Shown: positions 1 to 64,000 of the stretch, piece by piece
How the letters are laid out: every line of letters begins with the position of its first letter
Position numbering within the stretch: the stretch's first letter is position 1
DNA from: Candidatus Bathyarchaeota archaeon
GTDB lineage: Archaea > Thermoproteota > Bathyarchaeia > Bathyarchaeales > Bathycorpusculaceae
Assembly: GCA_963702095.1 (NCBI GenBank)
Contig: OY969706.1
Location: forward strand, 2,272,001 to 2,336,000
Direction: 5' to 3'
DNA length: 64,000 bases
The notes under the pieces: generated by a model
What the model saw: the letters and a program-made list of their open reading frames with translations, nothing else
The model's database searches: none
Told to the model about the DNA's origin: nothing
Made by a program: the position numbers and the translations under genes

Positions 1-459
1 GATGTAGTAGATGCGTCTTGTTCGGAGTTGGCGTTTGACTGAGGAACGCAGGGGTGGACGCTGGTAAATTTCGTCTTCGAATAAGCCCAGAACACGTTTG
101 AGGGAGGCTTCGTCGACTTCGCCATGCAGTTTAAGCACGCAGATGTATTCTTTGCCGCTGTAGAGTAGTGCCTGCACCATCTTTGTGGATTCTTCTAAAG
201 TTACGGGTAAGACACCGGTGACTTTGGGGTCGAGGGTGCCGCCGTGTCCGATGGCGTCGAGTTTGAGGATTTTTTTGACCCATGCTGCGACTTCGTGACT
301 TGTGGGTCCGGCGGGTTTGTCGAGGTTTATGGTGCCGTATTTTATGTATTGTTTGGCGGGTCGCTCAGAGGGTGTGCAGCCATATTTTGGGTCTGTGTAG
401 TCTTCTGCTTTGGTTTGTAATGTGCGTTTGGTTTCCCACGGCGGAAGCGTTCTAGCCAT
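1..459 (-). CDS. cbf5: RNA-guided pseudouridine synthase Cbf5/TruB (5' part; runs off window start)
   Basis: Manual translation from ATG 459: MARTLPPWETKR...INLDKPAGPTSHEVAAWVKKIL...GHGGTLDPKVTGVLP (TruB motifs). Confidence 0.93.
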   Translation of the reverse strand, partial: MARTLPPWETKRTLQTKAEDYTDPKYGCTPSERPAKQYIKYGTINLDKPAGPTSHEVAAWVKKILKLDAIGHGGTLDPKVTGVLPVTLEESTKMVQALLYSGKEYICVLKLHGEVDEASLKRVLGLFEDEIYQRPPLRSSVKRQLRTRRIYYI

Positions 460-517
460 TAAGGTTTTTTCTCCTAAACAGGGTAAGAAAAAGAAATCAA
501 GGTATTAAAGGTTAAAA

Positions 518-787
518 CTAGTAGGTCTGCTTCATTTCGTCTGTTTTGCCTGCAGCTTCAAGCGCTTGGGCAACTTCGTCGTCTGAGGCGCCCCGTTTAA
601 CATCGATTTTGTCTTCTAGGGGCATAACGTGGCTTATGTTTACGCGTCTGCGTTTTACGCCTGTGAGTTTTTTGGGTCCGGTGACTAAAACGAAGCTTTT
701 GTCCATGACGTCTATGACAACGCATTTGGTGCAGCATTCGCGTCCTGCTTGTTTAACGCATATTCTGCCGACTTCAATAGCTGGCAT
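518..787 (-). CDS. rpl14e: 50S ribosomal protein L14e
   Basis: [17 protein letters not shown]...[18 protein letters not shown]...[10 protein letters not shown]; adjacent to cbf5; start moved to ATG 787 after a GGAG-type RBS. Confidence 0.93.
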
Positions 788-863
788 GTTTTGGTAATCT
801 CCTGAAAAACATGTACTGCAGTCGGTAGATATAAGCATAACAGACCAGATGGCAGAAAACAAC

Positions 864-1150
864 TGTTTGCCGCTCCCCAACGCCATCCCTCCCCCCATAA
901 AATCGGTATTGTCTCTTTATGTGGGTGTGACGGTTTGCAGGGTGCCACAAGACGGCAACGGTGGGCGGCTGTTTTTTTTTGGTTGCAACGGTTTTTGGCG
1001 TCTGCTTCGGTGTGGCAATTATGTTTTTCTCTACACTCGGTGCAGAGGCGAGCGCGTACCGTTTGCTTTTTTTCTCACAAGAATAGCAATGGACAACGGA
1101 ATGCAATCGGCATTAGCATGACCCATTTCAGGGTTTCATCTCGCACAATA
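864..1150. repeat. Dispersed repeat family B, copy 1 (intergenic, two hairpins)
   Basis: Collinear blocks shared with 63345-63640 (tctctttatgtgggtgtg, ggtgccacaagac, gcgtctg.ttcggtgtgg, tgcagaggc, aatgcaa.cgg) and, inverted, with 60280-60312. Confidence 0.75.
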
Positions 1151-1262
1151 ACCAAAGCCAACCGCCTATGAACAAAACAGAGTTTGCAAGTAAGCATATT
1201 TTTAATTTAGCAACGCCTCGTTTTATTTATATAATATTAGGGTATTATGGGCTTGAAAAACT

Positions 1263-2489
1263 TTGAGTGACCCTACTGATTTCGTGTTGCAACTGTCGAT
1301 TCTCTTAGTTGCCGCCATAGCCGGTGGGTTGTTGATTAAGAGGTTCGGTTACCCCGTGGCGTTGGGCGAATTGTTAGTCGGCATAATTTTGGGACCCTCA
1401 GTGTTCAACGTCATCACGGATCAAGCTACTGTGAGTGTGTTTGCCGAGTTAGGCGCCATCATCCTGCTCTTCTACATAGGCTTGGAAACGGAGATGGGGG
1501 AGTTGAAGAAACAGCTTTTGCCTTCGCTTTCAGTCGGCGTTCTAGGCGCGTTAGTGCCGCTGGTACTCTGCTACTATACGGCGTTGGCTTTCGGCGTATC
1601 CGGCGATGAAGCCCTATTCATAGGAGTAGTTTTCACTGCAACCAGCATCGGCATCACTGTCCGACTGCTAAAAGACATGGGGAAACTAAACAATCCCATT
1701 GGGTTAACGGTGTTGGGCGCAGGCATCGTTGACGACGTAGTGGCAGTGATTTTGCTGTCGGTTGTTTTGAGCATACTTTCCGGCGGCGCCAACGCAGTTG
1801 ACATCGCCTCAGTGATTGTCAAAGCCATAGCGTTCTGGGCGGTTATAGTGTTGTTGGGTTCAAAAGTCATCGGGAAAGTCCTCGATAAACTCCGATGCGA
1901 CGACGAATACATAATCCTGTTCCTGCTCGCCTTCTGCTTCCTATCCGCATACATTTCCGCAGCCATAGGGTTATCCGCCATCGTAGGCGCATTTGCAGCT
2001 GGCTTACCCTTAACACGGAGACACCCAAGAGTCAGGATGGTTCTAAGAGAAACAAAGAGCCTCTACATGTTCTTCGTGCCAATATTCTTCATATCCATTG
2101 GCACACTCATCAACCTAAGCGTCTTCGGCGAAGCAGCGTTCCTGGGCTTAATAATTACGGCGGTGGCTTTCATCGGCAAGATACTGGGAAGCTACTTGGC
2201 TGCCCGTGCAAACAAGTTCTCAACTAAAGACGCTTTCAAAATAGGAATCAGCATGACGCCCAGAGGCGAAATGGGACTCATCGTTGCAAGCCTCGGATTA
2301 ACCAGTGGACTAATCTCATCAAACATTTACTCTGTAGCGGTAATGGCGGTTATCTTAACCACCTTCATTGCAATGCCAATCCTAAAAATGGTGTTAACCG
2401 ACAAAAAAGAAGGCAAACAACCACCCGCCAACGAAGACGAAGAATGCACTGGAAACACGGAACCGCAAGAATGCCAACCGAAAACTTAG
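1263..2489 (+). CDS. Cation:proton antiporter (CPA2/NapA-like)
   Basis: Many TM helices; GELLVGIILGP, LLFYIGLE, ATSIGIT, IVDDV, PRGE motifs. Confidence 0.9.
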   Translation: MSDPTDFVLQLSILLVAAIAGGLLIKRFGYPVALGELLVGIILGPSVFNVITDQATVSVFAELGAIILLFYIGLETEMGELKKQLLPSLSVGVLGALVPLVLCYYTALAFGVSGDEALFIGVVFTATSIGITVRLLKDMGKLNNPIGLTVLGAGIVDDVVAVILLSVVLSILSGGANAVDIASVIVKAIAFWAVIVLLGSKVIGKVLDKLRCDDEYIILFLLAFCFLSAYISAAIGLSAIVGAFAAGLPLTRRHPRVRMVLRETKSLYMFFVPIFFISIGTLINLSVFGEAAFLGLIITAVAFIGKILGSYLAARANKFSTKDAFKIGISMTPRGEMGLIVASLGLTSGLISSNIYSVAVMAVILTTFIAMPILKMVLTDKKEGKQPPANEDEECTGNTEPQECQPKT

Positions 2490-2639
2490 TTTCACCAAAA
2501 AAATAGGCACAGGCAACCAGAGTGGCAGGTATTGCTCAGTCGACAGCTTGCCAAGCGAAGTTGACAAAATAGCAAATTCCCCTTGTCAAAAATAATTAAA
2601 TTAGATCATTGCCACAAGCGCTACAGGGAGAGATAACGA

Positions 2640-3962
2640 ATGGTTGTTGAAACAACAGAAAAACTGGTAAGTTATGAGGCTTACCTTGCTCAGAACGTCG
2701 ATGCCCACGCAAGCGTTTTTGAATGGACAGATTACAGGTGGCAGCTTGCTAACTCTATTCGAACTATCGACGCATTCGAACAGTACACGGGCATAAGTTT
2801 TTCTAAAAAACAGAAACAGTTGCTCCAAAAAACCGTAAAGAAGTTTCCGCTCAGCATAACACCCTATTACGCCTCACTGATAAACAGTGACAATTACCAA
2901 GTTGACCCAATTTTTAAACAAGCGTTTCCCAACGTCTCCGAATTGACAATTTCTAAGTCCGACATGCAAGACCCCTTGCACGAGGACAAAGACAGCCCCA
3001 CCAAAGGCATCACACATCGGTACCCAGACAGAGTCCTTTTTTTGATCAGTAACAGGTGTGCAATGTACTGTCGGCATTGTACACGGAAAAGAAAAGTCGG
3101 AGACCCCGACCATGTACCTTCTCAATTCCAAATTCAAAACGGAATAGACTACATAAGAGGGCACCCTGAGATTCGCGATGTCCTGCTTTCCGGCGGAGAC
3201 GCATTAATGCTGCCCGATGAATACCTCGACTGGATCCTAACAGAATTAAACAGTATATCGCATGTGGAAGTGGTAAGAATTGGGTCAAGAACCCCCGTTG
3301 TTCTCCCCTACAGAATTACCGATGAACTAGTGAACATGCTTAAGAGGCATCACCCACTTTGGTTAAACACACATTTTAATCACCCACGAGAACTCACGCC
3401 TTCCGCCCGAGATGCACTAAGAAAACTCGCGGATGCAGGCATACCCTTAGGAAACCAATCCGTCCTACTGGCAGGAGTTAATGATTGCCCCCAAATAATC
3501 AAAGAACTCAACCAGAAACTCGTCCGAAACAGAGTCAGACCCTACTACCTGTTCCAATGTGACCTCTCAGAGGGACTGAGCCACTTCCGCACACCCATCG
3601 CAAAAGGCATCGAAATCATGGAGTGCCTAAGAGGCCACACCAGCGGCTTTGCAGTTCCCACATACGTTGTGGATGCTCCAGGCGGTGGAGGAAAAATCCC
3701 AGTTATGCCCAACTACATCATCTCTTGGTCTCCCAACAAAGTTGTGCTCAGAAACTATGAAGGCGTAATCACAACCTACAAGGAACCAGAGAATTACCAA
3801 CCGATTAAATGCAAAAATGACTGCAGAAAATGCGGTCTACACCTTCAATCCGTGCCCATTAAAAAGTCAGCTGTGGGCGTGGAAAAGTTGCTGGGTGACT
3901 CAGGCGAGATTTCGCTTGTCCCAAAAGGGAATCTTAGGCATACCCGGCGAAAACACTGTTGA
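2640..3962 (+). CDS. ablA: Lysine 2,3-aminomutase (radical SAM, KamA/AblA)
   Basis: [52 protein letters not shown]. Confidence 0.93.
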
Positions 3963-3973
3963 GGTAGAAGACG

Positions 3974-4489
3974 CTGACGCTTAGTTGTGGCTATCAAATC
4001 ACAAACGTATCCGTCAAAGACATAGACGAAGTCTACAAACTACTAATTGCTAATCGACCCTATGTGGGATTAAACTCCCGCTACACCTACTTTCTGCTAG
4101 CAAAAGACTTCTTTGAAACCTGCCATGTCGCCAAAAAAGATGGAAAAATTGTTGCTTTCTCATCCGGTTATGTACCGCCGAAGAGGAAGGACACTTTTTT
4201 TAATTGGGAAATAGTTGTCGACCAAGAGCACAGGGGCAATGGACTCCAACAAGCTCTTCTCATTCAACAGATTAAGGTGTCAGGCGCCAAATATTTGGAG
4301 TTAACAATAAACCCCTCTAACGATGCCTGCAAAAGAAACGTGTTGGATTTGGCTCACATGCTAGGCGCGGGTTGTGTGGAAAGCGTTTTGTTTAGCGAAC
4401 AAGATTTTGGAAATGACGGTCACGAAACTGAAATCCTGTTTAGAGTGGGCCCCATTTCAGCTTCAGCGATTTCACAGATAAAGCCCTGA
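3974..4489 (+). CDS. EctA-family (diaminobutyrate acetyltransferase-like) GNAT acetyltransferase
   Basis: LNSRYTY...FFETCHVA...SGYVPP...DTFFNWEIVV...RGNG...LELTINPSN...HETEILFRVGP matches the EctA pattern; frame open from 3968, probable CTG start at 3974 after GAGGT. Confidence 0.8.
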   Translation: MTLSCGYQITNVSVKDIDEVYKLLIANRPYVGLNSRYTYFLLAKDFFETCHVAKKDGKIVAFSSGYVPPKRKDTFFNWEIVVDQEHRGNGLQQALLIQQIKVSGAKYLELTINPSNDACKRNVLDLAHMLGAGCVESVLFSEQDFGNDGHETEILFRVGPISASAISQIKP

Positions 4490-4572
4490 TAAAAATCGAC
4501 CGCTTTAGCAGGCAAGTTCCCAAACGTTTTAAAACATACAGCACATATTTCCCTGCAGTCAAGTGGTAAGGT

Positions 4573-5631
4573 TTGAGTTTAAGCTATCATTACATGCAGT
4601 TGCCCCGTGAAGTCATAGTTGGAAAAGGCACGTTGAATCGCCTGCCCGAAGTGGTGTCACGGCTGGGGTTAAAAGGCAAAGCGCTGGTACTATCCGATGC
4701 GCAATGCTACAAAATAGCCGGAGAAACCGTTTCCGAGTTGCTTGAAAAATCAGGATTAACCCCAGAGTACCTTCTTGTTAAATCCATGACTGTAGACGAC
4801 CTTGTACTGGTTGAGAAGCAGCTCAAGGATCAGAAGCCCCGGGTTGTCTTCGGCGTCGGCGGCGGCACCATCATCGACGCAGCCAAACTCAGCAGCGCCA
4901 GCCAAAACATCCCCTTCATCAGCGTCCCCACAACCGTCAGCCATGACGGCATCGCCAGCCCCCTAGCATCCATCAAAGGCTCAGACAAACCCTACTCAGT
5001 ACTAGCGCAGGCGCCCATGGCTATAATTGCAGATACAGAAGTCATTGGGCAGGCTCCATGGCGCTTCGTCATAAGCGGCTGCGGAGACGTCATCAGCAAA
5101 TTCACAGCCGTCAAAGATTGGAGGCTCGCTTACCTAGAAAAAGGCGAGTACTACGGCGGCTACGCGGCGAGCCTCGCGTTGATGAGTGCTAAACTTGTAA
5201 CGGAAAACGCGCATCAAATCGAAGAGCAAACCAACGAGGGCTTACGTGTTCTGCTTGAGGCGTTGATTAGCTGCGGCGTCGCCATGAGCATCGCGGGCAG
5301 CAGTCGCCCCTGCAGCGGTTCCGAGCACCTTTTCAGCCACGCCTTAGACCTAATCAACAGTCACCACGCTATGCATGGCGAACAATGCGGCGTAGGCTCA
5401 ATTTTAACTTCTTTTCTGCATGGCTCAAACTGGCAACGCATAAAAGCCACCCTCAAACAAATCGGCGCCCCCACCACCGCCCAAGAATTAGGCGTCAAAG
5501 ACATCGATGTAGTTAAAGCCCTCCAAGTCGCCGCGCAAATCCGCCCCGAACGCTACACCATCCTGCATAAACTCAACTTGGGCTTTGACGCATGCGAAAC
5601 CGTGGCGAGGGCAACAGGAATAATCAGTTAG
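4573..5631 (+). CDS. egsA: Glycerol-1-phosphate dehydrogenase [NAD(P)+]
   Basis: GVGGGTIIDAAK, SVPTTVSHDGIASP, SSRPCSGSEHLFSHALD, HGEQCG, RPERYTIL. Confidence 0.95.
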   Translation: MSLSYHYMQLPREVIVGKGTLNRLPEVVSRLGLKGKALVLSDAQCYKIAGETVSELLEKSGLTPEYLLVKSMTVDDLVLVEKQLKDQKPRVVFGVGGGTIIDAAKLSSASQNIPFISVPTTVSHDGIASPLASIKGSDKPYSVLAQAPMAIIADTEVIGQAPWRFVISGCGDVISKFTAVKDWRLAYLEKGEYYGGYAASLALMSAKLVTENAHQIEEQTNEGLRVLLEALISCGVAMSIAGSSRPCSGSEHLFSHALDLINSHHAMHGEQCGVGSILTSFLHGSNWQRIKATLKQIGAPTTAQELGVKDIDVVKALQVAAQIRPERYTILHKLNLGFDACETVARATGIIS

Positions 5632-6011
5632 ACCCTAAGCGGTTCGATTAACGCAAAGGCGTTTCCCTCTGGGTCTTCTGCCGCCGCGATCCATCCGACC
5701 TCGGGAACTTCCTGTTTGGGCTGCGTGATTTTGCCGCCGGCTTTCACAATTTTATTCAAGAAATCAGTTATGGATTCTACGGAGTAGTAGTTGATGGGTT
5801 TGCTCTCAGGCGCCTGCCGCTTGTACATGCCGCCGTTTACGCCGGGGCGAAGCAGCATGCCTTTGGGGTCAACGGGCACGGTTTGAATTACCCAGTACTC
5901 GATGGGTCCCGCTGCCTGCACGATGTTCCAGCCAAAAACCTGTTCGTAGAAACGCTTGATTTTTTCTACGTCGTTTGCTGGAATTTCAAAATGGATGATT
6001 GTGTGGTCCAT
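5628..6011 (-). CDS. VOC/glyoxalase family protein
   Basis: IIHFEIPANDVE...FYEQVFGW...NGG...EDPEGN. Confidence 0.9.
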   Translation of the reverse strand: MDHTIIHFEIPANDVEKIKRFYEQVFGWNIVQAAGPIEYWVIQTVPVDPKGMLLRPGVNGGMYKRQAPESKPINYYSVESITDFLNKIVKAGGKITQPKQEVPEVGWIAAAEDPEGNAFALIEPLRV

Positions 6012-6139
6012 TTCTGCTTTTTCACCTCAATTTACCTGACAGAAAGGCACTTTATAATATGGGTTGGTTGAATTTAATTGTTTTTTCTGTAGAAGAATAA
6101 GAAATAGACACTAAAAAGGGAAAAGGGTTGGCTGCGCGT

Positions 6140-6913
6140 TTATGGCGCTGCAGTCTTGGCTTCTTCAGTTGCCGCCGGCTTCGTTTCTTCCGCTGGCGTC
6201 GCTGCTGCTGGTGCCGCTTCGGGTTTAGGCTCTGCCTTGAAGGTTTCAACAAACCGTGTCTCAGCTAAGTCTGGGAGGAACTTCTGGATATCCATGGCTA
6301 TGCCGCGTTTAGCGATCTGGATGCCTTCAACGTAGAAGGTTTCCTCGGGCATGTCGATGATTAAGTTCTTGGCTTTGACGGCTATCTTGAACTTGTCTTC
6401 TTCGACGACTGAAACTCTGCGGTGGATCAAAGCAGCGATTTTTTGTTCCTGTGCGTCAAGTTTCTTGGTGACGGTTAAGTCGTAGATGAGGGTTCGCCCA
6501 GCCAACGCGGGGTTGTAGTCCAATAGGACGCGTCCTGCGCCGATGGAGCGGACAGTCGCCATTTTGCCTTGGAATTCGATGCGTGCGCCCACTACGGGGT
6601 TGATTTCTTTGGCGTAGAGTTGTTTGATGGAGACACGGCGGATTTTTTCTGGGTCACGTTGACCGAAGGCTTTGTCAGAGGGTATTTCCACGGTTGTTGG
6701 TTTGTCAACTTCAGCGGTTAGGAGGGCTTCGTCTAGGGCTTTTAGTACCCAGTTTTCGCCGATGACTACCAGTTTAGGCTCGTAGATTTCGCCTTCTTTT
6801 TTGAGGTGTTCTTTCTTTGCAACCTCGTCTTTTGTAGTGTCGAAAACTTCGTTTGTTTCCTTAACTTTGGCTACGTAATCGATTAGAATAAAATCTCCTT
6901 TTTGTAGGGTCAT
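6140..6913 (-). CDS. slyD: Archaeal long-type FKBP peptidyl-prolyl isomerase (SlyD-like)
   Basis: MTLQKGDFILIDY...VFDTT...AFGQRDP...VLLDYNPALAGRTLIY; start set at ATG 6913. Confidence 0.88.
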   Translation of the reverse strand: MTLQKGDFILIDYVAKVKETNEVFDTTKDEVAKKEHLKKEGEIYEPKLVVIGENWVLKALDEALLTAEVDKPTTVEIPSDKAFGQRDPEKIRRVSIKQLYAKEINPVVGARIEFQGKMATVRSIGAGRVLLDYNPALAGRTLIYDLTVTKKLDAQEQKIAALIHRRVSVVEEDKFKIAVKAKNLIIDMPEETFYVEGIQIAKRGIAMDIQKFLPDLAETRFVETFKAEPKPEAAPAAATPAEETKPAATEEAKTAAP

Positions 6914-7303
6914 CTGTTGAATCTTCCTTTTTCTTTCGGAGAAGTGTAGAGTTTCAAAGGAGCATAAAAACTTTATCCACCAAAAAACGCGGGAGTGTAT
7001 TTTATGGTAACGTGGGCGTTTATAAAAGACCCTACGGCATTGAACTAAATACAGGTGAATCAAATTTTCTGGTTTTTCTAGTGCAAGAAGAAGACAGATG
7101 GCCCCTTACTCATCATCTTCTCAGAGGCTTGACAGGCGACCCTGTTTTTGGTTCTACAACGGAAAGGGATTGCTTGCTGGTTGTGGAGCAAACTACAAGC
7201 AGAACCGTGAGCTTTATAATTTTTTAAGGGCAAAAATCAAAACAAAACTTTTGATCCATTGATATAGCGCTTTGAGGTTAGAAGCAGCAAGTAACTGTTT
7301 AGG

Positions 7304-7412
7304 GGTTTGCTGGGGCTCTGGAACCCGAACTAAAGGAGAAAAGAATGGAAAATGCAACTAAACCATTCTCAACTACCCATGACCGATTAATGTTATCCAG
7401 AGCCCACTCAGC
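7304..7412. repeat. Repeat family A copy 1: ~105-nt hairpin element (candidate ncRNA or recombination site)
   Basis: ggtttgctggggctctgga...aaaggagaaaagaatggaaaatgcaactaaaccattc...tccagagcccactcagc; outer and inner inverted repeats. Confidence 0.92.
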
Positions 7413-7437
7413 CCACATCTTACCAATGCAATTTGAT

Positions 7438-7459
7438 TCCCAAAAAAGGGAAAAGGAAG
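7438..7459 (-). terminator. Pyrimidine/U-rich archaeal terminator after beta-propeller gene 1 (equivalent tracts follow all seven paralogs)
   Basis: Minus strand ttccttttcccttttttggga ~20 nt after the stop; similar at ~11236-11257, 15204-15228, 19520-19542, 24363-24385, 29602-29626, 33690-33713. Confidence 0.7.
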
Positions 7460-7477
7460 CTGGTTTATCGATTGATC

Positions 7478-10147
7478 TTAAGGTCGTTTTTTGACTGACA
7501 TCAAGATAACTGCGCCGACGATGGAAATTGCTATAATTACGGCAACAGCAGAACCCAATATAGTCATAGTATTGTCGACCGCTTGTAACGGTTGTGTCGT
7601 TGGCGCTGGTGTCGCTGCTTCGCTAGCATGGAAATATGTCACGGCTGAAGATGGGTAATACGAGTTTGAACCACCAAAGGTAGCAATTATAGTGTAGTCT
7701 CCAGCTATATCGGGGGTCCATGTGAAGCCGTATGAGCCATAGGAGTTCGAAGTTGTTGTGCCAATCTCTCGGTAATTGTTGTTGGAGTCGACGACAGATA
7801 ATGTTACGGTTACACCTGTGGCGTCAGATGGTCGTGGTTGATCTTGGTAGGCGTATTCCATCCATTTGCTCTGGCTTTCTTCAGAAACACATGCTAGACC
7901 ATTTGGGAATTTCTTTGCAACCTCAGACTGTGTTGTACCCGCTGATATGTCTGTTACAGTGCCAGTGATAGTAATTGGTGTAGCAGTAGTCACTCCAACG
8001 TCTGGAACATCTACAGTCAATTTGCTGGGTCCCTTGGCAAAGGCATAAATCTGGTTGTCATAGCAGTTCAACGAGATCAAAGTGTTGTAAGCAATTGCAG
8101 TAGCGACAACATATGTTCCTAACTCTTTCCAGATTAGTGTACCATCTGTTAGGTTAATAGCTAACATCTGTGCACCATGGAACAGCGGTGGGTTGTATTC
8201 ATGTCCTATTGGAAGATATGCAACGTCATTGGTATAAGCTTGGCAACGGAATGTCCACAGTGGCCACATGCCATAGGGGCTTTCGATGCCTGGATCGCCG
8301 ATGAGTGTTGTTGTGTTGGTGTACCATAGTTGTTTGCCAGTCTTTGTTTCAATAGCCCATATGTCGCCGCCTAAACCGGCGATGATAATTTTGCCGTTAG
8401 CTCCAGAGTAGCCAGCTGTTCCACCTAACATTGAATAGGTGCTTGGTTCGCCATTACCGTAGGGGGTTTTAAGTGCTGTTTCCCATGCTTTGGCACCAGT
8501 TCGGCAGTCAATGCCTGTGCTTATCCAGTTTACGTGGTTAGTTATGGATACGATTCCGTCATCAACTATTATTGATGCTCTAGTGAATGGCAGTAGTGAT
8601 TTGCAGTCTGGGTAAGTCAAGTTTTTGGACCACAATGTAGTACCATCAGCGGCATCCATGGAAGCCATTACTAGGTAACCAGTTGATTGGTCGGAAGCGT
8701 GAATTAATCCCGAAGTTAGAATAACAGTGTTGCTGCATAACCGCGATACTGAAAGTGTTGGGGTAATGGTTACGTCATTGACTGTTAAAGGAATTGGTTT
8801 AGCCCACATTAATCCGTAGCCCGCATCAATAGCGTTGTTTGTGGTTGGATACCATAGCCAATCATTGACTAAAGCCTTTGAAAGGTTAAAGCAGCATAAG
8901 GCAGGTGTGGTAATGTTTATCACTTCTTTGACCTGTGGGATTTGGAAACCGACCATCGGTATCATTGGTGTTTGTTGATAGGTTCTGACTTGACCAATAG
9001 TGCGATTGATATAGTATCCGATTAAGTTACCAGTTGCATCGGTTGTTAAAGTCATTGAACTAGCATTGCATATGCTGCATACGTATTTTCCACTTAACGC
9101 AGAGTATAGGTTATATTGGGTTCCAAAGTTTTTGTAAACGATTCCTCCAGTTTCAGCTGCGGGAAGAGCACCAGTAGTTATAACGTACGGACCGACGACA
9201 CCATATGCGTTGACTGTTTTCCATTCGTTAGCCATGCCTGTGGCTAAAATTGAAGTCGTGTTGATAGTGTACAGCGTTTCACCTGTAGCAAGATCGGTGC
9301 AAATGATACCAGATGGGCAACCGTAGCTTTCAGGGTACCAGGTGGAGTACATTTTGTCAGCAATTATAACTGGCGCAAACTGTGGGGTATATTGTCTTGT
9401 TGACCAGTAATGTCCTGATTCTTCGTCGCCACCAGCTTCACCGCCGACTACACCGCCAGTACACCAGACTTTAGTCCAAATGACGTGACCAGAAAGTACT
9501 GAAGCAGTGTAGGGGTTGCATAAGCTTGTTGCATTGTAGTATCCCACTGATCCCCCGAGACCCCATGGACCCATGTACTTGTACCATTCCTGAACGTTCT
9601 GTGCTGAGACGGGTGCTTCCCAATATTCTGTTGGAAGTGGCGTTATTGGATATGCAGTTTGTGTGATGGGCTCTTCTTGTACAGTTAATGTAACGACTTC
9701 GCTTTGGCTTGGCATTTCTTTGAGACCTACAAATCCGTCACCGAGAAGCGCATTTCTAAGTGTGGTTTGTCCACCGTAGAAGAATTGAAAAGTCCAATTG
9801 CCTACTTGGTCAGGTACAAAGTTGAAGTATGATCCACCAGTTGTGTCGCCTGTTATTGGACCTCTTGTTTCTACATTACCGTCTGGGTCAGTGATTTTAA
9901 CTGTCATGTTTGTTACTGCTTCGCCGGATTGTATTGAAGTTGCTAGAAAGAAGTTGACGTTGACTGTTTGACCTACCCCAATTGGGTTAGGAGCTACGCT
10001 GATAAAAGCATACGTCGGAATTTCTGTTCCAGGAGCAAATGTTGTATCAGCTAATGCCGAAGACAGCAATGTTGAGCCAGCAATCAGAAGAATAAGCAGC
10101 GTTGCGATTGCACTTTTTATATTTCTTGCATCAATTTTAAATTTCAT
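7478..10147 (-). CDS. Secreted PQQ-binding-like beta-propeller repeat protein, paralog 1 (signal peptide, Ig-like ends, C-terminal TM + KKRP)
   Basis: 889 aa; N-terminal hydrophobic signal, APNPIGVGQ motif, A.D..TG...W repeats, YDNQIYAF, WTPDIAGDY, C-terminal TM. Confidence 0.85.
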   Translation of the reverse strand: MKFKIDARNIKSAIATLLILLIAGSTLLSSALADTTFAPGTEIPTYAFISVAPNPIGVGQTVNVNFFLATSIQSGEAVTNMTVKITDPDGNVETRGPITGDTTGGSYFNFVPDQVGNWTFQFFYGGQTTLRNALLGDGFVGLKEMPSQSEVVTLTVQEEPITQTAYPITPLPTEYWEAPVSAQNVQEWYKYMGPWGLGGSVGYYNATSLCNPYTASVLSGHVIWTKVWCTGGVVGGEAGGDEESGHYWSTRQYTPQFAPVIIADKMYSTWYPESYGCPSGIICTDLATGETLYTINTTSILATGMANEWKTVNAYGVVGPYVITTGALPAAETGGIVYKNFGTQYNLYSALSGKYVCSICNASSMTLTTDATGNLIGYYINRTIGQVRTYQQTPMIPMVGFQIPQVKEVINITTPALCCFNLSKALVNDWLWYPTTNNAIDAGYGLMWAKPIPLTVNDVTITPTLSVSRLCSNTVILTSGLIHASDQSTGYLVMASMDAADGTTLWSKNLTYPDCKSLLPFTRASIIVDDGIVSITNHVNWISTGIDCRTGAKAWETALKTPYGNGEPSTYSMLGGTAGYSGANGKIIIAGLGGDIWAIETKTGKQLWYTNTTTLIGDPGIESPYGMWPLWTFRCQAYTNDVAYLPIGHEYNPPLFHGAQMLAINLTDGTLIWKELGTYVVATAIAYNTLISLNCYDNQIYAFAKGPSKLTVDVPDVGVTTATPITITGTVTDISAGTTQSEVAKKFPNGLACVSEESQSKWMEYAYQDQPRPSDATGVTVTLSVVDSNNNYREIGTTTSNSYGSYGFTWTPDIAGDYTIIATFGGSNSYYPSSAVTYFHASEAATPAPTTQPLQAVDNTMTILGSAVAVIIAISIVGAVILMSVKKRP

Positions 10148-10202
10148 TTTTATCTCCTTTTTGTGCGGGTAGGGTAAACTCCCAAACTCTATTTATAACA
10201 AA

Positions 10203-10223
10203 GCGGTTGCGTGCTACAACCGC
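10203..10223. promoter_or_regulatory. Palindromic operator candidate upstream of the paralog 1 TATA box
   Basis: GCGGTTG-N7-CAACCGC perfect inverted repeat next to TTATAAAT (minus, ~10191-10198). Confidence 0.55.
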
Positions 10224-10284
10224 AGATTTAGTCAATTTCAACATATAATTAAGCAAAAAATAGATGGAGAAAAAAGACTCTGCA

Positions 10285-11085
10285 TTAAATACTTTTGGAA
10301 TTTTGCCACAATAGCTCAAAATATTCTTGGAATACACCCACAACCGTAGTGTTATCCATAAGTAAACTCGCAGTCATAGGCTTAGAAATCATAGGTTCGA
10401 TAGTAACGAAAACCTTTTTCTTATCCCATAGCGATAACGTAGCTTGAGGGATCGCCTCAGTTCTTTTAATCGCAATATTACCGTAATCCCCAAAAAAACC
10501 GGATAACTCCACGGGATTTTTGTTTTTTTCAGTAAAAATGATAAGCCGTATTTTTATGCCCCTAAGTAATAGTTTTTTAAACATCACTACAAAAAAATCC
10601 TTTCGTAATTCTACATCGCGGTAAAAAAGAATACCATCATGGCAACTCTTGCTTAAGTCAACCAATTCGTTCAATTTTCGGAATGTGAATTTTTCACCGG
10701 GGACAAGAGCGAATTGACATGATTTCCCCTCGTTAGATCCATTGCTTCTCTGTTTGTATCTTTCCAATAATTTCTTCGCGTTGATCTCATTTTCTTCATA
10801 ATCGCTCTTCCTATGTTCAAGTAACAGTCTTAAACCTTCATTCATCGGCAACGCTTTAAAGGTGGTTGGATTAGTCAGAAACTGTTCGACCAAATTGAGT
10901 TTGAATAGTTCTTTTACCGCTCGATAGACATTGGCTCTATCAATCTTTGAGATTGATGCGAGAGTGTTTACCGTTGCGTTCTCCAATTCTAAAATAGCAA
11001 GGTAAATTTTAGCTTGACTTTTAGTCAGCCCGAGACTCGTCAAAGTCTGAATTTCAGACTCCAGATTAACATTTATTGATGTCAT
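10285..11085 (-). CDS. TrmB-family transcriptional regulator
   Basis: LTSLGLTKSQAKIYLAIL...IDRANVYRAVKEL...PTTFKALP; C-terminal effector domain ending FELLW. Confidence 0.88.
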   Translation of the reverse strand: MTSINVNLESEIQTLTSLGLTKSQAKIYLAILELENATVNTLASISKIDRANVYRAVKELFKLNLVEQFLTNPTTFKALPMNEGLRLLLEHRKSDYEENEINAKKLLERYKQRSNGSNEGKSCQFALVPGEKFTFRKLNELVDLSKSCHDGILFYRDVELRKDFFVVMFKKLLLRGIKIRLIIFTEKNKNPVELSGFFGDYGNIAIKRTEAIPQATLSLWDKKKVFVTIEPMISKPMTASLLMDNTTVVGVFQEYFELLWQNSKSI

Positions 11086-11110
11086 TCTTAAGCGCTCTTA
11101 TTAGATTAGA

Positions 11111-11215
11111 GGTTTGCTGGGGCTCTGGAACCCGATTAAGGAAGAGAAGAATGGAAAATGCAAATAACCATTCTCAACTACCCGCGATTATTAGATTTTC
11201 CAGAGCCCGCTCAGC
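11111..11215. repeat. Repeat family A copy 2
   Basis: ggtttgctggggctctggaacccgattaaggaagagaagaatggaaaatgcaaataaccattc...tccagagcccgctcagc. Confidence 0.92.
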
Positions 11216-11276
11216 CACTACTTAGCTGTTCTAATCCCAAAAAAAGGGAAAGGGAAATTATTTCAATCAATTGTTT

Positions 11277-13889
11277 TTATGGTCGTTTCCTAAGCGCTAG
11301 TATACCGAAGATTGCGACTGCGATTATGACCGCTATGCCTGTTCCTACGATAGTCATTGTATAGTCAGCTTGCACTGGTATCTGTGGCTGTGCCGTAGGT
11401 TCTGGTGCATTATCTACTTGTATGGCAGATTCGGCGTATGAGCCGTAATAGGATTTAGAGCCTGCAAATGTAGCAAGGATAGTGTATTTACCGGGAACCT
11501 CCGGAGTAAACACATAGCTATAACTGCCGCTTGTATCACTGGTAGTTCTACCGACTTCATAGAAGTTGTTGTTTGGATCAATCACTGACAAAACCACCTC
11601 AACACCTGTAGCGTTGGTGGGCTGTACCTGATCCATCCACAGATAAGCCATCCATGCACTTTGGGATTCGTCAGAAACTGCGGGAACACCATTGGGGAAA
11701 CGCGTTGTCAGTTCAGTATTTTGTGAATAACCTGGACTATTATCTGTAACTGTGCCTTCCACAATTACGCTGTTGCCATTCACTGAAGTCTTCGGTGATG
11801 CTGTGACAGTTGTTGAGCTTTGACCTTTACCGAAAGCGTAAAGTTGCATATCATAGCTGTTGAGGCCTACAAGGATGCCGTCTGAGATGATGATGTTGCT
11901 TGGGGTAATATAAGCATCAGCCCAGAAAGGCACACTAAATATTTCAGTACCATCAGTCGCATTGATGCAGCGAATCATTGCTCCGCGCCAGAAAGGCTGG
12001 TTTGGCGAGTGCTCACTTGAGGTAAAGTATAGTTTTCCGTCAGACATGCACCCGTATATTAGCGGGTAATTCGGGTAGGGAGATTCTGTTCCAATGGTGT
12101 CAGCAACGTATTTCCAAAGAACATTACCGTTAGTGACGTTGTAAGCGTTTACTTCACCGCCCATGCCATAGGTTATCAACATACCGTCGTAGATTATGCT
12201 ACTCATAGTGAAGAAGTTCCATTCAGTCTCTGGGTCGCTATGCCACACCTGTTGTCCAGTCGTCAAGTCATAAGCATACCATGTCCTTAAGTCATCGTTT
12301 TTAAAGAAGAAGCGGTTGTATTCCGGATACACTTTATCGAAGGTCATAGATAAGTTGCCGGGGGATGTTGATGGCGGCGTAAAAGTAATATTACTCAGCA
12401 GAGTGCCTTCAGAACCTGTCTTCAGGCTTACAGTCCAAAGTTGACCCGTTGTAGTCACTGAAGTCCCTAAGCCTACAGGATTTGAATCTGAAGAGCTTAT
12501 GCCTGTTGTTCCACCGATGATAGATTCGCCTTCACGAATTGACATTATCGAACCAGCTAAGTCAGGCACTGAGACGTTCAATGAGTAACCGTTGGCGCCG
12601 TTTACAGTTGCACTGCCTCTTGCTAAACCGAATTCGCTATCAGCAGCTACAAAGTTGCCAAATGGATCACTTGCACCGAATAGTACAGCTCTTGAAGTAT
12701 TCCAAATTTGCAAATAGCGGTTGGGGTTTGTAGCGTTTCCAATATTAACAATGTTGTAACGCAATACGCTTCCGTCTTTGCCCGTAACAGTTGTGCCGCT
12801 GCCAGCGTTAGTTATGTTGAAAATCGCCTTGTTCGAGTATGGATCATATGCAGTCCATGTGGTGCCGCTGATTGACCATAGATATGGGAAGACTCCGTGC
12901 ACGTTCATAGAATGGTAGTTCATCAACGAAGCAAAGTTTAAGGTTCCTGATCGCCAGAGGTCTGTTAGCTCTTCGCCTGAATACAAATCGTAGACGTAAA
13001 CGCCTGCATTTTGGTCCCATGTGTTGATGTTTCTTTGGCAGTAAATTTTTCCGTCGACTATCACTGAGGGCTGACTAAATGCTTGGTATTCTTTGCCGAT
13101 CCAAAAGCCTTGTGCTGATTCAAAGCGAGCGTCGACAGCGCCACCGACCCAAAACGGCGTTGCCCATAGTACGTGTCCACTCTCTGGAGCTGAACCGTAG
13201 GCATAGTTAGCTGTTCCACCGTAAGAGCCTGTTGGGTAATACTGAGCACCAGAAGAGGTTCCCAGCCAGTTGCCTAAAATTGGCCACCAATCTCTGCTCA
13301 TACTGTTTACTGGACGAGCCCAATACTCAGTTGGAAGCGGAGATTCAACCCACGTCTCAATCGGATCAGCCTGAACTGTCAAAACGAACGGCTCACTAGT
13401 ACTATCCCCGAAGGTATCGTTGAGATAGGCTTGGTTATATTGTGACTGCGTTGTTCCTGGGCGTAACCCTAATCCCAAATCCCAAGTTATGGTCTCTTTG
13501 GAGTGGTGAGCTACAAATGTGTAGTTACCCTCTTGATCAGGCACATAAACAAAGGAGGCTGCGCCCGCTGCATCAGACATTATAGTGCGTGTTTCGTTAG
13601 TGTTGTCAGGCTTGGTGATTGTTAAGTCGAAAGTCCATCTGCCGCCATATCCATAATTATCAGCTGTCGGCGGCCACCAGTTAAGCCAGACAACGACAAG
13701 CGCGTCTTGACTTACACCAATAGGATTCGGTGACACTGTGACGTAGGTAAAGGTATCATAATTCCATGCGGGAGTGTGCGATTGAGCCATTGGCAAAGCA
13801 ATAAGTGAGATTACAGCGGTTACCATTAGAATCAAGGCCAGCATCGTAAGTTCTGTCTTACCAAGTTTTATTTGTCTAATTTCTTTCAT
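11277..13889 (-). CDS. PQQ-like beta-propeller surface protein, paralog 2
   Basis: 870 aa, same architecture as paralog 1; ends TM + RKRP. Confidence 0.85.
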   Translation of the reverse strand: MKEIRQIKLGKTELTMLALILMVTAVISLIALPMAQSHTPAWNYDTFTYVTVSPNPIGVSQDALVVVWLNWWPPTADNYGYGGRWTFDLTITKPDNTNETRTIMSDAAGAASFVYVPDQEGNYTFVAHHSKETITWDLGLGLRPGTTQSQYNQAYLNDTFGDSTSEPFVLTVQADPIETWVESPLPTEYWARPVNSMSRDWWPILGNWLGTSSGAQYYPTGSYGGTANYAYGSAPESGHVLWATPFWVGGAVDARFESAQGFWIGKEYQAFSQPSVIVDGKIYCQRNINTWDQNAGVYVYDLYSGEELTDLWRSGTLNFASLMNYHSMNVHGVFPYLWSISGTTWTAYDPYSNKAIFNITNAGSGTTVTGKDGSVLRYNIVNIGNATNPNRYLQIWNTSRAVLFGASDPFGNFVAADSEFGLARGSATVNGANGYSLNVSVPDLAGSIMSIREGESIIGGTTGISSSDSNPVGLGTSVTTTGQLWTVSLKTGSEGTLLSNITFTPPSTSPGNLSMTFDKVYPEYNRFFFKNDDLRTWYAYDLTTGQQVWHSDPETEWNFFTMSSIIYDGMLITYGMGGEVNAYNVTNGNVLWKYVADTIGTESPYPNYPLIYGCMSDGKLYFTSSEHSPNQPFWRGAMIRCINATDGTEIFSVPFWADAYITPSNIIISDGILVGLNSYDMQLYAFGKGQSSTTVTASPKTSVNGNSVIVEGTVTDNSPGYSQNTELTTRFPNGVPAVSDESQSAWMAYLWMDQVQPTNATGVEVVLSVIDPNNNFYEVGRTTSDTSGSYSYVFTPEVPGKYTILATFAGSKSYYGSYAESAIQVDNAPEPTAQPQIPVQADYTMTIVGTGIAVIIAVAIFGILALRKRP

Positions 13890-13938
13890 TTTTATTCGCC
13901 TTAACCTTATTTTTTTCCTACATAGCGCTAATAAGCGT

Positions 13939-13957
13939 CACTCACGTATAGTGAGCG
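13939..13957. promoter_or_regulatory. Operator CTCAC-N5-GTGAG, 5 nt upstream of the paralog 2 TATA-like box (CTTATTA, minus)
   Basis: cactcacgtatagtgagcg; same motif and spacing at 17913-17931. Confidence 0.7.
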
Positions 13958-14033
13958 TCAAAAAACGTTAACGTTTTTCGAATTTCGCTAAAAAGGAAAA
14001 AAAAATAAGACACAAACAAAACATCTTAAAGCT

Positions 14034-14711
14034 ATGTTCGATATCGAGCGAATAGTAATAGAGATGGTTTCAGCAATAGCCTGCTTCATCCTCGTAAAAT
14101 TCATGATAAAACCGTTTCAACTGACAGGAGAAACTAGACATCTTTTTTTAGCTCTCGGATTTGGTTTACTTGGCGCATCCTACGCGTTTTCAGCCATATC
14201 GTTCGCGCTTGAAGCACTCCAAACGTGGTCACCTGTTTTCATTAGCTGGTTCTGGGTGGAGCTTCTGGTGAGAGCATTCGCCTTCCTATTTCTCGCAATT
14301 ACATATTACTTTTCAAGATTGGAGAAAAAAACTAAGCCATTATGGAATACAACCCTTGTTATTTTAGTGGCTCTTTTGGCAGTTTTAATCCTATCGGCGA
14401 TTATTTTTCCACAGTTGCCTTGGTCAAGTTATATAACCATCAATATTTATGTGCGGTTTTTTTCTTTGATATGCCTTCTTTACATTTCGATTCAATCTTT
14501 GAGAAGCCATATTGAGCAGGCAGAGCCAAAAACACTTATGGTTCCATTAGGGTACATTCTACTTGGAATAGGAACCTATTCATCGTTGATCGGTGCCGTT
14601 GACTTAACGCTTTTTCCGCTTTTTGGAGCGTTAGTGCTACGCCTAGCTGGTCTCGCGGTCTTGCTTTTCGTTTGCTATAAAACATTCTATAGTAAAGACA
14701 AGAGGGTATAA
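14034..14711 (+). CDS. ~7-TM integral membrane protein (putative sensor), paralog of 18398-19072
   Basis: Alternating hydrophobic helices; shared KP(F/Y).LT, LGFG.LG.S, FAF.F.A.TY.F, PLG, GAL.LR..GL motifs. Confidence 0.8.
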   Translation: MFDIERIVIEMVSAIACFILVKFMIKPFQLTGETRHLFLALGFGLLGASYAFSAISFALEALQTWSPVFISWFWVELLVRAFAFLFLAITYYFSRLEKKTKPLWNTTLVILVALLAVLILSAIIFPQLPWSSYITINIYVRFFSLICLLYISIQSLRSHIEQAEPKTLMVPLGYILLGIGTYSSLIGAVDLTLFPLFGALVLRLAGLAVLLFVCYKTFYSKDKRV

Positions 14712-14713
14712 AC

Positions 14714-14989
14714 GTGAAAATTCAGCGACGTGACAAATTGAAGATTTATGGCGATCTTCTATTTGCCCTCCGTTCTGAATCCAGCACTGAAAAGATTGTG
14801 TTATCCCGAGTTCAAGCAAGAATAAGAGTCCCTTTTGATCGTCTAAAAACATACATTGCAGAGCTAGTGAGTCTTGGTCTGATTGAAGATGAGAGCACAA
14901 TGAGGATTACAAAAAAAGGAACAGAATACCTTAGAGAATACGAAAAGGTCCTTGATTTTATGAAACGCATGGGTATTGCATATCGATAA
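14714..14989 (+). CDS. Small winged-helix DNA-binding protein (HTH_45-like)
   Basis: RRDKLKIYGDLL...RLKTYIAELVSLGLIE...ITKKGTEYL; starts 2 nt after the membrane gene stop. Confidence 0.85.
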   Translation: MKIQRRDKLKIYGDLLFALRSESSTEKIVLSRVQARIRVPFDRLKTYIAELVSLGLIEDESTMRITKKGTEYLREYEKVLDFMKRMGIAYR

Positions 14990-15073
14990 TTTTCAAGGTC
15001 AAAAATTTTTCTAGTATCACCCCCAGAAGAATCAATCTAAATTTGTAAACCTTAGTTTTATTCTTTTGTAAAG

Positions 15074-15178
15074 GGTTTGCTGGGGCTCTGGAACCCGAAC
15101 TAAAGGAGAAAAGAACGGAAAATGCAACTAAACCATTCTCAACCGCGACTACGTTAATTTTATCTAGAGCTTCTCAGC
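15074..15178. repeat. Repeat family A copy 3
   Basis: Same element with variants gaacgg and tctagagcttctcagc. Confidence 0.92.
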
Positions 15179-15244
15179 CAACAGTTATAAATGCAATTTT
15201 GATCCCAAAAAAGGGGGAAAAGGGAAATTGTTTGTTTTTTGTGT

Positions 15245-17860
15245 TTATGGCCGTTTTCTAATCAAGAGTACGCCGACTATCGCTATCGAGATGATTATGG
15301 CGATTACACCGATTGCTAAGTACGTTAGAATTTCACTAGTTGTTGCTAAGTCTGTTTGAACCTGCTGTGTAGGTGCTGGTGTGGCTGCTTCACTTGCATA
15401 GAATGCTGTTTGCGCTGACGCTGGATAGTACGAGTTGGAGCCGGCAAAGCTTGCGATTATCTGGTAGTTGCCTGAAATGTCGGGTGTCCATGTAAAGCCG
15501 AAGGTGCCGCTCGCAGTACTCGTTGTTTGTCCAATTTCGCGGTAGTTGCCGTTTGAGTCGATAACACTAATCGTAATGGGCACACCAGTGATGTTGTAAG
15601 GCATATCTTGCTGCTGGTAGACTGCTTCCATGAAAGCGCTTTGGCTTTCGTCAGAGACACAGGGCAATCCGTAGGGGTATTTGGATGATACTAGAGTTGA
15701 TTCTGTGCCTGGCGAGAAGTCCAAGATTGAGCCTGAGATGGTAATCGGTGTAGAGGTAGTTACTCCGACTGCTGGGGCCTCAACTGTGATACCGCTTGCA
15801 CCTTTGCCGAAGCAGTAAAGCATGTTGTCGTAGGCATTTAGGGATACAAGTTTGCTGTATGCGATGGCTGTGGAGGTGACGCTTGTGTCCAATGTGCGCC
15901 AGATGAGCGAGCCGTCCGTTAAGTTGAGTGCATAGAGTTGGCATCCGTGGAATAGCGGTGGGTTGTATTCATGACCGCCTGTGATGTATGCAACATTATT
16001 GGATTCACAACCGCTTGCAAAACTCCAAAGTGGCCAGATGTTGTAGGGTGTCTCAATTCCAGATGGACCTTGGAGTTTTGTTGTGTTGGAGTACCAGTTT
16101 ATCTCGCCAGTTTTACTATTAACGCTCCAGATGTCTCCGCCTAAACTGTTGACTATGAACGCGTTGTTTGCCTGATACAATTTCATACCAAAGACGTCGT
16201 ATATGTTTGGTTCTGCGCCGTTATCGCCTGTCAGCTGTACTTCCCATGCTTTACTGCAATCCTTTGTGTTTATACCAACGAAATAGCCGTTGACGTTGTT
16301 GCAGATACCGTAGATGCCGTCGCCTGCTACGGTTCCAGTTCTACTCCAAGGCAGCATTGCATTTATCGTCGGATATGTCAAGTTTGCAGAGCCAACTACG
16401 GCACCGGTGTCTTGATTCATTGTTACAATGCAAGTGTAGCCTTTTTGTCCCGTGCTCGGGTTTCCTGCGGTCAAAACCAATTCATTGCCAGTTATTGCAC
16501 TCAATCCAAGGGCGGGGTCAATGGAGACACCGCTGATATTGTTTGGCACTGGCACATCCCACATATAACCTGAGCTAAAGGCGCGGACAGTATTTTTAGA
16601 TACGCTAAACTGACCCGCTGTAAATCCTGCAGCCATGGTCAGGTTAACGCAGGTTAAGTGTGGACCAGTGTTTGTTACAATAGCGTCTGTTGATTGTGTC
16701 GGATGTACGATTTGTGTACCTGCTGTGTTGTTGATAAAGTAGCCGATCAAGTTACCGTTTTCGTCGTTCCGGATTTTTAAATCAGAACCGTTTACTATGC
16801 TGAGAACGTAACTTCCTGTGACAGCGTCGAAGAGGTTCCATTGTGTTCCTGTATTGCGAGGGATGGAACCGCCAGTTTCGCCTGCAGCACAAGTGCCTGT
16901 GGTCCATAGGAATGGTCCGAGAACACCGTACTCGTTCAGGTTTTGATGGAAAGTAACCATGCCGCACCGCAATGTACTCGTAGTGTTGAGCAGCCAAAGA
17001 GTCTCACCAGTATACACGTCGATGGCTATGATGCCTTGTTTACCGGCAGTGCCTGTAGTTGAAGTAAACCATGTGGAGTATAGTATGCCGTTGATGATGA
17101 CAGGAGCGTATCTGGGCTGATACTGGAATGTTGACCAGTAGTGAGACGTAACTTCGTTTCCGCCAAGTTCTCCGCCTGCTACACCGCCGCCGCACCAAGC
17201 TTTCTTCCACAGAACGTGGCCGGATAATACGTCTTCGGTGTATGGATTGTAGTTGCTAGTACTGTTGTATGCGCCTGTGATAGTGAAGGAACTAGCGCCG
17301 GCATATCCATACCAAGCGCCAGTAATCGAGTACCAGTTTTGCGAGTTTTGCGCGGATACCGGTGTTTCCCAATAAGTAGCTGGGAGTGGTGTGAAGGGGT
17401 ATGAGCGTCCAATGTTAGGTTCCTCTTGGACAATAAGCGTTGTTGGTTTACTTGTACTAGCATCAGCGATCATTCCGTTTGTCAATGTTTGTCCTTTGAA
17501 GTAGAATTGTATTGTGTAGTTGCCGACCTTGTCTGGGGCAAAGTACGCACAGGTGCCTTCAGTCGTGTCGGATGTATATGGTCCTAAGGTGGTATTAGTT
17601 CCATCGGGTTTAACTATGTCTACGTAGAAGGGTGTCGCTACTTCACCAGTTGGATATGGAGTTGCAAGGAATATGTTGAGGGTGACTTGTTGACCGACTC
17701 CAGCAGGGTTAGGAAAGACGTTAAGGTAAGCAAAGGTTGGCATGTGGGTCCCTGTGGGGAAAGTGCTATCTCCGTAGGCTGGATGCACTGCGATAACCAT
17801 TGAAAGCAACATTATTATAGCGAGAAAAGCAATCGTAATTTCTTTTTTACGTATTTTCAT
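15245..17860 (-). CDS. PQQ-like beta-propeller surface protein, paralog 3
   Basis: 871 aa; GHEYNPPLFHG motif shared with paralogs 1 and 4; ends TM + RKRP. Confidence 0.85.
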   Translation of the reverse strand: MKIRKKEITIAFLAIIMLLSMVIAVHPAYGDSTFPTGTHMPTFAYLNVFPNPAGVGQQVTLNIFLATPYPTGEVATPFYVDIVKPDGTNTTLGPYTSDTTEGTCAYFAPDKVGNYTIQFYFKGQTLTNGMIADASTSKPTTLIVQEEPNIGRSYPFTPLPATYWETPVSAQNSQNWYSITGAWYGYAGASSFTITGAYNSTSNYNPYTEDVLSGHVLWKKAWCGGGVAGGELGGNEVTSHYWSTFQYQPRYAPVIINGILYSTWFTSTTGTAGKQGIIAIDVYTGETLWLLNTTSTLRCGMVTFHQNLNEYGVLGPFLWTTGTCAAGETGGSIPRNTGTQWNLFDAVTGSYVLSIVNGSDLKIRNDENGNLIGYFINNTAGTQIVHPTQSTDAIVTNTGPHLTCVNLTMAAGFTAGQFSVSKNTVRAFSSGYMWDVPVPNNISGVSIDPALGLSAITGNELVLTAGNPSTGQKGYTCIVTMNQDTGAVVGSANLTYPTINAMLPWSRTGTVAGDGIYGICNNVNGYFVGINTKDCSKAWEVQLTGDNGAEPNIYDVFGMKLYQANNAFIVNSLGGDIWSVNSKTGEINWYSNTTKLQGPSGIETPYNIWPLWSFASGCESNNVAYITGGHEYNPPLFHGCQLYALNLTDGSLIWRTLDTSVTSTAIAYSKLVSLNAYDNMLYCFGKGASGITVEAPAVGVTTSTPITISGSILDFSPGTESTLVSSKYPYGLPCVSDESQSAFMEAVYQQQDMPYNITGVPITISVIDSNGNYREIGQTTSTASGTFGFTWTPDISGNYQIIASFAGSNSYYPASAQTAFYASEAATPAPTQQVQTDLATTSEILTYLAIGVIAIIISIAIVGVLLIRKRP

Positions 17861-17912
17861 TTTTATTTCTCCTGATGTGGCTGCTTGTATGTGGTGGAGC
17901 AGTAATAAGGCT

Positions 17913-17931
17913 CGCTCACTTTTCGTGAGTG
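17913..17931. promoter_or_regulatory. Operator CTCAC-N5-GTGAG upstream of the paralog 3 TATA-like box
   Basis: cgctcacttttcgtgagtg; CTTATTA follows the core after 5 nt on the minus strand. Confidence 0.7.
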
Positions 17932-18397
17932 CAAAAATGTATCAATATTTTTTTGGTATCGATTCTTTAAATAGTCAGAATAGCATCAAATATGTTTATC
18001 CATTAACTGGAATTCCCTGTCACCAGTGCTGTTGCTGAATCATTCTAAGGTGCTTATAGCAACTCGGGCACACCAGACTTATTTTTTTTGCCATGGTCAT
18101 TCGCCATTCAATTGATGTTATTGGGTCAATGCCTTGTTGCCTGCATTTTCAGGCACTTCTGGAGAGAGGTTAGTCGTTTGCATTAATGATGTTTAATTTA
18201 CTTCTTGTTTCACCATCGGCGGTCGTTAACGCTATAGGAAAAGAGACGACCTCTAAGCCAACAAGCCCCATCGTGTTATTTGCGAATAAAAGTTAGCAAC
18301 AGCATGTTTTTAACGAATACAACTAAACCAACAAATTTTTAGAGTATTTAGCGGAAAATCGAAAGTAAAATAAAGATAGGATGTGTAGCTTAGCGGT

Positions 18398-19072
18398 ATG
18401 TACCCTGACAACAATTATGCTACTTACCGGATGATAGCGGAGTTTGCAGCAGCGATTATCTGCATTGTTCTCGTATGGTTCATGTCAAAACCATACAAGT
18501 TGACTAGGAAGGGAAGTTATCTGGGTTTACCACTTGGATTTGGGTTTCTAGGGTTATCATTTCTTCTAGGAGGCATCTCTATTTCAAAAATATTGCCTTC
18601 TAATGCTAATGATATATTTTGGTTACCATGTTTAACTAAAACATTCGCATTCATTTTCATCGCGGCAACATATTTTTTTGCAACCAGAAATTCAGAACTA
18701 AACCGCAAAGTCGGAGACATTACTATTGGGGTCTTAATAGCAGCTCTCGTTGCTTCAATCCTACTTGCATTTGCCGCTCCACAACTTGCTTTAGACTACA
18801 CAGCGGCGAATCAGTACCTAAGAATCTTTAACGTATTTTGTTTAATCTACGTAGTTGTCTTCACACTTCAGAGGCATATTAAGAATCTTGATCCGACAAC
18901 CATTTGGATTCCTTTGGGTTTTATTTTTCTTGCCGTAAGTCAGTATTCACTACTCTTTTGGTATATTGATTATAGTTTTTCTGCATTCGTAGGAGCTCTT
19001 ATCTTGCGGTTTATTGGTTTAGGGATCTTTCTTTTCGTTGCTTATCACAGCTTCTACAAAGAGGCCGGATAA
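18398..19072 (+). CDS. ~7-TM integral membrane protein (putative sensor)
   Basis: Paralog of 14034-14711. Confidence 0.8.
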   Translation: MYPDNNYATYRMIAEFAAAIICIVLVWFMSKPYKLTRKGSYLGLPLGFGFLGLSFLLGGISISKILPSNANDIFWLPCLTKTFAFIFIAATYFFATRNSELNRKVGDITIGVLIAALVASILLAFAAPQLALDYTAANQYLRIFNVFCLIYVVVFTLQRHIKNLDPTTIWIPLGFIFLAVSQYSLLFWYIDYSFSAFVGALILRFIGLGIFLFVAYHSFYKEAG

Positions 19073-19073
19073 A

Positions 19074-19346
19074 ATGAAAAAGATTCCTCGCAGAGACAAA
19101 TTGATGCTTTATGGAGATCTTTTGTCTGTGCTGAGGGACAATAATTACTGTGAAAAAGTAGTTTTAACTAGAATCCAAGTGCGAATTAATGTACCGTTTG
19201 ATAGACTAAAAAATTATATTGAGGAACTAAAAAACCTTGGTTTAATTGAAGACGAGGAATCGCTTCAACTCACCGAAAAAGGAAAGGAATACCTAAAGGA
19301 GTATAAACAGATTCTGCGTTTCATGAAACGCATGGGACTTACCTAA
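19074..19346 (+). CDS. Small winged-helix DNA-binding protein
   Basis: MKKIPRRDKLMLYGDLL...VPFDRLKNYIEEL..LGLIEDE..LTEKGKEYL; paralog of 14714-14989; start ATG 19074. Confidence 0.85.
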   Translation: MKKIPRRDKLMLYGDLLSVLRDNNYCEKVVLTRIQVRINVPFDRLKNYIEELKNLGLIEDEESLQLTEKGKEYLKEYKQILRFMKRMGLT

Positions 19347-19381
19347 TAGTGAAAAAGGTCTTTGCACTGTGCTCCCGAAAT

Positions 19382-19492
19382 GGTTTGCTGGGGCTCTGGA
19401 ACCCGTTTAAGGAAGAAAAGAATGGAAAATGCAACTAAACCATCCTTCAACTACCCTACTACTAGGTTAACTTGATCCAGAGCCCACTCAGC
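19382..19492. repeat. Repeat family A copy 4
   Basis: Same element; 3' two-thirds nearly identical to copy 5. Confidence 0.92.
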
Positions 19493-19561
19493 CCATTTTT
19501 TATCCATTACATTTATTGTTCCCAAAAAAAGGGAAAGGGAAAGTTGTTTGTTACCTGTTTT

Positions 19562-22343
19562 TTATGGTCGTTTTCTAAGCAGAAGCAGTGTGGCTATTGC
19601 AATTGCAATTATGATAGCGACAGCAGTAACTGCCATGTACATCAATAGGTCACTGGTTGTAGCTAAGCCAGTTTGAGGCGGCTGTGTTGGCGCTGCTGTT
19701 GCTGCTTCACTTGCATAGAGTGCTGTTGAAGCCGAAGCTGGATAATACGAGTTGGAGCCTGAGAAGCTTGCGTAGATTTTATAGTTTCCAATAATGTCTG
19801 GTGTCCATGTATAGCTGAAAGTACCGTCAGCATCGCTTGTAGTTGTGCCAATCTCGCGGTAGTTGCCATTAGAGTCAACAACAGCTAACGTGATTGGAAC
19901 TCCAATAGTATTCGATGGTAACGGTTGTTGCTGGTAGACATACTCCATCCATTTGCTTTGGCTTTCATCTGAAACACATGGCACGCCATTGGGGAATCTT
20001 AATGCGACTTCGTTTTGCTTTGTCATTGTAATGTCAGGTGAAGTAATTGCTCTTGTGCCAGGCGAAATATCCATTATTGTACCTCTTATAGTCAACGGTG
20101 TTGCAGTTGTTAAGCCGACATCAGGGGCTGTAACGGTCATAGTGCATGGACCCTTGCCCCAAGCGTATATCTGGTTGTCATAAGCGTTCATTGACAGCAC
20201 AATGTTGTAAGCGACTGCGGTAGACCTAATGTACATGCCTAATTCGCTCCAAACTAACGAGCCATCAGTCATGTTGAGTGCTATCATCTGTGAGCCATGG
20301 AATAGCGGTGGGTTATACTCGTGACCAACGGTGAGGTACGCCACATTAGTCGTGTAGCCAGGTGAGCTGAAAACCCACAGTGGCCAAACGTCATAGGGCG
20401 TTTCAATGCCTGGGTCACCGATCAGTGTAGTTGTGTTCGTGTACCAGAGTTCAGCGCCTGTATGAGAGTCAAAGCACCATACATCTCCTCCTAAGCCGTA
20501 CCAGAGTAATTTACCGTTTACGAATTGGTTGCTGATTCCAAAGTTGTCGTAGACGTTTGGTGTTCCGTCTCCGTAAGGTGTCTCAAGTGTTGTGGTCCAT
20601 AGTTTATCTCCGGTTCTTGTACTGTATGCTGCCATTTCCCAATTAACTAGGTTGACAGTTACGAATTGTCCATCTCCGAATGCGCGGCTTGTTCTGGTGA
20701 AGGGCAGAAGTTCTGTTGATCCGCCTGCATATGTATAGTTCTTGCACCATAACTCGGCGCCAGTGTTCAAGTCCATTGCACAGTAAATTAGCCAGCCAGG
20801 TACTTCGTCACCGCCTCCTTGCATGTGGATGAATCCAGCGCTAAGCACCAATTCGTTGCCAGTTATCGAACTCAGCGAGAGAGAGAGCCTTGGAGTAGTT
20901 GGAGATGTAGATATCGGTGTGCCATCATCAGTTGTAGTTGGTACGTCTACGGTCCACATGACTCCGTCTTGCCAGTTGTATGCTCTGTTTAGGGTTGGTC
21001 CCCATCCAAAGGCTGCGGCGCATGCCAAGAGCCATGGTTAGGTTAACGCATGTTAAGTGCGGTCCAGTGGTGTTCACAAGGACTTGTTGAATTCCTGTGC
21101 CGCCGCCTGAACCTGCAGCTGCGGATGTTCCTGGATAAGGATAGGTAGGTTCGTTTATGCCTGCGGTATTGTTAATGTAGTAGCCCATCAAGTTTCCGTT
21201 GTCGTCTTCTCTGAGCGTCACTGAGGAACCGTTGACGATGCTGCATATGTATTTTCCATCCCAGCCTGAATAGAGGTTCCACTGCGTTCCACGGTTATTG
21301 TATACTACTCCGCCTGTGTCTGCTGCGGGAAGCGTTCCAGTCGTCCAAATATAGGGACCAACAGCACCGTACTGATTAGCCATGTGGAATTTAGTGACCA
21401 TTCCGCATTTCAAGGCGTTTGTTGTGTTTATTGTCCAAAGTGTTGCGCCAGTGTATAAGTCTGAGCATATGATACCGTGAGCTAAGTTTGTGGCTTCTGG
21501 GTATGATGTTGAGTACATTCTGCCGTTTATTATGACTGGTGCATACTGAGGCTGGTACTGCCTAGTTGACCAGTAGCTGCCTGAGTCTTCTGATCCGCCG
21601 CTTGTTCCAACGCTTTCACCGCCAGCTACACCACCTGAAAGCCACTCTTTTGTCCAAAGAACGTGACCTGAATAGACAGAATCAGTGTAGGGGTTGTATC
21701 GTGTGGTAGCATTGTATGCGCCAGTTTGTGCGAAAGTGATTGAGCCAAGGCGAAGCCAGTCTCCTGTAACCTTAGACCATTCCTGCACGTTCTCTGCGCT
21801 GACGGGGGTTTGCCACCAATCAGTTGGAAGTGGAGTAATCGGATAGGCAGTGCGCTCTAGCGGTTCCTGTTGAACGGTCAGAACGTAAGGTTTGCTTACG
21901 CTAGGCATTTCATAGAGACTACCATAGCCTCCCTCTGTAATGTTGCGTCCAGTTAATTGTTGTCCGCCATAGTAGAATGTGAATGTGTAGTTGCCGACTT
22001 TATCTGGGACAAAGTTGAAGAATGTTCCGCCTGTGGTGTCTCCAGTGTAGGGTCCGAAGGTTTTTGGGGTGCCATCTGGGTCGACCATTTTAACGGTCAT
22101 GTTAGTTGGGCGTTCACTGGTTTCTAGCGCTGATGATACGAAGAAGTTGACGTTGACTGTTTGTCCGACACCCACTGGGTTTGGAGCTACGTTGATGAAA
22201 GCATATGTTGGGACTTGATAGTTTTCGGGGAATAAGACTTGTGCGAATGTGCTTGAGGTTAATGCCATAGAAATTGTCAAAGAAGCTATTAGAAATGTTG
22301 CTAGCAATGTAATTATTTTATTTTTATTGAATTTTGTTTGCAT
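19562..22343 (-). CDS. PQQ-like beta-propeller surface protein, paralog 4 (one apparent frameshift near 21020)
   Basis: ORFs 20928-22343 and 19562-21028 are the N- and C-halves, collinear with paralogs 1 and 3. Confidence 0.8.
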
Positions 22344-22366
22344 AATTTCTTTTTCCTTTATTCATA

Positions 22367-22386
22367 TACGAAACGAAAGTTTCGTA
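22367..22386. promoter_or_regulatory. Perfect 8-bp inverted repeat near the predicted start site of paralog 4
   Basis: TACGAAAC-GAAA-GTTTCGTA, ~22 nt downstream of CTTATATT (minus). Confidence 0.5.
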
Positions 22387-22524
22387 AACCTAAGTTATGA
22401 CTTTTCAATATAAGGCAGTGTAGAAGGCGCCACTTACAACAGTTTGGAAGGTTGAAGAGAATTCATTTTCGCAAGCCCCCACTGGCAAAGCTTAAAAATA
22501 GATTGGGCTAATAAAGAAGGCGCT

Positions 22525-23040
22525 ATGTTCCAAGAAGAAGCACTCCAGACACTTATGACTTTGGACTTTCACTTCTGCAATAGAAAATTTACATTTGTTC
22601 ATAATATCAGGAGCAAATGGGATAAGAGGACGACAACTATCAAAAATTCGGAAATTTGTCGTGAGGTTGTATATCGAGTTTTGTCGCCGCTTGAAAAGAA
22701 GGGTTTAGTCGAAAAGATAATATTTCAAGCAACCAGATACAAACCCCTTCCATTCGAAGACGGGGTTCGTTTGCTATAAAGAAAGAGTCAGAAAAATTTC
22801 ATGAAAAAGAAGGCTAAATCTGTTCTTCAGAAATATGTTCCAGATAGTAATTCCGTTGAAAAAGAATCAACATTCATTATTGCGTCTGAATTCTCCTTAT
22901 TACTAACCAAGAAATCCCAGTCTGTCGATCTATTTTCGATAATAAAGAAGTAATACTTCGCACCAACAAGAGCATCGTTCCAGCAATATGGACAAATAAC
23001 GAAAATATAGTGAAATTAACAGCGATTTACTTTAAATGAT
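22525..23040 (+). pseudogene. Degraded tandem duplicate of the TrmB gene at 23266
   Basis: MFQEEALQTL...LEKKGLVEKII...YKPLPFEDGV matches the 23266 gene; several frameshifts plus an internal deletion (ttactaa joined to ccaagaaatccc); upstream DNA also duplicated (22431-22460 vs 23145-23175). Confidence 0.85.
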
Positions 23041-23265
23041 TATCGAATAGCCATAAACAGGCAATCACAGGTAGCTTAGCACTTATTCGAATTATTGGGT
23101 ACACCATACTCCAAGTTTCTTAATTTAAATCTTGTTGAAAGTGCAACTTACAACGGTTGAAAGGTTGAAGAAGACCAATCGCAAATAGATCCCTGAAGCG
23201 TTTGATAATCCGTCACATAAGGCAATGACAAAACTTAAAAATAATGAAAAACAAAAAGCTTGCAC

Positions 23266-24066
23266 ATGTTCCAACATGAAGAAGCCCTCCAAATACTTGT
23301 TGACTTCGGACTTACCCCTCTGCAATCAAAAATTTACATTTGCCTTATTACAGGCGGTTCAAATGGAATCGGAGTAAGAAATATTTCCGATATTTCGAGC
23401 GTGTCCCGAGAAGACGTTTACAGAGTTTTGGCAACACTCGAAAAAAAAGGTCTAGTTGAAAAGATAATTGCACATCCAACCAAATATAAACCGCTTCCAT
23501 TTGAAGACGGCGTTTACTTGCTTATTAAAAAAGAATCAGAGAAACTCCATGTGAAAGAAAAGAAGGCTAAATTGGTTCTTCAAAACATATCAATTCCAGA
23601 TGCCGACCCGATTGAAGAAGAATCGGCTTTCATAGTTGGGTCTGAATTGTCCTTATTACTAAAAAGGCTAAAAGATAAAATCGCCAATACCGAGAGAACA
23701 ATAGACATTATCTATTACAAGCCATTAAAAGTTATCTTATTTCATACGATTGATGAACTCCTCCAAGCATTAGAAAAAGGCGTAAAAATTCGAGTAATAG
23801 GCAGAGAAAACATCAATGAACCATTAAACGAAAACCTAAAGAAATTGAAGAAAAAAAACTCTTTTGAACTAAAAATAATAAACCAAGAAATCCCTGTCGG
23901 TCTATCTATTTTTGATGACAAAGAAGTAATACTTCGTACCGGCAAGAGTATCGTTCCAGTATTGTGGACAAATAACGAAAATATTGTGAAACTAACTTCA
24001 ATCTATTACGATAGTATGTGGAGTAACGGTGAAAAGCAAGAGATAATACTAGGGGATCAAGCATAA
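23266..24066 (+). CDS. TrmB-family transcriptional regulator
   Basis: FGLTPLQSKIY...VSREDVYRVLATLEKKGLVEK...PTKYKPLP; IFDDKEV; YYDSMW. Confidence 0.88.
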   Translation: MFQHEEALQILVDFGLTPLQSKIYICLITGGSNGIGVRNISDISSVSREDVYRVLATLEKKGLVEKIIAHPTKYKPLPFEDGVYLLIKKESEKLHVKEKKAKLVLQNISIPDADPIEEESAFIVGSELSLLLKRLKDKIANTERTIDIIYYKPLKVILFHTIDELLQALEKGVKIRVIGRENINEPLNENLKKLKKKNSFELKIINQEIPVGLSIFDDKEVILRTGKSIVPVLWTNNENIVKLTSIYYDSMWSNGEKQEIILGDQA

Positions 24067-24223
24067 AAACCGGTTGCCTGCTTCACCCAAACCACCTTAT
24101 GCCTTCTTAAGTTAACATGCCCCCTGAAGAAAAGACGACAAAAAATCGAGTTAGCTCTCAAGATGCCACTAAACAAGACAACACTACTAGAAAGAAATAA
24201 AAATTCTGTTTCGGTATGTTGGA

Positions 24224-24334
24224 GGTTTGCTGGGGCTCTGGAACCCGAACTAAAGGAGAAAGAATGGAAAATGCAACTAAACCATTCTTCAACTACCCTA
24301 CTACTAGGTTAACTTTATCCAGAGCCCACTCAGC
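24224..24334. repeat. Repeat family A copy 5
   Basis: Same element. Confidence 0.92.
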
Positions 24335-24411
24335 CCATTTTTTTATCCATTGCATTTATTGTTCCCAAAAAAAGGGAAAGGGAAATTTGTTTTGTGTTTG
24401 TGTGGTGGTGT

Positions 24412-27145
24412 TTAGCGTTTTCGTAGCATCAGCACAACGAGGATTGCGCCGACTAGGAAGACTGCGACGAGGATTGCTGCGACTGCTGGCAGGAAGTATG
24501 AGTCGATGCTTGATGAGTTGTTTGATGTTGGTGGAGGTGTTGTTGCTTGTTGTGCTACTGCGAAGCTGCTTTCTGCGTATGAGGATGCATAGCCGTTTGT
24601 GCCTGCGAAGGATGCGATGACTGTGTAGTCGCCTGCGATGTCGGGAGTCCATGTTAAGCTGTATGCGCCTGATGCGTCAGTGGTTGCTGTGCCTATGGAT
24701 CTGTAGTTGCCGTTAGAGTCAAGCACGTTGACATCGACTGTGACACCGGTAAAGTTCATTGGCGCTGGTTGTTGTTGATAGACATAGCCCATCCAGTCTT
24801 TCATGGATGCATCAGATGACACTGGAACACCGTTGGGGAATTTGGCTTTGGCTGCTGTTTGCTGTGTGCCTGCTGCAACGTCTGTGACTGTTCCACGGAT
24901 AACTATTGGTTGACCGTAACTTGCTGCTAGGTTTGGTGCTGAAATGGTGGTTGCGCTTGGTCCGCGGCCGACGCTGTAGATTTGGTTGTCGTAGCCGTTG
25001 AGGAATACTGAGTAGCCGTCTGCGATTGCATAGCTTTGAGCGGTGAATTCGCCTGTGTAATCTGAGAGCGTCCAGATTTCTTCGCCGGTGGTTGCGTTGA
25101 TTGCGCGTGCTAGGGCGCCTTTGTAGATTGGTGTGCGTATGGTGTGTTCACTGCTGACCAGGTAAACGACATCGTTGCCTACGGCGTTGATAAAGGTCGG
25201 GTAGTCACCGTAGGGTGTGTTGAGGCCTGCATATGTGCTGTTGCCTGCGCCGCCGTTGCCGTAAGTCCAAAGTACGTCGCCGCTGGCGAGGTCATAGCAG
25301 TAGACGATGCCGCCGTAGGAGCTGCTGTAGAGTTTGCCGTTAGCTACTTGTCCGTATGGTTGTGCTGGTGCTGGTTGACCGTAGTAGTCCCAGTCAGTCT
25401 GAGACTCGGTTGGACCCCACATTTTCTCGCCAGTCAGTAGGCTGTAACCGACGAAGTTTGTAGTTTCTTTGTATGTTTCAACAAATACGTTTGAAACTGG
25501 GTCAGCGCCTGCGTAATAGACAGTTAAGTTACCTGCTGGTGGATCGACAGTCGTAGACCACATCTGAGTACCAAAGTGAGCGTCAGAGACGTTGATGTTT
25601 AAGCCGTAGTAGTTGTAGGGTGTCCAGCTTGGAGTAGTGAAGCTTGAGGGAGCAGCTGGGTAAGAGCCGTTCTCGAGCAATAGCATGTTATTGTAGAATG
25701 CTGCTAAAACGGTTGGTGCGGTGGGTGCATTGTAATCTGCTAATGAGATGTTCCAGTCGTAACTGTATGTTGGGCTTGCGGGGTTAACGTCGTTTCCGTT
25801 GACGATGAAGTTGCCATTTGTGGTTGAACCGATCATGGACCAGGTTGCGCCGTTGGTGGCATTGTGGAGTGCTGGTGTGTAGCCACTGTAATCCCATAGT
25901 TTTGAGGAGTTCCATTCAGCAAGGTACCAGTTTGGATTGGTTGCGTTGCCATAGTTGGTTACTACGTAGCGTAAGTGTTCACCGTTTGGTCCCATAGCTT
26001 CAGTGCCTGCAGGAACGCCAGTGACATTGAACAATGCTGTGCCTGTTAATGCGTCGAATGCACGTGCAAAGTTGGAGGTGAACAGAATAGGTTGCATAAC
26101 ACCGTGTTGGTTGGGGTCTTCAAGGTCATAAACGTAGCCAAATGATAGTGCTGGAACATCATTGCGTGACCAGAGAACTTGGCCTGTGCGTAGGTCAACT
26201 GCATCGGTTGGACCTGAATTGGTGCCTGAGAAGCCGACAGGTTCAGTGTAGTACAGAATACCATCGATTACGATTGGGTTAGTGAATCTTTGCAGATATG
26301 CTGAGCCTTCAAAGTAGGTGTTGCCTTGGATTGCAACTGAGTCACCGCCTGTGATACCGCCCATTTGCAATGGCTTAGTCCACATAATGTGGCTTGTCAT
26401 TGGACCAACTGCATCACCTGGATAGCGTTGCATCACTGACCCAAAAGCATAGATTGGGGGGCCAGTGGTGAAGCTGGTGATGTCGCCGGAGCCAGTTGCA
26501 GATAAGACGGGTGCACCTGTGCCGAGCCAGTTAGAAGAGACTGTCCACCAGTCACTGTTAGAACCATAGATTGGTCTTGTCCAGTAATCGGTTGGCAAGG
26601 GGTTGCTTCCGATGGCTGCAGGGATTTGTTCTTCTTGTACGGTGAGGGTTGTTGAGGTATTGCTTGGCAGATAGGTATCATTGACTAGTACTGAGGTGGG
26701 GTTGTAGCCGCCTTCGTATTGTGCGTATGCCTGTCCTGGGAATGAGAAGTACAATTTGTAGACGCCGACTTGGTCAGGGGTGAATTGCATGTATTGGTTA
26801 GAAGTTGAGTCATGGACTATGTCGAAGATTTTTGTGGTAACGTTACCGTCTGGCGCAACGATTGTTAGGTTGTAGTTGTGGAAGCGGTAATTGTTTGCTA
26901 GAGCAGCAACAGCGTTAGATTCGAAGCCTGCGCCGAATACTTGGTCAACCCACGTGAAGATGATCATGGATTCGGCCGACGCCAACGGGGTCAGGTGTTG
27001 CTTCGATGTAGGCGTGGGTTGGGATTTCCCATGATGGAGTGTGTGCTGAGACGTTTGGTATGGCTGCGACAGCGATTGAAGTCGTTAGTAGTACAGTGAG
27101 GATGATAGCGATTAGAGCTTGTTTTGATTTTGCGAAGTTATTCAT
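24412..27145 (-). CDS. PQQ-like beta-propeller surface protein, paralog 5 (apparent frameshift near 26970)
   Basis: Signal-peptide ORF 26945-27145 (...ATPDPVGVG) joins the 24412-26985 body. Confidence 0.8.
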
Positions 27146-27380
27146 TATTTTTTCTCCTTTTGCGTGGCTGAATGGTGATCTAGAGCATTAATAAGAGTTT
27201 TCGATACAAATGGAATAAACAGCCAGTTTGCATCCCAATATGGCGATAATATTTAAAATCAGCGGCTGATAATGGTAAAAAAGCCGATTTCATAAAAAAT
27301 GGGCTACAACATCAAAAAGCATCATTAGTGGTGAACTTTAAATTGTTGTACATCCAACATAACCGTGAAAAGGGAACAGT

Positions 27381-28385
27381 GTGGTTAAAATAGAGCAATT
27401 CAGCGAAGTCCAAGCGAAAATTCTTAAACAGCTACTAGTTGACGGACGCAAAAGCGAGAAAGAAATTGCAGCAGCCACAGGGGTCTCAGAGCAAATTGTC
27501 AAAAAGAATTACCAAGAAATGGAAAAAAAAGGCGTAATCACAGGAGCAACCACACACATAAATTACAAACTGTTTGGCTACCAAGCAGTTAGTTACATCT
27601 CAATTAATGTACACTCCCAGCAAGCAGACAACCTCATCAAATACTTACGAGGGATGCCAGATGTCTACGCTGTTTATTCCACAGGGATAGGTGGAAGTGT
27701 TGATTGTCTGTTGATTCTAAGAACCTTCGAGCAATTAAACGAAGTCAAAGACTGCATTAAAAGAAATTTTTCCGTGCTTGAGATGAAGACTTCTATGTGG
27801 ACTGGAGTAAGAGAGATGAATTATAACATAGCAATCACTGAGGGAAATCGAAAAAATAATGGGTTAATCCACAGTGAGAAAACTAGTAGAGTAACCGCAA
27901 ATTTGATGCAGAAAACAGGTATAACCCTAGATGAGATCGACTTGAAAATGGCTGATCTTCTAACAGAGAACGGGCGGATACCTATCGAAGCCTTGGGTGA
28001 AAAATTAGGGCTTCCAACTTCAACTGCTAAAAGAAAGTTTGAAAGACTAAAAAACAATGGAGCTCTAAAAGTCACCATCCAGATTAGCCCATATAAAATC
28101 GGGTACCGTGCTCTTGGAATTTTTTTTGTAGTCACCTCAGACGAAGAATCCAGTCTCATTATCGACCAACTAAGCGAGATACCCGATATCATAAGCATAA
28201 TGAAAACAAGCGGAGATTATGATCTGCAGATATACGCGATGCTGCAGGACTTGGATCAGTTGCTTAACATTCAGGAAAGTATGGGTAAAATTCCGGGAAT
28301 AATAAAATTAGACACAGAACTATACAGATTTAGCGAAAAATGGATAAAATGGCCTACGCCAAGACAATATATGTCAACGCTATAG
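27381..28385 (+). CDS. Tandem-duplicated (double) Lrp/AsnC transcriptional regulator
   Basis: Two HTH+RAM units: KILKQLLVDGRKS..., LDEIDLKMADLLTENGRIP..., SGDYDL. Confidence 0.87.
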   Translation: MVKIEQFSEVQAKILKQLLVDGRKSEKEIAAATGVSEQIVKKNYQEMEKKGVITGATTHINYKLFGYQAVSYISINVHSQQADNLIKYLRGMPDVYAVYSTGIGGSVDCLLILRTFEQLNEVKDCIKRNFSVLEMKTSMWTGVREMNYNIAITEGNRKNNGLIHSEKTSRVTANLMQKTGITLDEIDLKMADLLTENGRIPIEALGEKLGLPTSTAKRKFERLKNNGALKVTIQISPYKIGYRALGIFFVVTSDEESSLIIDQLSEIPDIISIMKTSGDYDLQIYAMLQDLDQLLNIQESMGKIPGIIKLDTELYRFSEKWIKWPTPRQYMSTL

Positions 28386-28450
28386 AAAAAGGGCGTAAAC
28401 GGCATAAAAAAGCCAAGAATTAAATAATCAGAGTTTAATCTGTAGACCCT

Positions 28451-29455
28451 ATGTCCAACAGGAGACCAGCGACTGCCAAACTCAATGACTTAGACGCAAA
28501 GATTCTAAGAATTCTGCTAAACGACGGTCGAACAGGCTTCGATGAATTGGCGAAAGCAGGTAAAGTCACCAAGAACGTCGCATGGAAACGTTTTAGGGTA
28601 ATGGAGAAAAAGGGCATTATTAAAGGGGCAACTGTTCAAATCAATTATGGCCATTTTGGGTTTGCTGTAAATGCAACGCTGCTAATCAGTGTTAATGCTG
28701 AACATGTTGAACATGTTATGGAGCTTATTCCGAAGATAATTGAGGTGCAAGCCAACCGGCAGTATAATTGTGTCTACAATGTCAGAGCAGTTGCTTGTTT
28801 GAGGGACCTAAATGAACTGGACACAATAAAACAGACAATAAAACAAAAGATACCCACGATTGGGCTGAAGACGTACATTTGGACGGGTGTTAGAAACATA
28901 CCTGAAAACCTGAACCTTAGAGGTAACTCAAAATATCCAGATGAGAACGTCGGACAAGAAAAAGCTAAAAGGGCAAGCAGCCCTAAGCCCGAAAATCCAA
29001 TTGATGATCTTGACAAACAAATCACTGAAAAGCTTACGTTGGATGGACGAGCCTCGTTTACTCAAATTGCAAAACAAATTGGAGTATCCACGGAAACCGT
29101 CATAAACAGGTACAGTAAACTCAGGGAAAAGGGTTCCTTGAAGGCATCAATTCAAATTGACCCCAAAAAAATAGGTTACTACTCTCTGGTAGATTTCAAC
29201 ATAGCCTTTGCAGTGCCCGGCAGCATGTCAAATGTAATTGTTGATTCACTTACAAAAATACCTGACATAGTAAATGTAACCAAAGTAAGCGGCGACTACG
29301 ACCTCCAAGGAACCGCAATGGTTAGAGACATATCTGAATCCTTTGCTATTCAAGACCAAATTGCCAGAATCAACGGCATAACAAAAGTTGAAGTTAGTGC
29401 AAGAAAAATTCCCGACACTTGGCCGGCGCCACATCAACACATCTCAACTTTCTGA
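28451..29455 (+). CDS. Double Lrp/AsnC transcriptional regulator
   Basis: LNDLDAKILRILLNDGRTGF...; IDDLDKQITEKLTLDGRASF...; SGDYDL. Confidence 0.87.
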   Translation: MSNRRPATAKLNDLDAKILRILLNDGRTGFDELAKAGKVTKNVAWKRFRVMEKKGIIKGATVQINYGHFGFAVNATLLISVNAEHVEHVMELIPKIIEVQANRQYNCVYNVRAVACLRDLNELDTIKQTIKQKIPTIGLKTYIWTGVRNIPENLNLRGNSKYPDENVGQEKAKRASSPKPENPIDDLDKQITEKLTLDGRASFTQIAKQIGVSTETVINRYSKLREKGSLKASIQIDPKKIGYYSLVDFNIAFAVPGSMSNVIVDSLTKIPDIVNVTKVSGDYDLQGTAMVRDISESFAIQDQIARINGITKVEVSARKIPDTWPAPHQHISTF

Positions 29456-29480
29456 ATTTCCTGAAACTCTTGTCTTTTAG

Positions 29481-29580
29481 GGTTTGCTGGGGCTCTGGGA
29501 CAATTAAGGAGAAAAGAATGGAAAATGCACTAACCATTCCGGACCGAAACCGCGTAATTTAAATCCAGAGCCCATTCAGC
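29481..29580. repeat. Repeat family A copy 6
   Basis: ggtttgctggggctctggg...aaggagaaaagaatggaaaatgcactaaccattc...tccagagcccattcagc. Confidence 0.92.
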
Positions 29581-29633
29581 CCATTTTTATGCATTTTTTC
29601 TTCCAAAAAAAAGGAAGAGGGGAAATTGTTTTT

Positions 29634-32311
29634 TTATGGACGTTTTCTGATGAGTAGTGCCAGTACAGCGCCGATAACGATGATTACCACGATTATGGCG
29701 ATGCCTATGGTCAAGATGTAGCTTTGAGTTGATGCCATGTCAAGCGTCGACTGTGTTGAGGTTGGTTGAGGTGGCTGCATTACTGTGAAGTGGTCTTCAG
29801 CGTATGATGGCCAATAACCGTTGGTGCCAACAAAGTTTGCGTAGACTGTGAAATCGCCAGAGATATCAGGAGTCCAAGTATAGCTGTAGATGCCTGTTGC
29901 ATCAGTGGTTGCAGTGCCAATTTGGCGGTAGTTACCATTGGAGTCAACAACGGAGAGAGCCACCGTGACACCAGTATAGTTGCTTGGTTGAGGCTCTTGC
30001 TGGTAGACATAGCCCATCCACTCTTTCATGCATGCGTCAGATGCAACGGGTACACCGTTTGGAAAGCGAGCAGATTGTTCATCTTGGGTTGTGCCGCTTG
30101 AGATATCAATGACTGAACCAGTGATGACTAGGGGTTGTTCCCATGCTAAGCCAGAGTGTGGCGCTGAAACTGAAGTAGTGCTTGGTCCTCTGCCGACGAC
30201 GTAAATTTGGTTGTCGTAACCGTTAACCAGGTGTTGAAGCCGTCTGCCATAGCGTAACTCATTTGGCCGAATTCCATAGTAACTGAGGAGATAGTCCAGA
30301 TTTCTGAACCGTCAGTTGCGTTGACTGCGCGGGCTAAACCACCCTTGTAGATGGGTGTAACCCATGTGTGTTCGGTTGTAGTCAAGTAGACAACGCCGTT
30401 TCCAACCGCATGTATGAAGGTTGGGATGTTACCGTATGGCCATGCAAAGCCGCTGTTTGTACTGTTACCTTCTCCGCCGTTGCCGTAGGTCCAGTCTAAG
30501 TTACCGGTTTTTGCGTCATAGCAGTAGAGTATGCCGCCCATTGCCATGCTGTAGAGTTTGCCATAAGCAAATTGACCAGATAGGACACCAGCGCTTGTGC
30601 TGCCGTAGTAGTCGAAGGCTGCCTGTTGCTCAGACATCCAAGTTTGTGCGCCTGTGTCTAAGTCGAATGCAACCCATTTTGTGGCTTCTTTGTAGGACTG
30701 CAGAAAGACGCGTGATTCCCAGTCGACGCCGCCTTGTACGACGGTGTAGTTGTTTGCTGGTGGGTCATATGTCTTCGACCATGATACTGAGCCGATTGCG
30801 CCTTTAGAAGAATCAAGGTTGACTAAGAAGTACGTGTATGGCGTTGTGCTTATTGTGCCGAAAGCCAAGTTTTCGCCGTTACAGGGCAATGTGCCGGTAT
30901 AACAGAGTATGCCATCTCCATATTTAGCTGCAACTATGGTTACTGGAGTTGTATCGGGCTTTGTGTTTAGCCAAGGTATTGAAACGTTCCAGTCGTAGAG
31001 TGTGTTAGTACCAGTGGAAACGCTACCATCTTTTACGCCAGTCATTGAGGGAGCCGCTGAAGTGCCAGGCAGAAAGACCTTTGTGCAGTTCCATTCGCCT
31101 AAGCGCCAATCGGGGTTTGTTGCGTTGCCTGCGTTAGATAGTACATAGTTTAAGTATTGACCGTCTGGACCCATTGATCTTCCAGAGGTGAATGTTGGTA
31201 CGTTGGTGATGTTGAATAGCCAGTTTCCTGTATATGCATCATAGCCCAGCCAAGTGTTTCCGACGATAGCGATTAAAACAGGTGGACATACACCGTGTTC
31301 GTTTTGGGTTTGAACGTTCATGATTAAGCCCATAGACAATGCAGGTACATCAGTTCTTGACCAAATTTCTTCTCCTGTCCGTAAATCAACGCATGTTGTA
31401 GGTCCATAGCCTGCTCCAGGGTTTTGTCTGTAGCCTGTGTTGCTGAATGAGATTGGTTCAGTGTAGAAGAGCATTCCGTCAAGTATGATTGGGTTGTTGT
31501 ATCTGATGAGGTAAGCTGAGCCGTCGAAGAAGGTTTGTCCGGGGATGTCATAGTTGTTTCCGCCGACCACACCTCCGCTCTGCATTGGTTTAGTCCACAT
31601 AATATGACTTGTCATAGATCCGATAGCGTCGCCAGGGTACACTGCTAAACCGTTAGATGCGCCCATGAGGGCATCGGTACCTGTTGCTGTCCAGCCGCCA
31701 TAGTTAGGTGCAGTTATACCGAGCCAGTTGGATGAGATGCTCCACCAGTCAGTGTTTTCACCATAGATGGGGCGAGTCCAATACTCAGATGGAAGCGGAT
31801 AGCTGGTGATGGCTGGGGGTATGGGTTCTTGTTGTACAGTGAGGGTGGTTGATGCACTGCTTGGGAGGAAGGTGTCGTTGACGTATAGTGAACCGGCTGG
31901 TTGGTCTGCTGCAGTTATGGTTTGTCCTGGATAGGTGAAGTTTATTGTATAGGTTCCGACTTCGGTTGGGGTAAAGGTTGTGGCTTGGTTGGATGTGGTG
32001 TCAGCTATGTATGGGAAGCTTTGAGTCTCTACGTGACCGGATGGCGAAGTGATGGTGAGTTGGAAGTTGTGGAATCGGTAGGTGTTCGTGTATCCTGAAC
32101 CATAGAAGTAGTTAGTTAAGAACATGAAGACATTGACTTGCTGGTCGACACCGATTGGATTTGGTGCGCAGACGACATAGGCGTAGGTTGGTATTTCCCA
32201 TCGGGGTTCATGTGCGTTTGCTGTTGGCATAAGTGTTGCGGTTGCTTCGATTGAGCATATTAATATTATCAATATTACTATAGCTAAGGTTTTGTTTTTT
32301 TCAAATTTCAT
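29634..32311 (-). CDS. PQQ-like beta-propeller surface protein, paralog 6 (apparent 1-nt deletion near 30225)
   Basis: tgg-tt-aac where paralog 7 has WFNGYDNQIY; downstream frame continues to RKRP. Confidence 0.8.
29775..30044. repeat. 270-bp direct repeat identical to 33871-34140
   Basis: ctgcattactgtg...gcgtcagatgc reads the same in both; the ORF track shows identical out-of-frame 76-aa ORFs. Confidence 0.9.
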
Positions 32312-32575
32312 TTTTTATTCTCCTTTTAGTTGGGTGGTTGGTCTTTTAGCGGATAAGCTATTTAAAATTTTGCAATTAATGTTTTTTTACAGAAATAATT
32401 TAACTTTAACAGGGGGCTATAGTTGAAACTTTTTTAAGCAATGAGGAACTCTGATACCATTGTGAAGGCAAAACAGAGAGCCAATAACATAGAGAAAGCA
32501 ACCGAACAACCAATAATGATATAATACAGACAAGTCCTCTTCGATAAACAGCAATCTCAAAAGCGTGAGAGCCGA

Positions 32576-33550
32576 ACGAGAGAAATTGACGAAAACGATT
32601 CAGCGATTCTAAGTGCGCTTTTAGTCGAATCGAGAACTAGCTTCACGGAATTATCTAAACGCTGCGGCATATCCGTAACAGCCGTTACAAAGAGGTATAC
32701 ACAACTAAAAAATTCAGGCATAATTCTCGCTGAACGCATGTTCCTAAATCCATTAAGCGTAGGCTATGAAAGCATCGCAGAAATCGGAATACTAACCGAC
32801 CTATCTGACAAAGAAAAAGTCAAAGAATCATTAAAAAACAAGCCCTCGGTAAGGGTCGCATCGCCAATAGGTAAATATGACATTAGCGGTCAAATATTTG
32901 CTCGAAAATTCAACGATTTATCAACACTAGTTCGTCAGATCGACATCAAACCATTCGTTAAAAGCTTAGATGTCTTAATCTTTGCTGATTTATGGGATAA
33001 CCCATGGCACCCCGAAAACCTAGTTATACCGCCAAAAGAAAAAGGCGAAAAAAAAGTATCCAAGCCCAAAAAAAGCTTTGAACCAACAGAACTGGATGAA
33101 ATAGACCTCAAAATCTGTAAAGCCTTAATGCAGAATTCGCGGGTGCCCTTCAAGAGTTTATCTCAACAAATAGGAATCTCAACATCCAACATCATTCAGA
33201 GGTATCGCTCGCTTCGAGAAAGAAACGTACTGAACCTCTCAAGCATAACTGTGGACCCTTCTAAATTGGGATACAAGGCGAACGTGGACAGCTACATCAA
33301 AGTTACAAACAGAGGAAGCATGGCTGAAGTAGAGGCACAACTGCTTGAGATACCGAATTTGACTTTCTGCGCCAAATTCATAGGAGGCACCTATGACCTA
33401 AGGATTGCAGTTAACGCTCGAGACTTCAACGATGTAAACTCTCTTAAAAAAGCAATTTACTCAATAGATAACATAAAACATGCTGAATTCTATATTTTTG
33501 TGAATCCGACCAGGTGGCCAACCGACTTTATAGGCGGTTCACTAATCTAA
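32576..33550 (+). CDS. Double Lrp/AsnC regulator (probable non-canonical ACG start)
   Basis: The first HTH (EIDENDSAILSALLVESRTSFTELSKRCGIS...) is in frame upstream of ATG 32738; no ATG/GTG/TTG back to the TAA at 32522. Confidence 0.82.
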   Translation, partial: TREIDENDSAILSALLVESRTSFTELSKRCGISVTAVTKRYTQLKNSGIILAERMFLNPLSVGYESIAEIGILTDLSDKEKVKESLKNKPSVRVASPIGKYDISGQIFARKFNDLSTLVRQIDIKPFVKSLDVLIFADLWDNPWHPENLVIPPKEKGEKKVSKPKKSFEPTELDEIDLKICKALMQNSRVPFKSLSQQIGISTSNIIQRYRSLRERNVLNLSSITVDPSKLGYKANVDSYIKVTNRGSMAEVEAQLLEIPNLTFCAKFIGGTYDLRIAVNARDFNDVNSLKKAIYSIDNIKHAEFYIFVNPTRWPTDFIGGSLI

Positions 33551-33563
33551 GACTTGGCTTTGT

Positions 33564-33669
33564 GGTTTGCTGGGGCTCTGGACCGCAACTAAAGGAGAAA
33601 AGAATGGAAAATGCAACTAAACCATTCTTCAACCGCGATCTGTTATTTCTATTCCAGAGCCCTCTCAGC
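33564..33669. repeat. Repeat family A copy 7
   Basis: ggtttgctggggctctggaccgcaactaaaggagaaaagaatgg...tccagagccctctcagc. Confidence 0.92.
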
Positions 33670-33729
33670 CCAATTTTGCACTTTTTGCTTCCAAAAAAAG
33701 GAAGAAGGGAAATTGTTTGTTGTTGAAGT

Positions 33730-36413
33730 TTATTGTCGTTTTCTAACTAGCAGAGCCAGTACTGCACCGATTATGATGACTACTACGATGATTGCAGCGC
33801 CTATGCCTAAGATGTAGTTCTGTGTTGATGACAAATCGACAGGTTGCGATGTGGGAGACGGTGATGATGCCTGCATTACTGTGAAGTGGTCTTCAGCGTA
33901 TGATGGCCAATAACCGTTGGTGCCAACAAAGTTTGCGTAGACTGTGAAATCGCCAGAGATATCAGGAGTCCAAGTATAGCTGTAGATGCCTGTTGCATCA
34001 GTGGTTGCAGTGCCAATTTGGCGGTAGTTACCATTGGAGTCAACAACGGAGAGAGCCACCGTGACACCAGTATAGTTGCTTGGTTGAGGCTCTTGCTGGT
34101 AGACATAGCCCATCCACTCTTTCATGCATGCGTCAGATGCTGCTGGAACACCGTTGGGGAACCGTACAGCTTGTTCGTCCTGGGTTGTGCCACTTGAAAG
34201 GTCCATAACTGAACCGGTTATTACCAGTGGTTGCTCCCAAGATAGACCTGTATGCGGCGCTGAAACGGTAGTTGAACTTGCGCCTCTGCCAACAACGTAG
34301 ATTTGGTTGTCGTAGCCGTTGAACCATGTATTGTAGCCGTCAGCCATAGCATAGCTTGTTTTGCCGAATTCCATGGTAACTGAGGAAACTGTCCAGATTT
34401 CTGAACCGTCAGTTGCGTTGACTGCGCGCGCTAAGCCGTCTTTGTAGATTGGGGTTGTCCATGTGTGTTCGCTTGTGATTAGGTAGACAACGTCGTTGCC
34501 GATTGCCTGTATGAAGGTTGGAATGTTGCCGTATGGCCAGTGCGTAGCCTGAGTTGGTGCTGTTTCCTTCGCCGCCGTTACCATAAGTCCAGAGTACGTC
34601 GCCGGTTGTCATGTCATAGCAGTAGAGTATGCCAGCCATGCCTGAGCTGTAGAGTTTGCCGTATGCGATTTGTCCTGAGAGAACGCCTGCGCTTGTGCTG
34701 CCATAGTAGTCGAAGGCTGCTTGAGGTTCACCTGTCCATAGTGAGCTACCGTCGTTTAGACTGTAGGCAACCCACTGTGTAGCTTCCTTGTAAGACTGCA
34801 AAAAGACACGGGTATCCCAGTCGATTCCGCCCTGTACAACTGTATAGTTGTTGTCTGGAGGACTAAGAGTCTTTGACCAGAGAACAGAGCCGACTGCACC
34901 TCTAGATGAGTCTAGGTTGATGAAGTAGTAGGTGTAATCCGTTTGGCTTACAGTTCCGAAGTTCATGTTTTCGCCGTTAGAAGGCAATTTACCAGAGTAG
35001 CAAAGTATGCCGTCACCATATTTTGCGCCAACCACCGTTAAGGTGCTTGCGCTGTATGCTGACGAAACGTTCCAGTCATAGCGGTTGGTAGTGCTTCCAT
35101 CAATTATGCCTGTCATGGTTGGGGCTGCAGCTGTACCAGCAATGAAAAGCTTGGTTGAATTCCATTGTGCTAGATACCAGTTGGGATTTGTTGAGTTGCC
35201 AAGGTTAGTCATTATGTAGTTTAAGTATTCACCGTCTGGACCCATAACTCGAGCAGCGTTAGTTTGGACAGCAAATGAACCAGAGGGATACGATGGGACG
35301 TTAGTGACGTTGAATATCCAGTTGCCAGTGTCTGCATCATAGCCCATCCATGTATTACCACTCATGGCAATTAGTACAGGTGGAGATACGCCGTGTTCGT
35401 TTTGTGTCTGCACGTTCATGATTAAACCCATTGAAAGCGCTGGGACATCCGTTCGAGACCAAATTTCTTTGCCCGTTTGTAGGTCAACGCATACAGTTGG
35501 TCCATAGCCGCTTGCTGCGCCACTCATGCCGTAGCCGGTATTGCTGAAGCCTAGGGGTTCTGTGTAGTAGAGCATGCCGTCAAGTATTATGGGGTTGTTG
35601 TATCGGATGAGGTATGCTGAGCCGTCGAAGTAGGTTTGTCCTTGAATGCTAGTGTTGTTTCCGCCGACAACACCGCCGCTTTGGAGGGGTTTAGTCCACA
35701 TGATGTGGCTTGTCTGAGAGCCAATAGCGTCGCCTGGATAAACTGCCATACCGTTGTAAGCTCCGCCTGCTGCGTCTGCGCCTGTGCTGGTCCAACCGCC
35801 ATAGTTTGGTGCAGTTAGGCCTAGCCAGTTAGATGAGATGCTCCACCAGTCAGTGTTCTCGCCGTAGATTGGACGACTCCAATATTCAGTTGGCAGTGGG
35901 TAGCTGGTGATGGCTGCGGGTATTGGGTCTTCTTGAACGGTGAGTGTTGTTTCTGCACTGCTTAGCTAAAAAGACGTCGCCGATATATGCTGAACCTTCG
36001 GGTTGGTCATTTGCAGTCATGGTTTGTCCTGGGTAGGTGAAGTTCAACGTGTAGGTGCCGACTTCTGTCGGGGTAAAAGTTGTGGCTTGTGCTGAGGTTG
36101 TGTCAGCGATGTTTGCAAAAGTTTGTTCAGTTACTTGACCGGTGGGCGAGGTTATGGTGAGTTTGTAGTTGTGAAATCGGTAGTCGTTTGTGTATTGTGA
36201 GTTGTAGAAGTAGTTGGTTAAGAACATGAAGACGGATACTTGTTGATCGACGCCTACGGGGTTAGGTGCGGCTGTGATGTAAGCGTAAGTGGGAATCTCC
36301 CAAACGGGATCATGAGCACTTGCGTTTGGCACTAGTGTTATTGATGCTCCGATTGATACTGTTAGAAGGATTGCGATCGTAATAGCCATTGTTTTATTTT
36401 TGGTATAATTCAT
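33730..36413 (-). CDS. PQQ-like beta-propeller surface protein, paralog 7 (apparent frameshifts near 35965 and 34545)
   Basis: Three ORF pieces collinear with paralog 6. Confidence 0.78.
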
Positions 36414-36645
36414 GCTTTTTTTATTCTCCTATCATTAGGTGGCTTAGCTAAAACAAGCCTTCGCTATTTAAAAATTTCTCCAAATCTGTACCAACTGCAC
36501 ATTTTTTAACGGTTACATTAAAAAAACATTTAAAATATTTTAGACGCCTCAACCAAAAATACAGCACCGAAAACAGGTAACCACCACCAATAACGATATT
36601 AACAAAAACAATCGATTTCAGTAGCAAGCAAAAAGTGAAATCAAA

Positions 36646-37623
36646 ACGAGACCAATCGACGAAACAGACGCCAAAATTCTCACCACACTCCTAGCGGAGT
36701 CACGCACAAGCTTCACCGAAATAGCTAAGGAAATCGGCGTATCAGTAACAGCAGCCATACGAAGATATACACGCTTAAAAAGAGATGGCATAATTCAAGG
36801 CGAACATATGTATCTCAACCCCTTAAGCGTGGCTTATGAAAGTATAGCAGAAATCGGAATACTAACCGATTTAGCGGACAAAGACAAAGTAAAAACGCTA
36901 TTAAAAACCAAACCATCAATGACAATTACTCCAACCGCAATAGGCAAATACGACATCTGCGGCATACTTTACGCGCACAAATTTAATGAATTATCCGCAT
37001 TAGTCCAGCAAATAGACATCAAACCCCTAGTCAAAAACTTGGATGTTCTGATTTTTACTGATCTATGGGATAACCCCTGGCACCCTGAAAACCTCGTAAT
37101 TTCACCGTTAGAAAAAGTGGAAAAAAGGAGCCACAGGCAGAAAAAGACATTTACACCTATGGATTTGGATGAAAAAGACCTTGATATCTGCAGGGCGTTA
37201 ATGCGTGGCTCACGAACTCCCTTCAAGGATATAGCAAATAGTTTAGGGGTTTCTACCTCTTACGTAACAGAAAGATACCGCCTACTCAGAGAAAAAAATG
37301 TTCTCAACCTCTCGAGCATTACAGTTAACTTACCAAAACTGGGCTATAGGGCAAACGCGGACAGTTACATTAAAGTCACAAACAGAGGAGGCCTGCCCGA
37401 AGTCGAGGAACAACTGCTTGAGATACCGAATTTGACTTTCTGCGCCAAATATGTTGGGGGAGCCTACGACTTCAGAGTCGCAGTTAACGTTCAAGACTTC
37501 AACGGTGTTGACTCTATGAAACAAGCGATTTACTCCATCGACAACGTCAAGCACGCGGAATTCTATATATTTGTGAACCCGATTTTCTGGTTCAGCGATT
37601 TCATCGGCGGAAACCTAATCTAA
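36646..37623 (+). CDS. Double Lrp/AsnC regulator (probable ACG start), paralog of 32576-33550
   Basis: In-frame RPIDETDAKILTTLLAESRTSFTEIAKEIGVS upstream of ATG 36808; TAG at 36622. Confidence 0.82.
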   Translation, partial: TRPIDETDAKILTTLLAESRTSFTEIAKEIGVSVTAAIRRYTRLKRDGIIQGEHMYLNPLSVAYESIAEIGILTDLADKDKVKTLLKTKPSMTITPTAIGKYDICGILYAHKFNELSALVQQIDIKPLVKNLDVLIFTDLWDNPWHPENLVISPLEKVEKRSHRQKKTFTPMDLDEKDLDICRALMRGSRTPFKDIANSLGVSTSYVTERYRLLREKNVLNLSSITVNLPKLGYRANADSYIKVTNRGGLPEVEEQLLEIPNLTFCAKYVGGAYDFRVAVNVQDFNGVDSMKQAIYSIDNVKHAEFYIFVNPIFWFSDFIGGNLI

Positions 37624-37631
37624 CCGCCATA

Positions 37632-38759
37632 TCACTTCGATTTTAATGTGAGGGCAACAACGAAGGCTACTGCCGAAAAAGCACCCATACCTAACAAAGA
37701 AACCGTTAACGAACTTGACAAATCGACAAGATAACCAATAATCAAACCTGCAAAGACTGCGCTAAGGGCTCCAAAAACCGCAATTAAACCAATTCCGACG
37801 CCTGCCTTGCGGCAACCTAAAATTTCTGCGGGCATCGCATTAATGACTGGCGACGCAATCGTGGCTGCAATACCCATAAAAATAACTGAGCTGAACACTG
37901 CCGAAATGGGTCCGAAAGCCAAAGCAACAAATGAAACCGTTGTCAACAGTGGACCCAGCACGATGAAAAGGCGTCTCTTACCCATTTTATCGGACAAGAA
38001 ACCGAAAAAGGGATTGAAAAGGACAGTTGGAAGAATGGACAGTGACGCCAACAGACTGGCTTCGACTATTGGCATACTAGTGAATTGTGTGTATAGGGTG
38101 GGGGCCCACATTGAAAATGCAGAAGCGGCGACATTGATACAGAATCCGACTATTGCAACCTTCCAGAGGCTTAAATTTAAGTAATCATTTCTAACTCCAG
38201 TTGCAAGCACTTTTTCCTCGCAAAAGGGGTTTTCCTTCATCACTATTGCATTAATTACTAACCCAAAAACTGCCAATAAAAGACTGACATAAAAAGGAAA
38301 TTGCCAATTAAAACTAGTTGCGGCAAGGCTGACTGCGGAGTAGGTGATAATCGTTACTATGGGGGTGCTTGCTCCAAGAATTCCCATAGCTTTGCCCAGT
38401 TCTTTTCTGCTAAACCACTGTGAAACTGCACCTAAGGTGGTGATATGCATCAAGTTGCCGCCTATACCCAGAAGAAACCTGCCTAAAAGTAACCACTCAA
38501 ACGAGTTAGATAAGACCGTGACAAAACAAGCCACGGTAATGCAAAACGAGGCTAAAACGCCGGTTCTTCTGGCATGATACTTATTGAACAGCCAAGCGGA
38601 GGGTAAACTAAGAAAAAGCCCTGGAACCACAGCAATGGAAATTAGCAGTCCAGCTTGGACGGCTGAAATCGAGAATTGATCCATAAGTTGTGGAAGCACC
38701 GGGGGAACCGACTGAAAAGCAACCGTGAAAATGTTTGTTGAAAATACAGCTACCAACAT
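37632..38759 (-). CDS. MFS transporter
   Basis: Many TM helices, GRFLLGIG, WFSRKELGKAMG, GFLSDKMGKRR; true start may be slightly upstream (YRWVI in frame). Confidence 0.9.
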   Translation of the reverse strand: MLVAVFSTNIFTVAFQSVPPVLPQLMDQFSISAVQAGLLISIAVVPGLFLSLPSAWLFNKYHARRTGVLASFCITVACFVTVLSNSFEWLLLGRFLLGIGGNLMHITTLGAVSQWFSRKELGKAMGILGASTPIVTIITYSAVSLAATSFNWQFPFYVSLLLAVFGLVINAIVMKENPFCEEKVLATGVRNDYLNLSLWKVAIVGFCINVAASAFSMWAPTLYTQFTSMPIVEASLLASLSILPTVLFNPFFGFLSDKMGKRRLFIVLGPLLTTVSFVALAFGPISAVFSSVIFMGIAATIASPVINAMPAEILGCRKAGVGIGLIAVFGALSAVFAGLIIGYLVDLSSSLTVSLLGMGAFSAVAFVVALTLKSK

Positions 38760-38993
38760 AATTACCCATCGATAGGCCTGACCATTCGGATGCTGGGCTA
38801 GCAGATTGTCCCCGATGACTTTTTCTCCCCTCTTCGCGGCAGATTAGCAAACGATTCTCTATTTTGCCAATCAGTCTATGTTGCATCAGTTAGTTTATAG
38901 AACTTTGCCAAAATTAGACCTATTTTTTGGTACAAGCAATTAGCCAACAAGATTTCAAGGCTAATGTGAGAAAAGATGTGTTTTTTTCAGCAC

Positions 38994-39182
38994 TTATTGT
39001 GCACAGGCGTCGCTGATTGAGTGTATCTCATAGTGGTTGAATAGACGCCGCAGGGCATCCTTGACGATTTCTGCTTGGCTTTCGTACAAACCGTCTTTGA
39101 TTAAAGCGTCCATGCCGTCGATGTATGGACCCCCGACGAGAACTTTGAGATTCTTCCTCTGGGCAACTGTCATTTCGCTCAT
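38994..39182 (-). CDS. Ribbon-helix-helix (CopG/Arc-like) small regulator
   Basis: MDALIKDGLYESQAEIVKDALRRLF pattern. Confidence 0.7.
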   Translation of the reverse strand: MSEMTVAQRKNLKVLVGGPYIDGMDALIKDGLYESQAEIVKDALRRLFNHYEIHSISDACAQ

Positions 39183-39254
39183 CTCCTCTGCAGCTTAATT
39201 GGCTCAACAGCTTTAAAAAAATAAATTCGATTCGGATTCAGAAAAATCATAGTT

Positions 39255-39973
39255 TCAAACAGGGATGTTATCCTTAGAAGCCTCAAAACCAACGATATTG
39301 CGCTCCAACCGCCCACTCCGCAACACATAATCAGTCGCTCCCACAAAGGACTCATAGAGGTCAGTAGTAGTAACAACCACAGTCACCCTACCCTCAGCAC
39401 TAATCTTGCCCAACAAATCCATCACTAATGCCGCGTTCTCATCATCGAGACTTGAAGTTGGCTCATCCGCCAGCAACAACCGCGGGTGATTCACCAAAGC
39501 ACGGATCACTGCTACACGCTGCCTTTCTCCACCACTGAGACTCTCGGGGAATCGCTCTGCAAAATCGCCTAGCCCAAACTGCCACAGCAACTCCAAAGCC
39601 CTAGCACGTCGCACAGATTTCTTAACGCCAGCTAAAGCCATAGGCAACTCCACTTCTGCAACACAGTCAAAGAAGGCAACAAATTAAAGAACTGGAAAAC
39701 CAAGCCGAGTTCTCGTAGCCTCAAATTGGACTTTTCGCCGTCCCTAAGAGTATGGATGTCTTTTCCGAAGAGGCGCACGACGCCGTCGTTAGGTGATTCG
39801 AGCAAACCCATGATTTTGAATAGCGTTGTTTTTCCCATACCGGATTTGCCTCGGACAACGATGAATTCGCCTTCTTCAACCGTTAGGTTGATGTTTTTTA
39901 GGATTGGGGTTGAAAAGTAATTTTTCGAAATGTTAACTAAATCTATTATCTTGTTTAGGCTTTTACTTTGCAT
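39255..39973 (-). CDS. ABC transporter ATP-binding protein (LolD/MacB-like; apparent frameshift near 39655)
   Basis: Walker A GKSGMGKTT, VFQFFNL, LSGGERQRVA, LADEPT. Confidence 0.87.
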
Positions 39974-41567
39974 ATATACTCACCATGTTGTTAGCGTAAA
40001 CTTGGTTTAGGCTTAGGAGTTTGTTGGACCAGTTTTCTGGGAGGGGCGCAACGTTTCCACTGTAGACTACATAGCCGTTGGTGTACATTTCAGGGTAAAC
40101 AAACAAAAAGGCAGGTTTAGAACCGCCAGCGTCTAGAAACCTGAAGCCGCCCATAACATCGGTGTGCACATTTTGGTAGCCTTCTAGGAGATAGTAAACT
40201 TTCATGTCGCCGGCTACAGTCTGGCTTGACGCATAGGTTGCTATCCACTGGGCTGAGGAGGCTTCGGGAACATGATAGAGCCAAAAGTACCCTAAGTATG
40301 GTTCCTGTAAAGAAACGGAAGCGTACAAACTGTAGGATCCCACGCAAGCTGCAACCGTGACAGCCACTGCAATACCCACCAGGCAAAACCGCCGCATCGA
40401 AGCATGCTGAATGCTTATAAATTTGTGGAAAAATATGCCTGTCATGACAAACAGGGGCAGCAACAAGAAATCCAGTATCCGACAACTCAAAGTCAACCCC
40501 ATTGATGACCCACTGAAAAATGCATAAGCTCCAAAAGCAACTAATGGGGCAAACCAAAAAACGGGAACCAAGAGTGTGCTTTGGCGCTCATGCAAGCCAC
40601 TGAAGCCAAGCGTAAACAGCGGCACTATGATTAGGTAGGGAATAAAAAAAATGAAGTAATGTATGGGTAGCGTTGGAGCGGTAGGAATCAAGCTTTTTTG
40701 GGTAAAAAGAGCTATAAAGCAACAAGCTAACCCCAGTACGATAAAGTAGCGTATCGCTAAGAACTTTTTGGAGATAGAGCTGTGTTTGGTAATGAAGAAT
40801 AGGGCTGCTGAAAAAACCAGTATCTGATAGGCACCTACCGCCAGCAAATCATTGGCAGATACAGCATTTGGCAAGCCCTCGTAAGCGAAAAAACCATAGT
40901 ACACGCCAGCGATGCCTAAAATTATGGCAATCAAACTTAGGTTTTGCTTCAGAGAACCGCCCAAACGGCTGTCTCGGCTATAGAATAAAGCAAACGCTAA
41001 AAACACTAAAATTTCGATTGTTAAAAACGCAGTTAAATGATGGGTTAAAACCAGCGCTGTTGAGGCTGCAGAGAAAAGCAGAATTCGTTTCCAAGAAGGT
41101 TTAAGCAGAAAAATCAGGATTACGGAGAGGTAAATTGGGTTGGCAAACGTTTCTTTTGTTACGCCCGCGGTTAATTCGATGTAAGGGTAGGCAGTAGCTA
41201 ACAAACCGGTGGCTATTAACGCCGTTTCTACTTTACCGGTGATTTTGCGAGTTAAAACAAAAAACAGAGGGATAGTTAGGGCACCCGCTGAAGGAACACC
41301 GATGGCCATGGCATTGATGGGGTCAAGGCCTGTGACTTCTGAGAAGACTGCTCCAAAGAGGCTGTTTCCTGGCCAAAAGTTGTTGTAGCCATCAAACAAA
41401 CTGGTATTGCCTAAAGCTACAGGCGAGTTCTGCAATATCAATTCGGTGTTTCGGATGCAACTCCATCCATCTGTGGAGAAGGGTAAACCGCTAACCAAGA
41501 AGGGGTATAGCCTCAAGAGGAAGGCAACTGCAATAATAATGGCTAAGAGGTAGATGTATTTTCTCAG
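39963..41567 (-). CDS. Polytopic membrane protein, possible GT-C fold glycosyltransferase
   Basis: >12 TM with luminal loops (FSTDGW, YNNFWPG, HHLT); probable CTG start overlapping the upstream TGA. Confidence 0.65.
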   Translation of the reverse strand: MRKYIYLLAIIIAVAFLLRLYPFLVSGLPFSTDGWSCIRNTELILQNSPVALGNTSLFDGYNNFWPGNSLFGAVFSEVTGLDPINAMAIGVPSAGALTIPLFFVLTRKITGKVETALIATGLLATAYPYIELTAGVTKETFANPIYLSVILIFLLKPSWKRILLFSAASTALVLTHHLTAFLTIEILVFLAFALFYSRDSRLGGSLKQNLSLIAIILGIAGVYYGFFAYEGLPNAVSANDLLAVGAYQILVFSAALFFITKHSSISKKFLAIRYFIVLGLACCFIALFTQKSLIPTAPTLPIHYFIFFIPYLIIVPLFTLGFSGLHERQSTLLVPVFWFAPLVAFGAYAFFSGSSMGLTLSCRILDFLLLPLFVMTGIFFHKFISIQHASMRRFCLVGIAVAVTVAACVGSYSLYASVSLQEPYLGYFWLYHVPEASSAQWIATYASSQTVAGDMKVYYLLEGYQNVHTDVMGGFRFLDAGGSKPAFLFVYPEMYTNGYVVYSGNVAPLPENWSNKLLSLNQVYANNMVSIYAK

Positions 41568-42748
41568 CTTAAACGCCTATGTGCAATACTTATCATGACA
41601 ATACTCGCCGTGAGACAGCAATTCAAAACCACGACAAAGGGGTCAACAGTAAAGTTAACTGTGTGCGAAAACGCCATCAGAAAGCCAGAGTTTCCAAGCA
41701 TAGACAAGATTGCTGTGGCAAAAATAGACCCCAAAGAGGATGCAATAAGCGATATTGGCAGTACTTTGCAGGCAACATCGAATTTGAGTTGCCTTTGGGA
41801 TACGCCTATAAAACGCAGGGTTGCAAGGCTATTTTTGTGTTGCAGCAGAAGTGTTTGGCAAGCAACAATGATGGTAGCGCTTGAGAAAAAGAAGACCATA
41901 ACCGACAACACAACGAAAGCTTCCTTTGTAACACCATATCGGTCAAGAAAACCCTGCATGATATTTTCGCTGTTAGTTACTCCGATTTTGCCTATTGGAA
42001 AGTCAACGGTAGACCACAAAAAAAGTTGCTGATAGGTGCTTTGCTGTTTAGATGTAGATGGCTGGGGAGTTGCCTGTGAAGCGTTTTCAGCTAACTTCTC
42101 ATAGAGTTCTGCGTTTTGGATTAAGTTTGGGTCAATTTTTGCTCTGATCAAAGTAACCCAATTGTAATCCTTGAAGCACAGCCATTGGCCGACATTTAAC
42201 TGCACAATAGCTTCGTCATCTATGCTTGAGTTAGTAAAGCAAATGCCAGCGACCCTCAACTCTAAGTATCGATCCGCCAAAGTAGCAAAAACCATCACCG
42301 AATCGTTAACTCCGATGTTTAATCGGTCAGCAGCCCTTTTGCCCAGCACTACTTGGTCAAAGTTGCTTGCGTTCAAAAAGTCTCCTCTAACCAATGAAAC
42401 CGCGTTTATTTTGTAAAACTCTTCAGGCAAGACGCCTCTTATAAATAGCGTTTGATTGCGAATTATGCAAGGCGTTATTGTTTCGGGGCTGACAGCTAAA
42501 ACCCCATTGAGCTGCCCGATTTGGTCTGTTAAGTAAGCAGGAACATAACCTGAAAAAGGAGTTTTACTCTCAACGTCGTAGATTGCAACTACATCTCCGC
42601 CTTCCCCCAAGTAAGAGTTAAAACTGTTATAATACCCCAAAAACCCTGCCGCAGTCACCATAAAAAGCGTTGATGCGAAAGTCAAAACCAAGGCTAAAAC
42701 TAAAAGGTAACGGAAACGCAGATACCGAAACCTAAGTAAACTAAACAC
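41564..42748 (-). CDS. ABC transporter permease (FtsX/MacB-like)
   Basis: N-terminal TM, extracellular domain (IRGV..., VVLGKRAADRLNIGVND), LRFIGVS, 3 C-terminal TMs. Confidence 0.8.
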   Translation of the reverse strand: MFSLLRFRYLRFRYLLVLALVLTFASTLFMVTAAGFLGYYNSFNSYLGEGGDVVAIYDVESKTPFSGYVPAYLTDQIGQLNGVLAVSPETITPCIIRNQTLFIRGVLPEEFYKINAVSLVRGDFLNASNFDQVVLGKRAADRLNIGVNDSVMVFATLADRYLELRVAGICFTNSSIDDEAIVQLNVGQWLCFKDYNWVTLIRAKIDPNLIQNAELYEKLAENASQATPQPSTSKQQSTYQQLFLWSTVDFPIGKIGVTNSENIMQGFLDRYGVTKEAFVVLSVMVFFFSSATIIVACQTLLLQHKNSLATLRFIGVSQRQLKFDVACKVLPISLIASSLGSIFATAILSMLGNSGFLMAFSHTVNFTVDPFVVVLNCCLTASIVMISIAHRRLS

Positions 42749-43868
42749 TAGAAGTACCCGTCAACGTTTTTCTATACGTAGCCTTTAACGCTGGATAGAG
42801 GCAGCCCATTAATGAAAATGCAAGTGTCCACCCAAACAATTGAGCAGCCTCTACTAAACCTAAAGAAGGCGTCACTTGAATACTCTGCGAAATCCACCGC
42901 AAACCAGACGCCGCCACCTGAGTCCCCGTGATTCCAAGCGATACTCCCAAAACGGCAGCAGCCGCAGTCGCTAGCAAAGCATAACTGAAAATAACATTAA
43001 AAAGACCTGATCTTTTAGCGCCCAAGGCTCTAAGCATCGACAGTTCAAATTCAGATTCAACTACCAAACGTGTGCAGATAACATAGGAAGAAGCAACAAC
43101 CATAAGGTAAACTGGTATTGACCAAACAGCCAAGAAGTTATGGACTTCTCCGGTGGATTGCTGCAGAAACATGGCAGTTTGCTGAACCTTCACTACCGAG
43201 ACATCAGAGGGTAGAGACATTGACAGACGGTTAATTGCATTTGCTTTGTTAACATCGGCATTTAGGCTGAATTCGACAAAAGACAAGCTATCATCAGTTA
43301 ACTGATGACAGACGTCTATGGGCACCAAAATTTCGCTGCCAAGTTGAGAACACGTAGACACTACCCCTGCAACCTCAAAGGTCAAAATGCCACTGGGCAA
43401 CGTAACATTGACGAAATCACCTTTACTGAGCCGGCAGGTTTTAGCCAGCAGACCCCCGATGTTGACTTCACCCGCATTTTTCACGTATGAACCGTTTACG
43501 GTTGCAAACTGCAACTTCAAATAACCACTATAGTTTCCTACCCCATGCAATGTAACCGAATAGTTACCTAACATGGTCTCTAAAGAGACGGTGCTGATTC
43601 TCTGCGGGGAAACATAAGTGACTTCGCTGAGGTTAAATGCGCCTAGAACATCGTTGCCGATTTTGCTGTCACTTAAAGAAGAACAGTTACTGCTAACAAC
43701 TAAAAATTTGTCGCCTACGCTTGCAAGCTGCCCGATGGCGGATGTCTGTGTATCAATAAAATTCATTACGGCAGTCATAGAAGCAATAATTGCAACTAAA
43801 AGAGCTAAGGCTAAGATTGCAGTCGCTGTACTTTTTTTTCCAAAAAGCATCCTTAAGCTTAAAGACAA
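42741..43868 (-). CDS. ABC transporter permease (FtsX/MacB-like)
   Basis: ELSMLRALGAKR motif, same topology as the neighbouring permease. Confidence 0.82.
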   Translation of the reverse strand: MSLSLRMLFGKKSTATAILALALLVAIIASMTAVMNFIDTQTSAIGQLASVGDKFLVVSSNCSSLSDSKIGNDVLGAFNLSEVTYVSPQRISTVSLETMLGNYSVTLHGVGNYSGYLKLQFATVNGSYVKNAGEVNIGGLLAKTCRLSKGDFVNVTLPSGILTFEVAGVVSTCSQLGSEILVPIDVCHQLTDDSLSFVEFSLNADVNKANAINRLSMSLPSDVSVVKVQQTAMFLQQSTGEVHNFLAVWSIPVYLMVVASSYVICTRLVVESEFELSMLRALGAKRSGLFNVIFSYALLATAAAAVLGVSLGITGTQVAASGLRWISQSIQVTPSLGLVEAAQLFGWTLAFSLMGCLYPALKATYRKTLTGTSSV

Positions 43869-44089
43869 AACGGTGCAGACTACGGTTGTTATTTAGCTCG
43901 TTTTTCACAAGTGAACATGTGGAATACTGCTTACACGGGTTTTATTCTGCCAAAGGGGATGATTAAAGCAACGGATGTTGAGAAAGCGCAAACCGTTGTT
44001 TTAATACGGGGAAACGTTTAGAACCCAATGTAGCAAGTAATTTTCCTATCCACTTATGGAGAAACAGTTTAAAGCTAACCATACGATCC

Positions 44090-44920
44090 CTAATCGGACG
44101 TCCTCAGCGATCTAGATTTTTCAGCAATTAGAATTATTTCTGTGCCAAGCAAGATTTTGGTTATTTTAAATCGGGTTGTAATGGCTTCTAAAATTTTTTC
44201 CAATTTACCAATTAAACCTGTTTGCCAACGTATAGTTTCAGGAATTAATTCTTCTCTTAAAAAAAGCACATCCAACTTGGGGGCAATTATTGACCAAAGC
44301 GTCTTACGAGAATAAACTTCAGGGGGCTCACTGCAATTGGAGGTGTTTGATGATTTGAGCAAAAAATTACGAATCCTCTGAGGCATATAAGAAACAGGAA
44401 GTCTGGAATGCATTTCAATAGGAAACAAGCCGTTAGGAACAGCTGCAACAAATTTGCCGCCGGGTTTCAAGAGTCTAAGAACTTCAGCCACTACTTTTTC
44501 AGCTTGCCGTCTATCACTCGGATACCTGTGAGATTCAACAGATATATGCTCTAAAACGTCGAGGCAAAAAATCAAGTCAAACGTGTTATCTTTGAACGGA
44601 AGATACTTTCCGTTGGCGTGCACGAAGGGGTTATCACAATCGTACGTTCGGTTGTATAAGCTGGCGATTTTGCAGCTGATATGTTCAGGGTCGATTCCGA
44701 TGACCTCTCCGTTGCCTTTACGGATTTTTATGCAGAGCCAGCCCCAGCCAGTGCCGATATCGAGCACTTTCTTGCCGTCAAAAGAAGGAACCGTTTGACA
44801 GATAATGTCAAATTCCCTCATCATACGGAGGTCAGATGTGTACTTGAATGCAAGTCGCTGCTTCTCCTTCAATGAGGTTTGTTTTAGCAGAGAACAATAC
44901 ATTTTTTGTTTATCTATCAA
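44090..44920 (-). CDS. Class I SAM-dependent methyltransferase
   Basis: VLDIGTGWG, LPFKDNTFDLIFCLDVLEH, LLKPGG. Confidence 0.9.
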   Translation of the reverse strand: MIDKQKMYCSLLKQTSLKEKQRLAFKYTSDLRMMREFDIICQTVPSFDGKKVLDIGTGWGWLCIKIRKGNGEVIGIDPEHISCKIASLYNRTYDCDNPFVHANGKYLPFKDNTFDLIFCLDVLEHISVESHRYPSDRRQAEKVVAEVLRLLKPGGKFVAAVPNGLFPIEMHSRLPVSYMPQRIRNFLLKSSNTSNCSEPPEVYSRKTLWSIIAPKLDVLFLREELIPETIRWQTGLIGKLEKILEAITTRFKITKILLGTEIILIAEKSRSLRTSD

Positions 44921-46235
44921 TTAACTTGCCTGTTTTCTTTTTAAGGTATGACAGCAAGCTTTCGGTAGCCAACATTACTTTAACGTTGAATCGAAGTATA
45001 CGCCATCTTTTTGTGTTCTTTGCAAAGAATGAGTTGAAGCGAAAAAAAATAAAATCACGTAACAAAGGCAGGGTTATTGGGAGCGGATATTCGAATTTAG
45101 GCGAAGTTTGCTTAAACAAAAGCCTTGAACCCGTGAACCGTTTTGTTCGTTTCTTAAATACGCTACTAGATTGTATAGCTTTGTCTACCGAAATACCTGT
45201 TAAAGATATAATTGACGCGTCAAGGGCGCTTTGCAGTATTTTAGAACCAGTAATTGTTCTTGCAATAACAACGGATTCACCTAATCTACTATCGGGGGTA
45301 GAGTTTATTGTCCAAGGATAAAGTCCCCATGGATCAGCTAAAGAGATATCCGCAAGTTCGCTTGTTTGGTCTGCACAGAGTAAACAGCGCTCGCGACAAA
45401 AATACTGTAAGAAACCAGACTTGATGTACTTCGTCATCGGCGTGGACAACTCGGAACCATCCTTCAATTTAACGGTAAAATATCCAGGCCACCCCTTACC
45501 CCTATACCGTAAACTGGCCACTTCCTCTTCTGAAATTCCCAGACAACCTAACAAGTATTTTGTTGCGTTAACGGATGGAGTGTTATTGCAGTAAAGACCA
45601 ATTTTAAAGACTACAACATCGGCTAAAGTGGGCCAAACCTTCTTTGCTAATTCGATGGCTTCAAGGTGGCATGGAAGACCAACAAAGGCAAGGCGGTGAC
45701 TGTCACGGGCAATTATTTCCCTGAGTACTTCGTGCATGCTAACGGGTGTGTATTTTGAGCCTGTGGAATCAAGCAACTCTTCAACTGATATTACAATTTT
45801 GGCTTTTGCAAATAGCGGATTATCATCCATGACCGTGACAACAGCGCCATCGATAAGTTTCTGCTCAAACATGAAACGTATTATCGCAGTGCATAAACCG
45901 CCCGAAGAAGCATTCTGTCTTATGGCTAAATCGTTTGCATACCCTACATAGACAGCTCTGTACCCACCGATCAAGTTATTGAAGTATTGAGCGTTGCTTT
46001 GTTTAGCAAATTCTCGAAGGTTCAGACCCTGCCCGGGGCAGACACTTGCACAAATGCCACAGTTGGAACAGTATTCAGCGTTAATTTTTGGAGCAAAAAA
46101 GCCAGCGGTGGTTCGGGTCATTTTTATTAGGTTCTGGGGGCAAAACGGTTCGCAAACTCCACAACCACAACAAAGATCATTTGAGACTATGTGCGAAATA
46201 TTCTGTAGCTTATAGTTCATTGAGTATTTGCTCAA
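44910..46235 (-). CDS. Coenzyme F420 hydrogenase/dehydrogenase beta-subunit-like Fe-S protein
   Basis: Two ferredoxin motifs (CCGCGVC..CP; CSNCGIC..CP), SSGG, GSKY, VGLPC, GLYC, YRG.GWPG, ADISLADPW. Confidence 0.85.
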   Translation of the reverse strand: MSKYSMNYKLQNISHIVSNDLCCGCGVCEPFCPQNLIKMTRTTAGFFAPKINAEYCSNCGICASVCPGQGLNLREFAKQSNAQYFNNLIGGYRAVYVGYANDLAIRQNASSGGLCTAIIRFMFEQKLIDGAVVTVMDDNPLFAKAKIVISVEELLDSTGSKYTPVSMHEVLREIIARDSHRLAFVGLPCHLEAIELAKKVWPTLADVVVFKIGLYCNNTPSVNATKYLLGCLGISEEEVASLRYRGKGWPGYFTVKLKDGSELSTPMTKYIKSGFLQYFCRERCLLCADQTSELADISLADPWGLYPWTINSTPDSRLGESVVIARTITGSKILQSALDASIISLTGISVDKAIQSSSVFKKRTKRFTGSRLLFKQTSPKFEYPLPITLPLLRDFIFFRFNSFFAKNTKRWRILRFNVKVMLATESLLSYLKKKTGKLIDR

Positions 46236-47529
46236 AGGTCTGTTGGAAGTCTATTTTAGCCTTATCTACAAAACGGTTGTAATAGGTTAGTTGTACCTTT
46301 ATTTCAACAGATTTGTTTATCACTTCATTTAACAGCTGTGTAGTTTGGTTGATGTTAAAATTCTTACATTCAACCAAATATTTGGACATGCCAAAGCGTT
46401 CTAAGATGCCCAATGTTTTGTGGCTGTAGCCTAAACTTAGTACTGGAACATCTTGCTTAAGCGACGCTATAACAGGATGCGTCAAGCTTGTGAAGACAAC
46501 ATCGCATTGCCCAATAATACCCCACAACTCTTCAACCGAATAATCCCTTTGTATAAGAAAGGCACGTTTTTTCTCTTTGAGCTTTTCGTAGACCAGGGAA
46601 TTGCATAATTTTCCAGCTTTATCGCAGTTGAGTGATAAACCATGGCAGATGAAAACAACACTAACATCTGGGCGGTGCAGTACGTTGCTAAGAACTTCAG
46701 ATAGAGAATCGTAGGTAAGCTTAGAGTTGTCGTCTGAAAATATTTTTTTGCTTAAAATTACCGCAAGGAGTTTTTGCTGGGTTGGATCAACGCCGTTTTC
46801 ATGCAACAAATTAATTGAATCACTCGGTGAATTTATCGGTGACCAGAAACCCATATCGGGGGCAACCAGCAGTTTTGCTTTGTCTATTCCCAATGCTAAA
46901 CCGTATTTAAGAGAATGTAACTCTCTTACCGCAATCATTCGAGTGTGGTTTAAGAGCCATTTTGCCAAAATTCTTCCCAAAAAAGTTTTGAAGGGACCGA
47001 TCGATTGGGGGAAGAGATAAATCGGCTTATTTGAAAGAATTTCGAAAACAAACCTCAAGGAATTATAATAATAGAGTATTTTCCCATAATAAACATCGTT
47101 GAAGACATCACCGAAATTCATCTCGATAATGAAGTCACAGGAGAGCACTTCGCTTAGAACAGCATTCTTAAAACGGGGCTTGATATTGAAAACTAACAGA
47201 AAACGAGTAATAATTAAAACAGCTATTGAGCAAAGAAGTTTAACTGTTGACTCAAGGATTGCATGCAGCTGAATCCGGGGTACTTTGTAGGAGATAACAG
47301 CGAAATCTAAATCGCCCTGGTCAGATTGAAAGGCGGAACGTGCTGTAGCTCGATTTTTTGTATATCGCTCGAAAGATTCTGGATACGAGTGCCAAATAAA
47401 AAGCTTGAAATTACATGTGGTTAATTGACGAAAGAACATAATCAACCCGTTAAAAATTGCAGAAACGCCTCTATTGTCTGCATAGGGGGTTGCGCCGCCG
47501 ATGAATATTCTAAGGGACCTTTTTTTCAT
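46210..47529 (-). CDS. Polysaccharide pyruvyltransferase family protein (WcaK-like)
   Basis: NRGVSAI, GDVFND.YY, PQSIGPF, VRE..S, PDMGF, H..IAS...VP....YSHKT. Confidence 0.85.
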   Translation of the reverse strand: MKKRSLRIFIGGATPYADNRGVSAIFNGLIMFFRQLTTCNFKLFIWHSYPESFERYTKNRATARSAFQSDQGDLDFAVISYKVPRIQLHAILESTVKLLCSIAVLIITRFLLVFNIKPRFKNAVLSEVLSCDFIIEMNFGDVFNDVYYGKILYYYNSLRFVFEILSNKPIYLFPQSIGPFKTFLGRILAKWLLNHTRMIAVRELHSLKYGLALGIDKAKLLVAPDMGFWSPINSPSDSINLLHENGVDPTQQKLLAVILSKKIFSDDNSKLTYDSLSEVLSNVLHRPDVSVVFICHGLSLNCDKAGKLCNSLVYEKLKEKKRAFLIQRDYSVEELWGIIGQCDVVFTSLTHPVIASLKQDVPVLSLGYSHKTLGILERFGMSKYLVECKNFNINQTTQLLNEVINKSVEIKVQLTYYNRFVDKAKIDFQQTFEQILNEL

Positions 47530-47531
47530 TC

Positions 47532-49262
47532 TTAGCCTGAGAAATACATTACTTGAAGTTTACCGTCATAAATTATGTCACAATGTTTGGAGACGTTGAC
47601 GAAGTCTGTGGTTACGGTATACCCCCAGCCGTCGCCCCAAAGCGGTGTGCCTTTGTCAACGGTTAGCAAATAGTGAATATTGCGTAGATTCATATCACAG
47701 AAGAAACGGGTTGTATTCCCCGAAGTATCGGCTTGATAGAGTGTGACCGCGTCGACAGAAAGGGGTTCTGGCACAAGATTACTAGTTTTATTTGCCAGCG
47801 CCGCTTGGTTAAAGATTGTACTAGTATAATCGGCATCACCCGTTATCGTAATGAAGCCATCAATGGGGCAATTGGCTAAAAGAAACTCTGAAGCAGCTAT
47901 AACCTGCTGGTATTCATATGGTTTAGCAGATGCAGAACCATACAACCAACCATTTGCTAGACCACCAAACGATGCTAGTAAAACTACGGCAACAGCAGCA
48001 AACGCTAAGATCTTTACCCAATTCAAGCCTTTTTTGGAAAATTTCAGGCTAGCGGCAGTTGGGAGGCGCCATCTTTTTCCCAAAAGACCGTTCGACGCAG
48101 TGTTTGACTTCTTATCGATTGCGTACAAAATCAGGTATAATAGGGCAAGCACGCCGTAGGTCATGATCCATCGGAAGGGGTTTAGAGAGCCCAATGCCAA
48201 GTAGGCTATTTCTCCAATACTTGCAAGGAGAATAATCAACGAAAAAAGCCAAATGCCATTGACCGGAAAGCTACCCTCGGCATGCTGATCACTAGGTCTA
48301 GTGTGTCTTTGTAGTTTAGGCAAAAATATAATTAAGCAGATAAAAATTGAAATTATCGAAATGACTCTTACCGCAAATAACAACTCATTTAAACGGGCGG
48401 TTAGAGGGTCTATGTACTTGTATCCATAGAATAGGAGCCATGAGGAATTTTCTTGGCTCTCAATGTGTAGTGATGATTTAATGAATGTAAACGCGTTACT
48501 GAGAATTGTGGATATGGTTACGTTCGCAGTTACAGTTTTCAGGAAGGGATTGAGCAGGAACATGAAGGAAGACAGAACAGTTATTGCTAAAGCCGGAAAA
48601 GTGTATTGCCGTTTGAATAAGAGAACAGCGGAAAAAACAATTAGGCCCATGGTTAAAGTGAGAACAAGTATCCCAAGGATTGCTGTATAGTAGCAGTAAC
48701 CTAAAGATACCGTTAATATTGCTAATAATATAAACCAAGAGAAACGGGGCTTGCCACTTAAAAACGATCGGATAAACTCGTAATAGCACAGGATGATGAA
48801 AGCGAACAGTGTAACACCTAAAGTCGCGCGTTCTATAGTCGTTACCTGCAAATTAGTAAAAACCATAAAGAGGAAAAAAATAGAAGCAAAAAAGAAGCTT
48901 AGACCACTTTTGTTTCCTCGATCCAAAATTTTGGCGGCTAAAACAAAGTAGATTATACTGGCGAGAGCTACAATTGGCAGAAAAATCATAAACTCCGTTG
49001 GAATACCGGTGATTAATGTTATTTCGGAGAGGAGAAGTGCAGGCAATGGGTAATCGATTTCAGACTGGATAGCGCTGGCCCAGTAATGGTGGGATGAAGA
49101 GATGAAATTAGCAGAGGCAATGTGACCGTTAGCTAGGATATTCTGGGCGTATACTGAGGGGGGAGCAGCATAGGCACCGAGATATGTAAAAAAGGTAGGT
49201 AAAGACATGAAAAATAGCAAAACGCAAGTTACGATTATGTAGCTAAGGATTTTTAGTTTCAT
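47532..49262 (-). CDS. Polytopic membrane protein (possible polymerase or GT-C)
   Basis: 576 aa with many TM segments inside the glycosylation locus. Confidence 0.6.
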   Translation of the reverse strand: MKLKILSYIIVTCVLLFFMSLPTFFTYLGAYAAPPSVYAQNILANGHIASANFISSSHHYWASAIQSEIDYPLPALLLSEITLITGIPTEFMIFLPIVALASIIYFVLAAKILDRGNKSGLSFFFASIFFLFMVFTNLQVTTIERATLGVTLFAFIILCYYEFIRSFLSGKPRFSWFILLAILTVSLGYCYYTAILGILVLTLTMGLIVFSAVLLFKRQYTFPALAITVLSSFMFLLNPFLKTVTANVTISTILSNAFTFIKSSLHIESQENSSWLLFYGYKYIDPLTARLNELLFAVRVISIISIFICLIIFLPKLQRHTRPSDQHAEGSFPVNGIWLFSLIILLASIGEIAYLALGSLNPFRWIMTYGVLALLYLILYAIDKKSNTASNGLLGKRWRLPTAASLKFSKKGLNWVKILAFAAVAVVLLASFGGLANGWLYGSASAKPYEYQQVIAASEFLLANCPIDGFITITGDADYTSTIFNQAALANKTSNLVPEPLSVDAVTLYQADTSGNTTRFFCDMNLRNIHYLLTVDKGTPLWGDGWGYTVTTDFVNVSKHCDIIYDGKLQVMYFSG

Positions 49263-49277
49263 ACAGAACCCTTCGTT

Positions 49278-50480
49278 CTAATTGCAGACGTTTTCCATAA
49301 CTTCCACAAAATCTTTGAAAATTTTCTCGTTACTAAATTTCCTTAAATAGTCCTCGCGGTTTTTCAACCCCAATTCAGACACCGCTGCCTCATCGAGGTC
49401 AACGACGTAACTGATTAAATCCGATAGCGCCCTAGAATCACTAGGTTTAAACAGGAAAGCCCCTTTTAATCCATCAACCTGTTCTGGGATTCCGCCAGAA
49501 AGTGCGGCTATTATTAATCGCCCTCTAAGTATACCTTCAGTAACAACGTAACCCCAAGTTTCAGGCCAAACTGATGGAATTATGACAGTGTTAATCTGTG
49601 AAAAAATACGCTCAAAGGTTTGTTCGGTAAGGTGCCTATAATGATTAACCTCTGATTTTCCTATCCACATCAGTTTTTCGGTAGGAAACTTTGTGGCATG
49701 AACCCTAACTGAAGAGCTATGGACTAATGCTTTCAAGAGAGTATCATAACCCTTGAGAAAGCTTGGGCCTCCGAAATAACCCATGTCCCTTCCTTTAAGC
49801 GGCAATAGTTCCAGCGGTGGCAAGGGATTATGTACAACTTTGAGTTTATGGGCGACTGATGGCATGCGGTTAACTGTTATTTGTCTTTCTGCATTTGAGA
49901 CACATATTAGTACATCGCTGCCTTTGATTAGCCTTGCAAACAGTCTTCCGAGAGTGAAATTAAGACCAGATGAAAACAGGACACGTTTTAAATCGGCGTT
50001 AGTGGCTTCTTCATAGGATTTTATGCATTTAAGAGTACAGATTTTGTCGCTGCAAAGGCTTCTATCCAGAGGGTTATACATGCTTCCAGTTAAACAGGTT
50101 AAATTATAACTATGCAAGTGAACGATTACAGGCTTCTTATGAGCTTTGATTATTGGAATCGCCAGATACCAGCAACGTGGAATGTAAACGACATCAGCCC
50201 AGTCAATCAGATGCCCAAGAAAATCCGAAAACAAAATACCAGGATGCTCGGCCGTCAAATACTTCAAGCTTGTTTCTCTTGAAAAAAGGGGCAGACGATA
50301 AATGGTTAGGGCGCCATTCTGCTCCTTCGCCGGTTCGCCTGGATACCGGTTTGTTACAATCTTGACGTTAAACCCATTTTGCAGTAGCATTCTTACATAC
50401 TGTTGGGTTGCAACTTCTCCGCCGCTACCATGGGGTGCAAGAACTTCGCTTAGGATTAGAATGTTCTCTGGGATGTTAAT
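49278..50480 (-). CDS. GT4 glycosyltransferase
   Basis: In-frame NILILSE...GSGGE upstream of ATG 50390; HLHSY, CVS, KG, PSVWPETWG...E...GGIPE; start codon uncertain (ATT/ATC). Confidence 0.85.
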   Translation of the reverse strand: MNIPENILILSEVLAPHGSGGEVATQQYVRMLLQNGFNVKIVTNRYPGEPAKEQNGALTIYRLPLFSRETSLKYLTAEHPGILFSDFLGHLIDWADVVYIPRCWYLAIPIIKAHKKPVIVHLHSYNLTCLTGSMYNPLDRSLCSDKICTLKCIKSYEEATNADLKRVLFSSGLNFTLGRLFARLIKGSDVLICVSNAERQITVNRMPSVAHKLKVVHNPLPPLELLPLKGRDMGYFGGPSFLKGYDTLLKALVHSSSVRVHATKFPTEKLMWIGKSEVNHYRHLTEQTFERIFSQINTVIIPSVWPETWGYVVTEGILRGRLIIAALSGGIPEQVDGLKGAFLFKPSDSRALSDLISYVVDLDEAAVSELGLKNREDYLRKFSNEKIFKDFVEVMENVCN

Positions 50481-51415
50481 CTAACCTTTACGAGTGAGAA
50501 TAACCCAGTGAAAAGTCCAGCATAAGTCGACGATAGTAACACTATTAAAACGATAGGTGCATAGAGGAAGACAGCGCCATGCTTTATTGAATTAAGCAAT
50601 AGCATACCAGGAACGATCCAGTAAACTGCAAGAACCGCAATAATCCATGTGGGAAAAAAGGTTGCAAAAAATATCAGCGATAGAACAACTGCTGTAGCGA
50701 GTAACAATTGTTTGAGGTATCCTGCTCGTTTGAAGTAAATGCCTGCGGTGACATCATTGATAGCATAGGAATAATTCTGTTCAAAGAAAGCACTTATGCT
50801 TTGTCTGGGGGGCCAATAAACCAAAGCGTCAGGTGCCCAGCTTATTTTTGCTTTTGATTCCTCAATTTTTAGAAAGAAGACGGTATCTTCAGCCTTAGTC
50901 AAGTGTTCTGGAAATCCACCGACTTTTTCCCAAGCGGTTTTTTTAAAAGCGATAGACCTTGCAGAGGGAATAAAGTTGTGGCCAACCCTGTTTCTCTTTG
51001 GGTAATACAGTGCACCTATTACCCTTTGAAGAATAGTGCCAGCGTAGGGCTCATAAAATCCGCCGACGACCTCTATTTCTGGATTGTTAAACGGTTTAAC
51101 TATATTTGCCAGCCAGTCCTTATCAAGGAAAGCTCCTGCGTCAGTGCATGCTATAAGCGAATTTTTTGCAGTCTGTATGCCAATGTTTCTAGATTTAGCG
51201 ATGTTTGATCCGGGGGAACGAATGAGTATGCAATTGTTGATTTTTTCTGCTTTGACAATTTGGAGGGTGCGATCGGTTGAGCCACCATCAACTAATATTA
51301 TTTCCGAGGGTTGTAGCGTTTGACTCTTGATCGAATCGAGTAGACATCGAATGGTTTGAGCTTCGTTTTTAACTGCAATTACCAGTGAGATATCAAGGGG
51401 CATTGAAAGGCTCAA
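50456..51415 (-). CDS. GT2 glycosyltransferase
   Basis: ISLVIAVKNE, VDGGSTD, TDAG, AED, C-terminal TMs. Confidence 0.9.
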   Translation of the reverse strand: MSLSMPLDISLVIAVKNEAQTIRCLLDSIKSQTLQPSEIILVDGGSTDRTLQIVKAEKINNCILIRSPGSNIAKSRNIGIQTAKNSLIACTDAGAFLDKDWLANIVKPFNNPEIEVVGGFYEPYAGTILQRVIGALYYPKRNRVGHNFIPSARSIAFKKTAWEKVGGFPEHLTKAEDTVFFLKIEESKAKISWAPDALVYWPPRQSISAFFEQNYSYAINDVTAGIYFKRAGYLKQLLLATAVVLSLIFFATFFPTWIIAVLAVYWIVPGMLLLNSIKHGAVFLYAPIVLIVLLSSTYAGLFTGLFSLVKVRLTSQRTF

Positions 51416-52599
51416 GATTGCTCAACACAAGTTGAAAGAAGCGAGGCTAAGCACCGTGTGGAAGTATCCCAAGTTTTTGTTAAGGCTTTTCCGTACCCTT
51501 TGTTAACTTTCTGCAGAACCCAAGGCTCCTGGTCCTTTATGCTGTTAAACAGGCGCACATAAGCTTCAGGAGTTGAAGACAAAAAAAGATACTCCTGATT
51601 TTTTAATGCCTCGGGGATTGGTGTTGATATCACGGGTTTTCGCTGTGAAAGGTATTCCCACATTTTGTTTGGCGACGAGTAATAAGCGGTTGGGTTAGTC
51701 GCATCAAAAGGGATTGTTCCAACGTCGATAGCGCTTAGGTAGAACGGAACTTCCTCGTAGGGAACAAAATCTAACCAAAAAACTTTATCTCTTATTCCTT
51801 CTTCGCGGATTTGCTGTTCTACTTTCTTGATGAATTCTGTATGTAATCCCTTACCTACTAGCAGCAGTTTTGCATCTAAACCCTTCCTAGCTGAGAGCGC
51901 GACACTTTTAAGCAGTGGCTTCATCTCTAACCAGAACTCTATACTACCGATATAACCAATGATAAAATCTGATGAATCAATACCTATTTTTTCCCTTATC
52001 TGAGTCCCATTTCTGAGCTCAAGAAAGCCTGCCGAAATACCATTTGGCACATTTTCAACCCATTTAGCGCCGCAGTGAATTGCGTGTGCTTGGAGAGCAG
52101 AGGAGACGACAGTTACCAAACTGGCGTGGCTAATAATTCTTCTTAGAATTAAATCAAAGTAACCTGTTAGAATCTTCCCTTGAACGCTTTGGACATCAAA
52201 GAGGTAACCTGATGCGCTAGTCGGATAATAGTCTGGGAGATCAACAACTATTGGGATGTTGATACTTGAAAGTTCATCCATTAAAGTATAGGCAAGCGGA
52301 GCGGATAGGTTGGAAAGTACCACAATATCTATGCTTTCTTGTCTTATAATTCGCCTGATTTCGGATGCATGACTTGCTGCATTTCGGAGATAGTATAAAG
52401 AAACTGAATTTTTGCAGAATCCGCTGAGATCATGAACGACAACGTTGCTACTCATTTTTTTGTTATTAAAAAGGTGGAATCTAGCTACGTGTACTTCGAA
52501 ATTCTTGGCGTCGTTTAGGCGTTCGAATATTTGGTTATGACGTTGAGGAAAAGGGTGGCATAAATAATCGCTGCTGGGAACTAGAAGAACACGAATCAT
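51412..52599 (-). CDS. GT4 glycosyltransferase
   Basis: VPNGI, IGYIGS, SPNKMWEYL...PVIST. Confidence 0.9.
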   Translation of the reverse strand: MIRVLLVPSSDYLCHPFPQRHNQIFERLNDAKNFEVHVARFHLFNNKKMSSNVVVHDLSGFCKNSVSLYYLRNAASHASEIRRIIRQESIDIVVLSNLSAPLAYTLMDELSSINIPIVVDLPDYYPTSASGYLFDVQSVQGKILTGYFDLILRRIISHASLVTVVSSALQAHAIHCGAKWVENVPNGISAGFLELRNGTQIREKIGIDSSDFIIGYIGSIEFWLEMKPLLKSVALSARKGLDAKLLLVGKGLHTEFIKKVEQQIREEGIRDKVFWLDFVPYEEVPFYLSAIDVGTIPFDATNPTAYYSSPNKMWEYLSQRKPVISTPIPEALKNQEYLFLSSTPEAYVRLFNSIKDQEPWVLQKVNKGYGKALTKTWDTSTRCLASLLSTCVEQS

Positions 52600-52663
52600 A
52601 TGCTGATTGGCAGTTCACTTTGGTTTTTATGGACGCAGTTTCGCTGTTGACGCAATGGGGGAA

Positions 52664-52912
52664 TCAAACTACTTCAGTGACTTTCAGGCAGACGATTAAT
52701 AGAAAGACTATGAGCAGGGGTAGTATGCCTACATTTAGGTAGCGGCGAAGTACCTTTAGAGAAGACCTTTTGTTTCCCGCAGTCGCTTCCTGTGTTCCCA
52801 ACAATGTGATAAGTAGTATCGTAGCTAACGCACCAAGGCTTGCGCCTGTGGTTGTGAGTGTTACGATTGTTGTTACTGTTGTTGTGGTTACAGTTGATAT
52901 CATGGCAGACAA
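52664..52912 (-). CDS. Small Thr-rich, 2-TM membrane protein
   Basis: MISTVTTTTVTTIVTLTTTG followed by two hydrophobic helices; tightly packed in the operon. Confidence 0.7.
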   Translation of the reverse strand: MSAMISTVTTTTVTTIVTLTTTGASLGALATILLITLLGTQEATAGNKRSSLKVLRRYLNVGILPLLIVFLLIVCLKVTEVV

Positions 52913-52922
52913 CTGGTTACTA

Positions 52923-53717
52923 TTAAAGCGTCACGATACTAATAAAGTTTATCACAGAAGGCATAATCAAAAACAAAAAAACATTCGTTAAGCCATGAGA
53001 AAGGCTAACACCTAAAAGGCTCTTAGTTTTAAGCACCAAAACACCAAAGAACAAACCCACGGAAAATACAAAAAACACGTCAAGCAACTGAAGCCAGCCA
53101 ATGTGGAGAGCCGCAAAGATTACGGCCACAGAAATAAGACCCGCTTTGGTACCGAATGCTTTTATCGCGTTATTCTGGAGCACACCACGGAAAACCAATT
53201 CTTCAACAAATCCCGTTGCAACAATAACACCCACAGAGAGAAGAATAAAGCTCCAAGTTGAGAAGCCTACAGTTATAGCAGCAGGTCTCAGTATCAAATA
53301 CTCCAATATGCCAAAAGGAATCCCAGTAAAAGTTATTGCCAGCTGAATCAACGGTTTTTTAACCGTCAACCCAATTTCTGAGGCAGTTAAGCCCTCAAGC
53401 CACACTACAGTGACGGCTGCAACAAGCATAGGTACACCAGCGATCAGGTACCAAACATATGAGGGAAACATCTGAAGTGGCATTGAGAGGCTAAATACTC
53501 TGATCAATGGCGCTATTGAGAGACAGAGAAAAACGTTTGATGTCTGACTATTTTTTTTCCACAATGCCGATAAGCAAAGCAGAGAAACAAGCAGCATCGA
53601 ATGGATAACGAGCCCAAAGGTGGGACTTATAAAAGACGTAATTGCTTCTGCAACAACTATCAAAGTGATGTAGACTAAAAATATTAGTCCATTTGACGCG
53701 GGCATTTCAACGGTCAC
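52923..53717 (-). CDS. CPBP (CAAX/Abi) intramembrane glutamic protease
   Basis: EELVFRG, FAALH, HGLTN motifs. Confidence 0.9.
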   Translation of the reverse strand: MTVEMPASNGLIFLVYITLIVVAEAITSFISPTFGLVIHSMLLVSLLCLSALWKKNSQTSNVFLCLSIAPLIRVFSLSMPLQMFPSYVWYLIAGVPMLVAAVTVVWLEGLTASEIGLTVKKPLIQLAITFTGIPFGILEYLILRPAAITVGFSTWSFILLSVGVIVATGFVEELVFRGVLQNNAIKAFGTKAGLISVAVIFAALHIGWLQLLDVFFVFSVGLFFGVLVLKTKSLLGVSLSHGLTNVFLFLIMPSVINFISIVTL

Positions 53718-54555
53718 TTACAGTTATTAATAATTGAAGATGACGATAGGGAGCGGATATGCCTTCTTTGAACAACTGAAATTCGAGTTTCATTTGCGCC
53801 CCAGTCTTGTCTGGAGTAAAAGTGTAGGGTCTCGTCCAGTTTTGGCTGTTCTGCACTTGAATGTTATCGATTGTCGCCAATGTTTTATTTTCTAGGCTGA
53901 TTGTGATTCGGTAGGTTATGTCTTGGTCCTCGTGGTTTATTATACCAGTAATTACTGTACCGTTTTGTCCAAGCGTTAAATTCTGCGGATAATCAGTCAA
54001 TTTACCATTAAAATCCAGAATATAGAATTCTGTGAATTGGTCGCCTGCTTTTGGAGCTGCACCAAGGTAAGCGGTTAAGCTTCCAACCATTACAATGGCT
54101 GCGATAATGGCGAGAAAGAAGAACTTATCAAGTCTGGTAATCTTTGCTAATTTTGGGAAGCCGTGGAAAGAGAGGGCGAGGGCATTGTCAGGCGCTAACG
54201 CACTCCTTCGATAAATAGCAAGCAATGATAGTGATGCAGTGAATAATGTTAGTGATATTATGATTGGCACAAGCCTTATCCCCCAAGGAGTATAGTTAAG
54301 GCCCAAACCGATCAGGGGAACAACGGCTAAACTCAACCCTATGCTTAGGGCTAAACGCTCCATTCTTCCTAAAGCCGTTTTTTCTGGATACAAAGCGCTG
54401 ATTAAGCTATATCCAGGGAAGAACAACACAAAGGGTAAGCCTAATATGGTTCGTATCAGCGAATCAGGCACTAAAGCTGTTACTACAATTAGGGCTACAG
54501 ATATCAAGTTGATTATGAGCAGATCAGTTGCAGCATTTAATCTGAAGCTATTCAT
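53707..54555 (-). CDS. DUF1616-like membrane protein
   Basis: LFFPGYSL...LYP, ERLALSIGLS, LNYTPWGI, FTEFYIL, YP, NHE, PYRHL. Confidence 0.8.
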   Translation of the reverse strand: MNSFRLNAATDLLIINLISVALIVVTALVPDSLIRTILGLPFVLFFPGYSLISALYPEKTALGRMERLALSIGLSLAVVPLIGLGLNYTPWGIRLVPIIISLTLFTASLSLLAIYRRSALAPDNALALSFHGFPKLAKITRLDKFFFLAIIAAIVMVGSLTAYLGAAPKAGDQFTEFYILDFNGKLTDYPQNLTLGQNGTVITGIINHEDQDITYRITISLENKTLATIDNIQVQNSQNWTRPYTFTPDKTGAQMKLEFQLFKEGISAPYRHLQLLITVSDR

Positions 54556-55510
54556 GCCTCTTTTCTCTTCCCATGTTTTGCATGAGTCTTGTTTCAGTTC
54601 TCTTTAGAACAAGCACCATTGTGCCAACTGCGATTGCCTGGGAGGCAAAAAGAAGGAGCATAACACCCATTAGAGCCCAGCCGCTATGCCAGATACCTAA
54701 GAAAAGCTGGTTAAAAAGAACCCAAACCAACACACCAGCCGCGGGAAGTATCGATAGCATCGAAACCGACGAAAAGAGCAATACGGGATTGTATTTACGC
54801 GCCAAACCGATAACCGACATCAAAATTCCAAAGCCGTTACGCCAGGAAAGTTTACCTTTTCCCAGCCGTTTACGGTACCCGATTGGCACCTCAGTTATTT
54901 CATGCTCAGCTGCGGTTTGGGCGGCAATTTCCACTTCAGTAGCAAAGTTCCTCGACCCAAGTTCAATATACTGGGCTACTTCAGTTTTGAGGAGGTACAT
55001 ACCCGAGCATATATCGGAAAGATGAGTGCCCATTAGGAGGTTGAAAGATTTTGTTATGATCCAGTTTCCCAGCCGATGGAGTAGGCTGATGTTTTTGGGG
55101 TCTCTAACGCCGATCACCTGGGCATAGTTAGCGTGATTTAGAAGGCGTTGGATGTCTTGGGCTCGGTAGGTGTAGTCCCCGTCTATTATTAGCAAGTAGG
55201 GTGTGTTGACATGTTCTATTGCGGTTTTTACTGCACCGCTTTTGCCTTTATCGTGTTGTTGGATGAAGGTGATGCCGGGTATTTCTTTGATTTTTTGGGG
55301 GGTTTTGTCGATTGAGTACCCATCAACCACCAAAATGTTGTCATAACCCTCTTGTGTTAAATCGTTTAGTACGGGAACTATGGCTTCCTCTTCGTCTTTT
55401 ACAGGTATTACTATGGTGACCTGATCCTTGTCTATCGAGCCCCAAGGTAAACCAGATGGCTCCTGAGGGACAGATGCCTGATTGATGATTGGTTGTGTCA
55501 GCTTAGGCAT
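54548..55510 (-). CDS. GT2 polyprenol-phosphate glycosyltransferase (DPM1/AglJ-like)
   Basis: VIPVKDEE, VDGYSIDKT, IDGDYTY, D..SG, EVPIGYRKRLG..KL, two C-terminal TMs. Confidence 0.88.
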   Translation of the reverse strand: MPKLTQPIINQASVPQEPSGLPWGSIDKDQVTIVIPVKDEEEAIVPVLNDLTQEGYDNILVVDGYSIDKTPQKIKEIPGITFIQQHDKGKSGAVKTAIEHVNTPYLLIIDGDYTYRAQDIQRLLNHANYAQVIGVRDPKNISLLHRLGNWIITKSFNLLMGTHLSDICSGMYLLKTEVAQYIELGSRNFATEVEIAAQTAAEHEITEVPIGYRKRLGKGKLSWRNGFGILMSVIGLARKYNPVLLFSSVSMLSILPAAGVLVWVLFNQLFLGIWHSGWALMGVMLLLFASQAIAVGTMVLVLKRTETRLMQNMGREKRHE

Positions 55511-55632
55511 AGTGTGGTTTTGTGGAGTTTCATCGCGACGGAGTTAAGGAGTATAAAGAGGAGGTTCCTACCGCTCAACCCTTTCACACCGCATGGTAAC
55601 AGAGGAGCCATTCAAACGAAGCAGTTGTGGTT

Positions 55633-56112
55633 TCATAGTTTAGTGCTGACTTTAAACATAGGAAGGTCATTCATGTCGATAACTGTTAAATGGCGAATGA
55701 AGCCTTCATCGTACATCCACTGTGACGCCAACTTGTTCCCCCAACCGACAGCGATTAAACTGATTTGCCGAACCTGCCGCAGCCCAAACGTTTGCATACC
55801 ATAAGATAAACTGCCGAATAATCCTTTGAGGCCGCCTATTGCATCTATCAGTTTCTCGACCAGTGGTGCCAGAATTTTTAGGATCATTAGACTGTGTATT
55901 TTATCAACCGTCTGGATGACTGCGTCGATGTATCGGCGTTTATCAGCGGTTAAGGTTCGGAACCAGGAATTGTGGGCTCTTAGGGCTTTCTGTTTTAAGG
56001 TGCTGAGGAATTTTCTTCCGCCTTTCATTATCATGTTTGAAACATCGGCGCTCTTCGGTTCCTTATCAGCATCTTGTTTGAGAGCTAGTGACTGTTGCTT
56101 CAGCGTTTTCAT
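55633..56112 (-). CDS. Hypothetical protein
   Basis: 159-aa ORF whose ATG overlaps the upstream stop. Confidence 0.55.
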   Translation of the reverse strand: MKTLKQQSLALKQDADKEPKSADVSNMIMKGGRKFLSTLKQKALRAHNSWFRTLTADKRRYIDAVIQTVDKIHSLMILKILAPLVEKLIDAIGGLKGLFGSLSYGMQTFGLRQVRQISLIAVGWGNKLASQWMYDEGFIRHLTVIDMNDLPMFKVSTKL

Positions 56113-56504
56113 AGGGAAGCCTCGTTTGGTTCCATTGACGATTTGTTGGTTGGTCTGCTGCCGATGGAGTCCTGTTCGGAAAGCGGAGTGTTCGTTAGGA
56201 GGTTTATTTGGTCCAGAAGGCTTGTGCAGACGGATAGGCAGTCTTCACAAAGGGTGAAGCCGTATCTGAGAAGCAGCGTGTTTGTGGTTTTCTTGCAGAT
56301 GTCACATATGCCGATTTTGGTTCCGATTAGAAGCGGGTGGCGTATGCGTGTTTTTTTGTTGTTATCTTTTGATTGTTTGGGGTAAGGTTGAGTTAGGTGG
56401 CTATCGCTGTCGTGGTTTGGTAGCGTTTTGTTGCAGTTGTTTTTTGTATGTTGTGTTTTGGGTGTTTGTGAATATCGCTGTGTTTTTGTTTGTGGTTGGT
56501 TCAC
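56109..56504 (-). CDS. Hypothetical protein with CxxC...CxxC zinc-ribbon
   Basis: CDICKK...LCEDCLSVC; N-terminus low complexity, start uncertain. Confidence 0.45.
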   Translation of the reverse strand: MNQPQTKTQRYSQTPKTQHTKNNCNKTLPNHDSDSHLTQPYPKQSKDNNKKTRIRHPLLIGTKIGICDICKKTTNTLLLRYGFTLCEDCLSVCTSLLDQINLLTNTPLSEQDSIGSRPTNKSSMEPNEASL

Positions 56505-56722
56505 TCACATTCCCCTTTGGCAGACAAACGGTGTCTAGTTGTCACAGCGAGTTATTTATAACTTATCACAAAAAACAAACAGCAACCAAACAAGACTCCT
56601 CAATAAACCCATACACTGACTGACTAATCCAGCACGCATGGGCAATGCCAAACCAGAAACACCGCAGACAAAGCCACGGATAAACTACACCATAAAACAC
56701 ATCAGTTAATGACGAGCAAGCG

Positions 56723-57838
56723 CTACTTTTTCTTGCCGTTTTTGCCTTCTTGCGGTTTCTGCTCCAACTTAGTCGGCAAGTACTCATCCACAATGTAGGT
56801 TAAACCGTATCTGCTGAAAGCTTCAAGTTCCGTCTTACGCCTGATTTTTAGGAACATCTTGATCTCACGTTGCCAGACAGGGTCGTTTTGGTACCGGGGG
56901 TCCTTTTGGAGTTCGTAGAGGCGTTTGATGTCCACTTCGTCAAGCGGGTCTGTGGGTAACTTGTATTCGACGATGTCGCTTGCCCACACTCCGCTCCAGA
57001 CTGCGTCCGGGGTGTTTAGGTTTCTTAGGTGGGCAGCGTTGGCTGAGCCAGAGATGATAACCTGCGCGATGTGCATTCCCCAAGGGTCACCGTCAGTTAA
57101 TATGTAAACTGGCAGATTGAGTTCATCATGTAATCTTCGAATGAAACTGCGGGTTTGTCTGGGTGCTTGACCTCCGCAGGCGATTAAGAGGGATTTGTGT
57201 TTGTTGTGCACATTTTCTTCGATGAATCTGGTGAAGAGTGCGCCTTTTTCGATGGCTATGACTTTGTCGGCGCTGGTTTTTATGAATTCAGAGGAGGTTA
57301 CTGCGGGTCCGATGAGGACGCCGTCGGGGTGGCTGGTTAAGTTGACTGTTTTGCCCTCGTAGCCTGGTACTGTGTAACCTATGTCGAGGTCGCCAAATAT
57401 TGCGCTGCGTTCCTCGGGGAACACGCTGAAGTCTTCCCGTGCAAAGCCTGTTAGGGTTTCGAGGTCGGTTATGATGTTGTTTGATTCCTGCTGGTCTTGG
57501 AAGGTCATTTCGTATGCTTGCGCAGAGTAGTAGACATCTCTTAGGGTGCTGGTTTTGCGTTGGCTGGTTAATTCGTTGCTAAACATAGCCACCCAAGCCA
57601 GCTGCGTAAAGGGTTTAATGTGGCGGATGTTGCGTGTGCTTCTGCCAACGATTTTTTCGCCTAAAACGTATTGGCGCAGGTTTTCGTCGTAGGTGATGTT
57701 TTCGGTGCTGCGGCTCGGCATGTTAACCGTTGGAAACTGTCCTTGCTCCAGCTGGTTGTAAATGCCTGTGCCGAAGCTTTTGAGCCCTTTTAGAACCTCT
57801 TGCTTTCGCTCTGAGATTTTAATTTTCTTCTGCGCCAT
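56723..57838 (-). CDS. top6A: DNA topoisomerase VI subunit A
   Basis: TLRDVYY, Q.ES, IEK, TDGDPWG, ELEA. Confidence 0.95.
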   Translation of the reverse strand: MAQKKIKISERKQEVLKGLKSFGTGIYNQLEQGQFPTVNMPSRSTENITYDENLRQYVLGEKIVGRSTRNIRHIKPFTQLAWVAMFSNELTSQRKTSTLRDVYYSAQAYEMTFQDQQESNNIITDLETLTGFAREDFSVFPEERSAIFGDLDIGYTVPGYEGKTVNLTSHPDGVLIGPAVTSSEFIKTSADKVIAIEKGALFTRFIEENVHNKHKSLLIACGGQAPRQTRSFIRRLHDELNLPVYILTDGDPWGMHIAQVIISGSANAAHLRNLNTPDAVWSGVWASDIVEYKLPTDPLDEVDIKRLYELQKDPRYQNDPVWQREIKMFLKIRRKTELEAFSRYGLTYIVDEYLPTKLEQKPQEGKNGKKK

Positions 57839-59347
57839 ACTTCTGTACACTCTTGAGTAGTTTTTCTATGTCTGGCTTTTGGGTTTGCGCCAGCAAGGGT
57901 AGTGGAGAACTCGGCGATTTTAGGCAGGTACTTACTGAAAATGCCCAGCCGCTTCTTTTCATTGTGCACGTGTTCTTGGCGGGCAAGGAAATGCTGCATT
58001 TGCCTCGCCACATCACGGATTGCATTGGCTTCTTCCCGGCGTACTTCGGGACGGTCGGAGATGAATTCTTTGCCCACCGTTTTATAGGGCACTTTGGTGC
58101 TGCAAATGTGCACTACAATGGCTATGGGCATATCCGGCTGGACTTTGTAACGCCGCCAATTCATAGCTGAAATAACACGGTAAGAAACATCGCTTGCTTC
58201 ATCGTAGAGAAGCGGGATCTTGTTTGCGAAGCGGTAAATGACAAAGTTGCCACGTTTTGGCACTCCACCCCCGTAAGCCATCGCCATCTCCACGATAAAG
58301 GGGTGACCCGCATACGTGGAGGGTTTACGTTGGTGAACAACGAGGTATTCGGGGTTAAGTTCCTTCATGACTCCTGCCTTTAGGAGATCTTCGCCCAGCG
58401 GCGAGAGGCAACTGGCGTCCGGCGGCAGGAAATCCTTGTATTTTTTGAGGTTTTGCATCAGGCGCACGATTTCTTCGTGGCTGAGTTTCTTGGGGTTCTT
58501 GTTGGCGGGGAGCCCTGTGAAATCGAGGAATTTCTGCGCGGTTATTTCGCCAACGCGGTGGAAATGCTGTCTCAGAAAAGTTGACATGCTGGTGCATTCG
58601 GTGATTTGGATAAGCCGCTGTAAAAGCTCCACGTCTACGCCGTAGGGGTGGGGCGCGGTTTCTTTTGGGGGGTCCGGCATGACTGTGGTTGCCCTTGTGA
58701 ACTTGTAGAGTCTGCCTTTGGGGTCGACGAATGTTAGGTTGGCGTAGGGGTTAACCATGGCGGTTTGTTTGAAGTACTCGATGATTTTTGGCATCGCACG
58801 CAAGTAGTCGCCTTCGATTGAGAACTCGATTATGGTGCCGCGCCAGTTGTCCTTGTTGATGAGGACTTTGCGGTCGACGATTATGGGTTTGTTGCGTTGG
58901 ATGTCAATCATCAATTTGAAAGTGTAGATTTTTTCTTGCCCAGTGCTTGAGGTTACAATTACGGGTTGGTGGGTTGTGATTTGGCCGTAGAGAACCGCCA
59001 TTTTGCCGCCGAGTCCGAAGGTGCCGCGGGCTTGTTTGAGTTTGTATTTGCTTCCGTAGAGGATTTGGCCGAAACGCTGAGGGGATGAAGCGGGGTTGGA
59101 TGCCGCTGCCGTTGTCTTCGACTCTTAGCCGGTAGATTTGGGTGTCTTTGGTGGCTTCTGCCTCGAAGCTTAGGCGCACGTAGACTTCGGGGGGGATTTT
59201 TTGGCTCTCAGCAGCGTCGAGGCTGTTTTCGACGAGTTCTCGGATTGCGACGAAGATTGACCTTGAAGGGTTGGTTAAGCCCGCGATGTCGCGGTTTCGA
59301 TAGAAGAAGTCAGATGCACTCATCTCTTCGAAGGTTGCTTGAGCCAC
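57819..59347 (-). CDS. top6B: DNA topoisomerase VI subunit B (two apparent 1-nt frameshifts near 59070 and 57880)
   Basis: FFYRNRDIAG, RELVENSLDA, VEDNGSG, PHPYGVD, RFANKIPLLYD, STKVPYKTVGKE. Confidence 0.92.
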
Positions 59348-59647
59348 TTGCTGCTTACACCACTTTCCCCAATATTTTTTTGGCTTAGTATACTTGCTGC
59401 TTGTTCTTTAAGTTAACTGCATTATGCGTATAAAACGTTCGTCTAAAAAATTGTTCGGTAACATACCTGAATGGAAGGTTTTAACATGAAAATGTCGATT
59501 AATCCATTGATAGGTTGATTTCAAAGCTAAATTTACCATGCAAACGACAGGAAGCTGTTACTGCCTCTAAGCAACCACACAACTATAAATAAAAACCACC
59601 CCTAAAAAACCAAGGAAACAACCCACCAAAACCGCGCGGTCTCACTT

Positions 59648-60019
59648 TTGACGCAAAAAACATCAAACCTAAAAGACCTCATAACCCAATTCCTAAACGA
59701 GGCAAAAGCAACCCTAAAAGAATACATCCAAAAACAAGAAGCAGCCCTAAAAAACCGCCTAAAAAAACTCCTCATCATAAGCATCACAAGCGCCGTCATA
59801 ATGTCCATAGGCATCTCCATGGCAGGCGCCGCCGCACTATTCTTCCTAATCGGCTCACTGCGGTACCTCGAAACCTTCCTCCCCGCATGGCAAGCATGGT
59901 ATGTCATTGCCGCCACATCAGCGGTAGTAGCAGCAGCCCTGTTCATAGCGCTGTTTTTGATTATTAGAAACCAGTTGGCACCTCCCAAAACGACTGAACA
60001 GCCCCCGACAAGCATCTGA
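59648..60019 (+). CDS. Small 2-TM membrane protein
   Basis: Amphipathic N-terminus then two long hydrophobic segments. Confidence 0.6.
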   Translation: MTQKTSNLKDLITQFLNEAKATLKEYIQKQEAALKNRLKKLLIISITSAVIMSIGISMAGAAALFFLIGSLRYLETFLPAWQAWYVIAATSAVVAAALFIALFLIIRNQLAPPKTTEQPPTSI

Positions 60020-60068
60020 GACTCTCAAGATTTGAAGAGCGATTTGAAGTTTTATTTATTAAAATTAG

Positions 60069-60133
60069 GGTTTGCTGGGGAACTGAAACCGAACTAGAGG
60101 AAGAAAAGAATGGAAAATGCAACTAAACCATTT
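60069..60133. repeat. Repeat family A copy 8 (orphan, partial or diverged)
   Basis: ggtttgctggggaactgaaaccgaactagaggaagaaaagaatggaaaatgcaactaaaccatt; lacks the tccagagccc arm. Confidence 0.85.
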
Positions 60134-60279
60134 TTATCTACTGCGATTTCCAAGTTAAGGTTTAGTCGTTAAAATTGCTGTTTTTTATTCCCCTTCTTGT
60201 TTGCGAAAATTGTTTTTAGGGGTGGGTTGTTTTGGGGTTGGTTGGGAAGTGAGAGGTGGCTGATGCCTTTTGAAGGGCT

Positions 60280-60312
60280 ATGCTAGTGCCGCTTGCATTG
60301 CGCTGTTCATTG
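60280..60312. repeat. Repeat family B partial inverted copy
   Basis: Reverse complement caatgaacagcgcaatgcaagcggcactagcat matches 1087-1119 (28/33 by eye) and 63591-63633. Confidence 0.7.
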
Positions 60313-60534
60313 CCGTCTGTTGTTTGCAAAAGAATTCAGTAGTTTAGGAATCATATTTGGAGGCTATTAGAATATCTATGCAGAAACCTATAGAGGGTAG
60401 GTCTATGGGGCTTGCCTTCTACATATAAGGAGGGGTCTCTGCTGAGAGCAACAAAACGTTGTTTCTGTCGCAAAAAACTTAACAGCAACCCCCCTCAAAT
60501 AATCCACAAACACACGCTTATTTCAGAGGTATTC

Positions 60535-62166
60535 ATGTTGAGAAGCGACAACATTAAAACTGGAATAGAGAAAGCGCCTCACCGCGCACTCCTCAAATCC
60601 TTAGGGCTCCAAGACGACGACTTAGCCAAACCCCTCATTGGAGTAGCCAACAGTTACACCAACATCGTCCCCGGACACATCCACCTCCGCGCACTGGGAG
60701 AAGCCGTCAAAGAAGGCATCTTAGCCGCAGGCGGCACACCATTCGAATTCAACACCATCGCAGTCTGCGACGGCATCGCCATGGGACACCAAGGCATGCG
60801 TTACAGTCTCCCCAGCCGAGAAGTCATCGCTGACTCAGTAGAAATCATGCTCCAAGCCCACAGCCTCGACGGAGTTGTGATGGTCACTAACTGCGACAAA
60901 ATCACCCCCGGCATGCTAATGGCAGCAGCCAGAGTAGACATCCCCGCCATAATGGTTACAGGCGGACCCATGGCAGCTGGATACCTCAGAGGCAAAAAAA
61001 TCAGTTACTCCAACATGCCCGAAGCGCTTGGTCAAGTTGCCGCGGGAAAACTCTCCGAGGGCGAACTGCTTGAGCTAGAAGAAGCCGCATGCCCAGGCTG
61101 CGGCAGCTGCAGCGGCATGTTCACCGCCAACACCATGGCATGCATGACTGAAGCACTCGGTTTGTCGCTGCCGTATTGTGCCACGTCTTTGGCTAACAGC
61201 GCCTACAAAACCCGCCTCGCAAGAGCCACAGGCAAACAAATCCTAAAACTCATCCAAGCCGACCTTAAACCCAGTAAAATACTCACAGAAGCAGCGTTTG
61301 AAAACGCCATCGCACTCGACATGGCACTTGGCGGCTCAACCAACACCACCCTGCATTTACCAGCTATCGCCAAAGAAGCCGGCGTAACCCTGCCCCTGTC
61401 ACGTTTCGATGAGATCGGCAGAAAAGTCCCGCATCTCTGCAGCATGATTCCAAGCGGCATCTACGCGCTTGAGGATTTGGATGCAGCAGGCGGCGTTCCA
61501 GCGGTTCTAAACGAAATCCGAAGTCTCCTTGACCTCAACCAAGTCACAGTTACCCTCAAAACAGTGGGCGAAAACATCGAAGGCGCCAAAGTTTTAGACC
61601 GCAACGTCATCCGCCCACTCACTGACCCAGTCCACAAAGAAGGCGGTATCGCAATTTTAACCGGCAACCTAGCACCCAAGGGCTCCGTAATCAAAAGCGC
61701 CGGGGTCTCTGAGAAAATGCAGAAGCACACGGGCCCCGCAAAAGTGTACGATTCCGAATCCGAAGCCCTCGCCGCTATACGAGGAGGCAAAATAAAAGCC
61801 GGCGACGTCGTGGTCATCCGCTATGAAGGACCCAGAGGCGGACCCGGCATGCCGGAGATGCTGTTTCCAACCGCAACCATCGCGGGCATGGGCTTAGCCG
61901 ACTCGGTTGCATTAATCACGGACGGGCGCTTCAGCGGCGCCACCCACGGCGGCAGCATCGGACACGTTGCCCCCGAAGCCTTCGACGGCGGACCCATTGC
62001 AGTGCTTAGAGACGGCGACACCGTAACCATCGACATCCCCAACCGCACACTCAAAGTCGAAATAAGCGAGGGCGAACTCCAAGAGCGCTTAGCAGCTTGG
62101 AAGCCGAGACCGCCAAAAATCAGCAAAGGCATCCTCTCCCGCTACAAGCCAACACCTATCGAATAA
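60535..62166 (+). CDS. ilvD: Dihydroxy-acid dehydratase
   Basis: APHRALL, PGHIHL, VCDGIAMGH, CDKITPG, CSGMFTANTM, GGSTN, YEGPRGGPGMPEM, TDGRFSG. Confidence 0.96.
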   Translation: MLRSDNIKTGIEKAPHRALLKSLGLQDDDLAKPLIGVANSYTNIVPGHIHLRALGEAVKEGILAAGGTPFEFNTIAVCDGIAMGHQGMRYSLPSREVIADSVEIMLQAHSLDGVVMVTNCDKITPGMLMAAARVDIPAIMVTGGPMAAGYLRGKKISYSNMPEALGQVAAGKLSEGELLELEEAACPGCGSCSGMFTANTMACMTEALGLSLPYCATSLANSAYKTRLARATGKQILKLIQADLKPSKILTEAAFENAIALDMALGGSTNTTLHLPAIAKEAGVTLPLSRFDEIGRKVPHLCSMIPSGIYALEDLDAAGGVPAVLNEIRSLLDLNQVTVTLKTVGENIEGAKVLDRNVIRPLTDPVHKEGGIAILTGNLAPKGSVIKSAGVSEKMQKHTGPAKVYDSESEALAAIRGGKIKAGDVVVIRYEGPRGGPGMPEMLFPTATIAGMGLADSVALITDGRFSGATHGGSIGHVAPEAFDGGPIAVLRDGDTVTIDIPNRTLKVEISEGELQERLAAWKPRPPKISKGILSRYKPTPIE

Positions 62167-62207
62167 ACCTCAAAAAAATGGTTATAGGTGACCATTGGTT
62201 GCTTAGT

Positions 62208-62561
62208 TTACCGGCAACCTCTGGCACCGTAACCGTTTCTACCCATGCCTGTGCCCTGCTGCTGGTACTGGTTTTGTTCACAATAACAGAAGCCGTTTTG
62301 GTAGGCGCCTGATCCGCAGCCGCATCCATAACTTTGACCAATCTGGGTGCCGTTGTTGAAGCAGTAGGGTTCGCCGTTTGTGCCGTTAACGCAGTATTGT
62401 GGAGTTTGGTTGGAGTTGCCTGTGATGCAGGGCGACTGGACTTGGTTGTTGGTTGTGGTGTTGAGTTGGGTTTGGGTTGCGAATTGGGCTGCGGTGACGC
62501 CGATTAGGGCTGCTGCGAGGATACCGAGGATGGTTATTGCGAGGATAATTTTTGTTTGCAT
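62208..62561 (-). CDS. Small secreted Cys/Gly/Gln-rich protein
   Basis: Signal peptide; GAGGTGA RBS; Cys-rich tail GCGCG, FCYC, GMG...GCR. Confidence 0.7.
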   Translation of the reverse strand: MQTKIILAITILGILAAALIGVTAAQFATQTQLNTTTNNQVQSPCITGNSNQTPQYCVNGTNGEPYCFNNGTQIGQSYGCGCGSGAYQNGFCYCEQNQYQQQGTGMGRNGYGARGCR

Positions 62562-62612
62562 ATGTTTTTCACCTCAGGTATCTATTGGGGTTGGTGCGGT
62601 TTGGATGTTGGC

Positions 62613-62661
62613 TGAAACAGATGTGAAACGGTTTTTGAAACGTTTTTCGATGGTGAAAACG
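62613..62661. promoter_or_regulatory. TGAAAC direct repeats in a divergent promoter
   Basis: tgaaac at 62613, 62624, 62636; tgaaaac at 62654. Confidence 0.5.
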
Positions 62662-62718
62662 CTGTTTGTGCTGAAAAAACCTTAAATCCCCGTGGAACCA
62701 GTCTAAAATAGATATAGC

Positions 62719-63345
62719 ATGAAAAGAGTTAATTTGTTCCTCATCCTACTCATCGCATCCATAACCGCACTGGCAACCGCAACCGCCGTCGGCTTCGCCA
62801 TCTTCTCCACCCAGCAAAACCCAACCAGCTGGATGAGCCAAATGTGGAGCACCCACACCGGCGACAACAGCGGAACAGGAGTGGGCAGCATGATGGGACA
62901 CGACGATACCGTTGTCCAAGCAACCAACGTTTCATATCTACCCTACTATGGCATCCTCTACGCCGTCCTAATCGCCGTAACCGTCATCGGCGTTGTAGGC
63001 CTAAGCTACTATGTGGTTTACCCCCAAATTCGCGTCGGCGCAGCACCGCAGCCAACTTCGATGATTCAGGTAACTGCTTCCTCTGCAAGCCAAGCCGCAA
63101 GTTCCGCATCGGCGTATGAATCTGTCTCTAAAACCCTCACCGAAGACGAACGCAAAGTCATAAGCGTACTCCAAGCCCATCAGGGCAAGTACCTGCAGAA
63201 ATACATCAAAGCTGAAACGGGCTTGAGTCGACTGCAAACCCACCGCATCATCGCCCGACTCTCCGACCGCGGCATCGTCTCACTCGAAAAAGTCGGCAAC
63301 ACCAACCAAGTTACATTGGCAGATTGGCTAAAACAGAAGCAATAG
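62719..63345 (+). CDS. Membrane-anchored winged-helix regulator
   Basis: Two TMs, Met/His-containing loop, C-terminal LTEDERKVI...LQKYI...TGLSRLQTHRIIARLSDRGIV...GNTN. Confidence 0.82.
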   Translation: MKRVNLFLILLIASITALATATAVGFAIFSTQQNPTSWMSQMWSTHTGDNSGTGVGSMMGHDDTVVQATNVSYLPYYGILYAVLIAVTVIGVVGLSYYVVYPQIRVGAAPQPTSMIQVTASSASQAASSASAYESVSKTLTEDERKVISVLQAHQGKYLQKYIKAETGLSRLQTHRIIARLSDRGIVSLEKVGNTNQVTLADWLKQKQ

Positions 63346-63640
63346 TTTGCTGCCTTGCCTACCGCTTCCTCCATTTTGTATTGAGCTATTTCTCTTTATG
63401 TGGGTGTGGCGTTTTATGGGGTGCCACAAGACTGCAAGCGGATGCGGTTGCTTTTTGGGGAATCATTGCGTTTCCGCGTCTGTTTCGGTGTGGGATATGC
63501 TTTTTCTTCCACACGCCATACATGGCTCCATGCAGAGGCCGCCGGGATGTGTGTGAATACATGTATCGATTGTCTTTTTGTCTTTAAATACAGTGAACAG
63601 CGATGTCAGCGCAATGCAAGCGGGCACTAACATGAAGTAC
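63345..63640. repeat. Dispersed repeat family B, copy 2
   Basis: Collinear similarity to 864-1120. Confidence 0.75.
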
Positions 63641-63726
63641 CCATCAATGTCACACCCCCACTTTAGTCAATAATCCTTGACGAACACCCTTTTATCTCAC
63701 CAAATCCAGAGCCATATTGAAGTAAC

Positions 63727-64000
63727 ATGACCTTCGCTCAACCAAACACTCCAAAGCCCAAACGATTCGGTATAAAATCCGTCGTGGCTGTGCTTTTGGT
63801 TATTGCGCTTGCCGCTACCGCCTTTACTTTGGTTGTCAGCTACGGCGTTGCTACTCCACAGGAGAGTACAGTTAATCCTGAACCGCAACTCTTTGGTAAC
63901 GAAGCCAGAGGCTGGCAATTCATCAAAACCGTCCTCGCCATAGACACCGCAAAATACAACGTCACCGTCAGAAGCAATAATGTGCCGCCGCCCATTTTTG
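63727..64000 (+). CDS. Membrane-anchored/secreted hypothetical protein (partial, runs off window end)
   Basis: MTFAQPNTPKPKRFGIKSVVAVLLVIALAATAFTLVVSYG..., open to the end. Confidence 0.6.
   Translation, partial: MTFAQPNTPKPKRFGIKSVVAVLLVIALAATAFTLVVSYGVATPQESTVNPEPQLFGNEARGWQFIKTVLAIDTAKYNVTVRSNNVPPPIF

Follow-up and report, generated by a model that had tools for sequence, protein, structure and literature searches.

A conserved element behind Bathyarchaeia surface-protein genes probably ends in the exact motif of the archaeal RNA-splicing enzyme and predicts a small excised, possibly circular RNA

Analysis of a 64-kb stretch of Bathyarchaeota DNA, referred to in its whole length as the window, and of related genomes reveals that an element found behind surface-protein genes is a genome-wide, lineage-wide family tied to one Bathyarchaeia surface-protein gene family, and that its structure is under selection, as covariation and an excess of pairing attest. 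The ends of the element are probably the exact motif of the archaeal RNA-splicing enzyme and would release a small, possibly circular, RNA of an undescribed kind. The reading that we prefer is that of a structured RNA on the same strand as the surface-protein gene, cut at a bulge-helix-bulge (BHB) to give an excised, probably circular, RNA of ~100 nt and a shortened 3′ UTR; we put its chances at about even. The more general reading of the initial annotation, a novel structured ncRNA or cis element linked to the gene family, is supported.

Seven propeller genes lie on the minus strand of the window, and each carries one element after its stop codon. The features are given below; the paralogues are assigned from the ORF list, Pfam and the C-terminal tail, and the spacers from the alignment.

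7304..7415, minus strand (mRNA-sense): element copy 1 (112 nt), R1 match 123.9 bits; MFE fold shows the 3-4-3 motif
11111..11218, minus strand: element copy 2 (108 nt), R1 match 115.8 bits
15074..15181, minus strand: element copy 3 (108 nt), R1 match 106.9 bits
19382..19495, minus strand: element copy 4 (114 nt), R1 match 121.1 bits
24224..24337, minus strand: element copy 5 (114 nt), R1 match 119.2 bits
29481..29583, minus strand: element copy 6 (103 nt), R1 match 97.1 bits
33564..33672, minus strand: element copy 7 (109 nt), R1 match 117.8 bits, and fold
60069..60169, minus strand: degenerate eighth copy, R1 match 41 bits, and alignment
7478..10147, minus strand: gene upstream of copy 1, 889 aa (ORF list; Pfam PQQ_2 and Filamin)
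11277-13889, minus strand: paralogue upstream of copy 2
15245-17860, minus strand: paralogue upstream of copy 3
19562-22343, minus strand: paralogue upstream of copy 4, two overlapping ORFs
24412-26985, minus strand: paralogue upstream of copy 5
29634-32311, minus strand: paralogue upstream of copy 6, split
33730-35749, minus strand: paralogue upstream of copy 7, two overlapping ORFs
10285-11085, minus strand: TrmB-type regulator gene (ORF list; Pfam TrmB)
7416-7477, 11219-11276 and 15182-15244, minus strand: spacers of copies 1, 2 and 3
19496..19561, minus strand: spacer between stop codon and element, copy 4, with a C-rich/T7 tract
24338-24411, 29584-29633 and 33673-33729, minus strand: spacers of copies 5, 6 and 7

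The seven plus-strand starts given by the initial annotation, which are the first coordinates of copies 1 to 7, are right (lengths 103-114 nt), and alignment of the seven copies shows that the sharp GGTTTGC boundary is real and that the inner GAATGG/CCATTC hairpin, with a 14-nt loop, and the variable segment are present. The distance from stop codon to element, put there at 55-80 nt, measures 50-74 nt past the TAA, although the U-rich run described with it does lie in the spacer, as T6-T8. The outer stem has the proposed one-sided bulge of 3 nt, which is its sole internal bulge and lies on the arm opposite GCTG+GGGCTCTGGA, but not the extra unpaired G, the 5′ arm being GCTG joined directly to GGGCTCTGGA. 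The eighth copy, absent from that annotation, has an intact CAGC-AAA-CC 3′ half and a decayed 5′ arm, and none of the neighbouring ORFs is a family gene upstream of it. The 14-nt arm motif occurs 20 times in the window with at most three mismatches, against 3.8 expected, a number reached in 0 of 100 shuffles. As had been claimed, the DNA of the element is conserved above that of the neighbouring genes: on average, pairs of the seven elements are 77% identical, pairs of the propeller coding sequences 54% over their last 300 nt and 51% over the next 600 nt, the spacers 57%, and the 100 nt past the element 30%, the random level.

The gene upstream of copy 1 encodes a signal peptide, a PQQ-like beta-propeller, a Filamin-Ig part and a C-terminal TM helix followed by a KKRP tail; the sense-strand 3′ end of copy 2 lies 26 nt ahead of the start codon of the TrmB-type gene. 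In the 2.94-Mb genome, 23 full copies and about 8 partial ones are dispersed genome-wide, 19 of the full copies standing behind a long ORF with a TM helix and an RKRP-like tail and the other four without a family gene. The link to the gene family drawn by the initial annotation extends to the order, where the element occurs in 40 of 151 genomes and the gene family in 38 of those 40. In relatives, 50 of 64 copies (by-eye count) lie behind such a gene, at 37-100 nt, and the element is kept behind orthologues of only 31% protein identity. Within the genus its distribution is patchy, tandem pairs are found now and then, and the element is dispensable for the genes because at least five congeneric species have the gene family without it.

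Covariation becomes visible once other species are included: in an alignment of 87 copies that spans many species, both sides have changed in 18 of 23 pairs (120 cells), compared with none of 24 pairs in the seven window copies alone. Across the same 87 copies 93.3% of cells are paired, a share that falls to 29-60% in controls with slid 3′ partners, and no measure was reached in any of 500 shuffles. The relatives alone (64 distinct copies) give 16 of 21 pairs with changes on both sides. Covariation is present in both stems of the element, and in the h′ helix (9-10 bp) all seven core pairs covary. Total length varies between 81 and 119 nt, and the end columns of the 87 aligned copies are practically constant in length.

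These ends, on the mRNA-sense strand, are predicted to form a strict 3-4-3 bulge-helix-bulge, GG-GCUG-ARN-stem...stem-CAGC-AAA-CC, composed of an outer helix GG(G)/(C)CC, a 4-bp helix GCUG/CAGC and the bulges A-R-N (5′) and AAA (3′); read along the window minus strand, each bulge comes 3′ of the GCUG or CAGC that it adjoins. In the passages of PMC3239211 and PMC7714728 from which we take the definition, the strict splicing-endonuclease motif is the "3-4-3 nt hBHBh′", with relaxed forms also taken by alpha-beta enzymes (PMC3239211). The element shows two opposite 3-nt bulges, a 4-bp centre, the polarity (on the minus strand only) and flanking helices of at least 2 bp. Its end columns are close to invariant in the 87 copies: the G ahead of GCUG is found in 87, the three bases of AAA in 87, 87 and 85, CC in 85 and the first A of the 5′ bulge in 86. 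GCUG/CAGC pairs in 97.7% of cells and the outer GG/CC in 92.5%; among the relatives, 54 of 64 copies pair in both the 4-bp and the 2-bp outer helix, and 7 more in the 4-bp helix alone. Covariation at the pair that opens the long helix (A-U 44, G-C 27, G-U 6) sets the register at precisely 4 bp followed by a 3-nt bulge. The bulge bases are conserved beyond the known needs of a BHB and may thus have another or an additional reader.

MFE folds leave both 3-nt bulges unpaired, and that of copy 4 has h of 6 bp, H of 4 bp, bulges of 3+3 nt and h′ of 10 bp (z = -3.9). The outer helix is weak in the element's own taxonomic family, with just 2-3 bp in most copies. In the relatives' copies, 20 of 64 stop at GG/CC, 44 continue by at least 1 bp and 8, mostly from one genus of a second family (g16), by 6-14 bp. 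In this genus the outer helix reaches 8-14 bp and covaries, its 6-9 added pairs differing in sequence between copies and including one G.U pair; the MFE folds there give a 12-bp h, then 4 bp between two 3-nt bulges, then h′ (z = -5.4 and -6.5).

The functional strand, on which the initial annotation did not decide, is probably mRNA-sense (window minus), because a BHB of the correct polarity forms only there. The control for polarity is a single tRNA intron of the same genome, that of tRNA-Leu(CAA) (ARAGORN intron 41-80), read by eye and set beside the textbook geometry, and its arrangement is that of the element ends: anticodon stem, 4-bp helix and 3-nt bulge along the 5′ strand; 4-bp helix, 3-nt bulge and stem along the 3′ strand; both junctions after the second bulge base. 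This order is found only on the window minus strand, the plus strand being its mirror image. The consensus fold of the 23 own copies reaches -22.4 kcal/mol in sense and -12.1 kcal/mol in antisense orientation, and in alignments fitted to the sense-strand model, of copies that are mutually related, sense-strand G.U cells outnumber those that would be G.U in antisense by 73 to 43 (about 1.7:1). Some copies lean the other way. One copy from g16 folds better antisense (-50.6 vs -44.4 kcal/mol), and the outer stem of window copy 3, the most deviant of the seven, contains three cells that mismatch as A.C in sense orientation but are G.U in antisense. The initial annotation's remarks on the stem substitutions of copies 3 and 4 are correct by the pair table.

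How the motif would be used can be laid out for our preferred reading. Read-through past the gene's first U-tract would yield transcripts with the element; a two-subunit splicing endonuclease of the alpha-beta type would cut within both bulges; RtcB would join the ends; and the products would be the excised, probably circular, RNA and the shortened 3′ UTR. The genome has two tRNA_int_endo genes (208 and 186 aa), coding for EndA subunits, and one RtcB gene; to our knowledge such genes are universal in archaea. For copy 4, the canonical rule together with the tRNA-Leu control predicts cuts at 19487/19486 and 19385/19384, after the second base of each 3-nt bulge, and an excised RNA of 102 nt (19486 down to 19385). 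The interior of the element contains a conserved pyrimidine-rich UCUUUUCUCCUU with CAU 6-14 nt upstream, together the complement of a Shine-Dalgarno-plus-AUG region; the excised RNA may therefore pair with ribosome-binding sites, or else bind protein. Of this scheme, we infer the transcription past the U-tract, the cutting and the circle formation, as well as any part in regulation. A run of five or more T, the usual archaeal termination signal, stands between stop codon and element in 84 of 96 copies overall, its end a median 27 nt ahead of the element, so most gene transcripts may end before the element; by-eye inspection of the flanks revealed no recognisable conserved promoter for it.

The same structure, covariation and gene association would also fit a cis element that belongs to a long isoform of the 3′ UTR and is not processed by the splicing endonuclease, its 3-4-3 geometry being coincidental or read by another factor. 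Such an element could be a protein platform for mRNA stability, translation or membrane targeting, or a termination or anti-termination device acting with the U-tract. The near-invariant loop and bulge bases, and a UGCAU-like motif that recurs within the element and just upstream, suggest sequence-specific recognition beyond the needs of a BHB and speak for this possibility, as does the weak outer helix of the own family. It leaves unexplained, however, why a 3-4-3 with tRNA-intron polarity is the most invariant part in two families and why both bulges remain unpaired where the outer helix grows in g16, and the U-tract ahead of the element is equally a problem for it; we regard it as possible, if rather doubtful. 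Unlikely, in our view, is a function of the plus strand, as a small RNA convergent with the gene and bearing a Shine-Dalgarno-like GGAG followed 6-14 nt on by ATG in the big loop; this RNA might serve as a decoy for ribosomes, be translated as a short leader, or regulate the 3′ end of the gene in antisense. At least one ATG does occur at antisense positions 25-75 in 90 of 96 distinct copies, by eye almost always just behind AAGGAG or AAGGAA, in a region that resembles real starts of the family genes (e.g., ...AAGGAGAUAAAAAUG); some copies have stem substitutions that are G.U on this strand alone, and window copies 4-7 have a T-run after the element. Yet over the 96 copies these ORFs vary in length (from 2 to more than 28 codons), shift frame at 1-nt indels and have no more than the first one or two residues in common, so that there is no conserved plus-strand peptide. 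We accordingly rejected a plus-strand small protein gene, which would lack a conserved reading frame or peptide across these copies. No TATA-like box is visible at constant distance upstream on the plus strand, where flank identity is 30%; both the balance of G.U cells and the energy of the consensus fold point to the opposite strand; and the bulges would lie 5′ of the 4-bp helix strands, a geometry for which we know of no reader.

A DNA-level repeat, either a MITE or an attC-like recombination site that moves or shuffles gene cassettes, could account for the inverted-repeat ends and sharp boundary, for the dispersal of 23 full and about 8 partial copies, and for the four copies without an adjacent family gene, the occasional tandem pairs and the patchiness in the genus; the asymmetric bulge and the place right behind each "cassette" ORF also recall attC sites. 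Yet the ends, checked by eye, do not seem to match the attC core consensus GTTRRRY/RYYYAAC, and the supposed cassettes, which have their own regulators, all belong to one paralogous family, unlike the unrelated promoterless cassettes of an integron. Flanking direct repeats are lacking in 77 of 96 copies, against 79.6 expected from shuffled pairings; orientation and distance to the upstream stop codon are constant; and the element stays with orthologues even at 31% protein identity. Pairing is moreover kept by compensatory changes while the interior diverges, which would not be expected after recent transposition bursts. We consider a DNA-level repeat very improbable and rejected a MITE specifically, on target-site duplications at chance level in the 96 copies and fixed orientation and spacing behind one gene family.

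Among known RNAs, Rfam 15 gives no match at gathering scores in the 64-kb window, in line with the initial annotation, which had recognised no known family; at E up to 10 it returns only generic hairpins far below threshold (best 31.5 bits vs a threshold of 130). Membership in an Rfam 15 family, including C/D, H/ACA and riboswitches, was rejected, no covariance-model score being near threshold. Bacterial REP/BIME-type elements and archaeal MITEs are likewise multi-copy imperfect palindromes just past stop codons, but they follow unrelated genes in both orientations with little covariation-type conservation across species, whereas the present element follows one gene family in one orientation, with compensatory changes across two taxonomic families. 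The intron of crenarchaeal cbf5 pre-mRNA, as described in PMC2738675 (cited in PMC7714728), is of BHB type and lies in coding sequence, where splicing is needed for the protein; by that description it shares with the element a BHB-type structure in a protein-coding transcript and a lineage with a heteromeric endonuclease, while the element is outside the ORF and dispensable. Archaeal 16S/23S pre-rRNA processing stems and tRNA introns are BHB substrates that give circular intermediates, according to the corresponding part of PMC7714728. As far as that account goes, they too have a long helix closing an RNA of ~100 nt or larger with a 3-4-3 at its base, an RtcB-made circle would be expected, and the polarity of the element is identical to that of the own tRNA-Leu intron; in contrast, the RNA enclosed here is not rRNA, tRNA or a known sRNA (no Rfam match), and it would be carried by the 3′ region of an mRNA. 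A BHB in a UTR is also known from the HVO_1309 mRNA of Haloferax volcanii, for which the passages of PMC7714728 concerned describe a 46-nt, single-copy 5′ UTR intron, cut in vitro by the splicing endonuclease and recovered as a circular RNA. Compared with that intron as described there, the present element is ~105 nt long, follows a U-tract in a 3′ region, numbers about 20-30 copies per genome, is specific to one surface-protein family and has a conserved interior, and its processing is a prediction.

The seven copies of the element that the initial annotation placed in the window coincide exactly with conserved blocks of 103-114 nt, each lying after a 50-74-nt spacer beyond the TAA stop codon of a surface-protein gene, and the sharp boundary described there (GGTTTGC on the plus strand) is present as well. 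Each spacer combines a C-rich stretch with a T6-T8 run. Mean pairwise identity is 77% for the element, 57% for the spacer, 54% for the last 300 nt of coding sequence and 30% for the 100 nt past the element, in agreement with the earlier remark that the element is better conserved than the genes. The arm motif has 20 matches in the window versus 3.8 expected (20 or more in 0 of 100 shuffles), and a decayed eighth copy is found further along. The seven upstream genes are minus-strand paralogues in which Pfam recognizes a PQQ_2/BamB-like propeller and a Filamin/Ig-like domain; all seven proteins have a hydrophobic helix and then a tail of RKRP/KKRP type at the C terminus.

Propeller genes (ORF list), regulator genes (Pfam) and selected element copies; window positions unless a fetched locus is named
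7478-10147, minus strand, propeller gene, intact
11277-13889, minus strand, propeller gene, intact
15245-17860, minus strand, propeller gene, intact
24412-26985, minus strand, propeller gene, intact
19562-22343, minus strand, propeller gene in two pieces
29634-32311, minus strand, propeller gene in two pieces
33730-35749, minus strand, propeller gene in two pieces
10285-11085, TrmB-type or Lrp/AsnC-type regulator gene
23260-24066, TrmB-type or Lrp/AsnC-type regulator gene
27381-28385, TrmB-type or Lrp/AsnC-type regulator gene
28451-29455, TrmB-type or Lrp/AsnC-type regulator gene
32738-33550, TrmB-type or Lrp/AsnC-type regulator gene
L074 (fetched locus) 6799-7599, TrmB-type or Lrp/AsnC-type regulator gene
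15074-15181, element copy 3, sense on the minus strand
19382-19495, element copy 4, sense on the minus strand
60069-60169, decayed eighth element copy

We note that a gene for a transcription regulator of the TrmB or Lrp/AsnC type goes with every propeller gene, a pairing that for the TrmB type is also present in the distant genus g16. Two ORFs of about 225 aa in the regulator position (14034-14711 and 18398-19072) gave no Pfam match. Three of the seven window propeller genes consist of two overlapping or adjacent ORFs, and further split family genes occur elsewhere in the genome (e.g., near 630.9k, 765.9k, 2726k and 2906.5k); either true pseudogenization or frameshift errors in the assembly may account for them.

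The proposed hairpin fold shows covariation in 0 of 24 predicted pairs when the seven window copies are taken alone; covariation is present once copies from other species are added. In an alignment of 87 copies, both-side changes are seen in 18 of 23 pairs (120 cells), and 93.3% of cells form standard pairs, versus 86.9% when shuffled and 29-60% when slid by 1-3 columns; the alignments were fitted to the model structure, so that the counts lean toward it, and the slid controls come from the same alignment. None of 500 shuffles matches any of five pairing measures. The 64 distinct copies of relatives on their own retain both-side changes in 16 of 21 pairs. Covariation extends to 7/7 core pairs of the long outer stem and to 7/7 pairs of the inner hairpin, where 20-34 of the 87 rows are gapped. 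The element as a whole measures 81-119 nt, its interior varying greatly in length among copies. Window copy 3 carries three A.C mismatches on the sense strand. We consider it very probable that this structured nucleic-acid element is under selection and linked to the propeller gene family.

The most invariant columns of the family are those at its ends. On the minus strand, the 5' end of every copy reads N-GG-GCUG-A-R-N before one arm of the long stem, and the other arm is followed at the 3' end by CAGC-AAA-CC. The G before GCUG is kept in 87 of 87 copies, the three A residues in 87, 87 and 85, and CC in 85. GCUG pairs with CAGC (4 bp) and GG with CC, with A-R-N and AAA unpaired on opposite strands. 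As modelled on the gene's strand, the element ends form a strict 3-4-3 hBHBh' motif (bulge-helix-bulge, BHB), which excerpts of PMC3239211 and PMC7714728 describe as defining archaeal splicing-endonuclease substrates. Minimum-free-energy folds of g16 copies give the textbook motif (z = -5.4 and -6.5), and that of copy 4 gives the same one (z = -3.9). A slipped 6-bp pairing can also be drawn in many relatives; this register is countered by the covarying first pair of the long stem (A-U 44, G-C 27, G-U 6) and by the near-invariant first bulge base, A in 86 of 87 copies. The outer helix is just 2-3 bp in most copies of the window's own taxonomic family (f1), with at least one pair beyond GG/CC in 44 of 64 copies, and in g16 it gains 6-9 further pairs whose sequences differ among copies and include one G.U pair. 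Conservation of the bulge bases exceeds what the BHB motif requires.

The two strands of a BHB motif are not interchangeable. As a control we used the tRNA-Leu(CAA) gene of the same genome, in which ARAGORN places an intron at gene positions 41-80. Read by eye, its 5' strand runs from the anticodon stem through the 4-bp helix to a 3-nt bulge, its 3' strand from the 4-bp helix through a 3-nt bulge to the stem, and both exon-intron junctions fall between the second and third bulge bases. The element matches this order on the minus strand only, the plus strand having its bulges 5' of the helix strands; the control is a single tRNA read by eye together with textbook geometry. The consensus fold of the genome's 23 full copies (-22.4 kcal/mol sense versus -12.1 antisense) and the G.U cells (73 sense versus 43 that would be G.U antisense) point in the same direction, to the gene's strand, but are weaker than polarity. 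In one g16 copy the antisense fold is more stable than the sense fold.

The genome encodes two endonuclease-domain proteins (208 and 186 aa) and the ligase RtcB. Judged from sequence, the two proteins suggest a heteromeric splicing endonuclease, a type that, according to an excerpt of PMC3239211, also takes relaxed motifs. Several of the genome's tRNA genes as called by ARAGORN, including Met, Asn and Arg, have introns at non-canonical positions, a pattern consistent with a broad-specificity two-subunit enzyme; the same list holds one 4-base anticodon call and one spurious 1.7-kb "intron".

In the processing model we propose, some transcripts of the surface-protein genes would run beyond the first U-tract and the element would fold within this read-through RNA. 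The endonuclease would then cut each bulge 3' of its second base, which for copy 4 means between 19487 and 19486 and between 19385 and 19384. Ligation by RtcB would yield an excised RNA of about 102 nt for copy 4, probably circular like the products of other BHB motifs, and would leave the 3' UTR shorter by the same length. Oligo-T is an archaeal termination signal, and 84 of 96 copies have a run of T5 or longer in the 60 nt upstream, with a median distance of 27 nt from the end of the run to the element; read-through must therefore be assumed. Another such run follows within 80 nt downstream in only 43 of 96 copies. Besides the upstream T-run, we count against the model the marginal outer helix in f1, the overly conserved bulge bases, the A.C mismatches of copy 3, the one g16 antisense fold and the gene carriers that lack the element. 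On balance, we give BHB processing about as much credence as doubt. Should it fail, the element would stand as a new, well-supported RNA family with a covarying structure and strict gene association.

Several features of the flanks were also observed. Between the U-tract and the element lies a semi-conserved motif, ...GCAAUGG... in the window and ...GCAAUGGAGAAGAGAUA in many relatives, 10-30 nt upstream in the relatives and likewise in the window copies; its UGCA core echoes UUUGCAUUU within the element. By eye, GGAGAAGAGA, the part of this motif that forms a conserved upstream flank in relatives, is complementary to the interior pyrimidine tract in some of them, a complementarity not retained in the window's genome. 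A second conserved block of about 45 nt, ending in T7-T9, directly follows a subset of copies in several genomes (within 80 nt downstream on the sense strand, e.g., fetched loci L034, L035, L062, L069, L046 and L078) and may be the true end of a long 3' UTR isoform.

Other identities were weighed against the same features. Rfam returned no credible family for the element, either at gathering thresholds or at E up to 10, in line with the initial annotation, which did not recognize it as a known RNA family, and ARAGORN called neither a tRNA nor a tmRNA in the window. An H/ACA sRNA is recognized by a stem, a pocket and an ANA box near the 3' end; the trinucleotide here is AAA, not ACA, and no K-turn or K-loop was seen by eye. 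A C/D box RNA is likewise rejected, CUGA occurring at the 5' end only and no C box being seen by eye. The plus strand keeps a conserved ATG, and the ORFs starting from it vary in length, frame and sequence, as a conserved peptide would not. Repeated copies might also suggest a MITE; flanking direct repeats are at chance level and there are no target-site duplications. Inspection by eye of either strand for a promoter of the element's own revealed no TATA-like box at a fixed distance.

In the genome, a single contig of 2.94 Mb, a profile of the seven window copies gives 39 matches at E up to 1, of which 23 are full length. Nineteen of these 23 lie 45-97 nt past the stop of a long ORF with a transmembrane-plus-basic tail, in constant orientation relative to this family ORF; the other four (about 100.5k, 364k, 2191.6k and 2723.8k) are without a family gene. 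By tblastn, the family forms 26 clusters, one with two genes, and seven clusters lack the element. Two near-identical copies, 2723786-2723897 (L005) and 2726081-2726192 (L007), lie on either side of a 497-aa ORF of the same strand, and only the second is preceded by a family gene.

With a covariance model of the seven window copies (R1), 21 of 24 further genomes of the genus are positive for the element, as is one genome from a different family. Of 151 order genomes sampled, 40 carry the element according to a second model, built from 87 copies (R2); leaving out the window's own genome, these are 20 of 35 in f1, 18 of 35 in the second family, f7 (all g16), 1 of 25 in f6 and none in other families. 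At class level, 12 of 151 sampled genomes carry it. The single match outside the order (one copy, G280:C523 1292-1400) comes from a small contig; the assembly has 550 contigs and 5% contamination, and the match may reflect contamination or transfer. One of the proteins, searched against the same 151 order genomes, was positive in 44. The association with the gene family proposed earlier holds among the sampled order genomes, with 38 of the 40 element-positive genomes carrying the family.

Co-occurrence of element and gene family in 151 order genomes (descriptive counts, related genomes not being independent)
Element and gene family: 38
Element only: 2 (G156, G124)
Gene family only: 6, all in the window's genus
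Neither: 105

Five of the six gene-only genomes, searched again at E up to 1, gave just two weak matches (E = 0.096 and 0.40); the one in G086 adjoins the 5' end of a neighbouring family gene and does not lie past its stop. Seven gene 3' regions of gene-only genomes, read by eye, keep the RKRP-stop ending and the T-tract, with no conserved block after it. Among 64 distinct copies of relatives, 50 trail an ORF with a transmembrane segment and RK(R/K)P tail by 37-100 nt (counted by eye). The g16 proteins upstream of the element are full-length homologues of just 31% identity (E = 2e-116), adjoined by a TrmB-type regulator gene. Given this divergence, the co-occurrence and the gene-only genomes, we conclude that element and gene family have travelled together for a long time and that the element can be lost. 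Several genomes have direct tandem pairs of the element with about 30-50 nt between the copies.

Direct tandem pairs of the element
L055 1501-1604 and 1632-1712
G097:C6 150802/150947
G062:C1 4356/4519
G082:C15 7274/7425
G042:C8 5031/5172
G098:C37 12610/12752

Across both families, the interior keeps a pyrimidine tract (UCUUUUCUCCUU) with CAU 6-14 nt 5' of it. On the antisense strand this reads GGAG...ATG (90 of 96 copies have one ATG or more) and resembles actual start regions of family genes. The predicted excised RNA would therefore hold the complement of a ribosome-binding site and start codon, and we speculate that it masks such sites or binds a protein. Gene-specific 5'-3' pairing finds no support, as the interior of a gene's own element is no better than those of its paralogues for its start region: for five window genes, mean duplex energies are -15.4 kcal/mol for own and -15.3 for other pairs, both barely better than shuffled start regions (-13.2 kcal/mol, sd 3.1). 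A bolder scheme, in which the read-through 3' UTR of each family gene yields its own BHB-excised circle that acts in trans as a stable translation repressor or decoy, so that expressing one paralogue would silence the others, seems to us improbable. If true, it would describe a splicing-endonuclease-dependent circular regulatory RNA family governing variable proteins of the cell surface in archaea of an uncultured lineage. The element would also mark a large, regulator-paired, membrane-anchored propeller family as a candidate for unusual post-transcriptional control.

Strict BHB motifs in mRNA 3' regions at tens of copies per genome would, if true, greatly enlarge the list of endonuclease substrates and point to an entire class of circular, gene-linked RNAs in Bathyarchaeia, whose specific junction sequences would offer a testable handle for mining metatranscriptomes of unculturable organisms. 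The literature on archaeal BHB and circular RNAs and on Bathyarchaeia ncRNA, supplements aside, gave no description of such an element. Excerpts of PMC7714728 name two substrates outside tRNA and rRNA, the coding-region intron of crenarchaeal cbf5 and the Haloferax HVO_1309 intron in the 5' UTR. The HVO_1309 intron, 46 nt long, was cleaved in vitro and isolated in circular form. Like the HVO_1309 intron as described there, the element, known here from sequence, combines a BHB motif with a UTR setting. Unlike both substrates as these excerpts present them, it is a multi-copy feature of the 3' region that belongs specifically to one gene family and is kept across two taxonomic families with a conserved interior; on the modelled fold, it would be a BHB-bounded RNA in a new context.

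What the first reader, a model, noticed from the sequence alone, without database searches (positions are those of the whole stretch)
7323..7348. The element loop is antisense to the ribosome-binding/start region of the beta-propeller genes themselves
Seen: the plus strand of the element reads ACCCGAACTAAAGGAGAAAAGAATG. The genes' own leaders (minus strand) read ACCCGCACAAAAAGGAGATAAAAATG (paralog 1), ACCCAACTAAAAGGAGAATAAAAAATG (paralog 6), CGCAAAAGGAGAAAAAATAATG (5) and CAGGAGAAATAAAAATG (3). In the mRNA sense the element therefore carries CAUUCUUUUCUCCUUUAGUUCGGGU, mostly in the unpaired part of the hairpin and able to cover SD + AUG. Copies 2 and 4 (TAAGGAAG) deviate, as do the leaders of genes 2 (TTAAGGCG) and 4 (TAAAGGAAAAAG). 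Inference: either a 3'-derived sRNA from the expressed paralog silences translation of the others (RNA-based mutual exclusion of surface proteins), or read-through mRNA folds back on its own RBS. A DNA-level alternative is inverted repeats flanking each gene.
Basis: partly seen in the sequence, partly recalled or inferred. Interest (0 to 1): 0.85.

Follow-up and report, generated by a model that had tools for sequence, protein, structure and literature searches.

The report
Excisable antisense RNA behind surface-protein genes
Behind most genes of one surface-protein family in a Bathyarchaeia archaeon lies a conserved folded element that copies the family's ribosome-binding and start region on the opposite strand and looks built to be cut out as a small, probably circular, antisense RNA.

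Summary
Bases 7323-7348 lie inside a 113-nt structured repeat (7303-7415). It has 8 copies in the window and about 28 in the genome, and it occurs in two families of one Bathyarchaeia order.

In 20 of 28 copies in this genome the element sits 50-100 nt past the stop of a convergent PQQ-like beta-propeller surface gene.

Its middle (SD, A-rich spacer, AUG-CAA) is a same-sense copy, on the opposite strand, of the family's translation-initiation region. This copy changes together with the family's leaders between genera.

New here: read in the sense of the adjacent gene, the element's ends form a canonical archaeal bulge-helix-bulge motif, the substrate of the tRNA-splicing endonuclease. The handedness was calibrated on two intron-containing tRNAs of the same genome. 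Wobble-pair counts lean to the same strand. EndA (two genes) and RtcB are encoded.

Best reading (about 0.42): a roughly 90-100-nt antisense RNA is excised, probably circularised, and masks family ribosome-binding sites.

Weak points:
- No RNA data were available.
- A conserved oligo-T terminator lies between gene and element.
- The element matches its own gene's leader no better than other family leaders.
- Predicted duplex energy is no better for family leaders than for generic SD-led genes.

The parts
7303..7415 (-). Element copy 1 (holds the finding). In the minus sense it reads: outer helix, 4-bp helix, 3-nt bulge, 10-bp inner helix, variable hairpin, inner hairpin P2, anti-SD stretch, inner helix, 4-bp helix, 3-nt bulge, outer helix.
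7323..7354 (-). Copy of the family's translation-initiation region. The + strand reads SD-like GGAG at 7335-7338 and ATG-CA at 7352-7356; the minus-sense RNA is its complement (anti-SD and anti-AUG).
7342..7369 (-). Inner hairpin P2: stem 7342-7348 with 7363-7369, 14-nt loop 7349-7362 that carries the (anti-)start codon. The loop is predicted unpaired (0.62-1.0) in the circular fold.
7303..7322 (-). 3' half of the bulge-helix-bulge motif in the minus sense: inner helix 7313-7322, central helix 7309-7312, bulge 7306-7308 (AAA in the RNA), outer helix 7303-7305. Predicted cut between 7307 and 7306 (cut position within the bulge taken from tRNA numbering).
7396..7415 (-). 5' half of the bulge-helix-bulge motif in the minus sense: outer helix 7413-7415 (2 pairs here), central helix 7409-7412, bulge 7406-7408 (AGU in the RNA), inner helix 7396-7405. 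Predicted cut between 7407 and 7406; the excised RNA runs 7406 down to 7307, 100 nt.
7442..7447 (-). Oligo-T tract (A-run on the + strand), the presumed terminator of propeller gene 1. It lies between the stop codon and the element.
7478..10147 (-). Propeller gene 1: 889 aa, PQQ_2/BamB-like beta-propeller plus Ig-like domains, C-terminal hydrophobic anchor.
10145..10170 (-). Leader, SD and start codon of gene 1, the sequence that the element copies in inverted orientation.
11110..11218 (-). Element copy 2 (behind gene 11277-13889). Bulges 3/3, weak outer helix. Its minus-sense end lies 26 nt upstream of the TrmB-family ORF 10285-11085.
15073..15181 (-). Element copy 3 (behind gene 15245-17860). 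One bulge has only 2 nt; the inner helix has three pairs that are G-U only in the + sense.
19381..19495 (-). Element copy 4 (behind the fragmented gene 19562-22343). Canonical motif, outer helix TGG/CCA.
24223..24337 (-). Element copy 5 (behind gene 24412-27146). Canonical motif.
29480..29583 (-). Element copy 6 (behind gene 29634-32311, broken near its 3' end). Canonical motif.
33563..33672 (-). Element copy 7 (behind the fragmented gene 33730-36413). Canonical motif.
60068..60169 (.). Degenerate solitary copy. Its 5' part is kept, the motif is lost (4 of 9 inner pairs), and no propeller gene is next to it.

Best explanation
The element is an RNA element read in the same sense as the adjacent propeller gene (minus strand in the window). 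It is reached by read-through of the gene's oligo-T terminator, or from a weak promoter in the AT-rich spacer.

Its two ends pair into a canonical archaeal bulge-helix-bulge motif. The tRNA-splicing endonuclease (EndA) would therefore cut in both bulges and release an RNA of about 90-100 nt. By analogy with tRNA introns and pre-rRNAs, RtcB would then circularise it.

This RNA presents the complement of the family's start codon in a hairpin loop and the complement of the SD just 3' of that hairpin. It would pair with the translation-initiation regions of propeller-family mRNAs and lower their translation. The action would be family-wide (in trans), not gene-specific.

Shown:
- the structure, its covariation and the conservation of the motif geometry;
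- the sequence relation to family leaders and its co-variation between genera;
- the presence of EndA and RtcB genes.

Inferred:
- transcription of this strand;
- cleavage and circularisation;
- pairing and repression.
For: 1. Conserved structure.
- On 29 sequences from 22 genomes, 92.5% of cells pair against 84.2% in shuffles.
- 11 of 21 pairs show changes on both sides (4 of 500 shuffles reach this; slid controls give 1-6).

2. Motif geometry.
- Of 121 distinct copies, both halves were located in 112.
- The 5'-side bulge (+ sense) is TTT in 111 of 112. The other bulge has exactly 3 nt in 109 of 112. The central helix is GCTG/CAGC in 108-109 of 112.
- The outer helix covaries: GGG/CCC 42, AGG/CCT 9, TGG/CCA 6, plus AAG/CTT, TAG/CTA and GGT/ACC.

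3. Handedness.
- In two intron-containing tRNAs of this genome, the scan with the bulge 3' of the 4-bp helix on both strands recovers exactly ARAGORN's introns (25 and 40 nt). The mirror scan recovers neither.
- 91 of 121 copies pass this canonical scan in the minus sense, against 15 in the plus sense.

4. Wobble. On 101 distinct copies, A-C/C-A cells (G-U in the minus sense) number 73 and G-U cells 40.

5. Enzymes. Two EndA-family genes and one RtcB gene are present. The literature states that EndA cuts such motifs and the product is circularised, and reports one 5'-UTR intron in Haloferax (passages read in PMC7714728, and PMC12558985).

6. Linkage to the gene family.
- 20 of 28 copies in this genome have a family gene convergent downstream, with the nearest convergent ORF's stop 51-99 nt away in most copies.
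- 23 of 28 loci from other genomes have a long convergent ORF ending 37-97 nt away.

7. Target relation.
- Family leaders are the best matches genome-wide, and many family genes start ...AGGAGAAAA..AAAA ATG CAA.
- In a genome of another family (G040), both the elements and the propeller-gene leaders read GAAGGTGAAAAA ATG AAA AAA or GAAGGAATGAA...
- Same-genome antisense duplexes average -17.1 and -18.0 kcal/mol, against -12.5 and -10.5 kcal/mol across genomes.

8. No conserved promoter-like signal lies upstream in the plus sense in 120 copies.
Against: - No RNA evidence: no RNA run was listed.
- A T-run of 6 or more lies between the gene's stop and the element in 100 of 120 copies. Family genes without the element keep the same tract. 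Most gene transcripts should therefore end before the element.
- No clear promoter lies in the spacer either (8 TATA-like hits near -25 in 120 copies).
- Loose bulge-helix-bulge-like patterns are frequent by chance: about 1500 per strand and per handedness in this genome at inner >=6 and outer >=3 pairs. The argument rests on conservation, not rarity.
- The outer helix has only 2 pairs in many copies of this genome.
- Copy 3 has three pairs that are G-U only in the plus sense.
- Wobble counts are not independent events.
- Duplex energy with family leaders is no better than with SD-led non-family genes (p=0.38).
- In the fold of copy 1 the anti-SD core is mostly paired.
- The handedness rule was derived from tRNA numbering and two controls in this genome. 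I found no text statement of it in the papers read.
Confidence: 0.42

Rival explanations
1. Plus-sense RNA. The element is transcribed in its own + sense, for instance as the tail of the upstream regulator genes. It would act as a mimic or decoy of the family's translation-initiation region (binding ribosomes or a repressor), as a tiny ORF, or as a translation-sensitive terminator that controls antisense transcription into the propeller gene.
For: - The + strand carries an SD, a spacer and an ATG like a real start.
- In 15 of 28 copies in this genome a co-directional ORF ends 14-158 nt upstream.
- T-runs of 4 or more follow the closing stem within 25 nt in 74 of 120 copies.
- Copy 3 has G-U pairs only in this sense.
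- All 8 copies that lack a convergent family gene have a same-strand ORF within 600 nt downstream (several of these 'ORFs' are really a second repeat).
Against: - There is no conserved promoter or any conserved base upstream until 3 nt before the element.
- The T-runs are no more frequent than in the control flank (45 against 35 of 120 at >=5 nt).
- The bulge-helix-bulge motif has the non-canonical mirror form in this sense.
- Wobble counts lean the other way.
- The ORF is not conserved. 27 of 122 copies lack the ATG, only 39 of 95 give 9-14 codons, and 1-nt indels are tolerated.
Confidence: 0.17
2. No RNA regulator. The element is a DNA-level or passive repeat: a relic of an inverted duplication of the gene's 5' end. 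It would be kept similar to the real leaders by gene conversion and retained as a hairpin insulator or back-up terminator between convergent genes, much like REP or MITE elements.
For: - The genome holds other interspersed repeats, one with more than 100 copies.
- Both wobble types occur in the stem.
- The element lies between convergent transcription units.
- At least 8 family loci in this genome lack an intact element yet keep the terminator, so it is dispensable for a given gene.
- Gene conversion could explain the cross-genus co-variation without any RNA function.
Against: - Conservation is very uneven. The bulges, central helix, SD-like stretch and loop are nearly invariant, while a neighbouring stretch varies with indels. 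This is not expected of a decaying repeat.
- Compensatory changes keep two helices.
- Bulge sizes never drift.
- The position is fixed relative to one gene family across two families of archaea.
- Own-gene pairs are not more alike than others, which argues against local conversion between the two ends of a gene.
- No inverted arrangement was found among 110 scorable motif occurrences.
Confidence: 0.22
3. The motif is used, but for another end. EndA cutting processes or stabilises read-through transcripts (a cyclic-phosphate 3' end on the mRNA, or removal of the hairpin from a downstream 5' UTR as at copy 2). Alternatively the element is a selfish intron-like sequence, and the likeness to the start region is incidental to function.
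For: - Copy 2 ends 26 nt upstream of a TrmB-family ORF on the same strand. This resembles the 5'-UTR intron reported in Haloferax (PMC7714728, passages).
- Intron transposition in Thermoproteales is discussed in PMC4090602 (passage).
Against: - Only one window copy has a downstream same-strand gene.
- The start-region copy is the best conserved inner part and co-varies with the family's leaders between genera, which is hard to call incidental.
- The fixed position argues against free transposition.
Confidence: 0.12

Closest known systems
Archaeal bulge-helix-bulge substrates of the splicing endonuclease EndA (tRNA introns, 16S/23S processing stems, cbf5 mRNA intron, the 5'-UTR intron of Haloferax HVO_1309)
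   Same: Two 3-nt bulges separated by a 4-bp helix and flanked by helices. The handedness matches that of tRNA introns of the same genome. EndA and RtcB are encoded. The excised part is expected to be circularised (PMC7714728 and PMC12558985, passages read).
   Different: The element is not in a tRNA, rRNA or coding sequence. It is a family of about 10-30 copies per genome, placed just past the terminator of one paralogous gene family, and its insert carries the complement of that family's ribosome-binding site and start codon. Cleavage has not been shown.
3'-UTR-derived small RNAs of bacteria that pair with ribosome-binding sites (review PMC9438474, seen in a search listing only), and RBS-masking archaeal sRNAs such as Methanosarcina sRNA41 (recalled, not checked)
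   Same: A regulator RNA born from the 3' end of an mRNA locus, with an exposed pyrimidine-rich anti-SD stretch and an anti-AUG loop.
   Different: Release would be by EndA at a bulge-helix-bulge motif rather than by RNase E or a terminator. The product is probably circular. The targets would be the host gene's own paralog family. A terminator precedes the element.
REP/BIME elements and MITEs (recalled)
   Same: A short, palindromic, multi-copy intergenic element at the 3' ends of genes and between convergent genes.
   Different: Its position and orientation are fixed relative to one gene family. Conservation is strongly uneven, with compensatory changes. There is no sign of target-site duplications or scattered insertion.
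Plant microRNA genes that arose by inverted duplication of their target genes (recalled)
   Same: A regulator whose pairing part is an inverted copy of the target's own sequence.
   Different: Different domain of life, different processing, and here the copy is of the translation start region.

Membership tests
EndA substrate (hBHBh' motif) | Two 3-nt bulges on opposite strands separated by a 4-bp helix | tested here: met
   Of the 112 of 121 copies in which both halves were located: one bulge is TTT (+ sense) in 111, the other has 3 nt in 109, and the central helix is GCTG/CAGC in 108-109.
EndA substrate (hBHBh' motif) | Canonical handedness (bulge 3' of the central helix on both strands, as in tRNA introns) | tested here: met
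   Met in the minus sense only: 91 of 121 copies against 15 in the plus sense. The rule was calibrated on tRNA-Met and tRNA-Leu introns of this genome.
EndA substrate (hBHBh' motif) | Flanking helices h and h' | tested here: inconclusive
   The inner helix has 9-10 pairs with covariation. The outer helix has 3 or more pairs in 70 and 2 in 30 of 112 copies, and only 2 in many copies of this genome.
EndA substrate (hBHBh' motif) | Endonuclease and ligase encoded by the organism | tested here: met
   Two PF01974 matches over the cut-off and one PF01139 (RtcB) match.
EndA substrate (hBHBh' motif) | Cleavage products or circular junction observed | not testable with these tools
   No RNA run was listed for this sequence.
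Antisense sRNA that masks ribosome-binding sites | Complementarity to the SD and start codon of its targets | tested here: met
Antisense sRNA that masks ribosome-binding sites | Pairing specific to the proposed targets rather than to any SD-led gene | tested here: inconclusive
   Similarity is enriched (top 3 and 6 of the top 10 of 2870 leaders; p=6e-4), but duplex energy is not (p=0.38). Same-genome pairs beat cross-genus pairs by 5-7 kcal/mol. GGTG is rare in a small, crude sample of other G040 ORFs (1 of 29).
Antisense sRNA that masks ribosome-binding sites | Transcribed on the antisense-competent strand | not testable with these tools
   Only indirect evidence: motif handedness and wobble counts. 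A T6+ tract precedes the element in 100 of 120 copies.
Known RNA families (Rfam 15) | Match to a curated covariance model | tested here: not met
   No match at gathering score in the window. Only one chance-level hit at E<=1 in five related loci.
Small ORF / leader peptide | Conserved start, frame and stop | tested here: not met
   27 of 122 copies lack the ATG. 39 of 95 give 9-14 codons. Frame-shifting indels are tolerated.
Invertible DNA switch bounded by inverted repeats | Both orientations found among genomes | tested here: not met
   Of 110 scorable occurrences of the 18-nt motif in 115 loci, 88 are canonical and 22 have the motif only. None of the archaeal motif-only cases is followed by a long ORF.
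MITE / REP-like repeat | Scattered insertion with even decay along the element | tested here: not met
   The position is fixed relative to one gene family, and conservation is uneven with compensatory changes.

The most novel reading that the evidence does not exclude
A class of archaeal regulators not described before. Each surface-protein paralog carries, behind its terminator, an intron-like cassette. EndA excises it and RtcB circularises it into a stable roughly 100-nt antisense circle against the translation start region shared by the whole paralog family. Read-through of whichever paralog is most strongly transcribed would then silence the others, giving RNA-based mutual exclusion, or dosage control, of cell-surface proteins in Bathyarchaeia.
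Probability: 0.25. Interest if true: 0.92.

Novelty: new variant of a known kind. Interest (0 to 1): 0.78.

Why it matters
Bathyarchaeia are among the most abundant uncultured archaea, and almost nothing is known about their gene regulation.

If the reading is right, the tRNA-splicing machinery has been recruited to make regulatory, probably circular, antisense RNAs. So far, protein-gene transcripts are known to carry such motifs only in isolated cases: one coding-sequence intron and one 5'-UTR intron (PMC7714728, passages).

It would also be a first example of a paralog family that carries its own family-wide translational silencer, a candidate mechanism for switching or balancing surface proteins.

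The prediction is sharp: exact cut sites and a back-splice junction for each copy. It can be tested on existing peat and soil metatranscriptomes.

Tried and rejected
- **Rfam.** No family matched in the window or in five related loci. ARAGORN found no tRNA in the window.
- **RNA evidence.** No RNA holder was listed.
- **Small ORF starting at the conserved ATG.** Rejected.
- **Third helix or pseudoknot.** I tested pairing between the SD-like stretch and the pyrimidine tail after the stem. Own tails pair no better than tails of other copies (-6.83 against -6.93 kcal/mol; 49 of 101), and only somewhat better than shuffled tails (-5.61). Left open, not used.
- **Own promoter in the plus sense.** None conserved.
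- **Gene-specific covariation between an element and its own gene's leader.** Not found. A hand count of GGAG against non-GGAG states in 18 pairs gave 15 concordant (my own Fisher estimate, about 0.013, computed by hand). I give it little weight against the permutation test.
- **CRISPR repeat origin of the 5' motif.** A crude scan found no array in the genome.
- **DNA inversion.** No flipped state was found.
- **My own error.** After I first read the motif as canonical in the plus sense (note). The tRNA controls showed the opposite, and I corrected it.
- **Genome-wide rarity of the motif.** Not a usable argument, because the chance background is high.
- **Literature.**
  - The search on Bathyarchaeota, small RNA and repeat element gave nothing relevant.
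  - Bathyarchaeia plus beta-propeller gave one preprint that mentions them separately.
  - Bulge-helix-bulge plus Bathyarchaeota gave three papers on rRNA/tRNA processing, none describing such an element in the listing or in the passages I read.
  - Bulge-helix-bulge plus intergenic, repeat, antisense and archaea listed no such element.
  - Supplements were not consulted.

Full report
**1. What is at the coordinates**

The + strand at 7323-7347 reads the quoted 25-mer. Two more copies with up to 2 mismatches lie at 15093 and 33582, against 0 expected. The string is part of a longer repeat. The repeat finder gives families of 6-7 copies, and eight window copies align.

For gene 5 the SD-led ATG lies upstream of the TTG that the ORF lister chose.

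The large genes are 720-890-aa proteins. They match PQQ_2/BamB-like beta-propeller models weakly (E=2.5e-9 in Pfam; BamB models far below cut-off in NCBIfam). They also carry Ig-like domains and a C-terminal hydrophobic tail.

Between the propeller genes lie TrmB-family and Lrp/AsnC-family regulator genes.

**2. The element as a family**

- *This genome.* It is one contig of 2.94 Mb at 46.8% GC. It holds 28 nhmmer hits and 30 covariance-model hits.
- *Own genus.* A model built from 21 copies finds the element in 21 of 24 other genomes of the same genus.
- *Rest of the order.* It is found in 1 of 16 genomes of other genera of the order.
- *The class.* In an even draw of 151 genomes (G000 included) at E<=1e-5, 10 have it. 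All lie in two families (f1 6 of 15, f7 3 of 5). None was found in the other 29 families sampled. Stricter filters applied there, so 'not found' is not 'absent'.
- *Identity of the organism.* Exact matches to the first 18 bases in public genomes fall almost only in records titled Candidatus Bathyarchaeota or Bathyarchaeia, with a few chance hits in bacteria.
- *Known RNA families.* Rfam has no matching family.

**3. Structure**

Every copy has:
- a long closing stem;
- an inner hairpin (P2) whose loop carries AAAATGCAA(C);
- an unpaired purine-rich stretch (A)AGGAGAAAAG between the two;
- a variable stretch.

Within one genome the stem hardly varies. Across 22 genomes it does:
- 92.5% of cells pair, against 84.2% in shuffles.
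- 11 of 21 pairs show changes on both sides (4 of 500 shuffles reach that).
- Controls with the 3' partners slid by 1-3 columns give 1-6 such pairs.

This is a selected fold, not a decaying repeat.

**4. Position**

In 20 of 28 copies of this genome a family gene lies convergent with the element. In most of these the stop of the nearest convergent ORF is 51-99 nt from the element's end. In 28 loci from other genomes, 23 have a long convergent ORF ending 37-97 nt away.

The spacer holds an A-run on the element's + strand, which is an oligo-T tract for the gene. The run has 6 or more bases in 100 of 120 copies. At least eight family loci of this genome lack an intact element yet keep the same tract. 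The tract is therefore the gene's terminator, and the element lies just beyond it.

**5. The relation to the genes' start regions**

I compared the 26-mer with the leaders of 2870 ORFs of the genome.
- The three best local alignments are family genes, and 6 of the best 10 are. There are 38 family ORFs in all (Mann-Whitney p=6e-4 against SD-led non-family genes).
- Many family genes start ...AGGAGAAAA..AAAA ATG CAA.
- One leader (G000 2051702-2054272, minus strand) is alike over about 36 nt, including the stretch that forms the 5' arm of P2.

So the element's middle is a copy, in the same 5'-3' sense but on the opposite strand, of the family's 5' UTR and start.

Family leaders pair no better than other SD-led leaders (p=0.38).

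The strongest evidence comes from another family of archaea. In G040 the elements read GAAGGTGAAAAA ATG AAA AAA or GAAGGAATGAA.., and so do the leaders of the adjacent propeller genes. In G003 and G000 both read AGGAGAAAAGAAAA ATG CAA.
- Same-genome pairs score 22.9 and 22.8 by alignment and -17.1 and -18.0 kcal/mol as antisense duplexes.
- Cross-genome pairs score 18.6 and 14.4, and -12.5 and -10.5 kcal/mol (two of the 17 leaders used are probably mis-called starts).
- In a small, crude sample of other G040 ORFs, GGTG is rare (1 of 29). This hints that the variant is a family trait, not the genome's general SD.

The match is not gene-specific. For 18 curated element-gene pairs, own pairs are no better than permuted ones (p=0.83 and 0.64).

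**6. Which strand?**

Neither sense has a clear promoter. T-runs after the stem in the plus sense are no more frequent than in a control flank.

Two features speak for the minus sense, which is the sense of the adjacent gene.

*The ends form a bulge-helix-bulge motif.* It consists of an outer helix of 2-3 pairs that covaries, a 3-nt bulge, a 4-bp helix, a 3-nt bulge on the other strand, and a 9-10-bp inner helix. These sizes are almost invariant.
- The motif is chiral. I fixed the rule on two intron-containing tRNAs of this genome. A scan with the bulge 3' of the central helix on both strands returns exactly ARAGORN's introns (25 nt in tRNA-Met, 40 nt in tRNA-Leu), with positions 32-35 in the central helix. 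The mirror scan does not.
- With the same scan, 91 of 121 element copies are canonical in the minus sense and 15 in the plus sense.
- I had first assumed the opposite handedness (note). The control corrected it.

*Wobble counts.* Non-Watson-Crick cells that would be G-U in the minus sense number 73, against 40 G-U cells in the plus sense (101 copies). These counts are not independent events and are only suggestive. One window copy (15073) goes the other way.

*Caveat.* Loosely defined motifs of this kind are common by chance, about 1500 per strand in this genome. The weight lies on conservation of geometry, not on rarity.

The genome encodes two EndA-family proteins and RtcB. [quoted passage not shown]

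**7. Best mechanism**

Transcription in the gene's sense reaches the element. EndA cuts in both bulges. An RNA of 63-109 nt (100 nt for copy 1, 7406 down to 7307) is released and probably circularised.

In the circular fold of copy 1 the complement of the start codon sits in the 14-nt loop of P2 (unpaired probability 0.62-1.0). The anti-SD core is mostly paired with the variable stretch. A loop-first ('kissing') contact with AAAAUGCAA of family mRNAs, followed by spreading to the SD, is therefore the likeliest mode of pairing.

The effect would be family-wide. Every step after the structure is inference.

The main obstacle is the terminator in front of the element. The model needs read-through, or a start in the AT-rich spacer (8 TATA-like hits near -25 in 120 copies).

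**8. Rivals**

- A plus-sense mimic, tiny ORF or attenuator. The ORF is not conserved and the motif has the wrong hand in this sense.
- A passive DNA repeat homogenised by gene conversion. The genome does hold other repeats, but uneven conservation, compensatory changes, fixed bulge sizes and the lack of own-gene matching argue against it.
- Use of the motif for transcript processing without antisense action. This fits copy 2, which ends 26 nt upstream of a TrmB-family ORF.
- An invertible switch. It found no flipped arrangement among 110 scorable motif occurrences.

**9. Novelty**

EndA substrates and RBS-masking antisense RNAs are both known. What I found described nowhere is this combination: a multi-copy, family-linked, post-terminator element bounded by a bulge-helix-bulge motif, whose insert is the inverted copy of the family's start region and co-varies with it.

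That statement rests on the searches (listings, plus passages of three papers). Those searches cover open-access papers and bioRxiv only, and supplements were not seen.

Noticed in passing
window about 912-1035 (minus strand) and 63383-63601; G000 67497-67960 as query: A second interspersed repeat with a core of about 145 nt has more than 100 blastn matches across the genome. It produces spurious 'ORFs' with similar peptides. It follows four divergent or solitary copies of the element (G000 67406, 100573, 364243, 514388). It has no Rfam match.
   Followed up: partly
G000 1213090 (+), 2187426 (-), 2175550 (-); 234747 (+), 2907547 (-); loci L193, L200 in other genomes: Other loci share only the element's first ~21 bases (one half of the bulge-helix-bulge motif) and then continue differently. 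One type ends in a hairpin plus T-run. Another runs into a stretch that looks like a tRNA T-arm (GGGTTCAAATCCC), but ARAGORN calls no tRNA there. Whether these halves pair with a distant or trans partner is unexplained.
   Followed up: partly
window 10285-11085, 14034-14711, 18398-19072, 23260-24066, 27381-29455, 32738-33550, 36808-37623: Almost every propeller gene is accompanied by a regulator-like gene: TrmB family, Lrp/AsnC family, or a 224-225-aa protein with no Pfam match. These mostly diverge from the propeller gene and end 14-160 nt before the next element.
   Followed up: partly
window 19562-22343 and 33730-36413; also 29634-32311: Three propeller genes of the cluster are split into two or three overlapping ORFs (frameshifts or decay), yet they keep intact elements behind them.
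   Followed up: no
window 11085-11110: Element copy 2 ends, in the minus sense, 26 nt upstream of the start of the TrmB-family ORF. If co-transcribed, it would be an intron-like insert in that gene's 5' UTR.
   Followed up: no
G000 577375-577568 (minus strand): A decayed copy, with part of its 5' arm deleted, starts 6 nt after tRNA-Gln(ttg) on the same strand, with a short T-run between them.
   Followed up: partly
loci of other genomes, 50 nt upstream of the element (+ sense), e.g. rows listed: In at least six copies from other genomes a further conserved module (A-run, then ..ATGAGGGATTGG.GACATCTTAGAGCATTTAGG) directly precedes the element. The same GACATC core occurs in the 'type C' loci above.
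   Followed up: no
G000 1553484-1555302: ARAGORN reports a tRNA-Leu(aag) with a 1725-nt intron. This may be a long intron with an insert, or a false call.
   Followed up: no
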